A stretch of DNA of 63,956 nt, counting the filler, from Psammoneis japonica (lineage: Eukaryota), in the NCBI GenBank assembly GCA_008632985.1. It is 3 parts of 3 records of this genome, joined end to end, with 100 filler letters (N's around TTAATTAATTAA, not from the genome) between each part and the next. Parts side by side here need not be neighbours in the genome. Positions count along the whole stretch, not along the records: positions 1 to 26,671 come from QPGO01000419.1; positions 26,772 to 53,197 come from QPGO01000421.1; positions 53,298 to 63,956 come from QPGO01000523.1. One strand, 5' to 3'. Shown here one piece after another: positions 1-63,956 of this stretch. Both the position numbers and the translations under genes were made by a program. The stretch's first letter is position 1. Each line of letters opens with the position of its first letter. The notes beneath the pieces were generated by a model. The model did no database searches and was not told the origin of the DNA. It saw only the letters and a program-made list of their open reading frames with translations.

Positions 1-1828
1 GCCCGATTCCAAAAAAAGCAGAAGCGATTCGCGCGATCGCAACTCCCAAAACTCGCAAGGAATTGCGACGCTTCATCGGTGTGATCAACTGCTGTCGAGA
101 CATGTGGCCTCGACGATCTCATGTTTAGCTCCTTTAGCCAAACTCACTTCTACCCAAGTAAAGTGGCAATGGACCGAAACAGAACAAAAAGCCTTCGAAA
201 ATATGAAGCGCATCATCTCCAAAGACATGCTGTTGTCATACCCGAATTTTAACATACCCTTTGAGATATGGCCGATGCTAGTAATTCTCAATTGGGGCGG
301 TTATTACTCAGAAAACCGACCAATTGCCTTCTACAGCCGCAAGCTGAATGGAGCGCAGACGCGTCATGCTACAACGGAAAAGAACTATTGTCCATAGTGG
401 AGACGTTAAAAGAGTTCCGCAATATACTGTTTGGCCAACAGATAAATATATATACGGATCACAAAAATCTCACACACAAAAATTTCACAACGGACANGAG
501 TCATGCGTTGGCGTCTAATGATAGAAGAATACAGTCCCAAAATAATATACCTTGAGGGCAAGGCAAATGTTGTCGCAGATGCGATTAGCCGACTTACTAT
601 GAAGAAAATAGAACCTATGGAAACCCTCAGCACAGAAGAGCTAGCTGAAAAGGTCCCACCAAAATCCTGCGACAATGTCTTTCCGTTAAATTACAAAGTT
701 CTTGATTATGAACAAAAACGGGACAAAGACATTCTCTCCCAATTGTCGAATAAGACGTTTCATACGAAGACTTTTCGTGGAGGCGAGCGAGACCGGTTGC
801 TCACATGTCATAAGGATAAAATTGTCGTCCCGAGGACGTTACAAAAGGCAGTGATAGATTGGTGTCATACGCACCTTCTTCACCCTGGCATAAATCGAAC
901 AGAAGAAACAATCTCACAACACCTGTGGTGGTCCACCTTGCGTGAAGACATACGAAAATACGTGTCGAGATGTGAGACGTGCCAAAAATTCAAAAAGAAA
1001 CACAAGAAATGTGGACATTTACCTCCTAAGTGCGCAGAATCCGCACCGTGGGAATGACCATGTGTGGACCTTATTGGGCCATACAAAATACGTCGTAAGG
1101 GAAAGAAAAAACCCCCAGTCCTGAAATGTTTGACCATGATCGATCCAGCAACCGGATGGTTTGAAGTTGTGGAAATCCCAAATGAGGAGTCCACAACTGC
1201 AGCTGGACTGCTAGAACGAACATGGTCAAGCAGACATCCTTGGCCATCGTTGGTCACATGTGACCGTGGAAGTGAGTTCATCGGACACCAATTTAGAGAA
1301 ATGGTGCAAGATGATCATGGCATTAAAGTCAAGCCCACAACTGCACAAAATCCACAAGCAAATGCAATTGTTGAATGCGTGCATCAAGCACTGGGGAACA
1401 TGCTCCGTACATTTGATTTGCAACATGCACCTCTGGACACTGAGGATCCTTTCGCTGGAACACTGTCAGCGGCAGCGTTTGCGGTGCGTTCTGCGCATCA
1501 CACCACTGCGCAAGCTACACCAGGACAACCAGTCTTCAACAGAGACATGACATTTAACGTCCAACATGTCGCAGACTGGAAATCAATCCAGCAGCGAAAA
1601 CAAGAAATCACAAATAAAAATGACGCTCGAGAGAATGCTCGACGCACTCCTTGCATGCACAGAGCAGGAGAAAAGACACTGCTCGAGAAAGACTCGCAAA
1701 AATTAGAACAGCCCTGTGTTGGACCGCATGCAACAACAACGGCACATGCCAATGGCACAGCACAGATCAAACGCGGTAACATCATTGACACTGTCAACAT
1801 TCGTCGAATGATGCCGTTTAACGACTGA
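1..1828 (+). mobile_element. Ty3/Gypsy LTR retrotransposon (family A), 3' part of pol: RT end, RNase H, integrase; degenerate
   Basis: Consecutive frameshifted ORFs carry RNase H motifs (ADASNSQLG, PIAFYSRKL, ELLSIVETLKEFRNIL, IYTDHKNL), the integrase HHCC region (HPG...CETCQ) and core (DLIGP, DRGSEF, NPQANAIVE). Domain order RT-RH-INT is Gypsy. Confidence 0.93.
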
Positions 1829-1854
1829 CTCTAATGTGCAATCAGGGAGGCAAA

Positions 1855-2234
1855 TGCAATGTGCGTTGTCATGCACGCATTACACATGTGTGTCTGTGTG
1901 TTAAACAAAAGTGTGTTTCAATCGTGTGTCAATCGTGGGTTCGTACAAAGTGCAGATCAGTCACACAGAAGTGATCGGATGTCGAGAATCGCAAATGCGA
2001 TCGTACGATGATGTTGACATCTCATGTGTCAATGTCAATCGCATCCGGACAATCTGTCGTCACGATCACATTCTCCGAAAGGCCTTTTGTCTGTGGGAGC
2101 AGTGCAAAAGGTTTGGGCCATTGAGAACCCGTTTGGAGAAACCCAAAATGATTGCGTAGAAACAATTCTCATAATTTTCACCTTTTTGAACTTCATTCTA
2201 CTTTCGTTTGCACTCGTTCTTCGAGCATGGTGCA
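1855..2234 (+). repeat. 3' LTR of Gypsy family A, TpA-depleted copy, preceded by purine tract AGGGAGGCAAA (1844-1854)
   Basis: Starts TGCAAT just after the integrase stop and PPT. Aligns over about 380 bp with the reverse complement of 54721-55099. Confidence 0.88.
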
Positions 2235-3529
2235 AAAGTCCTCCCATCCCTGCCAACTGCCTGTCCCTAGAATCAGATCACCGCAAGAAGTCGCACGAGC
2301 AAAGCGACGCCAGTCGCTGGCCTCGTAAAGACCGACCAGGGGAGATGACCTCATCACCCATTGATGACGCACCGGGAAATCACCCCCCGCATCTGCCACA
2401 TTGAACGCGTTCAAGTTGGCATTTTGGAAGCGAGCTGCTGTTGCTCATTCTTCCGAAGAGCTTTAGCAGCAAGCCGAACAGACAGTCTAAAAGCGCTCCC
2501 ACCTCTCCCTCCCTCTGGCCATGCCGTTCCAGCTTGGGAATGGAAAGGGACCAACTACGCTGGTAAAGTCCTCCCATCCCTGCCAATTGCCTGAAAATCA
2601 CTCGCCACCATGACGAGTGCCGCCGACGCGCCGTCGTGCAGCTCCACAGCCATTTCGTATTTTCCAATGCGGTGCCACCAACGTACTGCGTGACTCTTTT
2701 ATCTAAAATCACTAGCTTCAATGTTGTCACAGAATGCCACAACCATTTAAAGCAAGGCTTCGGAAAACGAATGGCAAATCTTCTGGGGTCAAACACAGTC
2801 ACACTCGATTGTGACCTCAAAACCCTTTGTTCGACCATTGAGTCATGTGCAGCTTGCAAGAATGAGATCTATACATGATGCATGGAAAGTTTTTGTTGAG
2901 CTGGGTTTTGCACCGGAAAATGTGCATTGTGTGTCTCTTGCTACACCCGGTCCATCGCGTTGAGAGGTTGTGACGCGATGTTGTGCTGCGCGGCATGCAA
3001 CACCGAAACGAATGAATTTACGACGCACTCCGTCCATTTTGAGCAGCGTCACCATGGCATTGGAGCAGTTCAAGACTCTGTCACTCACACAATCACTCCT
3101 CCGAACCCCAAGATTGATCCAGTGTGTCATCCCATGCGAAACAAGGAGAGCCCGGATCAACTCTTTTGAGTCAAATTAAATGACATCTCAGTTCATCAAA
3201 AGGTTCAAGATTCCGCATCCTGACCTTTGATGGATGTAAAGAGGATGACAAAGTTGCTCTAGTTTCAACTGTTCGGCCTGCTTGCTCACAGGAAGAATGG
3301 ACTGACGAAATGAAAGAAGCGCTCAAGAAACTCTTCAAGCGCAAATAAAGTCCGATTCCAATTTCAAGTTACAGTAAAGCTTCATAGGGGTCTTTCTGTC
3401 CAGGTGCAGGCAGTCCGCATCTTCACAGACAAGCCTGTTTTGCCGAGCCCCTCTCCGAGACAGTGTCCAAGTCATTGCGCCTTTCATGCGGGTCAGAAGT
3501 CACCCGACAAGGAATTTCGCTGCCCATCC

Positions 3530-4834
3530 TTGCAGCCAGTTCGACATTGTTCCAATGCACTCAATTGCTGTTCATCTACATTGTTCACATCACAACCTAA
3601 AACCGAGTGTCATGGAATGTACGCAACACTTGATTTGAATGTCGGAACAATTGGCACAAGCTCTGGGTCTCGCACTGGGATTGGACGCCGACGCACTTGA
3701 CCATTTTGTTTCAGAAGGATCCATTCCGCCTGCTCAAACTCACATCCAGTAGATCCACACAACCACATGATCCAGAACAAGATGCCAGTGGTGTCGATGC
3801 TCGCACGGATGCAGGATTCTGCACTTTGCTTCTTCAAGATCAAGTGGGAGGCTTGCAAGTCAATCTGCTTCTAAATGGAAACGACTGGATCAATGTTCCA
3901 CCCACTGGACCCGACATGGTGGTTTGCAACCTGGGCGAAGTTGCCGAGCTTGTGAGTGGCCGGCATCTCTTGGCCACACCACTCTGTGTTGTGATGTTGC
4001 CCTGTGACAAGGCACGTATATCCATTTCCCGTTTTTTTTTTACAATCCGATAAACGCTTTCAGTTTTTCGAAATCGGGCAAGTGGGGGACTGCGGTACTG
4101 AAACAGCGTAGAATTCTACGTATCGTACTTCGCCGTGTTGTAAATCGAAATCACGTGGTGAAAGCACGGTGAAACTGACAAGTGGCGGAGAACGTCCAAA
4201 TGCTAATTGGAAGGAAAGTAACGTTATCGAGCTTGTCCTAGACACATGTTATCCAATGTAAATAGAAACTTTCGTTGAGAAACTTGTTAAAACAAATGTT
4301 TTGGACAATTCCCAAGTTCACCACGGTGAAGCACGGGAAATCACTCGCCAAATTGCCGCGCAAATCGCTGGCAATTATCTAGCGATACTTTATAGAGCTA
4401 TAATCAACGAATAGCTTCCATTCCGACATCGAACTAGCACAACTTATTGTAAGATATGTCACAGCACAACTGTCATTTAGTCAGAAGCAGTTGTGGCTTT
4501 CCACCGTGCTTTCGTCGTGCCATCAATTTTATAACACGGTGAAGTATGTACGTAAATTCATACCAGGTTCTACTGCAGTCCCCCATTTGATCGACTGAAA
4601 GCGTTTATTCTATCGGCCGTTGTGATAAAACAACTCCGTGTCCATGATGACTTGTGGGAATGCTCCAGAGACAAACGTTGGAATCATCAAGCTGGAAACG
4701 TGATGCATTCTCATTATGGAAAGAACGCATTCAAGAGCCCTGCACGATCTCATCCACGAGTGTTTTCGGAGCATCACGCAGACTTGGAAGTGTTGGAGAA
4801 TGGCAGTGTTGTGAAACAAGAAGATGCAACATGA
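3530..4834 (+). pseudogene. 2-oxoglutarate/Fe(II) oxygenase (IPNS-like) pseudogene interrupted by a MITE
   Basis: Motifs RTDAGFCTLLLQDQVGGLQV, WINVPP, VVCNLGE, LATP, FFYNP on the left and YGKNAFKSPARSHPRVFSEHH on the right. The metal-binding HxD is degenerate (RTD). Start is approximate. Confidence 0.72.
4051..4607. mobile_element. MITE / foldback-like non-autonomous element (about 557 bp)
   Basis: Perfect terminal IR TAAACGCTTTCAGT...ACTGAAAGCGTTTA, plus matching subterminal blocks (GGGGGACTGCGGTA/TACTGCAGTCCCCC; GAAAGCACGGTG/CACCGTGCTTTC). Removing it restores the oxygenase frame (YNP-ILSAVVIK). Confidence 0.85.
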
Positions 4835-4881
4835 AACACACAAGACAAGCAAGTAGCCGCTACTCTTCCCTTACGCTCTTT

Positions 4882-5917
4882 CTAGATTCGTAACTTTGGA
4901 TCCCCGACCATCGGCTTGAGCTTGGCTTGCCGCGACATTTGCGCGTTTAACCTGCCTCTCGATCCTACGTGTGCTGCCCCGGAGGAAGATCCGCTACCAT
5001 GCCTCACCGTTACCGAGTGCGTGCTCTTGCCAGGAATTGGAACAAGCTTAAACTTGTAAACTTTTGGTCCGTCGACACTTGGCTCATACGTGTAACCGGT
5101 GCATCGGTACAAGCCTTCATAATAGTATTCAGGCTTTCCATCTTCACCTGTGGATCGTCTCAATAAGCGGATCGGATCTCGAGTCGACACAGATGAAATG
5201 AGTGACGAATTGGCTACATTCTCCTCTTGATCTGTCACATGATGCTTGCCTTTTTACCTCCCGATCCAGTGTAAATGACCGATCCGTCGGCTTGACGATC
5301 ATTGTCGTCCACATATCCGCCAGACAAGCAAACCGCATAGCACGCCTCGTCCTTGACCGAGTCAATCCCAGAAGGAATCTGGGTGTGAATCCCCAGAATC
5401 GCGGCTTCACCGCGACCTTTCAACTTGATGCCGATTGGGACTCCCTCTATTTCCCCATGGCGACGACGAGGTGTCCATGTGTTTCGCAACTCCTTAAAGG
5501 CAACCATATCGGGTTTCTTCTGCTCAGCCTTCTCCAGTTGATTTAGTCTCTGGCGGAACTTTTGTAGTGCTTCGGCCGCACGACCCGTGCATTCAAGTGT
5601 ACCGTCCTGCTGCTGTTGCTGCTGCTCCTCCAAACGCTCTTGTTCTTCTCGGTATTTGTTAAACACTTGTTTCCACTTTTGTACAAGGCCTTGGCTTTGG
5701 ACCCAACAGTTGCGTGCGACTTTAACTTTCTAATCACAAAAACCACCTCGCTGTCCCTCAGCCATGGATACTCCACGTCAAGCTCGTCAAGCCTCTGCAG
5801 ACAGTCTTTAACAGATTCGACCACCGTCTCGTCGTTGATGGTATCTTGATTCTCAATTGCTTTTTCAAGACGTTCCTTTAGAATCTTGATGGTGGATTCT
5901 GTATTTGGTGATGACAT
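4882..5917 (-). CDS. SRA/YDG-domain protein with an N-terminal TFIIS-N-like helical domain
   Basis: Three frameshifted ORFs. SRA motifs HGEIEGVPIG, GRGEAAILGIH, SGID, AVCLSGGYVDDND, IYTGSGG, PIRLLR, YYYEGLYR. N-terminal LQRLDELDV...LRDSEVVFVIRKLKSH resembles TFIIS-N. Confidence 0.82.
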
Positions 5918-6269
5918 GTTCTGTTGAAATATATCGTATGGCAACAAAAGGACAGAACGCAGAACGCAGACCAAATAATAGAGGACGGCTCACTTTTGGC
6001 TGCTAAAGGATAATCGAATCCAAAATAAGATAGATGGATCTACGACAGAGATGGCGTTTTACAACTCTGACAACAACACACTCTTGGCAGCAACAACAAC
6101 TTGAGGCTCGAGGTGACGTGAAGAAGCAATGTTGGAGATCGTGGATCGTGGCAGATCATGGCAGATGCGAGAGAGGCAGATCAGAACGCAGAACATGCGT
6201 GCGATGATGACTTGAGCGAACGAGGTGCAGGCGGGCTGCACAATGCTCACATACATACATACATGCAGT

Positions 6270-7490
6270 ACACGGACACCTTTTTTTGGTGGACAAGGCC
6301 CTCCATCCACAACTGGTGCAGCTGATCGCTCAGCAGCAAGCAAGGCCCACAGCAGCTGGTTGCAAGGAAACCGAAAAGCAAAGGAGAGAATGCCTGTTGT
6401 CGTTCTTGCATTGCGTTCTTCATGACACCCTGACACACTGCTGGATCGGGGAAAAGAAGAGAGAGAGGGCGAGTGTGAAAAAGCACTGCTGCACTTTGTG
6501 TTTCTCCTGTCTTGCAGTGGCTGACACTGAGCTGCATCTGACATTTGTGTGTCTGCAGAAGAACCATTGAGGAGCATGTCTCTGAGCTGTGTCTGCTCTG
6601 CCCTGCATGAAGAAGAACACTTGTTGGATCATGTGTGTCGTCAAATGACAAGGAGAGCTTCTTGGGCCTCCGTGTGTTGCTTGTGGGTCATGTGAGAGTG
6701 CATTGATGCCGGGGACTTCAGGACAGGCTGACCAAACCTGGAGCTGGAGCCACCAGCTGAACCTGCTGATCTGCAAGATGGTGTGCTGTGCAAACAACCC
6801 AACTCAGGGGCAGTGGGAGGTGTGGCCTGCAAGATTTGCCAGGACAGAGGCCACCCAACTAGAAAGAACTTGGGCCATGTGCTTGCACTGGTCTTGGGAC
6901 ATTGCATGCAGCCTTGCTGGGACAATTGAGCAGAAGCCCATCAGGATTTGGTGGGCATTGCTGGTGGAAATGCCAGCGCAATCTGACAGGCAGCTTGAGC
7001 TCATCCATCAAAGCTGCATGACAGAGAAGCAAACACACAAGAGCCCAGCACACATGACGATTGACTCCAAACATTTGTTGCCAGCATTCCACCAATCTTG
7101 CCACATGTCAAATGCAGACTGTTGTGACAAGGCATGCAACCTTGTCAGCATGGCAGGGATGGAGATCATGGTGGAACCTTTGCTGATGCTGCACAAGGTG
7201 CAGGCAGGCATGGGGGTGAACGCAGAGACCTTGCAAAAGACAATACCAGCTTCTCGCTGTTGTGAGAGGAAACCCAAAAGCAAACAAAAGAACACCTGTT
7301 TTGGTTGCACTGCATTCTTCATAACACCCTGATGCTGGATCGGTGAAGGGAGAGGAGGGCGAAATGCTGCTGCATCTTACAGATGCTCTGCTCACAGACT
7401 GCTGACTCCTCTTCCATCTCCATCCGATCTCTGCTCACTCCAGCGCACGCTCGCATCGCCAAAACTGTTGATGAAAAATGAGCGTCAGCA
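6270..7490. repeat. Degenerate TpA-depleted repeat or TE relic of unknown family
   Basis: Only a handful of TA dinucleotides in about 1.2 kb. Overlapping Cys/His-rich, Tyr-free ORFs with no recognisable domain. Confidence 0.5.
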
Positions 7491-7681
7491 CTTCTAAAAT
7501 AGAAATGTCTTCGCTCTCTCTACTCTAGCTAGCTAGAGAGAGAGCAGCTACTCTAGCTACTAGCTAGAGAGTAGATAGTAGGTGTGGCGATGGCTGGCTG
7601 GACAGTGGACAGGCTGCAGCTGCGTGTGGTGGATGCAGAGGTTGGAAACCCAGCATTTTTTCAATTATCACATTACTATAT

Positions 7682-9372
7682 TCAGTAAACGGCCCTCCCT
7701 CCAGTGCATCAAAGCAAAAGCCAGTCGTAAAGGCGGCTTCCGGAGAGGCAATGAAAGCAACTAGACTCGCTATCTCATCAATCGTTCCACACCTCTTCAT
7801 CGGAATTTTGTCAGTCATGTACTTCACCTGTGCAGCAGGCATGTCTTCCACCATTTTCGTCTTTACTACAGCAGGTGCAAGAGCATTGCAGGTGATGCGG
7901 TCTCGGCGTATTCTTTTCCAATCGTCTTTGTTAAACCAATCACGGCCGCTTTGCTGGTAGAGTAGGCTAGCATCCCTGCGTTACCCTCCTTCCCGGCAAT
8001 GGACGCAATGTTCACTATGCGTCCATAACCGCGATCCTTCATGTAGGGAAGCACAGCTTTGCATCCATTGAAGATACCCTTGACGTTGACACGAAAGACG
8101 GCGTCAAAGTTGTCAGGATCAACGTCTTCAGTCTTGAGGTTTGTTGCTCCCACAATTCCTGCAGCCTGCACTAGAACATCGATACGACCACCGTTGCCTT
8201 CCGCAATACTCCTCCATGCATGAGAAACCGCTTCAGTGTCTGTTACATCGCAGACAACGGCGTCAAACTGACAACATGAAGCAACGTGCTGCAGATTGGA
8301 GCACGCTATGTTGAGCGTGTCTTGGTCCAAATCAACAATCGTAACACAGGAAGCTCCCTCCAGACCAAGTCGAGCGGCAATGCCGTACCCGATTCCACGA
8401 GCACCACCAGTGACAATGCACGTCATGCCCTGGAGGCGACCAGAGAGCAATGGCTTTGCGAGCTCAGTAACTTTTTCTTGTAGTGGTTGCTGAGGTTCCA
8501 CAATCGGTGTAACCAGCGTCCCAATACCGTCAATCTCGCACTCGACGATGTCACCAGGTACAAGCCATCTTGGAGGATTACGAAAGCACCCCACTCCTGG
8601 AGGCGTTCCGGTTGCGATAATGTCTCCAGGATATAACGTCATGAATCTAGATATGAATGCTATGAGCGCGTCAACCTTGAAGACAAGTTCTTTTGTCGAG
8701 GAGTCTTGGAGTACCTCACCATTGACACGGCACCGAATTCCAGTATTATGAACACTTTCAAGTGTCATTTCATCTTGAGTGATAATGACTGGACCAATCG
8801 GAGCATATCCATCTACGGCTTTTCCGAGCAACCATTGACCTCCGTTCCGTTCAAGCTGCCAATCTCTTGCCGAGACATCGTGTACCACCGTGTAACCGCC
8901 AATGTGATTCACAGCTTTTCTCGTGGTGTATTTCGAGGAACTGTCGTTCCAATGACCACACCAAGCTCCACTCATAGTCAAGCTTTTCGGTCGTTTCGTC
9001 TTTTGATACCGGATCACCTGGTCCAACCACGCAAGAGCCAAATTTCGAAAAGACCAGCGGTTCTTCTGGAATCGGAACATTTTGTTCAGTGCAATGATCA
9101 ACATAATTCATTCCAATGCAAAGGAACTTTCCAACGAGCGACCCGTCAAGCGGAGCAAGAATACGACAATCTTGTGACCGCACGTACAACGGGCTTTCAG
9201 GAGTGCAAGATTCAATGAGAGAGTTTGCTCGAGAAATCGCTTCCGGTCCAGCAGCCAAAAATGCTCTTGCATCAGGAGAAATCGACGAAAGGTCACAGTA
9301 CCCTTCAGCATTTGGGATCTGAGCGGCGAGTTTCACCTTGCCGAGGTGGGCAACGCTTGCGAGACGGACCAT
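7682..9372 (-). CDS. Fumarylacetoacetate-hydrolase-family domain fused to a short-chain dehydrogenase/reductase
   Basis: FAH motifs CIGMNYVDHC, EPLVFSKF, LDYE, HDVSARDWQ, GKAVDGYAPIGP, PGDIIATGTPPGVG continue in one ORF (7866-9104) into SDR motifs TGGARGIG, GRIVNIASIAGKEGN, YSTSKAAVIGLTK. The C-terminus is FTTGFCFD.GGRAVY. Several single-base frameshifts. Confidence 0.88.
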
Positions 9373-9506
9373 GGTGAAGCGTATCTTCGGATTTTCGCAA
9401 TCGCTGCTGTTATCGCTGTCCCACAAGATTGCCCATGTTACACTGCGCGTTCAGCGTGAAGCGCGCGCCAAAAAAGCTGTGACAGACGTCAATCTGGAAA
9501 TCGGAT

Positions 9507-9643
9507 GATGATGTCAAGAAGTAGCAACAGCACGACCAAAACATCAAACATGGCTTCGGTTCCTATTTCTTTCGCGCAGATGATGTCAAGAAGTAACAAC
9601 AGCACGACCACAAAAGCCATAAGTTTCGGTCCCTATTTCTTTC
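9507..9643. repeat. 72-bp-period tandem duplication in a divergent promoter region
   Basis: GATGATGTCAAGAAGTA(G/A)CAACAGCACGACCA...TTCGGT(T/C)CCTATTTCTTTC at 9507 and 9579. Confidence 0.8.
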
Positions 9644-9649
9644 TCTTAT

Positions 9650-10345
9650 ATGAGTGAAGCAGAAGCAAGAGGTGTTGGCAGAGCAGCATTGTCATCGAAA
9701 GGAGACGAAGGCGGTGCCACTAAGAGCGCGCATCATGATGAATGGCAGCAGAATTCAAATCGAGGGTGGGATTACATGAGCTTCTACTGGACATTTGGTT
9801 TAGCTATTGGCAAGATCTTTGGATATCTACCGCTTCAACCACTGCTGCTGCATGACAATGAGGATACCCTACTACACTTCACTGCTACTTTGGTTGTGAC
9901 CGCAGCCGCCCAACCCATCATTTTGCGTCGTTACGGTCATTTTGGTCGCGAATTCGATGTCGGAGCTTTCCTTATCTTCCCAATTTGCAATGGCATTTTT
10001 GAAACGATTCTCTTTTTTGCGTCGTACGACGTCGGAAAGTGGTTGTCACAAGTTGCTTTTGGAGTAGAATCAAACCTCTGGATAGCTCGCGGTGTCGGTT
10101 TCGTCACGTTTAACGTGTACTCGGCTCTCATTCACGCACTCTTCTGGCTTCGTCGAGCATTACCGCGACACACGTTGCCCGACGCATCTCCATTCCATCA
10201 ACAAATGCTTCCTGCCTTGTTGGTTGTTAGCATCTCGTGGCTGGCCTGGTATGAATTGCAAGGCACTGTGGCGGAAGTTTGCCTGTTACACGGTCTTGTC
10301 AATGCTATGTACGTGGTAAAGATACGTCTACCTGGCCCATTTTAG
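9650..10345 (+). CDS. Hypothetical multi-pass membrane protein (231 aa)
   Basis: Uninterrupted ATG-to-stop ORF with normal Tyr content and several hydrophobic segments, followed by AATAAA. Confidence 0.65.
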   Translation: MSEAEARGVGRAALSSKGDEGGATKSAHHDEWQQNSNRGWDYMSFYWTFGLAIGKIFGYLPLQPLLLHDNEDTLLHFTATLVVTAAAQPIILRRYGHFGREFDVGAFLIFPICNGIFETILFFASYDVGKWLSQVAFGVESNLWIARGVGFVTFNVYSALIHALFWLRRALPRHTLPDASPFHQQMLPALLVVSISWLAWYELQGTVAEVCLLHGLVNAMYVVKIRLPGPF

Positions 10346-10619
10346 CCATTTTCCTTTTCAATAAAGTAATTGTTACCTTTATAGCATGGTAGATAAATGT
10401 GATGCCTACAGTATCGACATTACTCTGTTACTTTTCACCTTGCAAACTTTGCCTCTCGCGTGCCGTGCCATTGTACACTGACTTTTTCCGCGTTCACATT
10501 GTTTTCCATCAAACTTGACTTTGTTGACATTGCGATAGATTCTAGATCGATCCGAGAGAGGTGAGTGATCAAGCCAATGAGCATGTTGCACTCTTTGTGA
10601 AGAGGGCATCACACTGGCT

Positions 10620-13600
10620 AGACCTCACCGCATCGACACTCGCAACAAATGCAAGTGAAGACCCATCAGTGGCAAAAAATGTCACCCAGATCTATGGTCT
10701 CTAGTGGTGGGGAATGGCTCCTGCATTCAAATCACTGTTCACAACTGTCTGAGCCACAGATGATTTGTTGATCTCCCAAGCAATTGCACACTGAGTTGGC
10801 CACCAATTCTGCACCCAACTTTTTTCCAACAGGAGGTGAGAATTGGGGGCCCAGCATCTGTGCAATGCCCCAAAGGGCACCAAAGATGCTTGCATTGGCC
10901 AGCAGTGCAGATGACATGGTCTGTGGCAATCTTAAAACCAGGGCAAGTGCAGTTAGAACTCTGCTCCATGACCCACTTGCAGCTTCACACTGTGCCGGTG
11001 TCAACTCAGCAGCCACAGAACCGCTTTGTCACAGTGAGCTTTGGAATCCTCCAACTGCTCTCCTGCCATTTTCTGTTCAGCCTTGCTCTTCTCATGTTTG
11101 AAACCATCCGTGGGAAGCTTTTCATGTTGGTCTTCAACTTTTGCATGCTGTTTCACTCAGTTGTCATGCTCAAGACACCTTGTGTGTCTCTGGCGCTGAT
11201 CGATGCTCTCGAATTGTGAAGTGGCTGTCTTCATCCGGAGAATTTCAAGCAGCATCCGTGCACTTGTTCTACAGCTCAACTTGTGCACAGCACCAACCAA
11301 GTGCAGAATCAAGTGTGGCAAAAAATGCTGGGTGTGCCTCCTTGAATTCCAGCAAAATGCTTTCACCTTTGACTTTCTAAGCTGTTGCAAGAAATGCAAA
11401 ACCCACTCCTTCTCCATCTCCAGCAGCTTGGCAAAGCCTGTTTCCAATTGTGCTGGCTTGCCAGCCAGCAGGTCTAAATCCCCCACAATGAACTCAAGCC
11501 ATTTGATGCTCCAGTGAGAAATGCAACAGGGCCCCAGCAAAGCATGGGTCCTGCTCACTGAGAAGAAGAATCAAAAATGTGTTGGACTCATTGAAGCAGT
11601 GTCATTTGATCTTGACCAACTCCCAGCATCCAGCTTCAAGCTCAGACAAGACTTGCTCACTTCATTTCTTGAACCACTTTGTCCTTTGCTTTCAACAAAG
11701 ATGCAAAATTTTTGAGAACAAGTTCTCCTGTTTTCTTCCACAAAAGTGGCTCAAATTTGAAAAAGAAACCATGTGCTTCCATCATCTCAAATCCTGGAAC
11801 TTTTGACAAAAGACCATTTTGTGAGGGCAAAGCTTTTGCCGGCTCAAAACACAAGCCCATCTCTGACCCAAATTGCACCATGACCCAGATGCCAGGCCCA
11901 AACATCAACTCAGTGCAATGCTCCAATGCACGCCCTTGGCATGAATTGCCCACCAACTGCTTTGCCATTTCTTGTGAGACAATGAATGACAAAAAAGTTT
12001 CTTCCCTGCCACAGTCTGCATGACACAGCAAAAGGAGGTGCTTGCAAATTTGTTGGTTGACACACCATCAACGCTGCTGTCATTCCACACAACAGATTTC
12101 TTCTGCCACAAAGATCAGCCAGTGCTTTGTGTCCTTTCAGTCCATTGCAGAAAGACTGGATGAGCCAGCAAGAATGATCACAATTTTCTTTGTGGTTGTT
12201 TTGGCCCACATGGTCACCAAATGCAGCAAGCAACACCCACATCATGACCAGGTTTGTAATGTGAAAAGAATCATCCAAAAAAATCACCCGCCACGTAGCA
12301 CAATTTGCCCACCACAGAAGATTGAGAAGTGGCAGCACTGCCTTCTTAAAAATCTTGTGGGCAGTTTTGAAAGCATGTTGGGAGCATTGTCTGTGGCCAC
12401 CCTCTGTCACAGTGTTCAAATGCATTGGCAGTTCCAAGGCTCTCTGTTGGGGCAGCAACATGGCAGCTTTGGTGGCAGCAAGATTGGCGTGCAACACTTT
12501 GTTCCTCCAAAATGCTTGGAGTTGACATCACAGGAACAACATGGCATGCTGTTTCCATGCCAGTTCTTTGCTGTTACATTCTTCCTGAAATTGTCCTGCA
12601 GATGAAAAGTGCCAACCACATCTGGTTGTCACAGATGGTCTCAAAAGGTTGACAAAAACACAAACTCATCTTTCACATGGGATCTTCCAAGAAAGTGTGT
12701 GCTGCAAGGGATTGCAAGAGCCCACCAACTCAGATGAAGGAACTCATGGCAAAAATGAATGTGACAAATGACATGCACAGCAAAGTCTCAGATGCCCCAT
12801 GTTTTGCCTTGCAAGTGGGTGAAGTTTTGATGGAGCAAAACACTCTTGTCTCAACTGTGCCACTTCACATGATCCAGCAAGTCCACCAACTGCTCATTGT
12901 CCAATGATTTCAAAATTCAGCATTGAAGAATTTCTTCATGGACAACCTGGACATTCTGCCTTGATGTCTGCAACTCACAATTGCCCATCTCCATGTTGCA
13001 CTTTGTGATGGTGTCCTCTGATGATGGCTCAAAACCACACTTTGCACTGGCTCCAAATGCCAACTGCTCTGCAACATTTTCATTGATGTTGTCTGCAGGA
13101 ACACTTCACAAAAAGATGAAAGTTTAGAGAAGCTGAGGGAAATTGTCCAAATGTTTGAAAAAAACATCTGGGAGCTGCTTCTTCTTAAATCTTGACAAGG
13201 TGAATGCATTGGAGCCTTTTCTTGGAAAGGCAGGCAATGAAATCTCCCTGTCACACACATTGTGGCTTGTGGTCACAAATCAACACAATTGACAACTTGA
13301 TGGACTTGGGAAGTGTTTTGTTTGGGTTGCTCTCCTTCCCTTTTTCTTCTCAGCAAAGGATGTCTTGTGCAGCAAGGAAGCTTGCATTCTCCTGAGAATG
13401 CCAAATGCATTTTGTTAGACTCCCTGCAAAAGGAGAATGTGTGAGAGATTTTTGTGTCATTCTTGAACAGAGTTGAAAATGATTTCATTGATCATTTGCA
13501 TGAGGTCACCAGTGGAGTGTCTTGGCCCATTGAGCATGCCGTCAACTTTTTCACATGTCATCTGTCAGACAGTGAGATTGCTTCACAAAGAGAAGGAAGG

Positions 13601-16600
13601 ATTTCTTGTGCAACTTGGCCCCTTTTGTGGAAACACCTCAGTCTTGGTGCCAATGAAGAAATGAATCCTCTCAAAAGGATGAAAAAGGACACAAGAGACT
13701 TTTGTTTGGAGTTGATTTGAGTTGCTGCCTTGCCGCTGCCTCTGTTGCCTGCAAAAAGGATTGATGGAAAATTCTGAGGTTTCCAAGGCAAAGTCATGAC
13801 ACTGGAAGTGTGCAGTGTGTTTCTTTTGCATGTGCAGCAAAGGAATGCAAACCATCATCTTTTGGTCAACCCCCTCCCCCCATCATGACTGCAAAGAATG
13901 TCATGAATGCTTGACTTCCCTTTTGGACCTCTCTGCAGAACGCATGTCCACTCAGGCATGGGGACAGAATCCTGGCAATGTGCCAGAGGTCATGATGCCA
14001 CATGTTCTTTGCCAGCATGTCAGTGAGGAGCTCCACTGCAAACCTTGGTCTCTTGGCAAGTGTCCACCTTTCTTGAGAGGATCCATCATCAGTGATGACA
14101 CTTTTTCCTCAAAGATCTTCAAAGTCTTTCCAAAGATCACGTGCACCCCAGCAACTGGAAATTGGATTGCTCCACTGTGCAAATTCAATGACAATCTATC
14201 CTCTGCTGGTTCTGAGGATGTCAACCCATGAAACTTGCCCAAAGTCATTGTGTTGCTCAGGAATGGAGCATTCTGCATTCTTTGGCCCAAGTCTTCTTCT
14301 GTCAACCTGCTGTTTAAAATGAACAAATGTGTCATCATTGAAGTGCAGCTCAAGAGCAGAAAGCAGAAGGTCAATTTGGCCATGCTGGTGGAAGAGCTTC
14401 AGAATCATGCTGTCTGTGCTGCAACAAAAGGAGCATTTTGTTTGCATTGATTGGGCTGACAATGGTGGAGGAAGAGCCACCAGTTGGCGAGCTCATCACT
14501 GACAATGCAAGCAACAGGATTTAACTGCATTGTGGCAAAGGGACTGCTTTTGCTGGTGTTCTGGTCCCCACTAATTTGGAAGTTGTTTTTGTTCTGACAA
14601 CAGGCCTGGAGACATTTTTGATGAAAGAGGATGTTCAAATCCTGCCGAAAGACAAACTGGATTTGCGACATGGCCTTGGCAACATGGTGGCCTTCAAAAC
14701 ACACCCCTGTGGTGGGGGAGCTGTGTGTGTGTTCGTGATTGCACGCGCACGTTGAGTTTCAATGTTGATGTCCACATGCATGTGCACATTCCACAAGCAA
14801 AAATTCCTGTTCCACAGCTCCCCTAAAACTCTGACCACCAAAAACCAAGGGTGCAGAAACGCACTTTTTGGAAGACAGCGCGCACACCAAAACATCACGC
14901 GTTTCGACGACTCGACCATGACGACCTCCCGTTCTTCATCCCCCACACCACCTGATGTGTGCCCGCCTGCCGTTCCTGATGCAGCAGTCTCTCCCCATGT
15001 TGGCCGGTGCCATCAAACCTGCTGTTGTAACCCAAACACAGCAGATTTGCAATCCTGAAGTTTGGGCCCACTTTCATCGGATCCAAAATTGACCGTGGAC
15101 GACATTGCCACCATTTGTCATTGAGTGCCACAATCAAGCACAATGCAACAACAAGGCAAAACCATCCCACTCATGCTCTGACTGATGTGGATGCAAGCAG
15201 GCCTGGTGGTGGCAGAGCGAGGCGATTTTGCTTGGAACAACAAAGGCATGGGATCAACAAGCACCAATGCACTGGTCGATGCTCCTTGCATGGGCGTGGG
15301 CATGGCAGAGGAGCGTCTGTGATGGGAGGCACGGTGACAACTTTTCTCAGGATGATTGTTCCCAAGCAGAACATCCTCTGTCTGGAGGTGATTGAGGCTC
15401 ACCCAGAGCCCAGCGGAACCAATCGGAGCCAACAACAGGTGTCAAGATGAACTGCAGCAACATGTGAAGGAGGATGCAGCCAATGGAACACGGGGGCAGA
15501 GAAGGTGCCGGCATGCAAAGTGGCAGCACAGCTGTCAACATGGCACTGGTTTTGAAGGTCTAACAGTGACAAACACAGAAAGCATTTGCCAAAAGCACGT
15601 TGCTGCCTGCCTCCATTTTAGCAACCTACAAAAACAGCATGTTGTGCATCACATGTGGAATTCAAATGGCGAGAGTGGCCTCTCATGGAATTGCACATGA
15701 TGACCCAGTCCTGGAAAACAGAGCAGTGTCCAAGCCACATGCACCACTTGAAACCTTGCCAAGTCGCCTGCAAACAAATGCCAGTTTGCTGACCTCTCCA
15801 ACTTGAAACTAAAAACCATGAAAGCATGCCTGCCATCTAATTGTTGTCAGGTTTCTAATTTACAGAGAGCTGCACAATGTGTCTATACATTCTAAAGATT
15901 AGACTGCACTCAAGAGCTGACCAAGAGGCGCTGTTTATGTCCATCATGTGTCGTCCATCAGCAGGCCATGGTTGCGTGGGTTTCCTGGTCCGCCGTCATC
16001 CATTGTGCTCCTTCTAAAGCAAAAACAATGACAGCATCAACAGCACCTGTGGCAGCAAGGGTGGGGTTGACAGTGTCGAGCATGCCAGGGGGCCGAAACG
16101 CAGGTGCGGCGTTGGAATTCGTGACAGTGTCTGTGGGAGGCGGTGGGGCGAGAATGAAAGAAGTGTGAGTTGTTGGCATTTCATTGTGGACAACAACAGT
16201 GTCAACAGCACCTGCAGCAGCAAGGGCAGGAGCAACAGCATTGGGCATGCTGGGGGCCCGAAATGCAGGTGTGGCTTTGGAATTCGTGACAGCATCTGTG
16301 GGAGGCGGTGGAGCATGCAAACAACAGTGAGAGTTTGCAGCATCTTGTTTTGCATGTGTCACACCCACAAGAACTGGAATGATGACATCACCTGTTGTGT
16401 CAGTGTTGTTGGCAATGGCATCAGCAGGATCGGCATCCTGGGAAGGCGATGGGGAAGAACCACGAGGCATCATCATGGTCAAGTTGTCAAAACGCGTGTT
16501 TTTTGTGCGGAGAAAAGAGCTGCCAAAAGTGCACTTCCGCACCCTCGGTTTTTGGTGGTCAGAGTTTTAGTGGAGAATGTGGCTCAGGATTTTTCCTGCT

Positions 16601-17700
16601 GCTGTTAGCATTTGTGTACAAATTCATGAACAAATGTAAGAACATTTGCATGAAAATGTGATGAATGAGATGTAACTGCCACGCAACCATGACATCACCA
16701 CATTCTCCCCTGCCACAGGGGTGTTCAAAACAACAGGGAGGATGCCACGTGCCGCCCAAAAGAATTGATCCCTCAAAGAAACCTGCAGTGACTTGAGCAT
16801 TTGAGAGGGTGACTCATGCATGGCCATCCCACCACCCATTCCGATGGATTCTCCTCCACACAGCAGGTTCCTCATGGCAGGTTCCTGTCAGCACAACACA
16901 GACTTCAACATGGGCTGTTCTCCATGAACCTTTTGTGCCACCAATTTCATTCTGTGTTGGACCTGAGTGTTTAAAACATGATGCAGTCTTGGACAGTTGG
17001 TGGCACTGGGTGGAAAACCCCTGCATTTGGCACAATGCATGGCCAACACTGGGTTTCATTCTTGCCACCAACGATTTGAGCCCGTCTTGAGAAACTGACA
17101 CAGTGGCCAACTTGCACTGGCTCAGAGTCAAGAACTCTGTGATGTGTGCCATGTTCACTTGGCTCTCATTCAAACTCTCTTTTGGCTTTGTTGAGGATGA
17201 CCACGACACACGTTGCCCCCCCCCCCCTCCCGCTCCATCAGAGCAAATGACCCCAAAACCTGCTGCCTGCTGCTGTTGTCTGTGCTGCGGGTGCAGGGGT
17301 CACTGCAGATGAGCTGGGCCTTGATGGATTGATGCACAAGTGAAATAAAAACCAGATTGGAGCACTCAGGCTCTTGCTTGTGTCCTTGTGTGATCCACTC
17401 TTCTTGCTGAGTGGGTTCAATCCTTTGGCTTCCAGGTGGATGGCAGTCGCAGCTGCAGTGCGGACTCGCCCAATGCAGCAGTCTGTCTACTCCATTCCCT
17501 CTTGAGTGTCATTCTCTCATTTGATCCACAGCACTTTGTTTCTTGTTCATTGGACAATCACATCAAGCTTGTGGAGCTTTCAGCACAAGTTCTCTGTGTC
17601 TTGCTGGACTCTGGATTCCCTGGCAGTCCTGAGGCGTCAAGAACCCTGGCGACGAACCCATTGTAGAATTTCAGGTTGCTGGCAAGAACACTGCATCACA
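10620..17700. mobile_element. Large degenerate TpA- and CpG-depleted repeat block (unidentified TE relics)
   Basis: Near absence of TA and CG over about 7 kb, with an internal inverted-repeat pair and direct repeats. No intact domain could be recognised. Confidence 0.5.
14697..16727. repeat. Imperfect inverted repeat pair (about 14697-14945 and 16450-16727)
   Basis: CTAAAACTCTGACCACCAAAAACC(A/G)AGGGTGC...CACGCGTTT(C/T)GAC(G/A)ACT(C/T)GACCATGA and CACCCCTGTGG occur on + in the first arm and on - in the second. Confidence 0.75.
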
Positions 17701-18088
17701 TTGATACAAATTGAAGCACGCAGAACCATTTATTTCGAGTAGCTTCGATCTAGGTGCGTGCACGAATCGAAACCAAATCGAACGACGAGCACCTTCGATC
17801 GGCATGTTCTCGCCTGTGGCCCGCGCCGCGGAGTAGAAACGAATCGTGTTACAGTGCAGTAGGTGCGTAGCGGTACATACGTCCGACCACACACGACTGA
17901 CTCCCCGAGCACAAGGAATGCCGCACGCTCACGAACTCGCACCGTGTGCCAGAAAGCAAGGGGAGTTGAGAGTGGTATCTTGAATTTCGGCAACTGTTCC
18001 TTTGCACCATAATTTTCTGTGGAAGCGATTTCGCAGCTTGTGTTTACGACGAAACCAGTACGGTAGTGGGAGGAAGACGATTCTTCAA

Positions 18089-21067
18089 ATGGTTCCAAAA
18101 GCGTTGCTCCTCCTGTTGTGCGTGAGCCCGTTGTTTTCTAAGGTTCATGGCGAAAGCGTAAGAGACGGCAACGGAGGTAACTGCGTCAACGTTACTTCCT
18201 GCCGACCTCGATGCGTCACTTTTCGACTTGACCGCACCAAAACCGACTGTGATAAAGCCGAGGGCGTCTTCGCGGAGCAATCTGAGCCCAATCCTTGGGA
18301 TATCCATGAGTTCCGCTCGTTGAATTGTGAATCTGCTGGCACTTGTTTTAACAGCAAGTGTGGTCAAGACTTGCTGGGTAATGTGACGCTGCGCATCAGC
18401 GAGGATGGAGACCTTGGGTCTCCGTTCGTCACGAACGTCGAGTTGAAGGACACTCAAGAAAGATTCACGTTTTGTTCGGTATACCCCTGTCCAAATGAAG
18501 AGTGTGCATTGCCAGAGCAAATGGTATGTTGCCTTGCGATACTTATATTGATTTTCTCCTTATCACAAAAAAAAAACTGAAACCGTCCAATTTGCATACT
18601 ACCTTAGGGATCGGAGTTACGACTCGAAATTCACGAAGGAAGTAGCGGGCAGCCAAGTGACGAATATCTGCTTGCCTTGGTAGGTTTCGAACCTCTTTTA
18701 TGTACTTCTCTGGAATGCATCCGAGAAAAGCTTTTCTCACACACATTGGAAACTCGCATATAGGAGCTCTCCCTAACGGCGTCTTTTGCCGGATCTGCGT
18801 TTCACGAAGCCGTAGACAACAGGTATGGACCGTTGTATCTGGAATGGATGGATGATCCCACTGGATGTCGGCATGGCGCATTATCGGATTTTGCGCCAAT
18901 TGCACCGCCTGCTGAGCCCTTGGTTGCTACGAATTTGACTGAGGTTGAAGCCGGCTTGTACTGCGAAGGTGATACGTACGATCTATCGCCACTCCCACAA
19001 GCTATGACACCGAGCGCAGCACCGAGTCTTGCACCCACGACGACTGCAACATGGACTTCCGAAGAACTCGACCAAATTGAGGCCCTACAAGCCTTTTATA
19101 ACTCGACCCACATGGGGCATCACCAATCCAAGCGCTTTCATAACTGGTTCACGGTTGACGATTACTGTGATTTCACAGGTATCGTCTGCGATGCAAATGG
19201 TTTTGTAACGAGCATTGATCTTACTAACAAGAGGCTTTCAGGAATCCTTCCGACATCGTCCTGGGAGCTTTTGAGGCAAACTCCAAACTCTCAAGCTTGT
19301 CGGAAACCTGATTGAAGGCAGCATCCCTTCCCAGCTCGCACAGTTGAGTCATCTTACTCATTTGGAATTGGCAGTAAACAACCTCTCCGGCCCAATTCCC
19401 GACGCTCTCTCGTCCCTGAACCAGATTCGCCGCCTCATGCTGCAGTACAACAAGCTTAACGGTACCATCCCAGAGTCTGTCTGCGATTTGACGAAGCTCC
19501 TTGCATTTGACATTTCGGGAAACAAAGCCATGCATGGCGAGATTCCTTCATGCCTTGGTACACTTCCTTTGGAAGTTCTCCGAGTCGAGGACGTTGGTCT
19601 CGTGGGTGAAGTCCCGCCGGCATTATGTGCTGTGCGCAACATCAATGGACTCGAACCGAATCGCTATGGGTGCGAGGGTATTGCTTGTCCAGCTGGATAC
19701 TACGAACCTATTTTGGGGAGAAAGAACAATGCCAATAGCCAGTGCCTCACATGTGTCGCGCCCTCCAATGTAATTGGGTCGACGAAATGCATGCTTTTGG
19801 AAGGCAACGATGTCGTAACACAAGCTCCGTCGAGCAGCCCGGCACCAAGCGGTGTTCCATCATTCAGTGCTTCTCCGACCATGAGCTTTTCACCAAGCGC
19901 TGTTCCATCTGCGAGTCTTTACCAACCATCAGCATCATGCCTACTGTGGGTTCTTCAAACACGCCTTCTGGAGTTGAGACTCTTTCTTCAGCGCCAAGCG
20001 CTAGTAAGGAAGGTTATTCAGCGAATCCATCTGCGGCTCCCAGCCTGCATCCGTCTTCACCTCCCACGTCAGTCCCAACAATATTTCGACAGCCCCCTTG
20101 ACACCCGCTCCATCCCAAGCAGACACTCCAAGCCTGACCAAAGCCAATTCCACAAAACTTCATGAGGTATCTGTAGACTTGATGCTCCTCTTTGCGAACA
20201 TTACAACGAAGCTGACTGACTCAGCCGACAAGGCAGCTTTTAACCATGCTACCAAGACCTTTTTGAACCATCAGCTGCCGGTGGAGGTACACGTTATTCA
20301 CGATGTTCTTATTGTTTCGCAGTTTCTGCACGAGCCAGAGAGCGAAAGTGATGGAATTGTGCACTTTACTTTCCGACACCTATCTCAAGCGGCTCTACAC
20401 ATCAAGATCAGAGTCCAGGGAGAAACGAGCGATACTGACAACGCGTTCAAGATGGCGATTGAGCAGTCCCTGAAAGAACAGTATGGCTCATACATACACA
20501 AGCTTTCCAAAGACATTGATTCCTTCGCAACGCCGGTTGGTAGCCAAGGTGGTGGAAAGGACAACATTAATTGGGCACTGCTTGTTGTAGCTGTAGTCTT
20601 GTCTGTCGTGGCAGTTGCAACGCTACTGGTGGTTCGCCAACTTCACGGCAGAGACCGCTTTTCAGCAGAGGGGCAAAACGCAGGAGCCCACTGGTCGAAA
20701 ACGAAAAATGTACGTCTTGAATCACCACAACGAAGGCATACAATGCCGCTTGCTCAGCAGTAATATCCTCACAAGCAGTTTTCATTGAACTTTTCTTTCA
20801 CAGAAGCGACATTTGTTTAGTTTTGGTGGAAGAGGAAAAGGTCGTCCACCGGTTGAAGGCGGCTCCTTGTCTGACGAGAGTAGCGCGGGTTGGAGATCAG
20901 GCGAAGGGTCAGAGGAAGGTGAATTTGTCAATCCGGTCCATGACAGTGAAAGCATTGAGTCAGCCCAAGAGTGGACCATTGACCCGCTGGACCAAATGAC
21001 AGAGTACGATGGTGACAACACGTCAAGAACCCCCAGCACCACGGAACAATCCATTGCTGTTGTATGA
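18089..21067 (+). CDS. Leucine-rich-repeat receptor-like type I membrane protein
   Basis: Signal peptide MVPKALLLLLCVSPLFSKVHG; LRRNT (ALQAFYNST...NW...YCDFTGIVC); LRRs (LELAVNNLSGPIP, LMLQYNKLNGTIP); PSxxPS linker; TM helix WALLVVAVVLSVVAVATLLVV. Probable introns at about 18524 and 20760-20803; frameshifts present. Confidence 0.8.
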
Positions 21068-21279
21068 GCAAGCGGCGTCGTGGTTTTCCTAATTCTTCTC
21101 GGTAAACATTACAATGAAGAAGACATTGATTCTCTTTTTCCTCCCAAGAAATGACGCATAAATGCACACATAACTCTTGTTCGAGTCCCACCTTAGAAGA
21201 CGTAGTAGATCCCCATAAGAACACTTTGCCGCTGTTTCTATAACATGTGAGACTGCAAAAGGTTCAGCAATGACCATCG

Positions 21280-23830
21280 CATTACGAGCACCAAGCATTC
21301 TGCAAAAGTTCCACGACGCACCCTTTTCTTTCCAACAACGGTGGCGAGCAACGAGCTACGACAAAAGGCAGGCATGGCATGCACACAAGAGAAACTGGTG
21401 ATCTTCCAACTTCCAACTTCCAATTGCCATCGCGCTGCTGAGACAGGCGGCCGGGCAGCCAGAACATGAAGTGGGGTGGTTGTTGCAGAGCAACAATCGT
21501 TCTCACACCACAACATCACCACTTGCTGGGGTTGCAGCACATGTCAGTGGCAGCCCTGGAATGAGCTTGTCTTCTTTGAGGATGGTTGAATCTGTCAAGT
21601 TAACAACAACACAGGCAGGGTGCTTGCATGGGCCATCCAGACCATCTGGTCCAAGTTTGTGATCACAAATGACATCCCAATGTTTTTCCCACAATGAAGT
21701 TGACAGGCAGCATGACATGAGCAGTGACAGCCAGGGCATCAATGGTGGGCAGACTGACATTGATTGGCACATGACCTGTGTTGCTGTTGGGAGATTGGCG
21801 CACAATGTTGATGTGAGCAGCTGGTGGTTTGTTCAGCTGCTGGAGGCATTTCATCATTGTGATTGGTGTGGTCTGCTTCCAAGCAGGCATGATGTGGAGT
21901 GCATCTCATTCAAGTGCCACTTGCTCAGCTGATGGCAGGGCACTCAGTTGGCACCACAAGAGAATGTCAGCGGCTTTGCAGTTCATGGCATCATTGCACA
22001 TTTGCAGAATTGTGCCACAATGCTCAAGGTCACTGCCTCATCTCATTTGCTCTTCAAGAACAATGGCAAGGCTGTGAACAGGAGCATCAGCAAAAAACAA
22101 CAGTTTGAGAAAGTTTTGAAATGCAATCAGACCACATGCACGTGCTGGCTTGACTTTCTTTGGAGCCTCTGAGTCAAATGTTGATTTTGTTGTTGCAACA
22201 GAAGGAATCTGTCCAAGGCTGCCACAGAAAGCAAAAGCTGGGACACCACCACATGGATGATTGCCTGGAGTTGAAGGTGCCACAGGAGTTGCCTTTTTTG
22301 CTCTGCCATTGATGGCATTGATGTCAGGGGGTCAACACCATCAGCCAGAGGAGCTTGTGTCTCCTTTTGAGTTGACAGCCACACAAAGTTGGAAAGACCA
22401 GTCATGGAATCCTTGTTTGTCAAAAAGGCTTTGGCGTTCTGTGCAGATCTTGAGCTTCAGTTGGATGGGGGTGGGCAAACTTTCTTGCCAACTGGAATTT
22501 TGAAAGTGTGCAGATTGGTGGAGCCAATGATGATGATGGCTGTGGTGCTGGTGGGAGTGGCACCAAGATCACATTCAATGGCACAGGACAATGGCCTCTT
22601 GGGCAATGCTTTGCACAGTCTTGATGCAAAAGGTCTTCCCTGTGCCAGGGTTTTTTGGCACTTTGAGCTGGAGAGACTGATGAGTGTCATCCCCCAATGC
22701 TTCTGTCCTTTTCTCTGGGTTGAGCAAGTTCTGCCAGTGCTTGCTGCAGTTGGATCCCCAGGCATTGCCCATTTGTTGCTGCAATGTTGCAGATGAAATG
22801 CTCTTGGAAAGGCAAGATGCAATCATGCTGGGTTTTGCATGCATGTCAACAAAATCTCCATGAGAAAAAACAAAATTTTTGGCTTTGACTGGCTGGCTGT
22901 GGTTGGCTCAGGTTTGGGTCACTCAGTGTGTTGTGCAATCCTTGCATTTTCTGACATGCATGAGAGATGAGAGTTCCAGTCATCGACAGAGCCTGGCAGG
23001 GCTGAAAAACTGCACACACAGTCCAGCCAAGAGTCTGAGAAGCTTCCAAAACTCAGCACCTCATTCTGTGTCTCAGCTCTTCTGGGTTGCTTGTGCACCA
23101 TAATGACAATGTTGGCTCAACTTCTCTGGACTCTGGGTGAAAGCTCAATGGCAACAGGGAGCTTCCAGGTTCCAAATGGCTTGTGGTGCCACCCAAAAAC
23201 AACATCCTGCCATTGTCTGGCAACTCTGAATGCCCTTTTTGTGTGGCAACAAGTGGTGCATCCCCCCCCCCCCCCCTGCACCTGCAGGAGGGATCCAATG
23301 CAATCACTGGATCTCTCCCCACAGCAGGAATCACCCTTGACCCACAATTGACTTTCAGAAAAGTGTTCTCTCATTGGGTCTTTTCGCTGTCATTCCTGAG
23401 AGTCGTGTGCTTGTGTGTGCTTTTCCACCAAAAATGGGAATGGCAGCAGAACATTGAAGTTGCCCATTGAATGTACAATGTCTGTTGACATTGACACTCA
23501 CTTGAGAACCAAACAGCATCATTCTCATTTTGGGTGACATGTGGATTTGCGTGCAAAATTGAGAAGAGGGCTCCAATCTTCTTCCGATCCCATGCACATG
23601 AAGACACCTTTTCCATCTGGAGTGATTCCCACTGTGGGGAGAGATCCATGATCACCACATGATTGATCACAGGGCATTGAACTCTGCTCTTTTCCCACTC
23701 TCCAACCTGTCATTTTGCATTTGGCGGGCTGGGCTGGTGTGGACTGGGGTCACCTGGTTCTTCAGAAGTGTGCAGGGCTGCTGGGCAGAGCTGGGTTGAG
23801 CAACTCTTGCTGGGGAGTGCTTCAGTGCCT
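21280..23830 (-). mobile_element. Degenerate PIF1-like helicase, probably a Helitron-type relic, TpA-depleted
   Basis: Walker A NPGTGKTF (about 22640), ATPTSTTAIIIIGSTNLHTFKIPV (motif Ia-like), CGGVPAFAFCGSLGQIPSV (motif III-like) and C-terminal HVML.VNF...HPACVVV, in correct PIF1 order across frames. Boundaries are approximate. Confidence 0.68.
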
Positions 23831-24149
23831 CTTACATCTGCAGTTGTTCACAAACACTCTCCTCTCAGGAAGCTGACAAATTCGTGTGCAATGTGGTCGA
23901 TGCGTCAACAACGTCAAATCAAAACCAGCACCTCCAAAAATCTGCCGCCGCGCCGCGCGCGGCACCAGGCGAGCTATCGATCGCGCGCCCACCATGCGCC
24001 GCCGACGCAGTGTTGGTGAGCGGACGAGTGGATGGGCCATGGGCCGGCCATGCATCAATTCAGGTGACGGGTCTGCCACAAGCTTCGTTGTCGCTGTTCT
24101 TGGACAGTCTTTTACTCGTAACGCATTGGATTGTCGGTTTGAGTCTCGA

Positions 24150-25172
24150 ATGTCCCTGGCAAGATTTCTTGCGACAACAAGCATGGCCCTTTCAACCAAC
24201 AGAAACGGCGTAGCCATGATTTTGTCCCCGGCAAAAACGTTGGATATGACGCCGCGTGAATCTGGAAATCTGGAATGGACGACGCCAAGCTGCGACGAGG
24301 AAAAGACACAGCAAGTTGCCAATGCAATGAAAAAGCAGAGTAAGAAGGATCTGATGAAATTGTTGGGAATATCAGCCAATCTGGCCGATAAATCTCACTC
24401 GGTACGTCGTAAGCAGCTCGATGCCATGTGAGCTACGCTGACCTCTGCCCATCTGTTGTTCTGACTTACTCGACCTCATTTTTCTTTCTTTCTTTAGTAT
24501 TGGAGTTATTACGAGTGTAATCAAGCTGATCGAGACGAAACTGGCAAAAAACCATGCATCTATGCATTCAGCGGAATCGCATATCAGGGTCTCGAGTCGT
24601 CGTCGTGTTCCGAAGATGCAATTTCTTATCTTCAGAAAAACCTACGAATACTGGATGCTCTTTATGGATCTTTGCTTCCTCTTGATGTTATTCAACCGTA
24701 CCGGCTAGAGATGGGAACACGAAACGTTTTTGGGGATAAAAAGAAAATGTCAGATTTTTGGAAAGCATCAGTGACGGCGCAATTAGTCAAGGAACTGTCG
24801 CAGCGAGAAGACAAGATACTTGTCAATATAGCAAGTGACGAGTACGCCAATGCGGTAGACTTTGTGGAGCTTGAATCCATTGGAACAAAAGTGATCAAGA
24901 TTGTGTTTTGGGACGAAGGTCGAGTTGTAACAGTGCATGCTAAGCGAGCACGCGGTTTGATGGCGAGGTACTTGGGAAAACGTTCAAACGGAGGACATTC
25001 AAAGTTTAATTACGAAGGATATTCCTTTGTGGCTGAAGAGTCGGATGACAACAAACTTGTGTTTAATCGAAAGAAGCAGAAACCCGCCAGAAAGACGACA
25101 AACAAGAGAGCTCAAAAGTCAACAGCAGCTGCTGCCGCTTCTGAAAACAAGAAACGGACTCGTAAAAAGTAA
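24150..25172 (+). CDS. yaaA: YaaA / UPF0246 (DUF328) peroxide-stress DNA-binding protein
   Basis: MILSPAKTLD, LMKLLGISANLA, AFSGIAYQGL, LRILDALYGSLLPLDVIQPYRLEMG, VNIASDEY, VHAKRARGLMARY. GT-AG intron at about 24402-24498; basic C-terminal tail. Confidence 0.88.
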
Positions 25173-25389
25173 GCATTATTTGATGCCTGTTCAGCATTTC
25201 AGACCATGTGTAAGATGTGTTTATTTTATGAAAAGGTTGTTAGATCCTCCATGATCCTGTAATTCATTCTTTGGCTCTTATTCTGTATGCAATGCGTATT
25301 CAGGATCGCATCATCTTGTTACTGACGACACTGCATTAATAATCAAACAAGTAAGCGCCAGCACAACAACAAAGATCCAAGCGTCATTC

Positions 25390-26671
25390 TCAAAGGGATT
25401 CACCAATGCTAAACTGTCGAAGTCGCTGAGGTTTCACCTTGGAAAAGTATCCAAGATTCTGAATGGCAATTTCTTGGTCATCTTCTTCACTTTCACCATA
25501 AATTGTGCCGTAAGCCTCGTGCCCGACATTGACGGTTTTCTTGGTTTGCACAGGACTAGTAGGCGATCCACTGCTGTCAAACGAGGAACCCGTCGAATGA
25601 TGCGACTCGTGCGAGGACGCATGGCGTTTCACGGCAATGTACTGTTGTGGTTTCATAATGTTTTGCAAGTCCAATAGAGTCTTCTCCAGCATGTGCACAT
25701 AGCGCCTTGTCTGCCGATGTTTGCTGGAAACAGAGTATTGGAGACCATTGTCTTTTATAATATACCCGATGCCGAAGCCATCCTATGTTCACGGGAAGTT
25801 GAAAGAAAGCAAGTGTGAGAAGAGGTAGACGCAACTAATGACGGAAATAGACAAACGAGGAACGAACCTGCACAACCGGACCAAATCCAAAGAGACGCAA
25901 GGCGGGATTGCCACAATTGGATGTGGAAAGGACGGTATGGTTCAGGGTCATCCACGGTTTCGATTGAAAGAAACAAGGAACGTCCACGTCGTTCCGTTCG
26001 GCAATACACTTCAAGGCAAACAAGTGACGGTCAACTCCCTTGCCAGCAGCAGATTCCTTGACGAGTCTCGAGTGTTCCTTAGTTGCTTTTCGAAGTGCCT
26101 CGAGTTTCGCCGCTTTTGTGGCATTGCTGTCCATCCACGTACGACAGAATGCAGCTGCCTCAGGCGTTACAGTTCTCATTGCCTCTGTTCGCCCGTGCAA
26201 GAATTGCTTGGTCAAGACCGGTTCATAGGTGCACACAATCTTTCCGTACAAACGATAGTATGCTAGCAGCATGGACATTTGCACAAACGAGTCGGGGCTA
26301 AAGAAAGGAAGAACATAAGATTCAGATTGGCACGACAGGTAAAAACTAAATCGATATCACAATGAGGCTCACCTCATGGAATTCGAGACAATAAGATGCT
26401 TTCCATACGTCTTGAACTCGAGATTCACGGTATCTGTGGAAATGATTTGGTCACCCAGCGCGGTCTCGGCAAAGTGAATGCGCTCCAGCACATCGTCGGG
26501 GAGTTCGAAAACGAGCTTTTTGGGATTCACATCCAACGAAGCATTGCCGTGAGAGTCCAAATGATTGGCAGCTCGCTTGACGGTAGCATGAATGACGTGC
26601 GGAATCCGATCCCCGCCATAAATGAGTTTGGTAATGGACCGAGCAAAGCACACCACCGTCTCGGCAAAGAC
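25390..26671 (-). CDS. Carnitine/choline O-acyltransferase family protein, 3' part (truncated by contig end)
   Basis: FKTYGK, SPDSFVQMSMLLAYYRLYG, TYEPVLTKQFLHGRTE, GKGVDRHLFAL, LSTSNCGNPALRLFGFGPVV; introns near 26300-26370 and 25780-25860. Confidence 0.88.
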
Positions 26672-26771
26672 NNNNNNNNNNNNNNNNNNNNNNNNNNNNN
26701 NNNNNNNNNNNNNNNTTAATTAATTAANNNNNNNNNNNNNNNNNNNNNNNNNNNNNNNNNNNNNNNNNNNN
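26672..26771. other. Artificial contig linker (N-run + TTAATTAATTAA + N-run)
   Basis: A 12-mer with stops in all six frames, embedded in Ns; an identical copy lies at 53198-53297. Confidence 0.95.
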
Positions 26772-29700
26772 CTCATGCGCCATTTAGGCAATTGTTGTCA
26801 CCCCAGCTCATGCTGTTGTCCAGCTCATTTCCGTGACTGTGCATGTTTGAGCAATTGCTCAGCTCAAACTCTTGGTTGGACAAAAAGCCAAGACTGGAAC
26901 TCTTGGTTGTGACCATCAAATGTTGCTTGGTGTTGTGTTCTTGCTCATGTCCATTGTGATTGTGCACATGCACGTGTTTGAGCAGTTTTGTCACATGGTG
27001 CTGCTTGCCTGCCTGCCTGCTGGCCTGCCTGCATCATGGCCGACCACAAGCAAAAAACAGGTCTGTCCTCTTCCAACCAGTCTGTCCTCTTGCAAGAGCA
27101 AACTTTGTAAACCCACTCTAAGAGTGGCTTCCCATTGTTTCACATGCAAAACCCACCTGCTAAAATGGTCAGAAGGTCAACAGAGATCTTTGTGAAAACA
27201 GCGGCATAAAAGAGTGTTGCATCATGGCACAATCAGGGGCCAATGATGGAACATCACCATTTTCTGTAAAAAATCCATGGTGTGAGAATTTACAGAGATT
27301 TTTCTGGGATCAGTTTGATCATCAATTGTCACCATTGTTGTGTGTTTTTAATGTTGTCCATTTCAAATTCAAAATTGCATCTCTGAAAGACCACCCTCTT
27401 GCTCACTGCAACCACCACATCAAGCCCTCCACAGTGTTGTGTCCTTGTTGTTCATCATGGCATCAAAGCAACTGCCTCATCTGGCCCACCACAGCGCATC
27501 CTCTTTGATTGTCGCATCAACAAAAGACTCTGATGATCAAAACAAAAGCAGCCTGCACCCATGATCTGGTTGCCTGGCAAGCTCCTTCAAAAAAAGCTAC
27601 AATGAAGGTTGTCAAGACTGCAAAAGCAAAACCTGCCACATGGATTCATTCCAGGATTGGCACTCAGCCACAACTTCAAAAAGGATGACGTGTGCAATGC
27701 ACTCAAGAAATAAAAACAGGTGGCTGCCAATGCAAGTGAGTTGCACACCATGCCGGTGCTGCCACATCACAAACTCCTTCACCAGTCATCACCCAATCAA
27801 CTTCTGTAAAACATGCCAAGGGAGGCAGACCCAAAAGAGCCACAGAAAAAGCAGCCACATAAAAGCAAGCAAACACCAGTGCAGCACATGTGCACGCAAC
27901 TGAAGACCTCCTCAGGAGACATCACGAGTCCTCAAAAAAACTTCCCCTGGGCACTCTAGACCAAATTGTTGCCCAAGCAAAACAAAAGCATTTGTTGGAT
28001 GATGAAGTCACACTGTCCAAACACACAACAAACAAACAAACAAACAAACAAGCACTCCAAAATGAGTCAAACCCGCAAGGTCTCCATTCACAGTGGCTCC
28101 ACTGAAACCCACACCAGTCAAGCACTTGATGGTGTTGCAGCTGTGTCAAGTCACTGTTGAAACAGAAAAAGTTTCTTGAAGCTGCCAACTTCCTCATCAA
28201 AGGATCCGAGATGGAGAAAGAAGTGGTCAAATGGAGCAGGAAAACTGTGGCTGGGGGAACCATCCAATGAAGACAATCCATTGGTCAAGCTGGGATCCAA
28301 GTGCTGCCAGGGCTTCATGAAATGGACAAGGATGAATTGGCAACAAAACAAAATCAACTTGTACAAAGGTGCCAAAAGGCAGAGGACAGTTTGGTTTTTT
28401 ACTTGCAGCATGCATGCCTGCCTGTCAAGAGATTTCGGCATGTGGGAAGAATGAAAGAGGTGGCCGCCGGAGGCGGCCCAGAAGAATAAACTGAAAAGGA
28501 GAAAGGAAAAGAGAGAGAGGAAAAGAAAGGAAAAAGGAGAAAAACAAGAGAAGACGTTGTGGGGCTGTCAACTTGCGGCCCTTGGCTGGGCTTCTGCCCG
28601 CAAAGCAGCTTGTCTGTGACTTGAGGTGCTGTGGTTTTATGCGCTTGGCAGCAAAGCTCCCACAGCATGCTGGAGAACTGCAGAGTTGTGCCAGTCTGTG
28701 GCACAGCTTGACAGCGGCATCTTTTGTGAGGAGCGCTTGCTGCCAGCCCATCATGGCTTTTTGGGCAGCTTGTTTTCCAAGCCTTGCCCCACCAGCTTGG
28801 TGGCCACTGCCACGGATCTGTGTCTTCTTTGTTCTCCAAAATTCAGTGCACACTTTGGCGGGTTTGGCCCCAGCGCTGTGTCCAAACAATTCTCTGAAGT
28901 TTCCAAGTGAGAAAATGCAGTGTCGTCCTCTTCAAAAGATCTTCACAAAGATCCCTGGCAACAAGCACTGGCCTTCCCCACCCATGCTGTCAGAAGTGCC
29001 TGCCTTGACAAATTCACAGCATCTCTCCCAAAGCATCTGTGGATGCTGTGCCCAAATTTTGGCCTCATGCGTCACAAAATCTTGAGAGAATTTGCGAGAT
29101 TCACCCCATCATGTGCCGCCACCTTTGGATTTCCAGTGCAGCCATGGCTTCTGCAGCAGGCTGTTAACAAACATGCAAAGCAAGTTCCCACTGGGACCTC
29201 AAATTGACCTGCAGCCTTCTTCATTCCGGCTGCACCCCTGCTTGAATTCTGGGTGGCCAGCTGAGCAAAACCTGGCTCTGTCTGTGTTTCTCAGTTCATG
29301 TTTCTGGCTTTGTCACATGCAGTGCAAAGTGCCCTCAGGAAAATGCTTGTGGTTGTGCTTGCCCAATGCTGTCCCATCAGCCAGTGCCTTGTGGCGCAGC
29401 CCAATGCTTTGCTTGCCAGCTCTCCACTGCAAGCTCCTTGTGGCTGGTCTGGTGTCTTCAAGAAGCAAACCACACCCCATTTTTGCCCAAAGAGGGGGGG
29501 AAATCAGACCGATGCACATGCCTGAAAGACACCCTGTGTCATCAGGAGGTTCCACGATGAAAACGAGTGAGACGAATGAACAACACCACATCAGCTGCAA
29601 CGTGTAAAGTGGGAGCGAGATTTTGCGAGCGGTTTTCTGTTGTCTTGGTTGTTGCGAGTGTTGCGCGAAGCCTTGTTGATGTCGAATCTACGCCACAACA

Positions 29701-30420
29701 CACTGACTTTGTACGCCACAAAACTTCAAAAATTTGTTGCTTTTGTGCTGGGTCTACGCCACTGGGCGCATGTAGAATCTTACACAAAAATCACGTACGC
29801 CACTGTGGTACAAAATTTGTGTACACCCTGAACCATTCTACGCCACCAGTGACGTAGGCTCTGGCATGTTTTTTACACTTCTGACTTGAATTTTTCCGTG
29901 CCTGTGACCTGTCTGCCTTGCCTGCCCACCTGAGCCCTGCCCCCAGTGTTCCTGTGCTCTCCACTGGCAGTGGCTCTGGCAGAGCAGCCACCAGAGCAGA
30001 GCCAGGGCCCTGCTGTGCAGCATTGCAGGCTGCAGGGCTGGGCCCTCCAGCTGCTGCCCCCTCCCCCCCCCCAGAGTGCACTTGCCCCCTCCCTGCTGCC
30101 TCAGAGGCGGGCCCTGGCATGGCTCCTGTCTCCAGGTTTTCCTGCCTCAGGAGTGGCTGTGGTTGTTGTGCTGCTGCTGGTGGTGGTTGCTGTGGCAGTT
30201 GTGCTAGATGGACGGGCATCGTGCTGGCACTTTGGGCATTTGTGGGGCACATTGTGTGTTTTTGCCCCTGGCTGCTGAGCGGCTCTTCGATTTCATTGAA
30301 AAGGCATCTGTGGCAGAAAATGAAAGGGGTGGGGTTTTCCCATGAGTGAAGCAGTGGTGGAAGGTGTCCTGTGCCTGGTGATGGCATTTAAACTGTCTCT
30401 TGGGCTTGCTGCAAGCTCTT
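26772..30420. mobile_element. TpA-depleted repeat block, including a possible pogo/Tc5-like transposase relic at about 27890-28450
   Basis: TA nearly absent. Fragments LDQIVAQAKQKH...LSKHT and LGSKCCQGFMK loosely resemble DNA-transposase N-terminal HTH regions; this assignment is weak. Confidence 0.4.
29689..29846 (+). repeat. Array of five TACGCCAC motifs
   Basis: Exact 8-mers at 29689, 29712, 29755, 29796 and 29839. Confidence 0.85.
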
Positions 30421-30730
30421 TAGAAGAATGTTTGAAGCAGTCGATGGGCAATGAGGTATCTCATGTTTGTAACCATTCATTAGGCTTTCAATGAACTCAG
30501 GGGCAACGGATTCTTGCTATCAGGAACTACGAATTTCAACGGAAATAATAATTTATCATGTATTCAACGCTTTACTTTATTCAATAATTTTTTTCATAAT
30601 ATTATCTTCCGTTGGAAATTTCGAATTTTTTTGAAATCATAAGAACGGGAGAGAGAGCAGGTTTTTTTTCTCATCTTCCCTTCTCGCACTTGCTTGTCTT
30701 TTATGCGAGGAACGGATGAAAGAGTGCGCA

Positions 30731-31930
30731 ATGAGACTCTTTATAACAATTATCGCCGTGGCCGTCCTCTCGTTGACTTCTTTGGCAGAGGCTGGCATTG
30801 ACACACAAACGCACAAGGGATTACGAAGGAACGAAGAGAACAATCGCGCCTTTCGCGGATATGGCGGTGCTGCAACAGGTCCACGAGTCTATCAACCTGA
30901 GGACACAGAAGAAGCATCTGTGCCAGTAGCCCCAGAGATTCACACGCGTATAGTTGGCGGAACTATCGCGGGTAGGAATGACTATCCTCAGTTCACGCGC
31001 ATCAATAGAAACGGCTATCGATGGTGTGGAGGCGTTCTTGTCCACCCGAAGTTTGTCCTCACTGCCTCTCATTGTAACTTTGAGGGCTCAAAACTATCAG
31101 TGACCATCAATGCATATTGGGGAGCCGAGGGGGACAATTCGATGGATCGACATCGAGTCGATCGCAACATCTTGAAAAAGATCCCTCATGCCGAATGGAA
31201 TTCGACATCCATGGAAAATGACTTTATGCTGCTGGAAATCGACAAGCCAGTCGAAAGCATTGTTCCTGTTCAAATCAACAAGTTGTCATTTAGGCCCACA
31301 GTCGGCGAAAAAGTTACTGTGGTCGGCCTGGGAAATCTTCAGGAAGATGGAATGCAAGACGGAAAGCATCTCCCCGCAATGCTACAGCATGTCAATGTCA
31401 ACACCATAAACTATACAGACTGTAATGGGAGAAACTCTTACAACGGAAAAATCAACAAGTCCAATATGTTCTGTGCCGCATCCGTTGAGAAAGATAGTTG
31501 CTTTGGGGACAGTGGAGGACCCGCCCTTGATGAGAACGGAGTCTTGATGGGACTAGTTTCATTTGGAGTTGGCTGTGCACGCAAGAATTTTCCAGGTGTT
31601 TATTCCAAAATAAGTTCTGTTTACAGTTGGATAGAGGAACAGGTATGTCCCTCGGATAACAAGCAGTGCCTTGATAGCCTTCCGAAAAACCAGCCGATTG
31701 CAACTCCGCAGAATCGCCCACCAGCAGCGTGCAGAAATCTACGTTCCAATGTCATAATGAAAATTCCTCGTCCAGGATTGGTCAAGTTCAAGTACGTTGT
31801 TGCCTCTTGTAGCATGGTGTCTCGCTCTCAACAGCGATACTGCAGAAAGCGGGACAGGCGCACAAAGAAATTTGTTTGGCAGATTTGCAGACGTTCTTGT
31901 CCAAAACAGTCAAAATGCTTCTCTGCCTGA
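30731..31930 (+). CDS. Secreted trypsin-like (S1) serine protease with a Cys-rich C-terminal extension
   Basis: Intact ORF: signal peptide, R-IVGG activation site, LTASHC, NDFMLL, DSCFGDSGGP, SFGVGCA. Confidence 0.95.
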   Translation: MRLFITIIAVAVLSLTSLAEAGIDTQTHKGLRRNEENNRAFRGYGGAATGPRVYQPEDTEEASVPVAPEIHTRIVGGTIAGRNDYPQFTRINRNGYRWCGGVLVHPKFVLTASHCNFEGSKLSVTINAYWGAEGDNSMDRHRVDRNILKKIPHAEWNSTSMENDFMLLEIDKPVESIVPVQINKLSFRPTVGEKVTVVGLGNLQEDGMQDGKHLPAMLQHVNVNTINYTDCNGRNSYNGKINKSNMFCAASVEKDSCFGDSGGPALDENGVLMGLVSFGVGCARKNFPGVYSKISSVYSWIEEQVCPSDNKQCLDSLPKNQPIATPQNRPPAACRNLRSNVIMKIPRPGLVKFKYVVASCSMVSRSQQRYCRKRDRRTKKFVWQICRRSCPKQSKCFSA

Positions 31931-32370
31931 ATTTCCGGCTTCAGGTACACAATCAACGTAGGATGGGATTGCAAAAAAAGGAAGATGCTAGGCTTTCAAA
32001 ACTCTAGTTTAGGAGAGAAATGGGGATGCGATAGTGTCGAAAGTTAAAGTAAGGAAGATATTGGGATACCACTACGACTAGGGAGACACAATCTGATATC
32101 ACTTTAGAGCCATTAGGCCTTTTGTGGCATTGCTGCTCGCTTGCATCGTCAAAGAGATCAGACACTGTATCCTCAATCGCAGAGGCCACCGTCTTTTTCT
32201 GTTGCTCGTCTCTTTCTTCTCCTCTTCGAGATTCACTGTATTATTTTCTCCGCTGCATCTTCAATTTCAAAGTAATGTTGAGCCACAAATCTGGTGGGTG
32301 CCACCAGGGGTTAATTTTGGTGAATGGAGGAGTCAGACGTCCGTCGTTCTTGACTAGGAAGGAGTCAGAT

Positions 32371-32607
32371 GTCCGTCGTTCTCGACTTGGATTTCCTTGG
32401 TTACGGTTTGACCTCCAACCTCTACTCTAGAAGAGCACCGATAAATCACATGAAACCTAACCCTAGCATTTTCCACTTTGCAAATCCCCGTTCCGTCGTT
32501 ATCGACTAGGATTCCTTGGATTACGGCTTTGACCTCTAACCTCCTACCGTACTCTAGAAGAGCACCGATTAATCACATGAATTCTAACCCTAGTATTTTC
32601 CACTTTG
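32371..32607. repeat. About 120-bp tandem duplication upstream of the non-LTR relic
   Basis: TCCGTCGTT.TCGACT.GGATT(T)CCTTGG...TACTCTAGAAGAGCACCGAT.AATCACATGAA..CTAACCCTAG.ATTTTCCACTTTG occurs twice. Confidence 0.8.
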
Positions 32608-32699
32608 TCAGTTCCCGTCCCAAATGGACCATGGCGGTCGTCAACGTCGTGACAAAAAGAAAAAATAAAATTGTCACCATCACGATTCATAAGACTCAA

Positions 32700-33560
32700 C
32701 GTGCAGTTGAGTCTCATGCTCTTTCGCATGCTCCAAAATGCACAAAAGCCCGCTATCCAACCACATTCGCGACACCGTCTGCACTGTCATCGAAACACTG
32801 GAACTCCTTTGTGGAATGTGTCTCTCCCGCCAACAAGTCTGTCTCCACCCAGCTGGTCTCTTAGCTGACCACCCCCTTGAACGCCCCGCCGACGTCGGCA
32901 TTCAACTCACCCCTGGCTCCACGACACCTGATGCTCCATCCACTCACCACTTCGTGGCCATCGACGTCACTGCACCACCAGCACCCCCGCCTCCTGCATC
33001 TGGTTTGCCTGTCTCTGAAAACAAGGCTCACCTCAGCAGCACACGGGACAAGCTGGTTGGTCACTCTGCACCATCCGCCCCCAACTCCGACATCATCGAC
33101 GCCATCAACCAAGCCGGACTCTTCCTTCTCCCTTTCACATTCGACCACCTTGGTGGCATCGGACATCACTTTCGCACTTTCTTTTTTGGCACCTCTGCCT
33201 CAACATCCGCCTCCACCCCACCCCTTCCTCCCAAACCACCCTGGACAAGTCCATCCACCCTTTCCAACTCTCAAGCATCCTTTTCTGCTTCCACCAACTC
33301 ACTGCTCGCCCCCTCCAACCTCCTCGCCCGATCCAACACGGCCTGGAAACTGCTTTCTCCTGACCATTTGGGCTCCTCTTGTCACACCGCTGCACCTCAA
33401 CTTTGGGTCTCTCAAATTCTCAGCCTCAACTTTGGCTGCGCCCTCTCCCACCATCTCTCTTCATGCCAAGACCAACTTGTTCACCATCCCACTCTCACTG
33501 ACAACTCTTCATCTCGACCATCTGTCCGCACTTTGGGCCCACCTTTTTTCTCTCCATCAC
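32700..33560 (+). mobile_element. 3' end of a restriction-like-endonuclease (RLE/CRE-type) non-LTR retrotransposon, degenerate
   Basis: KSPLSNHIRD, RPADVGI, VAIDVT, ENKAH..RDKL and LLPFTFDHLGGIG follow the PD-(D/E)xK RLE C-terminal pattern. Confidence 0.6.
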
Positions 33561-33599
33561 CCCACCACACACAGACCACCAAGGTCTGCATGGAACAGG

Positions 33600-36500
33600 T
33601 GCTGAGCGTGCGGACGACAAACGCACTCGTGCTGCGTCAGGCACGAGACGACCTGGTGTGCGAACTAGCTGAGGCCAATGAGAGAACAACAACGAGGCAG
33701 TTGAACCTCATTGTTTCGATTGCGACACTGCTGCCATGGTCAAAACAATTTGTTGCAACAAGTGGTTGTGTCTCTGCCAGATGTGGCTGCACCCAACCCT
33801 GTCAACTGCAAGACCCTCTGTGGGTCCCTGCCGGATCCGTTGGCTGGAGACTGCCAAGCTTGTTTGGAGCCTTTCTCGCTAAGAGTGCAGAGGCCCCAGC
33901 CGCTTTACGCGATGGGGTGCTCGTGGCAGGCAACGAGGTGCCCAAGTCTTCTTGCATCTGGTGGGCGAGCCCGCCCCGACCATTCACGTGGTGCACCGCA
34001 CAACATGCCATGCACCCACGTCAGGCCTTGCCACGCCGTGGAACAACCGTTCTTTCACCTTTGCATCCAACATTGGCCCCAGAAACCAGGTCATGGTCAT
34101 CACCTGGCCAGCCAACCCATTTGCCTGCACTCAGCCCGTGAGACTGCCCATGCTGGACGACATGCAGAATCAATGGGTCACCGCTGCTGGTGCTGACTGC
34201 CTTGGTCCTTGTGCCGCCGGGGAGCCCCCATCAAGGAAGTGCACACCCGTTTCTTGATGCCCATCCCAACGGCATGTGCCTTGCTTGCTGTGGCCCGGCA
34301 GACCTTCACACCCCAACAGTTCTGGATGGACGTTGTCCAGCTCATCATCGCTGATGGCCGGGGAGCCACATGTGCTCCGCTTCTCGATTGGGCTTGCGTG
34401 GCCTGCACGTGTTGCACTGGCGATGCTGTGGGAGATCCCATCCAACTGCCTGGTGTCTCCCTGGTCGCCCCGGTGGCACCTGCAGTGGACACCCACCTGA
34501 ATCGCCATGTCTGGTCCTGGCTCACCCAGGACTTGCCCACACTCACCAACCGCACTGGCACCACCAATGCCATCCTCACCCAGACGCTCCAGGCCATGAA
34601 CACAGAGTTTGCCCAGCAGCGTGCAGAAGCCGCTGCTGCATGCACCGCAGAGCGCGCCCCGAAGACGCCTGCTGAAAATCCCCTCAGATCATTGTGAGTG
34701 TCCGTCGGATGTGTGAGGTCACCACTGATGCAGGTTTGCCCAAGATGTGGCGCGTCCTTGCTGGCACCAGAAAAGGTGAAGTGATGTCTTCCAAGCGCTT
34801 CTGGATCAACGAGCACAACAAGTGGGCACCATCACTGATGCACCCATCCTTGCACCGGAACTGTTCGAGCATTTGAAAGGTTTCTAGTTGGGCAGTGCTG
34901 ACCCTCAAGACATCAACAGTGGTTTGAGCATCTTCTTGATGATCGCAGGGACGAGTGCTCAGTCCAACAAGCTCGTACCCGCTCTGTTGTGTTCCAGCAA
35001 TTGCACGCCGGTGGTGCTGTTCCAGCACTGTCGGATGTGTTGCAGTTCAACGACTCAGCCCCGGTCGTCTTGGACAGTCTGTTGAGTTTCCTTGGGACCC
35101 ACTGTGCCTGCGGCATCCTCCTCGAGGTTGCACTGGGACCGGCTCACCGCCTGTCGCAGTCCTGTTGTGCCAATTTTTCTTGCCCGGCTTGGAGTTGATG
35201 GCAACTCAGCTCAAGGAACACCTGTCCCTCCACTCGCCGGACCAGTGTTCCAGCATCCTTGCTCGCTGCTGCCGCCACACTCAGTTGAACATGGTCTCAT
35301 GCTTCAATGCAGCGCCCAGGCTCAGCAACACCATGCTGCTCCCGAATCTCAAGGATCTGGTCAACATCATGTGTGTGGAAGGACACGCGAGCCGCTTGCC
35401 TCCCATCCCACCTCAATTCTCATGACAGGTGCCAGTGCCGCCTTGTCCCATGGGCCTGAGCCCTTGGAACCCCAATGTTGCGGTTCGCCAGGATCCGCCC
35501 CCCAGCACGGATCTCCAGAGGTGCTGGGCCACACACGGAGGAACACTGCGGGAGCTCACAAACTGCACATCACACCCTTGCCACTCATGGATGACAGCAT
35601 GACCGAGATTTGTCTCTCAGCACACCTCCACGGCTCCTGCAATTTTCCGCATTGTTCACACAGCGCGACGCATGACAAAACACTCAGCACAACCAAGACC
35701 CAGCAAGTTCACGCACATCTAGATGTGCACAGCATTTCACCCCTCTGACAGGGTGGGTGGCCAGGCCCAGACCAAGGTTTGGGATGTCAGCCACCACATC
35801 CTTTTGATGTCAAACCTTGGTTGTTTCTGACCTGCAGACTGTGCAGTGTCCCGGCTGACACAAGCAAGGACACAGACAAGGAGCTTGAGACTTCTACACC
35901 CATGCCACTGATGCCACCACAGAAGAAGCCATGCACTGGTTCTAAGTGACCCGCAGCGTTTGGGCTGCTGAGCAATGATCACCTGGGTGAGCACATTAGA
36001 AAGGCCGTGACATGCCACTTAAATTCTCGTGACTGGAAGCAGTTCGTCCACAGGTCCCAAGGCCAACTGCATGTCTCTGAGCATGCACACAGCCAGCCAC
36101 AACGGGCCGCATCATGCCTCAACCAGCTGCAACGTGAAGGTTCTCCTGCACGGGTCTCTGGCAACCCGTGGTCCCCAACACTTCTTGATGAGAAAATCAT
36201 GCGGGGACCACACAAGTCCACCATCGAACACAACGAGTTTGCACACAAAGAAATGGTGGATTTTTGCGCAAAAGGTTTTTGGCAGGTTCTTCCATGTGAA
36301 CTGGTCAGGGATTTGCCGGGGCTGCATCTCTCACCATTGGGCGTGGTGCCACAGCATGACCGTCGACTGCGACTGATCGTGGACCTGAGGTTTTGGGGGG
36401 TCAATGATCACACCGTCAAGTTGGCACCACCGGAAGCCATGCAGTTCGGTTGTGCTTTGCAGTGCCTGCTCTGCCAAATTCGGCACACCAACCCCCATTG

Positions 36501-37430
36501 TTGTGGGCCGGTCTGTCTAAACAAGACAGACATTTCTGATGGTTTCTGTCAAATCCAGTTGCGCCCGGAGGACGCACTGGCCCCAGCAGTTGTGCTGCCT
36601 TGCGTCAACAACAGCCCGCTGTTGGTGGCCATTCCACTCAGTCTTCCCATGGGCTGGGTGGAATCGCCCCCAACATTTTGTGCAGCAACCAAGACAATTG
36701 CTGATCTCACCAACCGGTGCTGCCGAGCCACTCTGCAAGTGCACAGGCGCCCACACCACCTGGAGCATCATGCCAAGTCGCCACCAGCACGATGAAATTG
36801 ACACCCGAGGCATGACCCCCTCATTGTGCCTTGCTTCCTGCACCTGCGCACCGCACGGCGTCGCCCCTCAAGCATCTGCTCATGCACACCGATGCACAAG
36901 TGGATGACTTTGTAAGCATCGTGCAAGGTTCCAGGCATTGCCGTCGGCTTGCTTGCCGCATCCTCATGCACACTGTTGATGACATGTTTCGTCCCCTGTC
37001 ACTGGAAGAAGCCTCCACTCACAAGGAACCAATTTCTGTGAGAAAGCTCAAACAGGGCAACACCTCCTGGGAGACCATTGGCACTGCACTGGGGTGGGTG
37101 ATGACACCCTCCAACAGACCATCACATTGCCACCACACCGCATGGCACGTCTCTTGGGCATTTTTGATGAACTGTGCGACGTGCGCGAGTTTCTGTCAAG
37201 ACCCGGGGGAGCTACGCAGCATGGCAGCAGCTGCACCCGGGGGGCGCAGTTCATTCAGTCTCCTTCAAATGGGTTTTCGCCACAGCGACCGCTCGCGCAT
37301 TTGCATCAATGCTGCCATGCGCGCTCAACTGGATGGCATGGAAGCTCTCGCTTGGGACATTGTCTCCAGACCCACGCGACTGGCAGAAATTGTGCCGGAC
37401 GCGCTGTCCGCCAGCAGATGTGACTCAAGA
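33600..37430 (+). mobile_element. DIRS/Ngaro-like (tyrosine-recombinase class) retrotransposon relic: gag-like region plus RT; TpA-depleted
   Basis: RT motifs LSPLGVVPQ..RRLRLIVDL, APPEAMQFG.AL, KTDISDGF, LPMGWVESPPTFC, VDDF, EPISVRKL, LGW, GELRSM. Upstream Cys/His knuckle ICLSAHLHGSCNFPHC. No recombinase was seen. Confidence 0.78.
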
Positions 37431-40400
37431 TGAAGGTGCAATTTTAATGGGTGCTTGGACTGATCCTGTGATTGCAGTTGTGCTGGACATCAAGTCTCCT
37501 GTGTCTGTTGTGGTTCCCACAAGCAAGCCATCTGCAGTGGTTGCTGCCAGTTCTCTCTGGCATTGCCTGCTGAATTGGCAGAACTTCCCCACGACATCAA
37601 GGATGTTTTGCTTTGGCCCCCAAGTGCTTGTCATGGCAACTCTGTTGTTTTGTGCCATGGTGTTGTCATTCATAAGATGTGGAAATTATCCTCTCTTCCC
37701 AAGATTGAACCAATGCTGTCACTGACTCCTGCAATGCTGTCATTTGACTGCCGTCACCACATGGACAGTCACCCAGTTCCCTCGACTTCAGATTTTTGGC
37801 TCGGCCATTGTCAACTTTGGATCTGCACTGCTGCCAACACCCACATCATCTGAACAAGACCTGCAGCAGCAGGGCAACTGTGAAAGAGGGCCATCATGTT
37901 TCATTGCATGTAAATGAGTTGGTGTGGCGTGCAATTGATTGCAACAACACCCATGATGGGCACCCCTTTGCATGCCAATTCAGCTGGTCACTCACTGTGT
38001 GTCCATTTTCTTTCAACATGGACACAACTTGTGGTTCTGTTCCATCTTTTCATTTGAGTTTTCAGGTTGGATCAAGGTGCACTGCATCCACTGGTTTAAC
38101 TGGTGTGTTGTGTGTGTCATTTTTTGGCCCTTTCCGTCATGGTGACACTTGCGTCTTTTCCGTCATGGTGACACTCGCGTCTTGCAGTTTGCGCCGTTGC
38201 TTTCGAGCGATTGTTTTGCGAGACATGTCCAAGACTTGCCAAAATGTCTTTGACAAATGCCTTTGTTCATCGCAGGGCCACGTTCGTCATTGTCATCATC
38301 CGAAGACCGCATCGCCACCACCCCAAGCCTTTTGATGACTTTGACTGCGAACTGTGATCGACCGACTGATTTGCTTCCACCCTTTTTTTAAAGAACCTTT
38401 GTCATTGACAATGTTTTGTCAAAGAGCATCTGCTGCGGTTGCTGTTGAGCCTTCGCACCATCCGAAAGAGACTCGCGTGACACTCACGTGCATTGATTGG
38501 GATTTTTTCCTGACTTTGCTCCTCCGCCCCTCAAGGACACTGCAATGGTGACAAGTGTCCAATTGGCATCTGGCCCGATCAGTCCCAAAACTGTTGGCAT
38601 TCCCAATGTGATGCAGGTTTGGCTGCTTTTTGCATGCTGAAAGTGAGTTTGCCAAATCTTTCCCTGCTGGCAGATGAAGCAAAAACAAAGCTGGAGAGTG
38701 GGGTGAGCAACGCCATGATGGGGGCACTTGCAGAGACACTCACACAACTCAAGCGCTTGCAGTTGCAGGACTGAAAGACCCACTCCAGCCCGCCAATGTG
38801 GGCTCCATGTGATGTCATCCCACAGAATCATGTGCACAAGCTCTGCAGCTTGCAACCCAGTCAACGGATGCACTCATCTTTGATGTTTGAATGAACGACC
38901 AAGTTTGCAGCACATTTGTGCCTCTTGACAGTTGAAGTTTTGAGTGTCTGCCTGCTCTGTGCCACTCTGCCCACAGATGTTGAAGAGTGGCTTTGCACAC
39001 AAAAAATGTGTCAAAAGTTGTCAAGTGGATCAATCAACAACGGTGCTGCAAGGTGGCACAAAATTCCACCAAAGTTGAGCAGAGGTGCACGTGCATTGCA
39101 TGCATTGCATGGCAAAAAAATCAATGTCACAGATCAGCAGTGCAAGGTCCCACCCAGAGCTGGAGAATTCCAAAAACAAAGCCAAAAGATGGGAGGAGGT
39201 TGTTTTTGTAGAGCTGCTGTTGCTCAAGCAAGAAAGCTTGGATGATCAGTTGCAACTTGTTCTGATGGTTTTCGAGTGGACACTGCGCTGTTGTCAGAGT
39301 TCACAAAATGGGGCCGCCAGAGCTGAGCACTCAATCTGGGGGTTTGCCCATGTGTCACAAACTGTGCAGTGGGCCATGGGTTTGTGTGAGTGCACTTGTT
39401 GACATCATTTTTTCTCAAGATTTGGTGCAAAGTTGTGTGGAGCTCACAAACTCCCACAGTGATGGCAGAGCTCTGGAGCTCTTTCTGTGCACTGTGCAGA
39501 GCCTGCCATGGCAAGTGCCAGCAGCTTCATCTGAAATGGCAGGTTAAAATTTCACAGACATGCTGATTTCAATGAAAACCACTCTTGAAGTGAATGATGC
39601 ATGATGACATTGGCATGTCAGCAGTGCTGTCAAAGTGGAGGGAGCTTGTTTTGAGGCAGGAGGCAGGACAAAATTCTGCGAGACTCACAAACAGAGTGCT
39701 CAAAGCATGCTGGGGCAGAGTCACTGGAGTTTGCAAACAAAGAAGAGCAATTCTCCTTGCAACTTGAGGTGATGGAGAGTGGTGGTTGCTTTTGCTGGCA
39801 TCTTGTGGTGTGCCTGGCTGCTCAACCCCCACTTTCTTTTGGCTCAGCACTCAAGCGCTGGTGCAACAGCCTTGAGCCAGATGAGACAGATGTTTTGGCA
39901 AGCAAGGTTTGCCACTTTTTGCACCTGGTCAGAGTTGAGCTTGTTTTGTGTTGCTGGCAGCAGCAGTGGCAAGAAAAGTCCAAGACAATGGAGAGCTGGT
40001 GTTGCTCATCCAACTTGTGTGCCCACCTCTTTCTTCATTGGCCAATCATCTTCATCTCATGTGGCAAATTTTGGGAGGTGCCGCAGTGCTCTTTTTGCAC
40101 AGAAGAAAGCAAAAACAATGGACCTTGTGACGTGCTGCAACAAACCTCACCAGGTGTGGTTGTGGTGAAATCAGTCTCCATGACGACCCTGGCCTGAAGT
40201 GCATTGCATGCTGCCAGGCAAGCCATTTTGTGGATGTTTTCAAATGGGTGAATTCTGTCCCTGACAAAGGCAAGGCAGAATCTGTTTTGGGTGTTCTGTT
40301 TGCAACATCACATGGTGCAAGAGCGCAGAAATGGGCAAGCAGCGGATGACACACAAAAATGGAGTGCACCAAAAAAAAAGATCCAAACCTCAAGTGCTGT

Positions 40401-40479
40401 CACTCCTTTGCCAGCTAGGCCGGCATTGGCTGACCCACACTTCCAGCACACCATTGAGTGTGGCAGAAGCTGACGGGCA

Positions 40480-41200
40480 GTGACGCCCCACCAAAATGAC
40501 TGGCAACAGAGCGAGTGCCGCAAAGCACAGAGCACTTTGCTTTCTTGAGGCTTTCTTTTAACCGCCACATTTTCACCGTGGTGATCCAGCTCATGATCCG
40601 CAGGCAGAGTGGGGCATGTGATCCTCTGCTGAGTCCATGAGAGAGTGTCTCTGTGTTTGGCCCGGGTGCTCCTGTTTTTGTTGCATGTTGCCATGAGTTC
40701 AGCTTCAGCTTGTTTGTGCTGGGACAGTTTTCTTGCACCCGCATCATGACCGTGCATCGCTTGGTTGTGCCCTTCCATTGACTCCCACCAGGATTTCTGC
40801 ATGTGGGTGTCCATTTGAACAGCTCACACAGGAGAAGGGCGATTTTCCTTTCGACGCTTTTCCAGACGTCAAGTTTCACGAAAGTGCGCTTCTTAAAATC
40901 CACACAGCAGAAAAATGACCACTGAGCACTTGACGCCATCTCTCCACAGGGGACGAAGCATCACGGCAATGTCGGCATCACATGTCATCGCATCTTGAAA
41001 GCATCGCGCCAATGTTGTCGCAGCACTTGCGGAGCCATGCAGGAATCTGCAACACCAGGCATTGTCAGGACATTGCAGGATGTGACCCCGATCTTCCATG
41101 GGGTGCTCGCATGAGAGACAGTGATGAGGTCTCGCGGGATCATGCTGGCGGGCGATCTTGTTCGTGGGGCATGTTTCTTCAAGAAGCACATCTCACCAGA
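40480..41200 (-). mobile_element. 3' end of a LINE-type non-LTR retrotransposon, degenerate
   Basis: PTNKIARQHD...CLSC...EDRGHILQCP zinc knuckle, followed by WWESMEGHN..HG, typical of LINE ORF2 C-termini. Confidence 0.55.
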
Positions 41201-42029
41201 GCAGCGCGAACAGGGCCATCAGCGGCTTTGGCAGCGGGCAGAGTCCGGAGGCCACACTGGGGCACAAACACGCAAATTGCTGTGATCAATTTTCCCACCA
41301 GGCTGCAGAAAGAATGAGCGGGCGTCTTGACGCCAGTTTCCTGGCATTTTGCTGGCAAAACAGCCACGCAGGAATTGCGTGCAATTTCAAAAAAGAGATG
41401 AGGTTGAATCAAAAAATGAAACAGAGACGCACAAAAATGCAACACAACATGACAAGCAATGGTGGCGACACCACTCGGGGATGAAAAAAACAACGTCTGG
41501 CCAATTTTCAGGCACTCAGCAGCAAGAACACAACATGGCAAGTGCAGCTGATGCAGTGCTTGGCTCGCTGGAGTCCATCTGATGGCTCTGATCGGATCAC
41601 TTGAGAAGATGATGCTGCTGTCATCAACCAATGTCCTGCATTGTTGCTGCACGCAATTCATGCAGAAAATTGCAAAAAAAGCCAGCGACAACGACAAATC
41701 AACCACAAATGCACCCAGGGAAAAAACACATGTGTGCATGCAGCAGACACTTGCAACTCTCCATGCGACACGCATGGTGCGTTTCGTCATTTCTGTTTGG
41801 TCAATGGTGTCACCGGCGGCACGCCATTGTCAGCATCGAATGCCGTGCAAAAAGCACGGGGTCGACGGGAATGGACTCTTCTGTCGCACTTGTCTGTCTG
41901 TTGCCCGTTTGTCTCGTAGAAGGAATCTACGAGAAAGTTCCCACACTTTCAATGGTCTGTTCATGCACCCATTTGTTCCTGGTGACACCTGTTTGTTCTG
42001 CGCGCAGCAGGGCAGCAGCAAGCGTCATG

Positions 42030-44160
42030 GCCAGGCAGCGCTGCAGCACAACTTCGAAAAGTTTGTCGTGGACCGGATGCTGTTGCTTCTTTTTTGGGAT
42101 TTGGCAGAAGCTTGACTTGTTGTGGGCAGGCCAAACAGAGCAAATCTGTGAAAAACCGCCATGGTCAAATTTGTGGTCAATTTTCCCGCAGCAATCGTCA
42201 CGGCTCAAAGACAAAAACAACAAACTCCAAGACAGGTAAGAAGTGCTGCAGCACAACTTTGAAAAGTTGGTTGCATCTTTTTTGGGCATTCAGCAGAACT
42301 TTCCACCAACATCCTGACATGGGCAATCCTTCTTCATCCAGCCCAAGCTGAAAAACTCCAAGAACTTCGAAAAGACATCCCTGACATGGGCGAGAATGGT
42401 TGCAAACCCGAACCCGAAACTCCAAGAACTTCGAAAAGTTTGTCGTGGACGCATGCATCTTTTTTGGGATTTGGCTTTTCCACCAACATCCTGACATGGG
42501 CATGAATGACCTCATTGTCATTTTGCAATGAAAACCAATTGCCCCAACCCGAAAAATGGCCAGCTGCTAAGAGGTTGTGTGTCGTCATTGCTCATGTGAT
42601 GGCCATTGTTGTCTTGCGTTGCCCAAAGGGTTAAAAAAGAGAAGAAAAACTGTGAGGTCATCTGGACTCAAATCCATTTATTGGCCACAAGGTTGCCATT
42701 TTTACAAGCACAGTCCTGGGCATGTCAGAGTCACTGAATGCAACGCAAAAATGACTCGCGAGGTGCAACTTTCTGTTCATGATCCCGAGGTGTCAACATT
42801 TTTGTCTTGCGTTTCCCAAAGTTTTAAAAAAGAGAAAACTGTGAGATCATCTGGGTTCAAATCTGATTGGCCGCAACGTTACCATTTTTTACAAGTGCAG
42901 TCGTGGATGACATGTCAGAGTCACGGATTGAATGCAATGCAAAAATGACTCGCGAGGAGTAACTTTCTGTCAGAGATCCACCAGATCTCGCCCCAGCCAC
43001 TGCGTCTTGAGCGGGCTGTTGGCCGACATCAAAACAAACAACAGTCGTTTGGAGGACAAAAAAATGCACCAGCTGTTGCTCAACGAACAGTGGAACCCTG
43101 TTGAGGTGCGCGCACCGGATATGTTTTTTTTTACTGTGAAATTGCTGTGATCAATTTTCCCATCAGGGCAGCAAGGCCTAGACCATCAATGAAAACAGCA
43201 AACAACTCCCTTGTGTTTTGACGCGAGACAGTGAAGGCAGCGCTGCACAACTTCGAAAAGTTTGTCGTGGACGCGGTTGCATCTTTTTTTTGGGATTTAG
43301 CAGAACTTTCTACCAATGTCCTACGGCTGAATGACCTCTTCATCATTTTGCAACACAAACCAACGGCCCCAACCCGAAAAATGGCCAACTGCAGTCTGCT
43401 GAGGGGTTGTGGCTGTTGCTGAAGGGGTTGTGTGGCCATAGCTAAGGTGTCATGGCTGTTTTTGTCTTGCGTTGCCCAAAGTGTTAAAAAAGAGAAGACT
43501 ATGAGATTATCTGGATTCAAATCCGATTGGCCGCAAGGTACAATTTTTATAAGTAAAGTCGTGGACGATATGTCAGAGCCACAGATTGAATGCAATGCAA
43601 AAATGATTATTTTGGGATTGAGTAGAATTTTTTATCGAGGTACTGACATGGGGCATGAGACCTCATCATCATTTAGCAATAAAAACCAATGACCCTAACC
43701 CGGAATGGCCAGCTGCAGTGTCTGCTGAGGGATTGTGGCTGTTTCTGAAGGGGCTGTGGCCATTGCTGCCATGGCTACTTTGTCTTGCGTTGCCCTAAGT
43801 GTTAAAAGAATTTTAAAAAGAAGACTGCGAGATTATCTGAATTAAAGTCTGATTGGCCTCAAGGTCACCATTTTTATAAATACTTTGTTGGATGACATGT
43901 CAGAGCTACGGATTGAATGCAACGCAAAAATAACAGTTTTGCAATGAAAACCTACGGATTGAATGCAACGCAAAAATAACAGTTTTGCAATGAAAACCAA
44001 CGACCCTATGCCAAAAGGGTCATGGCTAGTCTATTGAGGAGTCCTGATTAATGAAGGGGCCATAGTTGTTTCTGAGGTTTTATGAAAAAAGGAAAACTAC
44101 GAGACTATGTAAAGAGGTTGTGTTCAAATCTGATTGACCACTAGGTTGCCCTCAAGAAAA
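42030..44160. repeat. Complex array of two interleaved repeat units
   Basis: Unit 1 CACAACTTCGAAAAGTTTGTCGTGGAC...TTTTTGGGATTT at about 42045, 42250, 42425, 43245. Unit 2 TGTCTTGCGTT(G/T)CCC...ATTGAATGCAA(T/C)GCAAAAAT at about 42610, 42803, 43462, 43781. Confidence 0.75.
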
Positions 44161-45121
44161 AATAACAGAGAAAAAGGAGATTGAAGAATAAAATGATTTT
44201 AAAGAAATTAGCACTGAAACTGATGGCATGGCTAGCAAAGACTCTCCAGAAACAACACATTGATCAGGAAAGCACCCAAAAAAGGTGAATTGATAAGCCA
44301 GATCAACCTTGAATGGAATTATTAATAGCATTCATATCAAAAGATTCCTAGATAACTGTAACCAGGCTTGTGGAGATTCTTAGCTGGTATGCTTTGGTTG
44401 CTGGATTCTTGTGGATTGACCTTAAGATGAGCAATTGTTTCCTGAGTTTACGCATGTGTGTGTAAGAGGATAAGAAAAAAAGGCAAAGGTGAAGAATACG
44501 CTTGGATTGGTGTAGATTTTAGTAAGATGAGTGTCAAAATTATTCTCTTGTAAATAAAGGAGTTGTGACCTCGTTAAGTTCTAGGTTCGAATTCGGTTTT
44601 CAGAAATTCAGTTGTTATCCAAGAACATGCAAATAATGGAAATCACGTTGTGTGTTGGCACATTTTCGCAAATACTCTGGCATTAGGGATTAGTGTATAA
44701 GATCTATGCGCCGAATTTGAGAAGAATGTGACAAAGTTTGGAAGAAATTAGTAGCTGCTAGATGCCTTATAACGCTTGACAAAATTAGAACATGTGCACG
44801 TTAAAAAGAGTCTTTCAATAGATTTTGCTGCAGAAGTGTATATTTTTGAATACATAATTTCGATCTGCACTGGTGCAGTCGATCGTTCACAAAACCAAAA
44901 GGCACATACACACCATAAGCTGGTAGAGAGGAAACTTCATGAGACTTTTGGCAAAGCATGTGGCTGTTAGTTAAGTGTTGCTCAGTGTCAGATTTTCAAT
45001 GCATGTTACGACCTAAGTGGCAAAAATACGAGCTGTAGAAAGATAAAGGATGTGTGTTTTCACTTTATTTCGTTTATTTATGCTATTCTTGTTGTTTTAA
45101 GCATCAGCCCGTGACCTGTTT

Positions 45122-45571
45122 AGTATCCAATTGAAAATACTACATGAGTTTATGGTCCATCTTAGGTCAATAAGCTCATATTTTTCAATAGTCTGTAGAT
45201 ACTGTAGTTAAGACGAAATAGCCGTTAAGTATCCAATTGAAAATACTACATGAGTTTATGGTCCATCTTAGGTCAAATAAGCTCATATTTTTCAATAGTC
45301 TGTAGATACAGTAGTTAAGACGAAATAGCTGTTAGTGATGTAGACCGTATGCTCTTGTACATTTTGTACATGGGTTTTGTTTGTTTTTTTTCAATGATTT
45401 GTACAATGCACCTAACAATTGAATTATTGATGTTGTTTATGGTCCATCTTAGGTCAATAAGCTCATATTTCATAATATTTTTAATAGTCTGTAGATACAG
45501 TAGTTAAGACGAAATAGCTGTTAGTGATGTAGACCGTATGCTCTTGTACATTTTGTACAAGGGTTTTGTTT
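45122..45571. repeat. AT-rich tandem repeat, about 106-bp unit (two full copies plus a partial third)
   Basis: AGTATCCAATTGAAAATACTACATGAGTTTATGGTCCATCTTAGGTCAA... at 45122 and 45228; GTTTATGGTCCATCTTAGG... again at about 45435. Confidence 0.85.
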
Positions 45572-46770
45572 GGTTTTCGTAGGACAATGCCAAACTAAAC
45601 CATAGTTTATCTCGCCATGGAGTCTGAGATTGACAACTTCTTTCAACTTTACGACTGTACCGTAGAAGTAACACCAATCAATCATATGAAGTAGATACCC
45701 TATAATATATTTCTGGAAGGAATTGGTGATGTATGCTGTAGTCCTTCTGGTTGGTGATTGTAGACTTTTTCGTGTCGGTCGGTTTGTCGGTCGCCATTTG
45801 AAAGTGTGTCCCCTGTATTTTTGAACAGGGTGGGTTGTTCAGTCCAAATCAATTAAAATTGAAAGAATGATCATTACGTGGAACTATTTTTCAGAAAAGA
45901 GTGAAATTGTTGTGAAATTGGGATTGCCGGCGTGTTAGGAGAAATATTTGGCTTTTCCGGGCTGTTAATAAAGATAATTGACTGTAAATCGTACACGAAA
46001 CCCCGCAGTAGAAAATTTGTGCAATAAGTGAGTTGTTTGTGCGATGCGCTATTTTGGCGGTAAAATGGGAAAAAAAGAGTTTCCGTGCACCTTTTTACAG
46101 CCCCATGCTGTACCGGTAGTCTAGCTTATCTGTGACAGACTTTTTGCACTCAAATAATTATGTCGGTCTTGATGCACCATAGAAAGTTGACGAATAAGGC
46201 CACTAAAATATATCTTATGGCACAGAAAAACCAAATTGACACATTTAGATATGACGCACTTTCAATGCCCGAGGAGTGTGCAAAAACTTTCCACAACCAC
46301 ATTTAAATCACCACATAAGCCCGTTTTATTTACACTGAACAAAAAAGAATAGCACCCACAGACTAAGAAAATTATGGCGGTTCTAATGGTGTTGCTTTTG
46401 TTGTCATAAGGTAGACATTCGATGCCGTCATGGGCCATCATCGTCATTCTCCGTGCTGGTTAGTCGTGTGAGGTATTATTTAGCTTCTTAACCTCGCAGG
46501 TTAGGTCACCAAAACGCAAAACGAGAAAAAGAGATGAGGCTGGCTCTTGTTCGTTTTCTTCTTCGCTTTGCTTGAGGATCAGCCTGTGGCACCAACAGTT
46601 GCGAATTCGACATGTAGAGTGAGTTCAGCCTTGGCCTGACGTCTCATGGACGATTCTTGAATAGCGACATCTTGGACATGATTGGCACTCCAAGTGCTAC
46701 ATGCATAGTTGCCAATTTGGATTGTGCAGTCAGGATTTTGACGATTCTCCATTTTAAGTCATACATCATT

Positions 46771-49097
46771 ATTTTCATTGTGTCATGAAGCAACAAATTC
46801 ATGCTTGTTAAATCTTCGTTCCAGAAAACGGATCGTTTTCCTCACCATGCAGCATGTCAATCAGCTTTCCACTCAGTAGATGTTTCTACTTATGCACACT
46901 AATTCTCACATTTAAGGCGCACACTAATTCTCAGTGTTTTTGAACATGAACCCAGAGGTCTTCTTTTTTGTCCCATCTCAGGTCATTTGTTATTTTGTTG
47001 TGTCATGAATGACAGGAACTCTGAAGAATCCATTGCAATCTTGCATTGGGAGAACCGGCATTCACTGTGCTAAAAAATTCTTTTTTGAATTTCTTGGCTC
47101 AATGAGCGAGGCTGGCCTGTCCAATGCAGGCTGGCCGACCTTCTCTCCGACAACCCCCCCCCCCCCCCCAACGCATCCGGACGCAGGAGGGACCGCGCAC
47201 GAGGTTGTGCGCGCGCGAGATGGCACACACAATCTCGACACGTAAAAAACATCTGCGCGTCAAACGTGGTGAACACGATTTTCGGAGACATGCCAAACTT
47301 GCGCTGCAATCCCTCAAGATTTTCTCTTCGCCTTTTGGTCATCGCGCGCGCAAGAGCCATTTCGCGCGATGAGAATGCGCGTGAGTGCGCCGCAATGAAG
47401 TGTGCGTAGATTGCACGTGGCGAGCATTGTGGGAGGCGGGGACTTGCTTCCGTTTTCCACCGCAAAAGCGCGTTCACGACAACCTCCCCGAACCCGGCTG
47501 CGTGCGACGCTGCGCGCAAAAAGCAAGAGAAAAATCTGCTTTTCACACGTGGTGAGTGCAAATTTCTTGGTCTGGCTGTTCTCGTTGTCGACCTCCACTG
47601 ACTGCCCAAGCAAATGTCTCTCTTCGCCTTTTGGCTTTGACAATGTGCTGCACAGAGTCATTTCGCGCGGTTTTCGCGCGCACGTTCCCACACAAAGTCA
47701 GTGATGCGCGTCTTTTTGCGCGCAGTGCCATGTGTGTGTGAGCGCGCGACTTTTTGCTCGCAGTGCTGTGGGTGCCGATGCCGTTTGGCTTCTTCGGCTG
47801 GAAACAATCTTCAACACATTTGAGAACCTCTGGTGGTTTGTTTTCGAGATCCTGCTGCATCGAACTCATGCCGTCGTTCTGGAACTTGGGCAAGGTTGTT
47901 CCTTGATCTGGCAAAGAAGCTGCCTTGTTGGTTGTCATTTTCATTGTGCCACGAAGCAACAAATTCATGTTTGTTGAATCTTCGTTCCAGAAAACGGATC
48001 GTTTTCCTCACCATGCAGCATGTCAATCAGCTTTCCACTCAGCAGATGTTTCTGCTTGTGCGCACCAATTCTCACATTTGGGGCGCACACTGATTCTCAG
48101 TGTTTTTGAACATGAACCCAGAGGTCTTCTTTTTTGTCCCATCTCAGGTCATTTGTCATTTTGTTGTGTCATGAATGACAGGAACTCTGAAGAATCCACT
48201 GCAATCTTGCATTGGGAGAACCAGCATTCACTGTGCTAAAAAATTCTTTTTTGAATTTCTTGGCTCAATGAGCCAGGCTGGCCTGTCCAGTGCAGGCTGG
48301 CCGACCTTCTCTCCGACAACCCCCCCCCCCCCAACGCATCCGGATGCAGGAGGGACCGCGCATGAGGTTGTGCGTGCGCGAGATGGCACACACAATCTCA
48401 ACACGTAAAAAACATCTGCGCATCAAACGTGGTGAACACGATTTTCGGAGACATGCCAAACTTGCGCTGCAATCTCTCAAGATTTTCTCTTCGCCTTTTG
48501 GTCATCGCGCGCGCAAGAGCCATTTCGCGCGATGAGAATGCGCGTGAGTGCGCCGCAATGAAGTGTGCGTAGATTGCACGTGGCGAGCATTGTGGGAGGC
48601 GGGGACTTGCTTCCGTTTTCCACCGCAAAAGCGCGTTCACGACAACCTCCCCGAACCCGGCTGCGTGCGACGCTGCGCGCAAAAAGCAAGAGAAAAATCT
48701 GCTTTTCACACGTGGTGAGTGCAAATTTCTTGGTCTGGCTGTTCTCGTTGTCGACCTCCACTGACTGCCCAAGCAAATGTCTCTCTTCGCCTTTTGGCTT
48801 TGACAATGTGCTGCACAGAGTCATTTCGCGCGGTTTTCGCGCGCACGTTCCCACACAAAGTCAGTGATGCGCGTCTTTTTGCGCGCAGTGCCATGTGTGT
48901 GTGAGCGCGCGACTTTTTGCTCGCAGTGCTGTGGGTGCCGATGCCGTTTGGCTTCTTCGGCTGGAAACAATCTTCAACACATTTGAGAACCTCTGGTGGT
49001 TTGTTTTCGAGATCCTGCTGCATCGAACTCATGCCGTCGTTCTGGAACTTGGGCAAGGTTGTTCCTTGATCTGGCAAAGAAGCTGCCTTGTTGGTTG
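46771..49097. repeat. Head-to-tail tandem duplication of a 1166-bp unit (46771-47936 and 47937-49097)
   Basis: Near-identical sequence and duplicated ORFs at offsets 1166/1163 (e.g. 47009 vs 48175; 47402 vs 48565). Confidence 0.95.
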
Positions 49098-49743
49098 CTT
49101 CGGAAGGAGAGAGAGGCATGATTTGAGAGTCAGTCGTGAGAAATGAAAGTGAAACGAGAATTGGTGATGCTTTTCCACCTGCCACACGGTCGCATGTGTT
49201 TTGTGTGCCGGTGCACAGTGCGGCAGACAGGCAGGCCCTGCAGTGCTTCTAAATGATGCTGTGGAACCATCGTTCGCTTCTACGTGCGTGAACCCTGCAC
49301 AAAATAAATGCTGGGACCTGCATGATGCGGTCGAACTGTGCAGAGGATTCACGTGATTTTCTAAAGCGTGGAATTGGAATTCTTGCGAATCAATCGAGAA
49401 CGACACAGAGGCCCCACTTTTAACAAAGTGTTGACCGCCATTGGTGGTCACTTGTCAAACCACTTTTTGAAAACGGGCGTTTCCCTTGAGCTTGCTCAAA
49501 ATTCGCCACGCATGGTCATGGCATTTTGCTGGCCACCATGACTCGTGCACCCCCTTTCCTCCCTCCCCTCCCCCCCTTCAAACCGCCCACCCACTCACAT
49601 CCGGGCGCGAGGTGGGAGGAGCAACTCGAACCCAGTTGGTGGTCTGTTGGCTGGGACGACATGGACTGGGCGTGTCAAAGAGGGACTCACTGTTCCGTTG
49701 CCTTCCGCCAACCTCTTTCTTCGAAAGTGGACATTTCATCCAA

Positions 49744-50465
49744 CACCAGTCCTCCCACGTCACCTGATGTCTGGACTCTCCCTGACGGCAATCCCATGGA
49801 ACCAAGTCAAGATTCAGGGGGGGAGATCAGGGGAGGGCAGAGGAAATCCATTGAAGCCATTGAGTTGGCATCCCGAGGAATCAGGATTTGCTGTGCTGTC
49901 TCCACCCACATCTCTCCGTCTCCTTGACACCAGACGCAAGATTTTTGAAGTCAATGTCATCAAATTTTCGTCCGATGAACGTTGTCCACAGAGTTTGACA
50001 CTGGGCCTGTGTCTCCTGCACAGTGACCAAGATCTCGTCCAGACCAATGCCCAGGCCGTGCCCCCTCGAGGTCAATCTGGCACTCGGCGATGCTCTGCAC
50101 CACCACACCAGTCCTCCGACATCACCTGATGTCATCTCCCTGACGGCAATCCATGGAACCACGTCAAGATCATGGGGAAGGGATCAAGATCAGGGGAGGG
50201 CAGGAAACCCATTGAAACCATTTGAATTGGCATCCCGAGGAGTCCATCCGCATCTCTTCGTCCATCCCTTCTCATGGACATCTGTCTCCCAATGTCACGT
50301 TTGACACCAGACGCGAGATTTTTAAAGTCAATGTCATCAAATTTTCGTCCGATGAACGTTGTGCACAGTTTGACACTGGGCCTGTGTCTCCTGCACCTTG
50401 ACCAAGATCTCGTCCGCCACTGCCAGGTGGTGCCCCCTCGAGGTCAATCCGGCACTCGGCGGTGC
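49744..50465. repeat. About 365-375-bp tandem duplication, TpA-depleted
   Basis: CACCAGTCCTCC...CACCTGATGTC...CTCCCTGACGGCAATCC at 49744 and about 50107; TTGACACCAGACGC.AGATTTTT...GGCACTCGGCG at 49924 and 50301. Confidence 0.85.
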
Positions 50466-51071
50466 TGCTGTTCCCCATGGCTCAGGCTGTCTATGCATCC
50501 CCAGCAGAGAAACCAAGGAGGGGCATGTTGCCATCCGTGCACATGCCACCATCCCAGGCTCCAATTGATTGACTCAGGTGGACGAACGGGCTTTTCACAG
50601 CCAATGGTGGACGCAAGCGAGATTTCACGGTACCTAGATTTTTTACTGAAATTTCATGATTAAGGAACCTGCAAGCATGTTGCGAAACATCGGCTACGCA
50701 CTGCTCAAGACGTTATCATCCATGGTCAGCTTTATCCTGGTTGCTCCGTGTTTTATCCCGCCATTTTCACTTCCTTGCCTTCTTTCAAAATGTAAACATC
50801 GTTGCCTTCTTTCAAAATGTCAACAAAAACCGCTTCTTGGGCGACAAAGAATTTTCAGAAACCATCGCCACTAGTTTATCAGGGAAAGAAGACGCAAGAT
50901 CTTAAACTAGTTCTTGTAAATATTTAGTGGACTGGCTTTTCAGCTTTTAGGTGTGAACCCCACCTTCGGCTGCAATCTTTTAAATCATTTGTGCCAATTG
51001 CTCAGATAGAAACATGCAATCTTTTCTGCCTTATTCAACATGAATTTTGTGAATTGAGTCTGCCACCGAAT

Positions 51072-53197
51072 CTATCCCCAATAGCCATAACAATCCTTGT
51101 GAGGTATTCCGTCATCCAAGTTGATGCTGGTTATGTGTTTTTGAGTGGCAAGGTCGTGGATTTGAACAGTGTGGCTCTTCATTGTCGTCAGTTGCCCTTG
51201 TGAACCAGGCTCCTTGCGGGGATGCGTGCATTGTACCAACAGTAGCTCCGCCAGTTAACGATGCGGCTAGGTTCAACGTGCGATATGTTGAAAAGAGGTT
51301 CGATGCCATCGACGTCAACGTGGTACAGACTAAAGCCGTCATAGTTGTCTCGATTACCATACCGGTAAATTTGAAGAGGGACAATAAGAACCTTTGACCT
51401 TTGTAGGTAGCGAAAGGCGTGATGGTTCCCCTGTGCATCGCTGTACGAATAAGGAGAGTCCACTTTGTATCGTTGTACCAAACTCGGCGCAGTCAGATTA
51501 GAAACATTGAACAAACTGACTAGAAATCCTGTTGTGCGACCAGTGGTTTCATTTGCATCCTGTCCAATTCCGATGAGCATGTTGTCGTCGACGGGTGGAG
51601 ATAGTTGGAGAAACCCGTTATCTTCAACTCGCCCTTGACTTCAGGTTTCGTTGGATCTTTCAAATCCACTGCATATAATGGATCAACCTGCCGAAAGGTG
51701 ACGACGAATGCCTTGTCGTCAAAGAATCTGACGGCAAATATCCGTTCTCCCTTACCAAGGCCCTCCACAAAGCCAACGCGTTTACCGAAGTTCGCCGAAT
51801 CCTCTGCCGGTTTGTTGAAGTCGAGGATGGATATCTGACTTGAAGAATCGCTGGTAATCTGCCAAGTGCATGGTTGAGTTGTTTCGTCACGAGTGGTTTG
51901 TGGGACACAACTCCATTGAGCACTGTTCGTTGTAGCCACTCGTAGGTAACCATCATAGAAATCCATTGAGAACTGATTCAGAACATATCCCGCGACTTGC
52001 GCACCACCCACTCCCTTGGCAGCACTACCATCATCTTGCAATTCAAATACATATAGGTAAGTGCGTTCTTTCCAGTTGCGCCAGTCATTGAACCACTGAC
52101 GCCAGCCGCGTCCAGCCACGACGAGGACTTCTTTTGATACGTACACATCTACCGAGTGCGTGGGGAGAAAAGCATTCTTTGATTCAAGAGTGATTTTTTT
52201 GTCGCCAAACTCTTGGTTTATATCGAAGCTAGTGACTTTGGTGAGAGTGGTCAGCACATCAATGTTGTGGTAAAAGCCGGGCACCTTGTCCTCGGTAGTG
52301 CTGCCTGTCGTCAAGGACGATATCTTTGCAAAGTTGTGGCAGTTTCCAATGATATCTAACTCTTCTTCAAGTCTTTTAATGACGGATGGGATAAGGGCAT
52401 TTGCCTTTGCCTTTGCAGCTCTTCGATATGTCTCTGTGTCCATGCCTTGATAATCTTCTGCCCATCTCTGAAGATACTGCGAGTAGTGATTATACCAGTT
52501 GAAACTAGACATGGTAACAATGTGTCCAATAGCCGAGATGGATCGAGAAGCAATGTATCGCCCTTCCAAGTCCTGCTGTGCAAGCAATTTCAACTCTGGC
52601 ACACCGGTCTTGTCAACAACGCCTGTGTTTGTGGCAGCTAAGTCATAAACACGCAGCTGCAACTTCTCTTGTCCGCCTAGAATACGTTGGTTTACGATAT
52701 CGTTGCGGTAATAGCTCTGGTACCAACCGACAATCACAACCAATCGGTTCTTGTGAAGCAGTAAGTCCTTGATCTGAGGCTTGGAAGGGTAGTGCGGGTA
52801 GATGACGCTCAGTTCGCGCCTTGTGGGATGTGGTCATGGTCGTGCGAGTCAGAACCTTTCCTGTTGCTGCCTCCCAGCATACGAGTACGTCACCATACGC
52901 AGCACAAACAACTTCACCATTAGACTTGACAATGTCTCCCTCGTCCACCCCTGCTTCTTGATTGTTCGTTTCAAAACTATCCTCGGGTTGTGCATTGCTT
53001 TCGGTGGTGCTTTCCAAGGGACCATTGGATGCCCGTGGCCTACTGACAACCAGGCTGTCATCCACAAGAAACTTATCATCATTGCTCTGAAAGATGATGG
53101 AATTCGCAAGCGATTTCAAAGCATTCGTGATGTCAGTTCTTAGAGCGTTGCAGCTTGTACCCTTTCGCGTCAGATGCACTGAACGACGACGTTTACC
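51072..53197 (-). CDS. Beta_propel-family (PF09826-like) beta-propeller protein, 5'-truncated by contig end
   Basis: TNNQEAGVDEGDIVKSNG, GYVLNQFSMDFYDGYLRVATT, GERIFAVRF, FVVTFRQVDPLYAVDLKDP..P.VKGELKITGFSNYLHP; a few frameshifts. Confidence 0.85.
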
Positions 53198-53297
53198 NNN
53201 NNNNNNNNNNNNNNNNNNNNNNNNNNNNNNNNNNNNNNNNNTTAATTAATTAANNNNNNNNNNNNNNNNNNNNNNNNNNNNNNNNNNNNNNNNNNNN
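53198..53297. other. Artificial contig linker (N-run + TTAATTAATTAA + N-run)
   Basis: Same structure as 26672-26771. Confidence 0.95.
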
Positions 53298-55099
53298 GCC
53301 CTCCTTTGGTTTCCCAGAGTTTGGTGGCGGATACTTTGGTTCTGAGTTTCCGCGTGAATTTGCGCAAAATTATGGTTGACAATGTTCCGCTATCGAGGAG
53401 AACGCGTAGAGGCTTATTTTTCGCTTTACCTAAAGAGGTATTCATATAAGCGACGACGACTGGACTAGCATGAGTTATCTTGGCCCTTTTTCCGGGCTTC
53501 CTAATATCCAGTAGTGCGTAAGACTCCTCTTGCGGTGCAAGTCATTCCTCAGAATCGCTGCGCGTCAATTTTTCAAACTGATAATTCTCCTCGTCAAGGG
53601 TATCAGAATCATAATCTTTGCTCTTGCGCTTTTCATCGTTGTTCGAAGAACTCGCTTTGAGTAATTTTTGAACTGCTTGGACTGCCATAGCATTCAACTC
53701 TTCTTTGCGAGAGGCGTTATCGTTATCGCGACGAGACCACATGCGATTGCCATTTGAACGGCGCCATTTTGGGTCGGGTTCATAGTTCCCACGGCGTTCT
53801 TTTGCAAGTCTTTTAATCGACCAGCACTTGTCCGTATTATGAGTGGATTTTTCGCATAGAATGCACCACTTGTCGGACTGAGATTTTTCGGTGCCATGTT
53901 GGTGACCATTTTTGGAACCACGCTGGGAACCACTCTTGGCTTTCGATCCAGCACTACCACTGGGATCAGCCTTGGCATGAATGCCATCGAATACATCCTC
54001 AGCGACCTCCAGGCGCTCCAAAAACTCAACCAACTCGTTCAAAATTTCGAAACCCTGGACAGTCGACTGGCGCTGCCACTTTCGAGGTGCAAGATTGAAG
54101 AGGATATCCTTGAGCTCGTCCTCCTCGATCTTCTGATCCTTCCCAAAGGGAGGATAGAACTTGAGGTCTTCGTTGACTTCCTGGACCCAAGCAGCAATCT
54201 CGCGTACTTTCATGGACTCGGGCTTCTTGAGATCGCGACGTAGATAACGTTTCTGAACCGAAAGTGCGTTCTTAGGAAACACATGTTTCGTGAGGTGCTG
54301 TAGGCATTTCTCGAAGCTTCCTTCCATAGATTCGTCTTCAACATTCACCGCTGCATTCTCAAAAGCACGTAGAGCGTCTCCTTGTAACAACACACACATG
54401 AGACGGAACTTATCGGCTTGCTTACTGATGTTCTGGCCCACTAGAAGTTGATCGTAGCTCTTTAAAAATTCGATGTACTTGGGAACGCCCTGTTTCTTGT
54501 AGCACTCGACGTTAATCGTGTAGGTCCGACTATCCTTCTTCTCCGGATGAAAACACTGCTCCATCTTGAGACACTGGCTCGGTTTGAGGCTCTTCGGCTC
54601 GGAATTCGATTCCAACGGTTGAGGAACGATTCTTTCCTGCCTTAACGAAGTCTTGGCCTTGGTTGCCTGAGGTGAAAGCTTCATCTTGAACTAGTTACCT
54701 TCTGTGGTGTGTACACACAATGCACTATGCTCGAAGAACGAGTGTAAACGAAAGTAGAACGAAGTTCAAAAAGTGAAAATTATGAGAATTGTTTCTACGC
54801 AATCATTTTGGATTTCTCCGAACGGGTTCTCAACAGCCTAAACCTTTTGTACTGCTCCTACAGACAAAAGGCCTTTCGGAGAATATGATCGTGACAACAG
54901 ATTGTCCGGATACGATTGACATTGACACGTAAGATGTCAACATCATCGTACGATCGCATTTGCGATTCTCGACATCCGATCAACTCTGTGTGATTGATCT
55001 GTCCTTCGTACGAACCCACGATTGACGTACGATTGGAATATAAATTTATTTAATATATAGATATACATATATATAACGTACATAACAACGCACATTGCA
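53298..55099 (-). mobile_element. Ty3/Gypsy family A, 5' part: 5' LTR (54721-55099), gag (53542-54684), start of protease; TpA intact
   Basis: LTR homologous to 1855-2234. The 380-aa gag has QKRYLRR and a CILCEKSTHNTDKC knuckle. Protease motif LLDSG follows. Confidence 0.9.
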
Positions 55100-58000
55100 C
55101 GGCGATCCCGCGGAATGTTCTTTTGATTCTTTCTTTTCCACAGAAATTCTGTTCTTGTTATGTAGGAACGTTGCTGGGTTCTTCTTTAAGTGCACATCGT
55201 GTAAGGGAACATCTTGGGACTTCTTAGGAGGTCACGTATGATGTTCGAAGGTATCACGGGAAAAATCGAGAGATCCGATTCGCTCTTCATCGTTTCGACC
55301 GTTTTCTTGTGAGGATCGGATTGGCTGAAAGGGAACTTGAAGTTCGGCTAAGAAACGTCCGATCGTTTTACTATCAGTTGTTCCACGTTTACTTATGAGC
55401 TGTCCCACGTGTACTTAGGAGTCTTCTTGATTTACTTAGGAGGAAGATGTTGGATAATGGTTCATGTAGTGTGCATGTGTCTCTTGATGTATGTTCACGA
55501 CGTAGATGTGGATTGGTTCTGTCCGTAGTTCTCTATTGTTCTTTATGACGCCACAAAGTGTCTGGTCATGAGCACGACGTGACACGCGCCTCCTCCAATG
55601 AATCGCATCAGGGAGAGAAGGGAACGAGTCGCCGTGTATTTACGGTCTCAAGGTAATTTCCTTTTGGGATGATGACGGTGCCATTGGATTTTACTTCATG
55701 TATCTCGCACGGGCCAAGTCGGCGTAAGGCGAGTTTGGATCGACGAGGGTTGTCGTTTCGGAGAGAAACAAGGTCTCCTACTTTGAAGTCATGGTCGAGT
55801 CGCCGAGAGTTCTCACGCGCGTTATCTGCTTGTGCTTGTTGTCGGCGGCGAGCATAAATAGTCGGCCAGTGGATGTTGCATTGCAAGGGCAGGATCATAT
55901 CGCGTCCAAAAGCAAGTTGGCCGGCAGAGGCTTGCATGACAGTGTGTACCGTCGAGTTTATTGCCCAAGTTGCTGAGGCTAGTGTCGCATTCCACGGATT
56001 CGGTTGATTAAATACGTCGGGATCATCGACTTGTTGAGCTCGTATGCAGCTCCATAAAACATCGTGGGTTCGTTCAAGTAATGAATTCGCCTGTGGCTTC
56101 TGCACTGTTGCAGGTTTAGACTTAATCCCATAAGAAATTAGTAGTTCTTGAAATTCAACACCTGTAAATTCTGTACCGTTGTCGTGTGTGCAATAGACCG
56201 GGCGCGGGAATTTACATAACCATGCTTGGTCGAATGCTCTGGCTGTTTCCAGAGCTGAGACTGTGGAGATCTGTTCCATGCCAAAACAATGAGTAGCTAG
56301 ATCTGCCATTGTAAGGGCGGTCAACGTCAAACTTTGTCGGTTGACGCCGGTGCCAGCAGTAAAGGTAATCGGTCCGACGGTGTTGACTGCCACCTGCAAC
56401 CAGGGGTCAATCTCAAGGGCTTGTATGTCCTTGAGAGGTGTTTTTCCATACACTCTGTGGTTCTCTTTGGACCTTATACAGGTCTGGCATTGGTCTGTCT
56501 TAGTCTTGACGTCTCGGGTCAGACCTTGCCAACAGCAGCACTGTCTGAGGGTCTTCCATCCATTGGATGCCTGGATGGCACAAATTGACATGATACCAAT
56601 TCAGTAGAGGTGCTTGTAGAGTAGTAGGGATAACAATCTTGTCCTTAAAAAGGACCAGGCGCAGGTGTCCATCCTGCACCATGCAACTGTAGTCAGATAA
56701 TTCTTTCCGACTCGGGTCGGTACGAGTAAGTTGCAATACTTTTTTGCACACAGCATCATCTTGCTGTGCTTCAACAATCGTGTCAAACGAGATAGGACTG
56801 TGAGTGTTGTCGTCATATTCAAAGGCGAAACACTCTTCCAGCGTTGGATCTGCAGCTGGCATCTCTGGGTCGCTAGTCGTGGTTGCGGCATGGGACAAGA
56901 AATCCGCGAGCACATTTTTTGCTCCCGGCAGGTAAAGAATCGTGGGACCAAACTCCTCAACAATCAGCCGCCAACGACACACACGGTCTGATTTGAAATT
57001 TGCAAATGTCAGATTCTTGTGGTCCGTATAAATCGTGATCCTATGACCCAACAGGATGTCACGACACTCTCGTAGCATCATAACTATCGACAGTAGTTCT
57101 CGTTCGATGACGGGATATCTTTTTTGCGTGTCGGAGAGTTTGCGGGAGTAGAACGCTATCGGGTGCTTGCCTTGAATGACAACGCTGCCTAGCTGGCATT
57201 TTGAAGCATCGGTGTAGATGTAGAACATCTTGTTGAAATCAGGGTAGGCAAGAAGCTCGTCTCTTAATTTCTTGAAACGCTTGCTTGTGTTCGGGTTTCC
57301 ACTCAAACTTGACTGCTTTTGAGGTCATGCTCGAAAGAGGTGCCAATAGATGGGCACGAAGGCGCCACATTTCGCGATAGAAGTTTATCATTCCGATGAA
57401 ACCTCTGAGTTCTTTCTTTGTTTTGGGCGAAACCAAATTCATAATTGCGTTGACCTTTTTCGGTTGCGGTTTGATTCCGTCTCTAGTAATAATGAACCCT
57501 AGGTACTCCGTTTCTAGAGCGCAAAAGAAAGTTTTTCGCAAATTTACTCTAAAGCCTGCATCATTCAAAAGCACAAATACTTCACGCAATTGGGCGAGGT
57601 GATCATCAAAGGATCCCTTGCCAATAATCAACAGGTCGTCAATAAAAATCAGTGCGAATTCCAAGTGTCCTAACAGGTCAGTCATGACTTCTTGGAATAT
57701 GTCTGGGGCTGGTGCAAGTCCCATTGGTAATCTGCAGTAAGCATGTTTGCCAAACGGCAGCACAGTAGTCAGACACTGCTGACACTTCTGGCTGATCCGT
57801 ATTGAAAAAAATCCCATGTTCAAATCGATCGCGGTGACATAAGTGTAGCCGTGTAGCTTTCATAGCATGGTTGGTATTAAAGGTAGAGGCCACGGGCGTT
57901 GTTGTATGCATTGATTTAAAAGCCGAAAGTCGGTGACGAATTGGCAATCACCACCTTTCTTCGGTATGAACATTGAAGGAAATCCCCAAGCTGAGTCTGA

Positions 58001-61000
58001 GATCCTTCTCAGAACTCCTACTCGGCATAATCTCTCTACTTCTTCTTTTGCCATGTTGTAGTTGATCTGTGGTATGCTGTAAGGTCGGCACATGATGGGC
58101 TCGGTGCCGGGCTTAAGCTCAACATTGACCGGTGGTTGCTTGACGTATTGTCCGAGCTCTCCTTGCGTGAGACTGGAGAAGTCTTCTAGCAAGGCGATGA
58201 GAGCTTCACCTTGCTCTCTTGACAAGTGGTCAGGCACACACTCCCTTAAGTCCTCTATAGGACTATAGTCATTCGGGCGAATAGCTTTGGCCTTACGAGC
58301 CGCCATAAGCTCTTCTCGCGTCGTCGGTTGGTGCCAAAAATCCTCGGGATATCTCATCAGAAAGGACAAGTCATCCCAAGTAATGACTTTTTCTTGGAAA
58401 TCAAGCTTCATCCCAAGCTTGAATAGGACATCTCATCCCACTATAGCATCATGTAGATTCCTTGTAAGGGTGAAATGTAAAAGCATAAATCGAATTGTCG
58501 GTGCAAGGATACATCAAGGAATCGACAAAACGAGCAAGCACAACATGAGTTGTCTGATGGGTCTGCGCAAACAAGGTCTCCCACCTTGTTGGTGCTAGGG
58601 TAGCCTTATCCAGTGTGTTCCTTTTGAGAGCACATCTCTCTTTATCATTGTTCGACTGCTGCCGCTGTCGAGTGAGGCAAGTAGAACATTGTTGCTTTTG
58701 TCTCGAGTCCCATCAACTGGATCGAGTAGTTGAAGTCGCACGATACATCCGGGGTTCTTCCACTTATGTTTTTGAGGCTTTCGTGCTGCGTGTCTTTTCG
58801 GCTTTTTGTTGCTACTTTGCTCTTCTTCTTGTTCTCTGACATGGTCAGACATGCCATCTCCAAGGACTTCTTCCTCTTGGTGGAACCAAGTATGACACTC
58901 TTCATCATCTAGGTACACTGTGCCAGGTTCACAATGAAAAAAATCGTGATCACTAAATGCACTCAAATGCTCGTCACCATCACTGTGAGGATCTGGGTCA
59001 GGCATTCGTGCTGCTGGTTGTGGCTCAGGCGCCACGGCTGGCATAAGTTCATGCGTCATGTGCATACTCTCTTCATCGGTATCGGATTCTGGAGCTGCTG
59101 ACATTTTCCTGTCGGACTCGCTATTCATAAGTTCGTCTGCCGACACAGCTCGCTTCATCTTAGATGCGGTTGCTCGAGGAGAAAGTGAGCGACATTGCTC
59201 ACATGTGTAGGGTTCGGTGTCTTCGGACGTTTTCGAATGTCCTTCACCTTCTTCGAATTCGTCTGGGTGACCTGGAACACACAAGCCCCTTCTCGTAGGA
59301 TGTGTGCCTCCATGAGGGAACACTGCGTAGTCGCAATCGTCCATTCCATCTGGATACAATGCCTCTATCAACTCCTGGGCGTCCGTGCTGTTGTCATCTT
59401 CAAAAATTGATGACGTCAGAGAGGCGCGCTCGTCTGCGCTGTCTAGCTAGGGCCCCTACAGGATCGTACGGTACTCGTCATCGGCATCTTCTCCAAAAGA
59501 TGACAGCTCGTCCATACAGTAGACGACATGCGTAAGGTTGTCGACGATACTGCTGACATGCTACTGTCGGTACTCCACAAATCATCGCTGTCTGTCGATG
59601 TTGATCCGCCGTGTGGTACAAGTTCCGGCAGGCTGGATTCATCAGTTGTTTCTGCTGTGGATCCCTGTCTTTGTTGCAGCTCAAAGTTTTCTGGCAACTG
59701 AACGCAGTAGTTCTCCCTCCACGTAAGTATCACATTCTCCGTCTGATTCTTCATAAGAATAGCTCGTATCGTCTTCCTGTATCTCAAGTCCGTCTTCTTG
59801 TTCGTAAGGTTCGGGTTCAGCACCATCTCTTATGCTAAGTAGTTCCAGTTGTTCAGCTGGGGCTGTGTCTGTACTATTGTCCGGGTTCTGGACTGGTGGA
59901 GCTTCTTCTGGCTCGTTCACGGCACTTATTTCTTGCCGGTTCGTTCGGGTACGTCCTCTCTGTTGACCATAGCCTTGAGGACGGTTCCTATCACGCTGTA
60001 AGTTGGCTTGGTATCGAGTAGGATATCGATGTGGTTGGTTAGGAGGAGCTCCGGTGTTGTTGTTATTGTTGTTGCTTGGTCGTATCGCTCGGTCGCCTCC
60101 ATGTCCGTATGCGGTTCGGTAGCCGTGAGTGGGGGTACGTCTCTGGAATCGCCGTTGGTTACTTGACAACCTTCTCTCTTGTTGGGCCTTCTTCTTCTGT
60201 AGGAAGGATTCAATGGTGGAATAGTATGTCTCCAAGTCTGCCATACCATACTCACCTCTGTGTCCGACGGATGGTTGGAATTTCTCGCGCCAATCATCTG
60301 GCACAGCGTGCTCTGCTGCATAAGTCAACTCTTGGTCGGTGAGAGGGGCTCTCTCTTCTGCAGAGCCTCTCATGTAGGGTACTAGCTCATTGATTTCCGA
60401 AACTCTGGAGGTGAAATCAATGAAGGTAGACTCTCTTGGCTTGCGCGTGGAGCGCAAGTACTGTTTCTGTGCCGCCGCTGAGTTTTGCGGAAGCAATCCA
60501 GCAGTGACGGTCTCTACTGCTGCATTAAATTGTTCTGGGGTAAGATCTTGTGGGTCTTCAACTAGAGCTCTGACAGCTCTTTGGTGTCGGTCCTTTATAG
60601 AGCCTTTGGTTAGGCACAGCATCTGGCAATGGAGGACTGGTCCGGTAGTCCAGTGCTTGAGCTTTCTTAGCTCATGAAAGTTCTTCAAGAACACTAGGTA
60701 CTTCTCCTTGTTGGAGGTATCACACTGATGGATGTGGAATGCCACAGTGTCTTCCGGGTCTTCCGGGTCAGGCGCAACCTTGTACTTGATTAGGTTCGCA
60801 ACGTCGTCCACTACGTTGGGGTACGACTTATATAACTTCACAATCGCTTGACTAGTCATGTTCTCCTGTACTGTATAAGTATTATCTTGAGGTAATGCTC
60901 TAAAGTGCTATTCTTCAGTTCCGTTGAACTGGGGGCTACGTACGTAGGCTTTCTTCGCCTTAAGTAGAATGCTCAGTGCTTTGCTGAGAGACGGCATTGT

Positions 61001-61616
61001 CACAATGATGCGCCACTGTTTGATCAAAGTGTCATGTGGCACAAGGCCTATTGTGGGTGATTGTGGTAAATTTAAGAGTCGTTCATGAAAAGTGAGACTA
61101 TAAAAGTGTAAAATTATGAAGTGAACTTCTGGAGCGGCGATCCCGCGGAATGTTCTTTTGATTCTTTCTTTTCCACAGAAATTCTGTTCTTGTTATGTAG
61201 GAACGTTGCTGGGTTCTTCTTTAAGTGTACATCGTGTAAGGGAACGTCTTGGGACTTCTTAGGAGGTCACGTATGATGTCCGAAGGCATCACGGGAAAAA
61301 TCGAGAGATCCGATTCGCTCTTCATCGTTTCGACCGTTTTCTTGTGAGGATCGGATTGGCTGAAAGGGAACTTGAAGTTCATCTAAGAAACGTCCGATCG
61401 TTTTACCATCAGTTGTTCCACGTTTGCTCATGAGCTGTCCCACGTGTACTTAGGAGTCTTCTTGATTTACTTAGGAGGAAGATGTTGGATAATGGTTCAT
61501 GCAGTGTGCATGTGTCTCTTGATGTATGTTCACGTAGATGTGGATTGGTTCTGTCCGTAGTTCTCTATTGTTCTTTATGACGTCACGAAGTGTCTGGTCA
61601 TGAGCATGACGTGACA
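55100..61616 (-). mobile_element. Near-complete Ty3/Gypsy family B: 5' LTR about 60998-61616, gag, PR, RT, RNase H, INT, PPT, 3' LTR 55100-55584 (interrupted by family A)
   Basis: gag 59681-60859 (QKQYLR); LDSGSS; WGFPSMFIPKK, LPMGL, FIDDLL; TDASK, IAFYSRKL, YTDHKNL; HDNGTEF, QANSLLER. PPT GGAGGAGG precedes TGTCAC. The LTR copies match over about 485 bp. Confidence 0.93.
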
Positions 61617-63956
61617 AGCTTCTGGAACCAGTTTCGTGCAGCAGTTTTCGTGCCGTATGTTCTTTTTCAGTTTGCACACCATGTCTGGCATGATGTTTCC
61701 ATTGTCGTCTTTCACTTCCCACCCTTCTGGGAGTCTCACACACACTGGTTCTTCCAGTTCTGCTTGTGGAAATGCTTGCACATAATCCACTTGTCTGCTT
61801 TTCAGACCGGTGAGTGCTGCTAGACACAATGTCAGTCGCACCGTACTCCATGCGACGACTGGGGCGAATGTGTCCCAATGGTCTATTCCATGTTGTTGTT
61901 TGGAACCGTCGACGCATGTTCTAGCTATGTGTATTTAAAGCTCACCACTTGGTTTCCTTTTTCTTTTGTATGACCAGATTGCATTTAACAACTGGTGGTC
62001 TTTTGGCACTTCAGAACGTGGTATGTATTCCCATGCGTCCACATATCTGCTAGCCCTTGTATTTCTGGAACTTGGGCTTTTTCAAATTTGGCGTGGTCTG
62101 GCGCTCTTTTCATCTGGCCCTGGGTCAGGGTATCAACGTTACCTAGTGCCGCTGCTTCAAAAGCGAGTGGACTGGATTCGTTCCATATATTTTCGTCGAG
62201 AAGTGTGTCATTATCTACTGAACCCATAAGTGCCATCAGATGTGCGAGCTCTTCATATAATTCAGCTGCAACTTCTTTATGGTATAGAGGCATTGTAATG
62301 TACGCATTCGCGTCAGGTAAGTTACTGTTTTTCGTATTGCTCTGTACTGTTGTGCAAGTCGCGTCGTCGTCATCTAAACCTTTTCGGCGTTTGTATTCAT
62401 GAAATTGATGACGAGCATAGTCTGCTTCATCGTTTAAATGTTGGAGGGCTTCTTTCATTGGAAAAGAAGTTGCAGCATCCTCTAGAGTTGCCACAGTTGG
62501 GCCCTGGGTGACTGCATTGTCTACAATCAACTGTGTCGCATTGTCAACCGACAGCGGTTGGTTTGACAATGAGTGGGTCCCCTCTGCTCTCTCCGATATA
62601 GAACCTGCCGCTACAGGTGGCACAGCCTCAGAGGTTTCAGTGTGTGCCGATTCTGCCAGTGTCGTTGCATCTGCTGGTGCAGCTGCCGCATGTGTCAGTG
62701 TGTCGGCCGAGACATCAACAGCTGGCAGAATCTCAGATGGTGCATCATCATCGTCTGGCTTTGCTTGTCCAGCACGGTCTCTTTTTCTCCCTCGCAATTT
62801 GTGATTGGTCTTTTGCGCCTGTTTGTACACTTGAGGGTCGATGCCGTGTTCGCGGAGCAAGTCGTCCTTGCTCCAAATGTTCTTTTCAAAATGATGTCGA
62901 TTGTGATTGAGACATTCATCATGGTGAGTCCAAGTGTTTGCATGGTCATTAAACAATTGTTCAAGAGCTGCCTCAAGATCATCGCTTGATGTCTTTCCAG
63001 GCGCCACAGTTGCAAAAATTTCGTCGAATGTGACGTGAAATTGTGTCGAGACGTGTTTGGTTATGGGGTCCCACACCAAGCAGACATCACTGGCATGGTG
63101 ACGCGTTCCAGCTCTAGGTGGGACCTTGCACTGCTGCACTGTGACATCAACAGTTTTTTGGATCACGTTGCATGTCGCACACGTGCATTTCTACGTGTCA
63201 TGTTCTACAAAATTGTTTCATGCTCCCTGTTTTGCAAAGCCAAAGGCTTTCTATTTTCCCCATTTGTGACAATAAAAATGCGCTGGGTGTGTTCTTTAAT
63301 GTCTGAAGAATGCACCCGAGCAAACTGTCAATGATGCACTCCAAGCATGGAGGAGGAGATACGTTCGTAAAATTGCCTCTTTTTCTGTTGGCGATCATTT
63401 ATATTTTCATTGCAGAACAAATTTGCTGCGGAGCTCGCACGTAGAATTCCACTTGCCCAATGTCACACGGAGTCCCACCCAGGACTGGAACCCATCTGGT
63501 CCAGTGAATGTCCCACGTACACTCCTTGGCGTGACCGTTCGGCCCACCTTCCGATGTGAGTCCCATCTTGGACACTTTTGTCCGCGATGTAAACAGGACA
63601 CCCCCACACGCGAAAATCGTCCATTTGAAATGGCGGTTTCTCATGGGTGAACAGTTCCCAGGGGTTTTTCTCTTTTCCTTTTCGGATGCACACATCATGG
63701 AAATTGACGGCTTGTCTGATGGCAAATGGCCACAATTCCAAGGTTGCTACATCAGACCAGAGGGACTGAGTGTGTAACAGGTGCATGCGCGCCATGGCGG
63801 CCAACATGCCGTTATGGGCATGAACGGGCTCGATTTTTATGTCACATTTTGCTGCAAATCTCTCAAGCTTGGTTTTGCCATTCAAGGTCTCTTTTCCTCC
63901 AGTGGACTCTTGCACACAAGGACAGATAAATCTAGAGAAGTGATCAATCCATGGAG
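61617..63956 (-). mobile_element. Ty1/Copia retrotransposon fragment (integrase, linker, RT start), interrupted by Gypsy B
   Basis: LWPFAIRQAV, PWELFT, FRVWGCPVY, GVYVGHS, VSTQFHVTFDE; RT VDGSKQ.HGID.WDTFAPVV.WSTVRL, QVDYVQAFPQAEL, KLKKN.YG..TAARNWF. Order INT-RT is Copia. Confidence 0.9.

Follow-up and report, generated by a model that had tools for sequence, protein, structure and literature searches.

The window, i.e., the whole stretch of 63,956 nucleotides of Psammoneis japonica DNA that was analysed, opens with a Gypsy element (element A) carrying an integrase core at 1058-1825 (rve domain, Pfam, E 1.6e-10) and an LTR-like end at 1855-2234, homologous to 54721-55099. The ratio of observed to expected TA dinucleotides (o/e) was 0.66 in its 5' part (1-1000) and 0.28 over 1000-2234, a TA-poor domain lying over its 3' part (1000-2150; 21 TA vs 77.5 expected). 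Beyond the element follows a weaker TA-poor zone (2150-3950; 31 TA vs 115.6 expected), absent from the domain list of the preliminary description, the right end of which is overlapped by a degenerate 2OG-Fe(II) oxygenase fragment (3634-4050; PF03171, E 1.7e-12) with the aligned iron-binding His of the HxD motif replaced by R and the distal His by L. Two TA-poor, CpG-poor domains come next, at 6270-7490 (4 TA vs 70.1 expected; CpG o/e 0.27) and 10620-17700 (42 vs 481.5). The left 4 kb of the latter are single-copy, as illustrated by a word depth of ~63 over 10603-14604 in X1, another public run whose platform is unrecorded and which may share the sample of the window. Its right part holds a high-copy element at 14800-16594 (X1 word depth 2,094-8,620 over 14605-16605) with inverted ends (14818-14932 and 16462-16575, 87.8% alike in purine/pyrimidine code) and an internal tandem (16023-16150 and 16188-16315). 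A further TA-poor, CpG-poor domain (21280-23830; 5 TA vs 163.2 expected; CpG o/e 0.14) fills the gap between two host genes and includes the longest TA-free run (21601-23101, 1,500 bp).

The domain at 26772-30420 (32 TA vs 229.4 expected) has a run of N as its left edge; N runs border it at 26672-26715 and 26728-26771. The largest domain (32650-43400, plus strand; 45 TA vs 610.6 expected) consists of relics of a reverse-transcriptase (RT) element, with an RT ORF at 35950-36792 (plus strand), whose homologues at E 1e-75 include proteins of Fragilaria crotonensis and Cylindrotheca closterium, and an ORF at 32711-34138 (plus strand) matching the C-terminal domain of RT polyproteins of 1,000-1,360 aa. 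Domain 46980-50600 (14 TA vs 199.9 expected; CpG o/e 0.87) contains a tandem duplicate (46771-47934 and 47937-49097), and a TA-poor patch at 62480-63100 (minus strand; 8 vs 36.8) belongs to a Copia relic with Pfam matches to RVT_2 (61578-61934) and SH3_retrovirus (63466-63954). Two Gypsy copies on the minus strand that keep TA serve as comparators: the 5' part of copy D, of the element A family (53545-55099, with its LTR-like end at 54721-55099), and the full-length element B (55100-61619; 285 TA vs 439.7 expected), which carries RT, RNase H and integrase domains between LTRs (55100-55587 and 61135-61619) that are 97.1% identical.

The TA loss announced by the preliminary description was reproduced and is confirmed as a genuine observation. 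Over the whole window, 1,560 TA were counted vs 4,240.6 expected (o/e 0.37), CA and TG both reaching an o/e of 1.44. The eight multi-kb domains retain 7% of the expected TA vs 60% in the rest of the window (1,356 vs 2,269.9 expected), and the four longest TA-free runs span 1,500, 1,023, 979 and 902 bp, the median TA spacing being 17 bp. Among stop-to-stop ORFs of at least 100 aa, 82 of the 95 in the strong domains lack Tyr vs none of the 57 outside; residue frequencies were 0.12% Y, 5.4% H and 5.6% C vs 2.7%, 2.9% and 2.8%, respectively. Host genes between the domains keep TA and Tyr, as had been claimed, and the TA loss ends within a few hundred bases of expressed host genes. By its host genes, the window is assigned to a raphid pennate diatom. 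By the TpA thresholds of a 2026 preprint on the alga Bigelowiella natans (Mettrop et al., bioRxiv 10.64898/2026.01.13.699255), 46 of 121 1-kb stretches of the window qualify.

The domains had also been described as relics of unrelated classes of mobile elements and as targeted because they are repeats. The first claim held in part: such an origin was found for some of them (Gypsy integrase, Copia, RT element and the element with terminal inverted repeats), while Pfam gave no match in 6270-7490, 10620-14600, 21280-23830, 26772-30420 and 46980-50600; no viral genes were found in the window. The second was not substantiated: single-copy domains are hit (X1 word depth of ~58-66 over 10603-14604 and 21275-23275, equal to that of host genes) and the full-length element B is unmutated, with an o/e of 0.65. 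As for the high-copy element at 14800-16594, for which run X1 yielded 280 contigs at least 99% alike, the master copy from which it derives may already have been TA-poor, in which case the state was not gained at this locus.

Two dinucleotides are depleted. In the strong domains (26,644 bp in this comparison), TA has an o/e of 0.07 vs 0.60 outside (0.12 of the outside value) and CG 0.43 vs 0.94, while CA rises to 1.65 vs 1.21 and TG to 1.73 vs 1.17; the other 12 dinucleotides stay at 0.86-1.16 of their outside values. By arithmetic on the counts, ~861 TA and ~880 CG are missing and ~1,650 CA and TG were gained. ApA, with an o/e of 1.27 in the domains vs 1.17 outside, bears on the preliminary proposal of error-prone repair synthesis, in which a polymerase of the Pol eta type, drawn to the domains, would place G opposite T at WA. 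Pol eta gives A->G at WA, e.g., in somatic hypermutation, and the both-strand effect that it predicts matches the similar abundance of CA and TG. However, WA includes ApA, which is not depleted, and the contrast between TpA and ApA is too sharp, so this explanation is disfavoured and now seems quite improbable. We give almost no credence to the view that no special mutator acted and that the domains are foreign DNA with this composition from the outset, or were shaped by selection against TA or by GC-biased gene conversion. The G+C content of the domains is slightly above that outside (50.7% vs 46.2%), as this view would have it, but biased conversion would lower AA, AT and TT, all unchanged, dead sequence cannot be selected this completely, and relatives of the same families keep TA.

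CpG loss is a second process, separable from TA loss. This is illustrated by domain 46980-50600, where the 500-bp windows at 47001, 47501 and 48501 combine a TA o/e of 0.00-0.12 with a CpG o/e of 1.08-1.27. In all, five TA-poor windows have a CpG o/e of at least 0.84 and TA is normal in one CpG-poor window, so that TA loss is distinct from 5-methylcytosine decay in both directions, in agreement with the preliminary description. Ordinary CpG->TpG/CpA decay is nevertheless active in most TA-poor domains as a separate process. Among surviving TA sites, YTAR is enriched (CTAA 5.7-fold, TTAA 3.1-fold) and ATAT and GTAT are absent, which suggests that TA followed by a pyrimidine would be preferred, although TA sites that other mutations have since created may obscure this pattern.

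The direction of the change was deduced from homologues. When the integrase at 1058-1825 was compared with 120 of them, 19 of 66 changed conserved columns corresponded to single TA->CA/TG steps: Tyr->His four times and Tyr->Cys once, Ile->Thr (ACA) six times and Ile->Met never, Val->Ala (GCA) six times and Leu->Pro (CCA) twice, three of four conserved His being kept. In the Gypsy integrase and the RT, codons at conserved Tyr, Ile, Val and Leu positions now read CAT/TGT, ACA, GCA and CCA. In the RT ORF at 35950-36792, 39 conserved columns are changed, six by TA-type and ten by CpG-type codon changes (R->Q/H/C, P->L), and Tyr is missing vs 2.2% in homologues. Among its relatives, 19 of the 31 examined have no TA-type change and the maximum is four vs six in the window; metagenomic loci of this RT family have a TA o/e of at least 0.27 in 78 of 78 cases, and only 4 of their 583 1-kb windows pass the thresholds of the preprint. 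The LTR-like ends at 54721-55099 and 1855-2234 are 89% identical (98% in purine/pyrimidine code) and contain 29 and 7 TA, respectively; among the 41 positions at which they differ, 21 show a single TA<->CA/TG change and two others together make up one CA<->TG swap. These comparisons support a mutational TA loss polarised toward CA and TG, as the sequences of relatives indicate, and bear out the polarity previously proposed, opposite to that of fungal RIP.

Both DNA strands are affected, and in place. On one and the same strand, CA and TG are about equal in every domain (plus-strand counts of 778 CA and 772 TG for 10620-17700, and of 1,169 CA and 1,073 TG for 32650-43400), without excess strand clustering at 500 bp (dispersion of 1.91 vs 2.10 in normal DNA). 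The tandem copies at 46771 and 47937 differ at 23 of 1,161 positions (98% identical), only seven differences falling outside the TA and CpG types. Over their first 225 bp, the edge copy keeps eight TA and the inner copy has lost all eight, five to TG and three to CA. Similarly, eight CA<->TG swaps occur among the 28 differing bases of the tandem at 16023/16188, and in an array across the 43400 edge the inner copies contain four and three TA vs 13 and 8 in the outer ones. Such in situ divergence supports a TA change acting on chromosomal DNA, in line with the earlier claims that both strands are hit at the DNA level, that homologous copies differ by TA->CA as well as TA->TG, and that RNA editing followed by retrotransposition fits poorly. 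Pre-integration editing, whether by an ADAR-like enzyme on retroelement RNA or by deamination of minus-strand cDNA before insertion, would suit the retroelement relics found in several domains and the mostly sense T->C changes of the integrase ORF (Tyr->His over Tyr->Cys, Ile->Thr over Ile->Met). It is already contradicted for most domains by the CA/TG balance, by the swaps between duplicates, by the loss of all eight TA in the inner but none in the edge copy of a 98%-identical duplicate, by a domain edge that cuts through element A and continues past its end, by the involvement of an inverted-end element and by allelic CA/TG differences; overall, it is very improbable.

Run X1 also bears on a possible artefact, in which base modification or polishing chemistry would have written CA or TG for true TA. 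The platforms of both the assembly and X1 are unrecorded, and X1 may come from the source sample of the window. Still, X1 contigs, at a word depth of ~60, reproduce the TA-poor sequence over 10251-14731 (4,484 letters, 16 of them different) and 21895-23276 (1,396 letters, 9 different). At 11535/6, 12024/5 and 17156/7, CA in the window corresponds to TG in X1, which an artefact would not produce, and 10 of the 23 differences listed for 10620-17700 (40 of 434 rows listed) are TA-related. Besides, the changes lie in dead ORFs alongside ordinary CpG decay and stop codons, and the boundaries fall between genes. An artefact is hardly credible.

Taken together, a domain-confined process turns the T:A pairs of 5'-TA-3' into C:G, TG or CA being equally likely products. 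It outpaces ordinary substitution by far, and CpG decay as well; given time, it removes more than 90% of TA. The coding capacity of the transposon relics is thereby permanently ended, because Tyr, Ile (ATA), Val (GTA) and Leu (CTA/TTA) codons are destroyed. From fixed differences and those with the single other run X1, we infer that adenine deamination on DNA would be the leading mechanism: the adenine of 5'-TA-3' would be deaminated to hypoxanthine on either strand by a TadA/ADAT2-like deaminase, brought to, or permitted on, silenced chromatin and not repeats as such. The silenced state of the domains is itself presumed from their CpG loss alone. We lean, with limited confidence, toward this reading as a whole, including the view that in diatoms it would correspond to the TpA hypermutation of integrated viral DNA in B. 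natans. In an unlikely alternative, the T of TpA would be enzymatically modified in silenced chromatin, e.g., oxidised to 5-hydroxymethyl- or 5-formyl-uracil by a dioxygenase of the TET/JBP type, and the modified base would pair with G or be misrepaired, yielding T->C on either strand. 5-Formyluracil pairs wrongly with G, and 5-hydroxymethyluracil of dinoflagellates is enriched at TpA. By symmetry, an A->G change looks the same as a T->C change of the opposite strand, just as TA->CA becomes TA->TG when read from the complement. The sequence therefore agrees as well with thymine-directed chemistry; the context of surviving sites can equally be read as RTA > YTA, and the window offers no means of telling the two chemistries apart. 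The sole published proposal for the signature is nevertheless adenine deamination (Mettrop et al.).

Compared with known systems, RIP of ascomycete fungi is likewise regional, transition-only and dinucleotide-specific, and kills transposons while sparing adjacent genes. However, it acts in the opposite direction (CpA->TpA, enriching TA) and requires duplicated sequence and a premeiotic stage, whereas here single-copy domains are hit and a 6.5-kb Gypsy element is spared. Deamination of 5-methylcytosine at CpG also feeds TpG and CpA, in most of the same domains, but cannot remove TpA; in the 46771/47937 tandem, all eight TA were lost whereas only 8 of ~80 CpG sites differ. The tRNA adenosine deaminases TadA and ADAT2-ADAT3 deaminate A34, which to our knowledge always follows U33, so that they, like TadA-derived adenine base editors, work in a "UA" context; natural action on chromosomal double-stranded DNA domains would be a candidate activity. 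ADAR hyper-editing and APOBEC3 editing of retroelements likewise disable mobile elements through clusters of transitions made by a deaminase, and ADAR prefers U 5' of the edited A (Mettrop et al.). Their substrate is RNA or cDNA prior to integration and a single strand is marked, whereas both strands are marked here after integration.

The closest likeness is B. natans, in which the preprint (Mettrop et al.) describes A:T->G:C hypermutation at TpA only, giving TpG or CpA by strand, in integrated NCLDV and virophage DNA. As reported there, it is limited to regions of foreign origin, can strike single-copy regions, and leaves TpA-poor, CpA- and TpG-rich clusters enriched for RT and DDE domains; de novo TpA->TpG/CpA changes arose in mutation-accumulation lines at ~1,000 times background. 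Its authors propose an ADAT2-like candidate, citing ADAT2 DNA editing in amphioxus and trypanosomes. The two cases differ in host (a diatom, Stramenopila, vs a chlorarachniophyte, Rhizaria), in identifiable targets (transposon relics vs NCLDV and virophage DNA), in depth (far greater here, with an o/e of 0.03-0.09 vs Rho 0.45 for the B. natans NCLDV region), in the CpG decay that accompanies TA loss only here, and in evidence, comparative here and de novo there. The system had first been taken as undescribed. The TpA signature as such is already known from B. natans, while the word "diatom" does not occur in the preprint and full-text literature searches gave no match for diatoms. An unusual signature, for which genome defence is suggested as a possible role in the preprint (Mettrop et al.), is common to a diatom and an unrelated alga.

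Across the whole window, the TpA step (TA) occurred 1,560 times against 4,240.6 expected, i.e., an observed/expected ratio (o/e) of 0.37, and CA and TG both reached 1.44. Observed and expected TA counts were 21 and 77.5 at positions 1000-2150, 4 and 70.1 at 6270-7490, 42 and 481.5 at 10620-17700, 5 and 163.2 at 21280-23830, 32 and 229.4 at 26772-30420, 45 and 610.6 at 32650-43400, 14 and 199.9 at 46980-50600, and 8 and 36.8 at 62480-63100, whereas the rest of the window retained 1,356 of 2,269.9 (o/e 0.60). The multi-kb TA-depleted domains claimed in the preliminary description were therefore borne out, far beyond chance (o/e 0.07 versus 0.60 outside). A weaker TA-poor zone, absent from the list of that description, lies at 2150-3950 (31 TA for 115.6 expected). 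With a median TA spacing of 17 bp, the longest TA-free run reached 1,500 bp (21601-23101), followed by runs of 1,023, 979 and 902 bp. Among stop-to-stop ORFs of at least 100 aa, 82 of the 95 located inside the strong domains were free of Tyr (Y 0.12%, H 5.4%, C 5.6%), versus 0 of 57 outside them (Y 2.7%, H 2.9%, C 2.8%).

Only four dinucleotides were shifted in the strong domains (26,644 bp) as compared with the rest of the window, namely TA (o/e 0.07 versus 0.60), CG (0.43 versus 0.94), CA (1.65 versus 1.21) and TG (1.73 versus 1.17), the remaining 12 staying at 0.86-1.16 of their outside value. From the strong-domain counts, about 861 TA and 880 CG were missing, against about 1,650 extra CA and TG. 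Therefore, two processes feed CA and TG: the loss of TpA and the loss of CpG. TA was reduced to 0.12 of its outside value, with ApA, GpA, ApT and TpT at 0.86-1.10 of theirs. Such a sharp TpA specificity argues against a Pol eta-type WA to WG mutagenesis, in which TpA and ApA would both be hot; this earlier candidate was not borne out, ApA being untouched (o/e 1.27 in the strong domains versus 1.17 outside). Biased gene conversion or selection would also lack TpA specificity, which argues against either as the source of the pattern. CA and TG were nearly balanced on the + strand of every domain, as illustrated by 778 versus 772 at 10620-17700 and 1,169 versus 1,073 at 32650-43400, in agreement with the claimed action on both DNA strands. 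Strand-coordinated bursts were not apparent as extra clustering, the CA-versus-TG dispersion in 500-bp windows being 1.91 in TA-poor and 2.10 in normal DNA. Surviving TA was enriched in YTAR contexts (CTAA 5.7-fold, TTAA 3.1-fold) and none was found in ATAT or GTAT. A pyrimidine after TA may thus make the better target, survivor contexts being possibly blurred by TA newly made by other mutations.

The direction of change was read from codons. The integrase core of the Gypsy element A (1058-1825; rve, E 1.6e-10) was aligned with 120 database homologues. Out of 197 conserved columns, 66 were changed, 19 of them by the single steps expected from TA to CA or TA to TG: four Tyr to His (CAT/CAC), one Tyr to Cys (TGT), six Ile to Thr (ACA), six Val to Ala (GCA) and two Leu to Pro (CCA). 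Conserved Tyr was kept at one position in ten and conserved His at three in four, none of the latter reading Tyr. The ORF 35950-36792 encodes a reverse transcriptase (RT) of a family occurring in diatoms, among whose matches at E 1e-75 are proteins labelled Fragilaria crotonensis and Cylindrotheca closterium. It contains no Tyr, versus 2.2% in its homologues, and its 39 changed conserved columns comprise six TA-type and 10 CpG-type changes (Arg to Gln, His or Cys, and Pro to Leu). In the 78 metagenomic loci of this family that served as a control, TA o/e values were 0.27-1.02. When the thresholds of a preprint on TpA hypermutation of integrated viral DNA in Bigelowiella natans were applied to 1-kb windows (TA at most 0.43, CA+TG at least 1.52), 4 of 583 passed in these loci versus 46 of 121 in the window. 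TA-type codon changes were absent from 19 of the 31 RT loci checked codon by codon and reached a maximum of four, versus six in the window. The codon changes in the integrase and the RT, together with the relatives that keep TA, therefore set the direction as TA to CA/TG, the reverse of repeat-induced point mutation (RIP). On these grounds the claimed chemistry and direction were right, and the opposite of the net CA/TG to TA change of ordinary RIP was observed (TA 0.07, CA 1.65, TG 1.73).

A partial signature was seen in four environmental RT copies (L025, L019, L035 and L046), with low CpG in each. These copies carry either two to four TA-type codon changes (four in L025, three in L035, two in L019) or a TA o/e of 0.30-0.41 with CA+TG of 1.63-1.67. 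L046 and L040, both low in CpG, are the only two of the 78 loci to pass the preprint thresholds. These cases were too weak to claim the signature in other organisms.

Duplicated sequences offered a comparison within the window itself. The tandem copies 46771-47934 and 47937-49097 differ at 23 of 1,161 aligned positions (98% identity). Eight TA stand in the first 225 bp of the left copy, which lies at the domain edge; in the right copy, which is inside the domain, all eight are gone, five reading TG and three CA. The other 940 bp contain the same three TA in both copies. All but seven of the differences are of TA or CpG type, and only 8 of about 80 CpG differ. A rough estimate puts TA loss in this tandem at a minimum of about 400 times the background rate and at well over 10 times the rate of CpG decay. 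In a second tandem (16023-16150 and 16188-16315), identity is 78%, rising to 97.7% in purine/pyrimidine code, and 16 of the 28 differing bases form eight CA/TG swaps, each of which represents one ancestral TA resolved differently per copy. The LTR-like ends of element A (1855-2234) and of D, an A-family Gypsy copy (54721-55099), are likewise 89% identical and 98% in purine/pyrimidine code, with 7 TA in A and 29 in D; 21 of their 41 differences are single TA versus CA/TG changes and two more make up one CA/TG swap. In a tandem array lying over the edge at about 43400, the inner copies have four and three TA versus 13 and eight in the outer ones. A domain edge also cuts element A, whose TA o/e is 0.66 over 1-1000 versus 0.28 over 1000-2234, and the low-TA zone continues beyond the end of A. 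These cases indicate that TA loss happens in place and depends on position. ADAR-type RNA editing, or editing of cDNA before insertion, would act on the transcribed strand only. Against it, both strands are marked equally (CA equals TG per domain), duplicates formed in place have diverged by CA/TG swaps, TA loss depends on position, and an element with inverted ends is affected as well.

TA and CpG depletion correlate (r = 0.61 in 500-bp windows). CpG to TpG/CpA decay is indeed present, as illustrated by the CpG o/e of 0.43 versus 0.94 and by the 10 CpG-type codon changes of the RT ORF. However, the two losses are separable in both directions: the 500-bp windows 38001, 47001, 47501, 48501 and 49001 are TA-poor yet keep CpG (o/e 0.84-1.27), and the CpG-poor window 44001 retains TA. 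CpG decay by 5mC deamination thus co-occurs with TA loss but leaves it unexplained. Beside the largest TA-poor domain, the region 43400-46700 is AT-rich (G+C 0.32-0.41) and contains tandem repeats at 43285-43931 and 45118-45577. TA is kept there (o/e 0.72) and CpG is low (0.68 overall, 0.23 at 44001), i.e., CpG was lost without TA loss.

Contigs of the public sequencing run X1 and of a further run, X2, were compared with the window. X1, whose platform is not on record and which possibly derives from the sample behind the assembly, shares 81% of the words sampled over 17001-26000. Its contigs reproduce the TA-poor sequence at a word depth of about 60, one covering 10251-14731 with 4,484 letters and 16 other letters, and a second covering 21895-23276 with 1,396 letters and nine other letters. 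X1 and the window are about 0.4-0.5% apart over 6601-26600, host genes included (8 of 1,559 letters at 7725-9280), so that X1 represents another haplotype or strain. At position 18267, two alleles have a depth of about 60 each, and the data contain a second haplotype or strain. Inside 10620-17700, 10 of 23 X1-window differences are TA-related, among the 40 of 434 differences listed. They include the sites 11535/6, 12024/5 and 17156/7, where CA in the window stands against TG in X1, the pattern that would be expected from independent hits on ancestral TA. Since the word depth of about 58-66 over 10603-14604 and 21275-23275 equals that over host genes, these stretches are single-copy now. X2 is RNA-like, its contigs skipping the GT..AG introns 24400-24497 and 26297-26373. 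Its depth is zero at 10603-15271, 16606-17272 and 21275-23275, with 0.34 and 9.1 in two bins between; these gaps were dropped as evidence of transcriptional silence, because missing contig cover proves nothing.

A Pfam scan of the 248 stop-to-stop ORFs of at least 75 aa overlapping the domains (E up to 0.05) matched only rve, RVT_1 (weakly), RVT_2, SH3_retrovirus and 2OG-FeII_Oxy, and no viral genes were seen in the domains. Long ORFs arise there by chance, because TGA makes up 1,178 of 1,342 stops. The coincidence with transposable element (TE) relics claimed earlier was established for four domains only, with the Gypsy integrase, a Copia relic (RVT_2 61578-61934, SH3_retrovirus 63466-63954), an RT element (ORF 32711-34138 matching the C-terminal domain of RT polyproteins of 1,000-1,360 aa) and an element with inverted ends (14800-16594; ends 14818-14932 and 16462-16575). 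The same scan gave no Pfam match at 6270-7490, 10620-14600, 21280-23830, 26772-30420 and 46980-50600. In X1, depth reaches 2,094-8,620 over 14605-16605 versus about 60 for single-copy sequence, with 280 contigs at least 99% alike. As this high-copy element is itself TA-poor, its family may have multiplied after losing TA, and multiplying in this state could let it escape a TA-directed mutator.

TA loss does not reach every transposon. The full-length Gypsy B (55100-61619, - strand) has RT, RNase H and integrase, LTRs 97.1% identical and a TA o/e of 0.65, and copy D (53545-55099, - strand) has 0.58. The background divergence of the LTRs of B is about that of the tandem copy which lost all its TA; therefore, residence time alone fails to explain the difference. 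Between these LTRs (55100-55587 and 61135-61619), 6 of 14 differences are TA versus CA/TG, with five TA losses in the LTR adjoining the TA-poor Copia relic versus one in the other. The spread of TA loss into B may be beginning, the numbers being too small to say. On the - strand of 53545-63956 the elements are nested, B interrupting the Copia reverse transcriptase (RVT_2 61578-61934) and abutting, on its other flank, an A-family LTR-like end and a gag-like ORF (53545-54690). The claim of repeat targeting is unproven: domains at single-copy depth are affected and B is unmutated, with the proviso that these are current copy numbers and past ones may differ. What the results support is a TA loss confined to certain domains, probably silenced ones.

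The weak zone 2150-3950 is overlapped at its right end by a fragment of a 2OG-Fe(II) oxygenase (3634-4050, + strand; PF03171, E 1.7e-12) in which the aligned HxD His reads R, the distal His reads L and Tyr is absent. The loss of the iron ligands makes it a pseudogene, and it may once have been a host gene into which the mutator spread. SRA domains usually read methylated cytosine, and a host gene with a SAD/SRA domain and a weak TFIIS/LEDGF-like N-terminal region (4885-5989, - strand; two ORFs split by an intron-like gap) sits between two TA-poor zones. The closest named relatives of the host FAA-hydrolase/SDR gene 7869-9107 come from raphid pennate diatoms, Nitzschia inconspicua (71%) and Pseudo-nitzschia (69%), with other proteins reaching 82%. 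This is in line with the diatom source assumed in the preliminary description. The filler joins 26672-26771 and 53198-53297 each consist of two 44-N runs with 12 bases between, the former being the left edge of domain 26772-30420.

With the readings above set aside, the TpA pattern would be produced by an enzyme altering either A or T of TpA in DNA. A thymine-directed alteration (T to C on either strand) and a deamination of adenine would leave the same marks, and sequence alone cannot separate them. Adenine deamination of TpA is favoured, because no route to A to G is simpler and because TadA/ADAT enzymes naturally act on A following U. In the preprint, it is the sole mechanism proposed, with an ADAT2-like candidate in B. 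natans, the single organism in which new mutations of this type have been caught (bioRxiv 10.64898/2026.01.13.699255). We tentatively propose, as a reading that is plausible but falls somewhat short of probable, that diatoms and chlorarachniophytes share an enzyme-driven defence against silent foreign DNA, which it would mark whatever its copy number or CpG methylation. TpA adenines would be deaminated in place on both strands until no Tyr codon, TATA-like motif or TAA/TAG stop is left, a mirror image of fungal RIP that is maybe ancestral to SAR, and some elements (14800-16594) may escape by multiplying TA-free. If the process is that of B. natans, the enzyme could be sought by comparing signature-bearing with signature-free genomes and would be a natural editor of DNA adenine (or thymine) with strict TpA specificity. 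The process would also account for the failure of homology-based annotation on much of the repeat DNA of diatoms, and would bias the dating of TEs by LTR divergence as well as mutation-spectrum estimates.

The process had been put forward as a candidate undescribed system, which was overtaken by the 2026 preprint, where the same signature appears (bioRxiv 10.64898/2026.01.13.699255). In the full-text literature searched, most subscription journals being outside its coverage, no further description was found. In B. natans mutation-accumulation lines, where such mutations arose in culture and only in some of the lines, 231 of 302 new nuclear substitutions fell in two integrated viral regions, 230 of these 231 being A to G or T to C and all 230 on TpA, at a rate of about 6e-7 versus 3.5e-10 elsewhere (bioRxiv 10.64898/2026.01.13.699255). 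The preprint also reports 124 TpA-poor, CpA+TpG-rich clusters, with RT and DDE domains enriched in TpA-poor genes, and does not mention diatoms (bioRxiv 10.64898/2026.01.13.699255). Should the process be the same, it would not be the curiosity of one alga but would occur in two distant SAR lineages, and one of these counts phytoplankton that are ecologically dominant and genetically tractable among its members. To the preprint, the window adds that the process can run near completion, that it is separable from and faster than CpG decay, that its edges are sharp to a few hundred bases with a resident full-length Gypsy spared, and that it seemingly prefers TA then pyrimidine.

As in B. natans, changes in the window are A to G and T to C only, from A:T to G:C (purine/pyrimidine code raising identity from 89 to 98% and from 78 to 97.7%), and are restricted to TpA, yielding TpG or CpA. 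They likewise occupy discrete regions in otherwise normal sequence (0.07 versus 0.60), with a TE origin established for four window domains only, at a rate orders of magnitude over background (8 of 8 TA versus seven other differences in 1,161 positions). Every sequence-testable feature of the B. natans signature is thus present in the window. Fungal RIP is triggered by sequence duplication and changes C to T at CpA, enriching TpA and depleting CpA/TpG. The window is the opposite (TA 0.07, CA 1.65, TG 1.73), and its integrase kept three of four conserved His, none having turned to Tyr as RIP would make it. The window is best regarded as a further case of a process which only that 2026 work describes, from a second eukaryotic supergroup lineage and at a far more advanced stage.

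Follow-up and report, generated by a model that had tools for sequence, protein, structure and literature searches.

Before 2026, the known forms of targeted hypermutation of mobile DNA were C>T change (RIP, APOBEC) and A>I editing at the RNA level. Fungal RIP converts C:G to T:A at CpA, makes TpA and creates stop codons, and retroelements elsewhere are known targets of ADAR- and APOBEC-type editing, ADAR preferring a U on the 5' side of the edited A. A DNA-level process that changes A:T to G:C at TpA only has a single prior report, in one chlorarachniophyte, Bigelowiella natans. A literature search for TpA-only hypermutation returned this preprint alone, and its supplements, which lay outside that search, might list contexts or retroelements. 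In the B. natans mutation-accumulation lines, 230 of 231 mutations in two single-copy viral inserts, a giant-virus insert and a virophage insert, are A>G or T>C and every one of these lies on TpA, the de novo TpA mutation being about 1000-fold above background, and an A-deaminase is proposed as the agent (Mettrop et al., bioRxiv 10.64898/2026.01.13.699255, 2026). According to the main text of the same preprint, TpA depletion there is modest, with a rho TpA of 0.45.

The window analysed here, a stretch of 63,956 nucleotides from the diatom Psammoneis japonica, begins inside element A, a dead copy of a Ty3/Gypsy LTR retrotransposon. Our reading, with a probability of about 0.75, is that element A was hit after integration by TpA-specific hypermutation acting over bounded tracts, the LTR retrotransposon being the new target. 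As far as the main text of the preprint describes the B. natans process, the two are alike in consisting nearly exclusively of A>G and T>C on TpA to give TpG and CpA, in being regional, in running against the usual GC>AT bias and in leaving lastingly low TpA with high CpA+TpG, a signature enriched in reverse-transcriptase-bearing sequences. They differ in their targets, which are viral inserts there and a high-copy Gypsy family together with saturated multi-kilobase tracts here (TpA observed/expected 0.03–0.08), and in the kind of evidence, which is experimental mutation data there and sequence alone here, young duplicates differing mostly at TA and CG. The words 'LTR', 'Gypsy', 'retrotransposon', 'CpG' and 'trinucleotide' are absent from that main text. 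Fungal RIP likewise ruins repeated or mobile DNA by tract-wise, dinucleotide-specific transitions, spares genes and can leak past the repeat, but its direction is opposite: here TpA is destroyed, CpA and TpG accumulate and stops are removed, the polarity being set by conserved residues. Moreover, RIP depends on duplication, whereas the B. natans target is single-copy. ADAR hyperediting and APOBEC3 are also deaminase-type hypermutation of retroelements, but they act on RNA or nascent cDNA, before integration and on one strand, whereas here both strands and the flank are affected after integration. Deamination of 5-methylcytosine at CpG, which is present in element A, also acts on a self-complementary pyrimidine–purine step and ends in CpA/TpG, but it cannot alter TAY, and from tract to tract the loss of CpG varies independently of that of TpA.

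The order RT, RNase H, integrase, with the integrase last, places element A in the Ty3/Gypsy (Metaviridae-type) group, and RVT_1 is present upstream in its full-length relatives. Its parts and its immediate flank are as follows.

1..1828, + strand: decayed 3' part of pol with the RT end, RNase H and integrase; the 5' part lies beyond the window start
3-125, + strand: RT end (Pfam and comparison with relatives)
123..497, + strand: frame breaks, with one-base differences from most copies at 123, 125, 271, 293, 311 and 377 and an extra N at 497
~170-495, + strand: RNase H-like domain (Pfam RT_RNaseH_2/RT_RNaseH)
~827-997, + strand: integrase zinc domain (Pfam Integrase_H2C2)
1055..1057, + strand: TGA, the sole in-frame stop of the 461-codon integrase frame
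~1091-1354, + strand: integrase core (Pfam rve)
1843..1854, + strand: putative polypurine tract, purine-rich and directly 5' of the LTR, assigned by position only
1855..2234, + strand: 3' LTR, 380 bp, TG...CA, 89% identical to the reverse complement of 54721-55099
3634..4050, + strand: dead 2OG-Fe(II) oxygenase-like ORF (Pfam PF03171, E 1.7e-12) in the TpA-depleted flank of element A

The 5' LTR lies outside the window, and one LTR, TG...CA with its purine run, is seen. The pol product is 48–55% identical to 120 intact polyproteins of about 1000–1100 amino acids, and searches of representative proteins and of proteins of similar length found no intact member of element A's own family, the best protein reaching at most 58% identity. 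The coding capacity is not intact: frame switches in tblastn and the contigs of other copies reveal at least five frame breaks in 123–497, a TGA interrupts the integrase frame, and 63 of 332 conserved residues are altered. This TGA arose from CGA by C>T at CpG and not by the TpA process, most copies having C at 1055 and the relatives Arg or Lys at that codon. When the oxygenase-like ORF is aligned to 6jyv_A, two His residues that we take to be iron ligands from the 2OG-Fe(II) oxygenase motif stand opposite Arg and Leu.

An earlier note on this DNA had reported nine motifs of pol in which His or Cys stands at positions that are normally Tyr. All nine are present in the frames it gave, and comparison with the 120 intact relatives bears out most of the flagged sites, mostly with Tyr in 96–120 of the relatives. 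Tyr occupies the position of H365 in TRHATTEK, C863 in DWCHTH, H1235 in SRHPWP and H1316 in DDHGIK in 120 of 120; in INCCRDMW it is found at C90 in 111 and at C93 in 119, and at C1715 of PCVGPH in 103. C1010 of KKCGHLP corresponds to Tyr in 96 and Phe in 20, and H1496 of SAHHTT to Tyr in 80 and Phe in 36. Two further sites are ambiguous, namely C1259 of VTCDRG (Phe in 67, Tyr in 44) and H1727, the final His of PCVGPH (Tyr in 53, His in 46). His or Cys at the flagged sites in intact relatives, which the note named as refuting its reading, is not what is seen: these relatives have Tyr there, and the direction from Tyr to His or Cys that had been proposed is right; at the DNA level, other copies of the family have T at 365 and 1316 and A at 1716. 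Among the Tyr residues called intact, Y332 of FYSRKL (Tyr in 117 of 120) and Y1082 of GPYK (119 of 120) are indeed conserved, but Y451 of IYTDHK is not a typical Tyr position (His in 91, Tyr in 22). The estimate of about 245 last codons free of Tyr also holds, there being 247 codons without Tyr after codon 1082, and the homologous segment in 40 metagenome relatives (40 of 80 loci at segment level) contains a median of 11. Of 18 Tyr columns with at least 80% conservation, the window retains 5, and the fraction retained by the 120 relatives in a leave-one-out comparison has a minimum of 0.71 and a median of 0.94. The Tyr deficit of the window is far beyond chance.

The changes extend beyond Tyr. 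Comparison of the window with the 120 intact relatives yields 332 columns at least 80% conserved and 429 columns at least 60% conserved, and the window deviates at 63 of the 332. Single-nucleotide changes in these 332 columns comprise 16 T>C, 14 A>G, 6 G>A, 3 C>T and 4 transversions, A>G and T>C together making up 30 of the 43 unambiguous ones. In the wider set of 429 columns, 24 of 25 T>C changes precede A and 11 of 17 A>G changes follow T, which establishes a TpA context wider than the Tyr codons for which it had been noted. T>C changes with A as the next base include ATA>ACA, GTA>GCA, CTA>CCA and TAY>CAY, and Thr, Ala and Pro codons that replace Ile, Val and Leu end in A in 17 of 18 cases, compared with 20 of 62 retained Thr, Ala and Pro codons (Fisher p 3.7e-6). 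Because T>C falls before A and A>G after T, the process is TpA>CpA/TpG, the opposite of fungal RIP. Element B of the window, considered as a negative control, was set aside as too divergent from the alignment of relatives and with ORFs overlapping out of frame; its spectrum is flat (3 T>C and about 51 transversions in columns at least 80% conserved). The leave-one-out comparison of the 120 relatives was therefore used as the control: the window has 21 changes of the TpA-process type, and the relatives have at most 3, with a median of 0. Consistently, between the window and 2346 contigs of the family, 36 of the 40 best-supported differences set TA or CG against CA/TG. CpG has decayed in element A too (CGA>TGA at 1055, Arg>Cys at 1376, Arg>Gln at 1347), and 6 of 17 G>A/C>T changes lie at CpG (columns at least 60% conserved). 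CpG decay accompanies TpA loss in some tracts of the window, but TpA is lost and CpG kept at 33–37.5 kb and 47–50.5 kb, and TpA loss is independent of CpG decay.

Element A and its flank fall into three intervals of different TpA content, to none of which a strand is assigned.

1..125: TpA-free patch, 0 TA in 125 bp, containing the INCCRDMW Tyr>Cys sites
126..1096: lightly hit island with near-normal TpA, 55 TA in 971 bp (5.7 per 100 bp)
1097..4016: part-depleted tract of 2.9 kb, 46 TA in 2920 bp, extending over the integrase core and the LTR into 1.8 kb of flank

The patch has A>G at 81, 91 and 94 and T>C at 19, and other copies have TA at 47 and 74. In the island, 8 of 12 polarisable best-supported sites have TA in the window and CA or TG in most copies. 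In the tract, the window has CA or TG where the copies have TA at 9 of 9 polarisable sites. The tract-like patchiness claimed in the earlier note stands, with 55 TA in 126–1096 against 18 in 1097–2234 (p 4e-7), Tyr kept in 6 of 12 columns of the island against 0 of 10 of the tract (p 0.015), and the same contrast in the reads of other copies (p 0.005). However, the gradient offered there as an alternative gives way to a plateau with sharp edges at 1097 and 4017: density is 1.6 TA per 100 bp before as well as after the LTR end at 2234, and normal from 4017. The inner edge at 1097 may be an assembly chimera of two copies, because the assembly is a draft of joined contigs and has a single N and six one-base indels in 123–497. 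That T>C outnumbers A>G in 1097–1828 is largely a detection bias, since NTA>NTG is synonymous. Strand-coordinated runs, also raised in that note, appear weakly in the LTR (8 runs against 12.3 expected, z -1.87) but not in pol (17 against 16.1 expected), and in runs and heterogeneity tests of CA versus TG, whole tracts do not clearly exceed normal regions.

A second A-type copy, A2, retains its TpA and provides an unmutated comparator.

54721..55099, - strand: LTR of A2, TA observed/expected ~0.5–0.85
53299..54690, - strand: gag-protease region of A2 (tblastn with P0030 residues 48-470, E 1e-48), cut by the contig join at 53198-53297

The 29 TA sites of the A2 LTR are represented in the element A LTR by 7 TA, 8 CA, 13 TG and 1 other; element A has thus lost 21 of 29 as CA/TG, and no site points the other way. 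Between the two LTRs of element B there are 14 differences, 6 of TA type and 4 of CG type, and a 1164-bp tandem duplicate differs at 23 sites, 8 of each type. Because the tract 1097–4016 crosses the LTR end with equal TA density and because the LTR pair and the tandem duplicate have diverged in this way, hypermutation is placed after integration.

Elsewhere in the window, multi-kilobase tracts are nearly TpA-free (TpA observed/expected 0.03–0.08), and depleted regions as a whole have values of 0.03–0.3 with CpA/TpG at 1.5–1.9. The tracts hold 158 TA in 27,920 bp, compared with 1236 in the 28,675 bp that genes and young elements occupy; TpA is normal in the host genes and in two younger elements. 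Within the 64 kb, the restriction is regional, sharp tracts lying beside normal DNA: in one contig, the bin 21001–21500 has 15 TA and the next bin 1, and an AT-rich non-coding stretch of 3 kb at 43.5–46.5 kb keeps its TA. The recognised mobile or dead targets are element A and the dead gene beside it, and the large saturated tracts have no recognisable origin. Searches of the saturated tracts by Pfam and by tblastn with eight full-length relatives and seven window ORFs (three from element B, three from a Copia fragment and one from A2) found no transposon coding sequence. Among related Gypsy elements in metagenomes, 2 of 80 loci (L039 and L055) have the same signature, and the loss recurs in proteins P0382 and P0312.

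Untargeted genome-wide TpA instability would be the dominant neutral mutation, with depletion reflecting age and lack of selection and the edge in element A reflecting a chimera or gene conversion between old and young copies. Depleted tracts occupy nearly all the space separating host genes, and tracts that fill most of the intergenic space also fit an untargeted bias on all unselected DNA. There is little effect on the younger elements, namely B (96.5% identity between its LTRs), A2 and the Copia fragment, whose few differences are already of TA or CG type, and the assembly is a draft with linkers and with an N and indels in 123–497. Such instability nevertheless seems distinctly unlikely in view of the AT-rich non-coding stretch with normal TA, the sharp edges inside single contigs and the plateau 1097–4016 that disregards the element boundary; the B. 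natans process, as the preprint's main text describes it, is regional and episodic, and TpA observed/expected values of 0.03–0.08 would demand an extreme rate anyway. The homopolymer-type one-base indels in 123–497 and the draft state of the assembly could also point to a sequencing or assembly artefact, such as base-calling errors at modified TA sites. This is hardly credible, since both states occur at many sites among the 2346 contigs of a public run (possibly the window's own source), the same loss is found in the unrelated metagenome contigs and proteins, and a strand-specific miscall would not yield a clean CA/TG consensus; in the main text on B. natans, the Illumina mutation-accumulation data represent true mutations.

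Editing before integration, in which the RNA or cDNA of the element was edited by an ADAR-like A-to-I or APOBEC-like activity and the mutated copy then inserted, would account for the TG that many family copies have where the window has CA. It is largely refuted and very improbable, because T>C and A>G both occur on the sense strand, the tract goes 1.8 kb past the LTR end into the flank, differences of this same kind arose within the LTR pair and the tandem duplicate after insertion, and the window's changes beyond 1097 are private at 9 of 9 sites. TpA-specific hypermutation after integration could, however, proceed by another chemistry on the same targeted tracts, and this alternative lies within the main explanation and is compatible with its other claims. 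Oxidised thymine is able to mispair, and T in TpA is modified in some protists; a T of TpA converted in silenced chromatin to 5-hydroxymethyl- or 5-formyluracil by a TET/JBP-type oxygenase would mispair with G and give T>C. As TpA is self-complementary, A>G after T and T>C before A are equivalent in sequence, and the CpG decay of some tracts suggests heavily modified chromatin. The uncoupling of TpA and CpG loss in several tracts (33–37.5 and 47–50.5 kb) makes this route rather unlikely, and the sole published proposal, in the preprint's main text, is an A-deaminase.

We infer that TpA-specific hypermutation is a targeted, probably enzymatic genome defence like that described in B. natans, directed against silenced non-genic DNA. 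What the sequence shows is a process that makes A:T>G:C transitions at 5'-TA-3' on either strand, turning TpA into CpA or TpG, and acts not uniformly but over bounded tracts of a few kilobases each. Tyr is wiped out in favour of His and Cys because Tyr alone has TpA in all its codons (TAY) and TAY seems to be the favoured extended context, and A-ending ATA, GTA and CTA become Thr, Ala and Pro codons. Since the process makes no stops and removes TAA and TAG, the frame stays open while the protein is ruined. As to chemistry, the preferred one, at somewhat less than even odds, is deamination of the T-preceded adenine by an ADAT/TadA-like deaminase acting on DNA. More tentatively still, diatoms and chlorarachniophytes may share a DNA-acting 'reverse-RIP' defence, most probably through an adenine deaminase that prefers 5'-TA(Y), is directed to silenced chromatin and strips retrotransposons, viral inserts and dead genes of TpA in kilobase-scale tracts to saturation, independently of CpG methylation decay. 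The presence of the signature on a high-copy LTR retrotransposon of a diatom and on unrelated metagenome contigs suggests a wider, perhaps ancient defence. If true, 'reverse-RIP' would do much to set the composition of intergenic DNA in marine algae and to generate spurious ORFs without stops there, with footprints already visible in environmental metagenomes.

TpA-depleted tracts lose TAA and TAG and gain long false ORFs, and hypermutated elements evade domain-based repeat annotation. The window supplies polarised events, sharp edges and an extended sequence preference as guides to the enzyme and its targeting signal. TA survival depends on the flanking bases, from 0 of 74 in ATAT and 0.02 in ATAC up to 0.40 in TTAA, and the apparent order of preference is TAT>TAC>TAG>TAA.

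Positions 1–1828 hold the 3′ portion of a Ty3/Gypsy pol belonging to a decayed copy, element A; it is spread over three frames with several one-base breaks at 123–497 and one TGA at 1055; a single N lies at 497. This family (family A) is highly repeated, with 2346 contigs of one public run matching at ≥80% likeness, and a second copy, A2, lies on the opposite strand.

1–1828 (+): reverse transcriptase end, RNase H-like domain, integrase zinc domain and integrase core (domain matches)
1855–2234 (+): purine run, then a 380-bp LTR (LTR coordinates given) with TG...CA ends, downstream of element A pol
53299–54690 (−): A2 gag-protease, same family as element A
54721–55099 (−): A2 LTR, 89% identical to the element A LTR

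An earlier note proposed that Tyr residues of this pol had become His or Cys by TpA changes in local tracts or gradients. Alignment of six frame pieces of element A to 120 intact relatives (about 1000–1100 aa, 48–55% identical) has confirmed the observation and supports its interpretation. Twenty-four columns carry Tyr in at least half of the relatives. Element A keeps Tyr in 6 of them and carries His in 7, Cys in 5, Phe in 2, and a single Ile, Pro, Ser and Leu in the remaining four; none of the 10 Tyr columns beyond codon 1082 keeps Tyr. The segment homologous to 1058–1828 contains a median of 11 Tyr in relatives (40 of the 80 loci examined) and 1 in the window. Seven of the nine motifs claimed as Tyr-derived are borne out outright against the 120 relatives. 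VTCDRG is ambiguous (C1259 column: F 67, Y 44). In PCVGPH, Cys1715 does derive from Tyr, but the His at the end is ambiguous (H1727 column: Y 53, H 46). The Tyr of IYTDHK, given as intact, does not sit at a column where relatives conserve Tyr. The direction from Tyr to His or Cys is supported, the polarity being set by residues invariant in intact elements.

The damage to element A extends beyond Tyr. Across the 332 columns with conservation of 80% or more, few Tyr survive (5 of 18, compared with at least 71% in each relative in a leave-one-out control) and Val (6/14) and Ile (17/26) are also poorly retained, but every Ala (17/17), Phe (14/14), Cys (5/5) and Ser (6/6) is kept. Where one nucleotide change accounts for the difference at these columns, it is T>C in 16 cases, A>G in 14, G>A in 6, C>T in 3 and a transversion in 4. 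Lowering the threshold to 60% conservation gives 429 columns, at which A follows the changed base in 24 of 25 T>C changes (ATA>ACA, GTA>GCA, CTA>CCA, TAY>CAY) and T precedes it in 11 of 17 A>G changes. A is the third base in 17 of the 18 Thr, Ala and Pro codons that replace Ile, Val or Leu, compared with 20 of 62 at conserved Thr, Ala and Pro columns (internal control, p 3.7e-6). These neighbour preferences and the codon control show that the process acting on element A is TpA>CpA/TpG. Since NTA>NTG changes no amino acid, the apparent T>C surplus in the integrase reflects mostly a bias in what can be detected.

Other family A copies in the public-run contigs have mostly T at 365, 1059 and 1316 and mostly A at 1716, in agreement with the polarity set by conserved residues; these copies differ at 875 places, 702 of them transitions in all four directions. 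Among the 40 best-supported differences between the window and the copies, 36 are TA or CG against CA/TG. The 29 TA sites of the A2 LTR correspond in the element A LTR to TA (7), CA (8), TG (13) and other (1), and no reverse site (TA in element A, CA or TG in A2) was found in this LTR comparison. Ordinary CpG decay is a smaller, separate component; it turned CGA at 1055 into TGA, the sole stop, and replaced Arg by Cys at 1376 and by Gln at 1347. The TpA process removes TAA and TAG and cannot create stops, and so a 256-codon frame has remained open despite heavy damage.

There is no TA in 1–125, and TA per 100 bp is 5.7 in 126–1096, 1.6 in both 1097–2234 and 2235–4016, and 5.1 from 4017. The split at 1097 within the element is significant in TA (p 4e-7) and in Tyr columns kept (6/12 before, 0/10 after, p 0.015). 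An independent contrast, with the DNA of other copies, points the same way: in 126–1096 the mutated state lies in the window at 4 sites and in the copies at 8, and beyond 1097 the numbers are 9 and 0 (p 0.005). The proposed tract-like clustering is thus upheld by the TA, Tyr and copy contrasts, and a sharp-edged plateau, which passes the element A end and enters a dead 2OG-oxygenase-like ORF, takes the place of the gradient. The 1097 edge may instead be an assembly chimera of two copies: compared with most copies the lightly hit island carries six one-base indels, it contains one N, and the assembly is a contig chain with artificial linkers. Since the window consists of three draft contigs, adjacency across the following joins may not be real.

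26672–26771: artificial contig join (44 N, 12-base six-frame-stop linker, 44 N)
53198–53297: artificial contig join of the same make-up

Strand-coordinated runs are absent over whole tracts. They are weak in the LTR, where the outcomes fall into alternating CA and TG blocks (8 runs observed and 12.3 expected; z −1.87), and pol shows none (17 observed and 16.1 expected).

The TpA-loss signature dominates the window, and the regions that carry it or lack it are as follows.

10501–17500, 21501–23500, 27001–30000, 33001–43000, 47001–50500: TpA-depleted tracts, 0–3 TA per 500 bp (expectation about 30)
3634–4050 (+): dead 2OG-Fe(II) oxygenase-like ORF inside a depleted tract
4885–5729 (−): apparently normal SAD/SRA-domain gene adjoining that ORF
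43501–46500: AT-rich non-coding stretch (GC about 0.36, normal TpA, short internal repeats at 45118–45577), the one clear non-genic region spared from depletion
46771–47934 and 47937–49097: direct tandem duplication, 1164 bp, 97.8% identical
55100–61619 (−): Gypsy element B (family B, distantly related to family A), 488-bp LTRs 96.5% identical, TpA normal, adjoining the A2 LTR
61474–63954 (−): Copia-type fragment (RVT_2, retroviral SH3-like domain), near-normal TpA

The dead oxygenase-like ORF has Arg and Leu opposite the iron-binding His of a solved homologue. The SAD/SRA domain binds methylated DNA. CpA and TpG are 1.5–1.9 times expectation in the depleted tracts, which gave no Pfam or transposon protein match. 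Long stop-free ORFs crowd these tracts on both strands because TAA and TAG are destroyed. CpG is nearly absent too in the TpA-free tracts 10501–14500, 21501–23500, 27001–29500 and 37501–40500, whereas it is near normal in 33001–37500, 40501–42500 and 47001–50500, so that TpA and CpG appear to be lost independently of each other. The survival of TA relative to normal regions (ATAT 0/74, ATAC 0.02, GTAC 0.11, CTAG 0.19, TTAA 0.40) suggests an extended sequence preference around TpA; on the assumption that adenine is hit, the base 3′ of it is favoured in the order T > C > G > A. LTR sites lean the same way in a small sample, and this preference fits the Tyr codons retained in element A, all of which are TAC.

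The element B LTR pair differs at 14 sites (6 TA-type, 4 CG-type), and the tandem duplicates at 23 (8 TA-type, 8 CG-type), these 23 all within the first 540 bp. TA persists in duplicate copy 1 at sites that are CA or TG in copy 2, the pattern expected of a tract edge near 47000. Both young pairs have diverged mostly at TA and CG steps, which places the process after integration. RNA or cDNA editing before integration conflicts with the two-strand pattern, the flank spill-over and the LTR-pair data. Overall, these observations show a post-integration, TpA-specific A:T>G:C process that affects both strands in bounded non-genic tracts and saturates in places. Ordinary TpA is found in the host genes (SRA-domain, FAA-hydrolase/SDR, LRR, YaaA, carnitine acyltransferase, trypsin and beta-propeller), whose ORFs are long and intron-poor. 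For the trypsin ORF the nearest Atlas cluster consists mainly of Bacillariophyta (score 0.96), which together with this ORF structure points tentatively to a diatom host. An untargeted genome-wide bias is an improbable source of the TpA loss. A targeted enzymatic activity is probably responsible, which would serve genome defence, being like RIP in purpose and tract form but opposite in chemical direction. Adenine deamination after T is tentatively preferred as the chemistry (probability roughly 0.4); an alternative is oxidised or modified thymine in TpA, which sequence alone cannot tell from adenine deamination.

According to a 2026 preprint (bioRxiv 10.64898/2026.01.13.699255), Bigelowiella natans gained 231 new mutations in two inserts of viral origin, and 230 of these were A>G or T>C at TpA; its authors propose a DNA adenine deaminase resembling ADAT2. 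Element A and the window agree with that account in spectrum, TpA restriction and regionality, and the window's process is of the same very recently described kind. A literature search for TpA-only hypermutation found no report besides this preprint, relative to whose main text the LTR-retrotransposon target, the saturated multi-kb tracts, the presence in a further lineage, the uncoupling from CpG decay and the extended context are new.

The same signature is seen in 2 of 80 related metagenome loci, L039 and L055, which are related Gypsy integrases on environmental contigs. L039:177–935 has a TA observed/expected ratio of 0.06, a CpG value of 0 and a single Tyr among 253 codons, with Tyr>His (3), Tyr>Cys (2) and Ile>Met (2), and L055:553–1319 has a TA ratio of 0.19. 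Tyr is also lost in 2 of 120 protein fragments, P0382 (0.3%, about 1/318 residues) and P0312 (1.3%, about 4/297). The TpA and Tyr losses at these four places indicate that the process is present in other populations or species.
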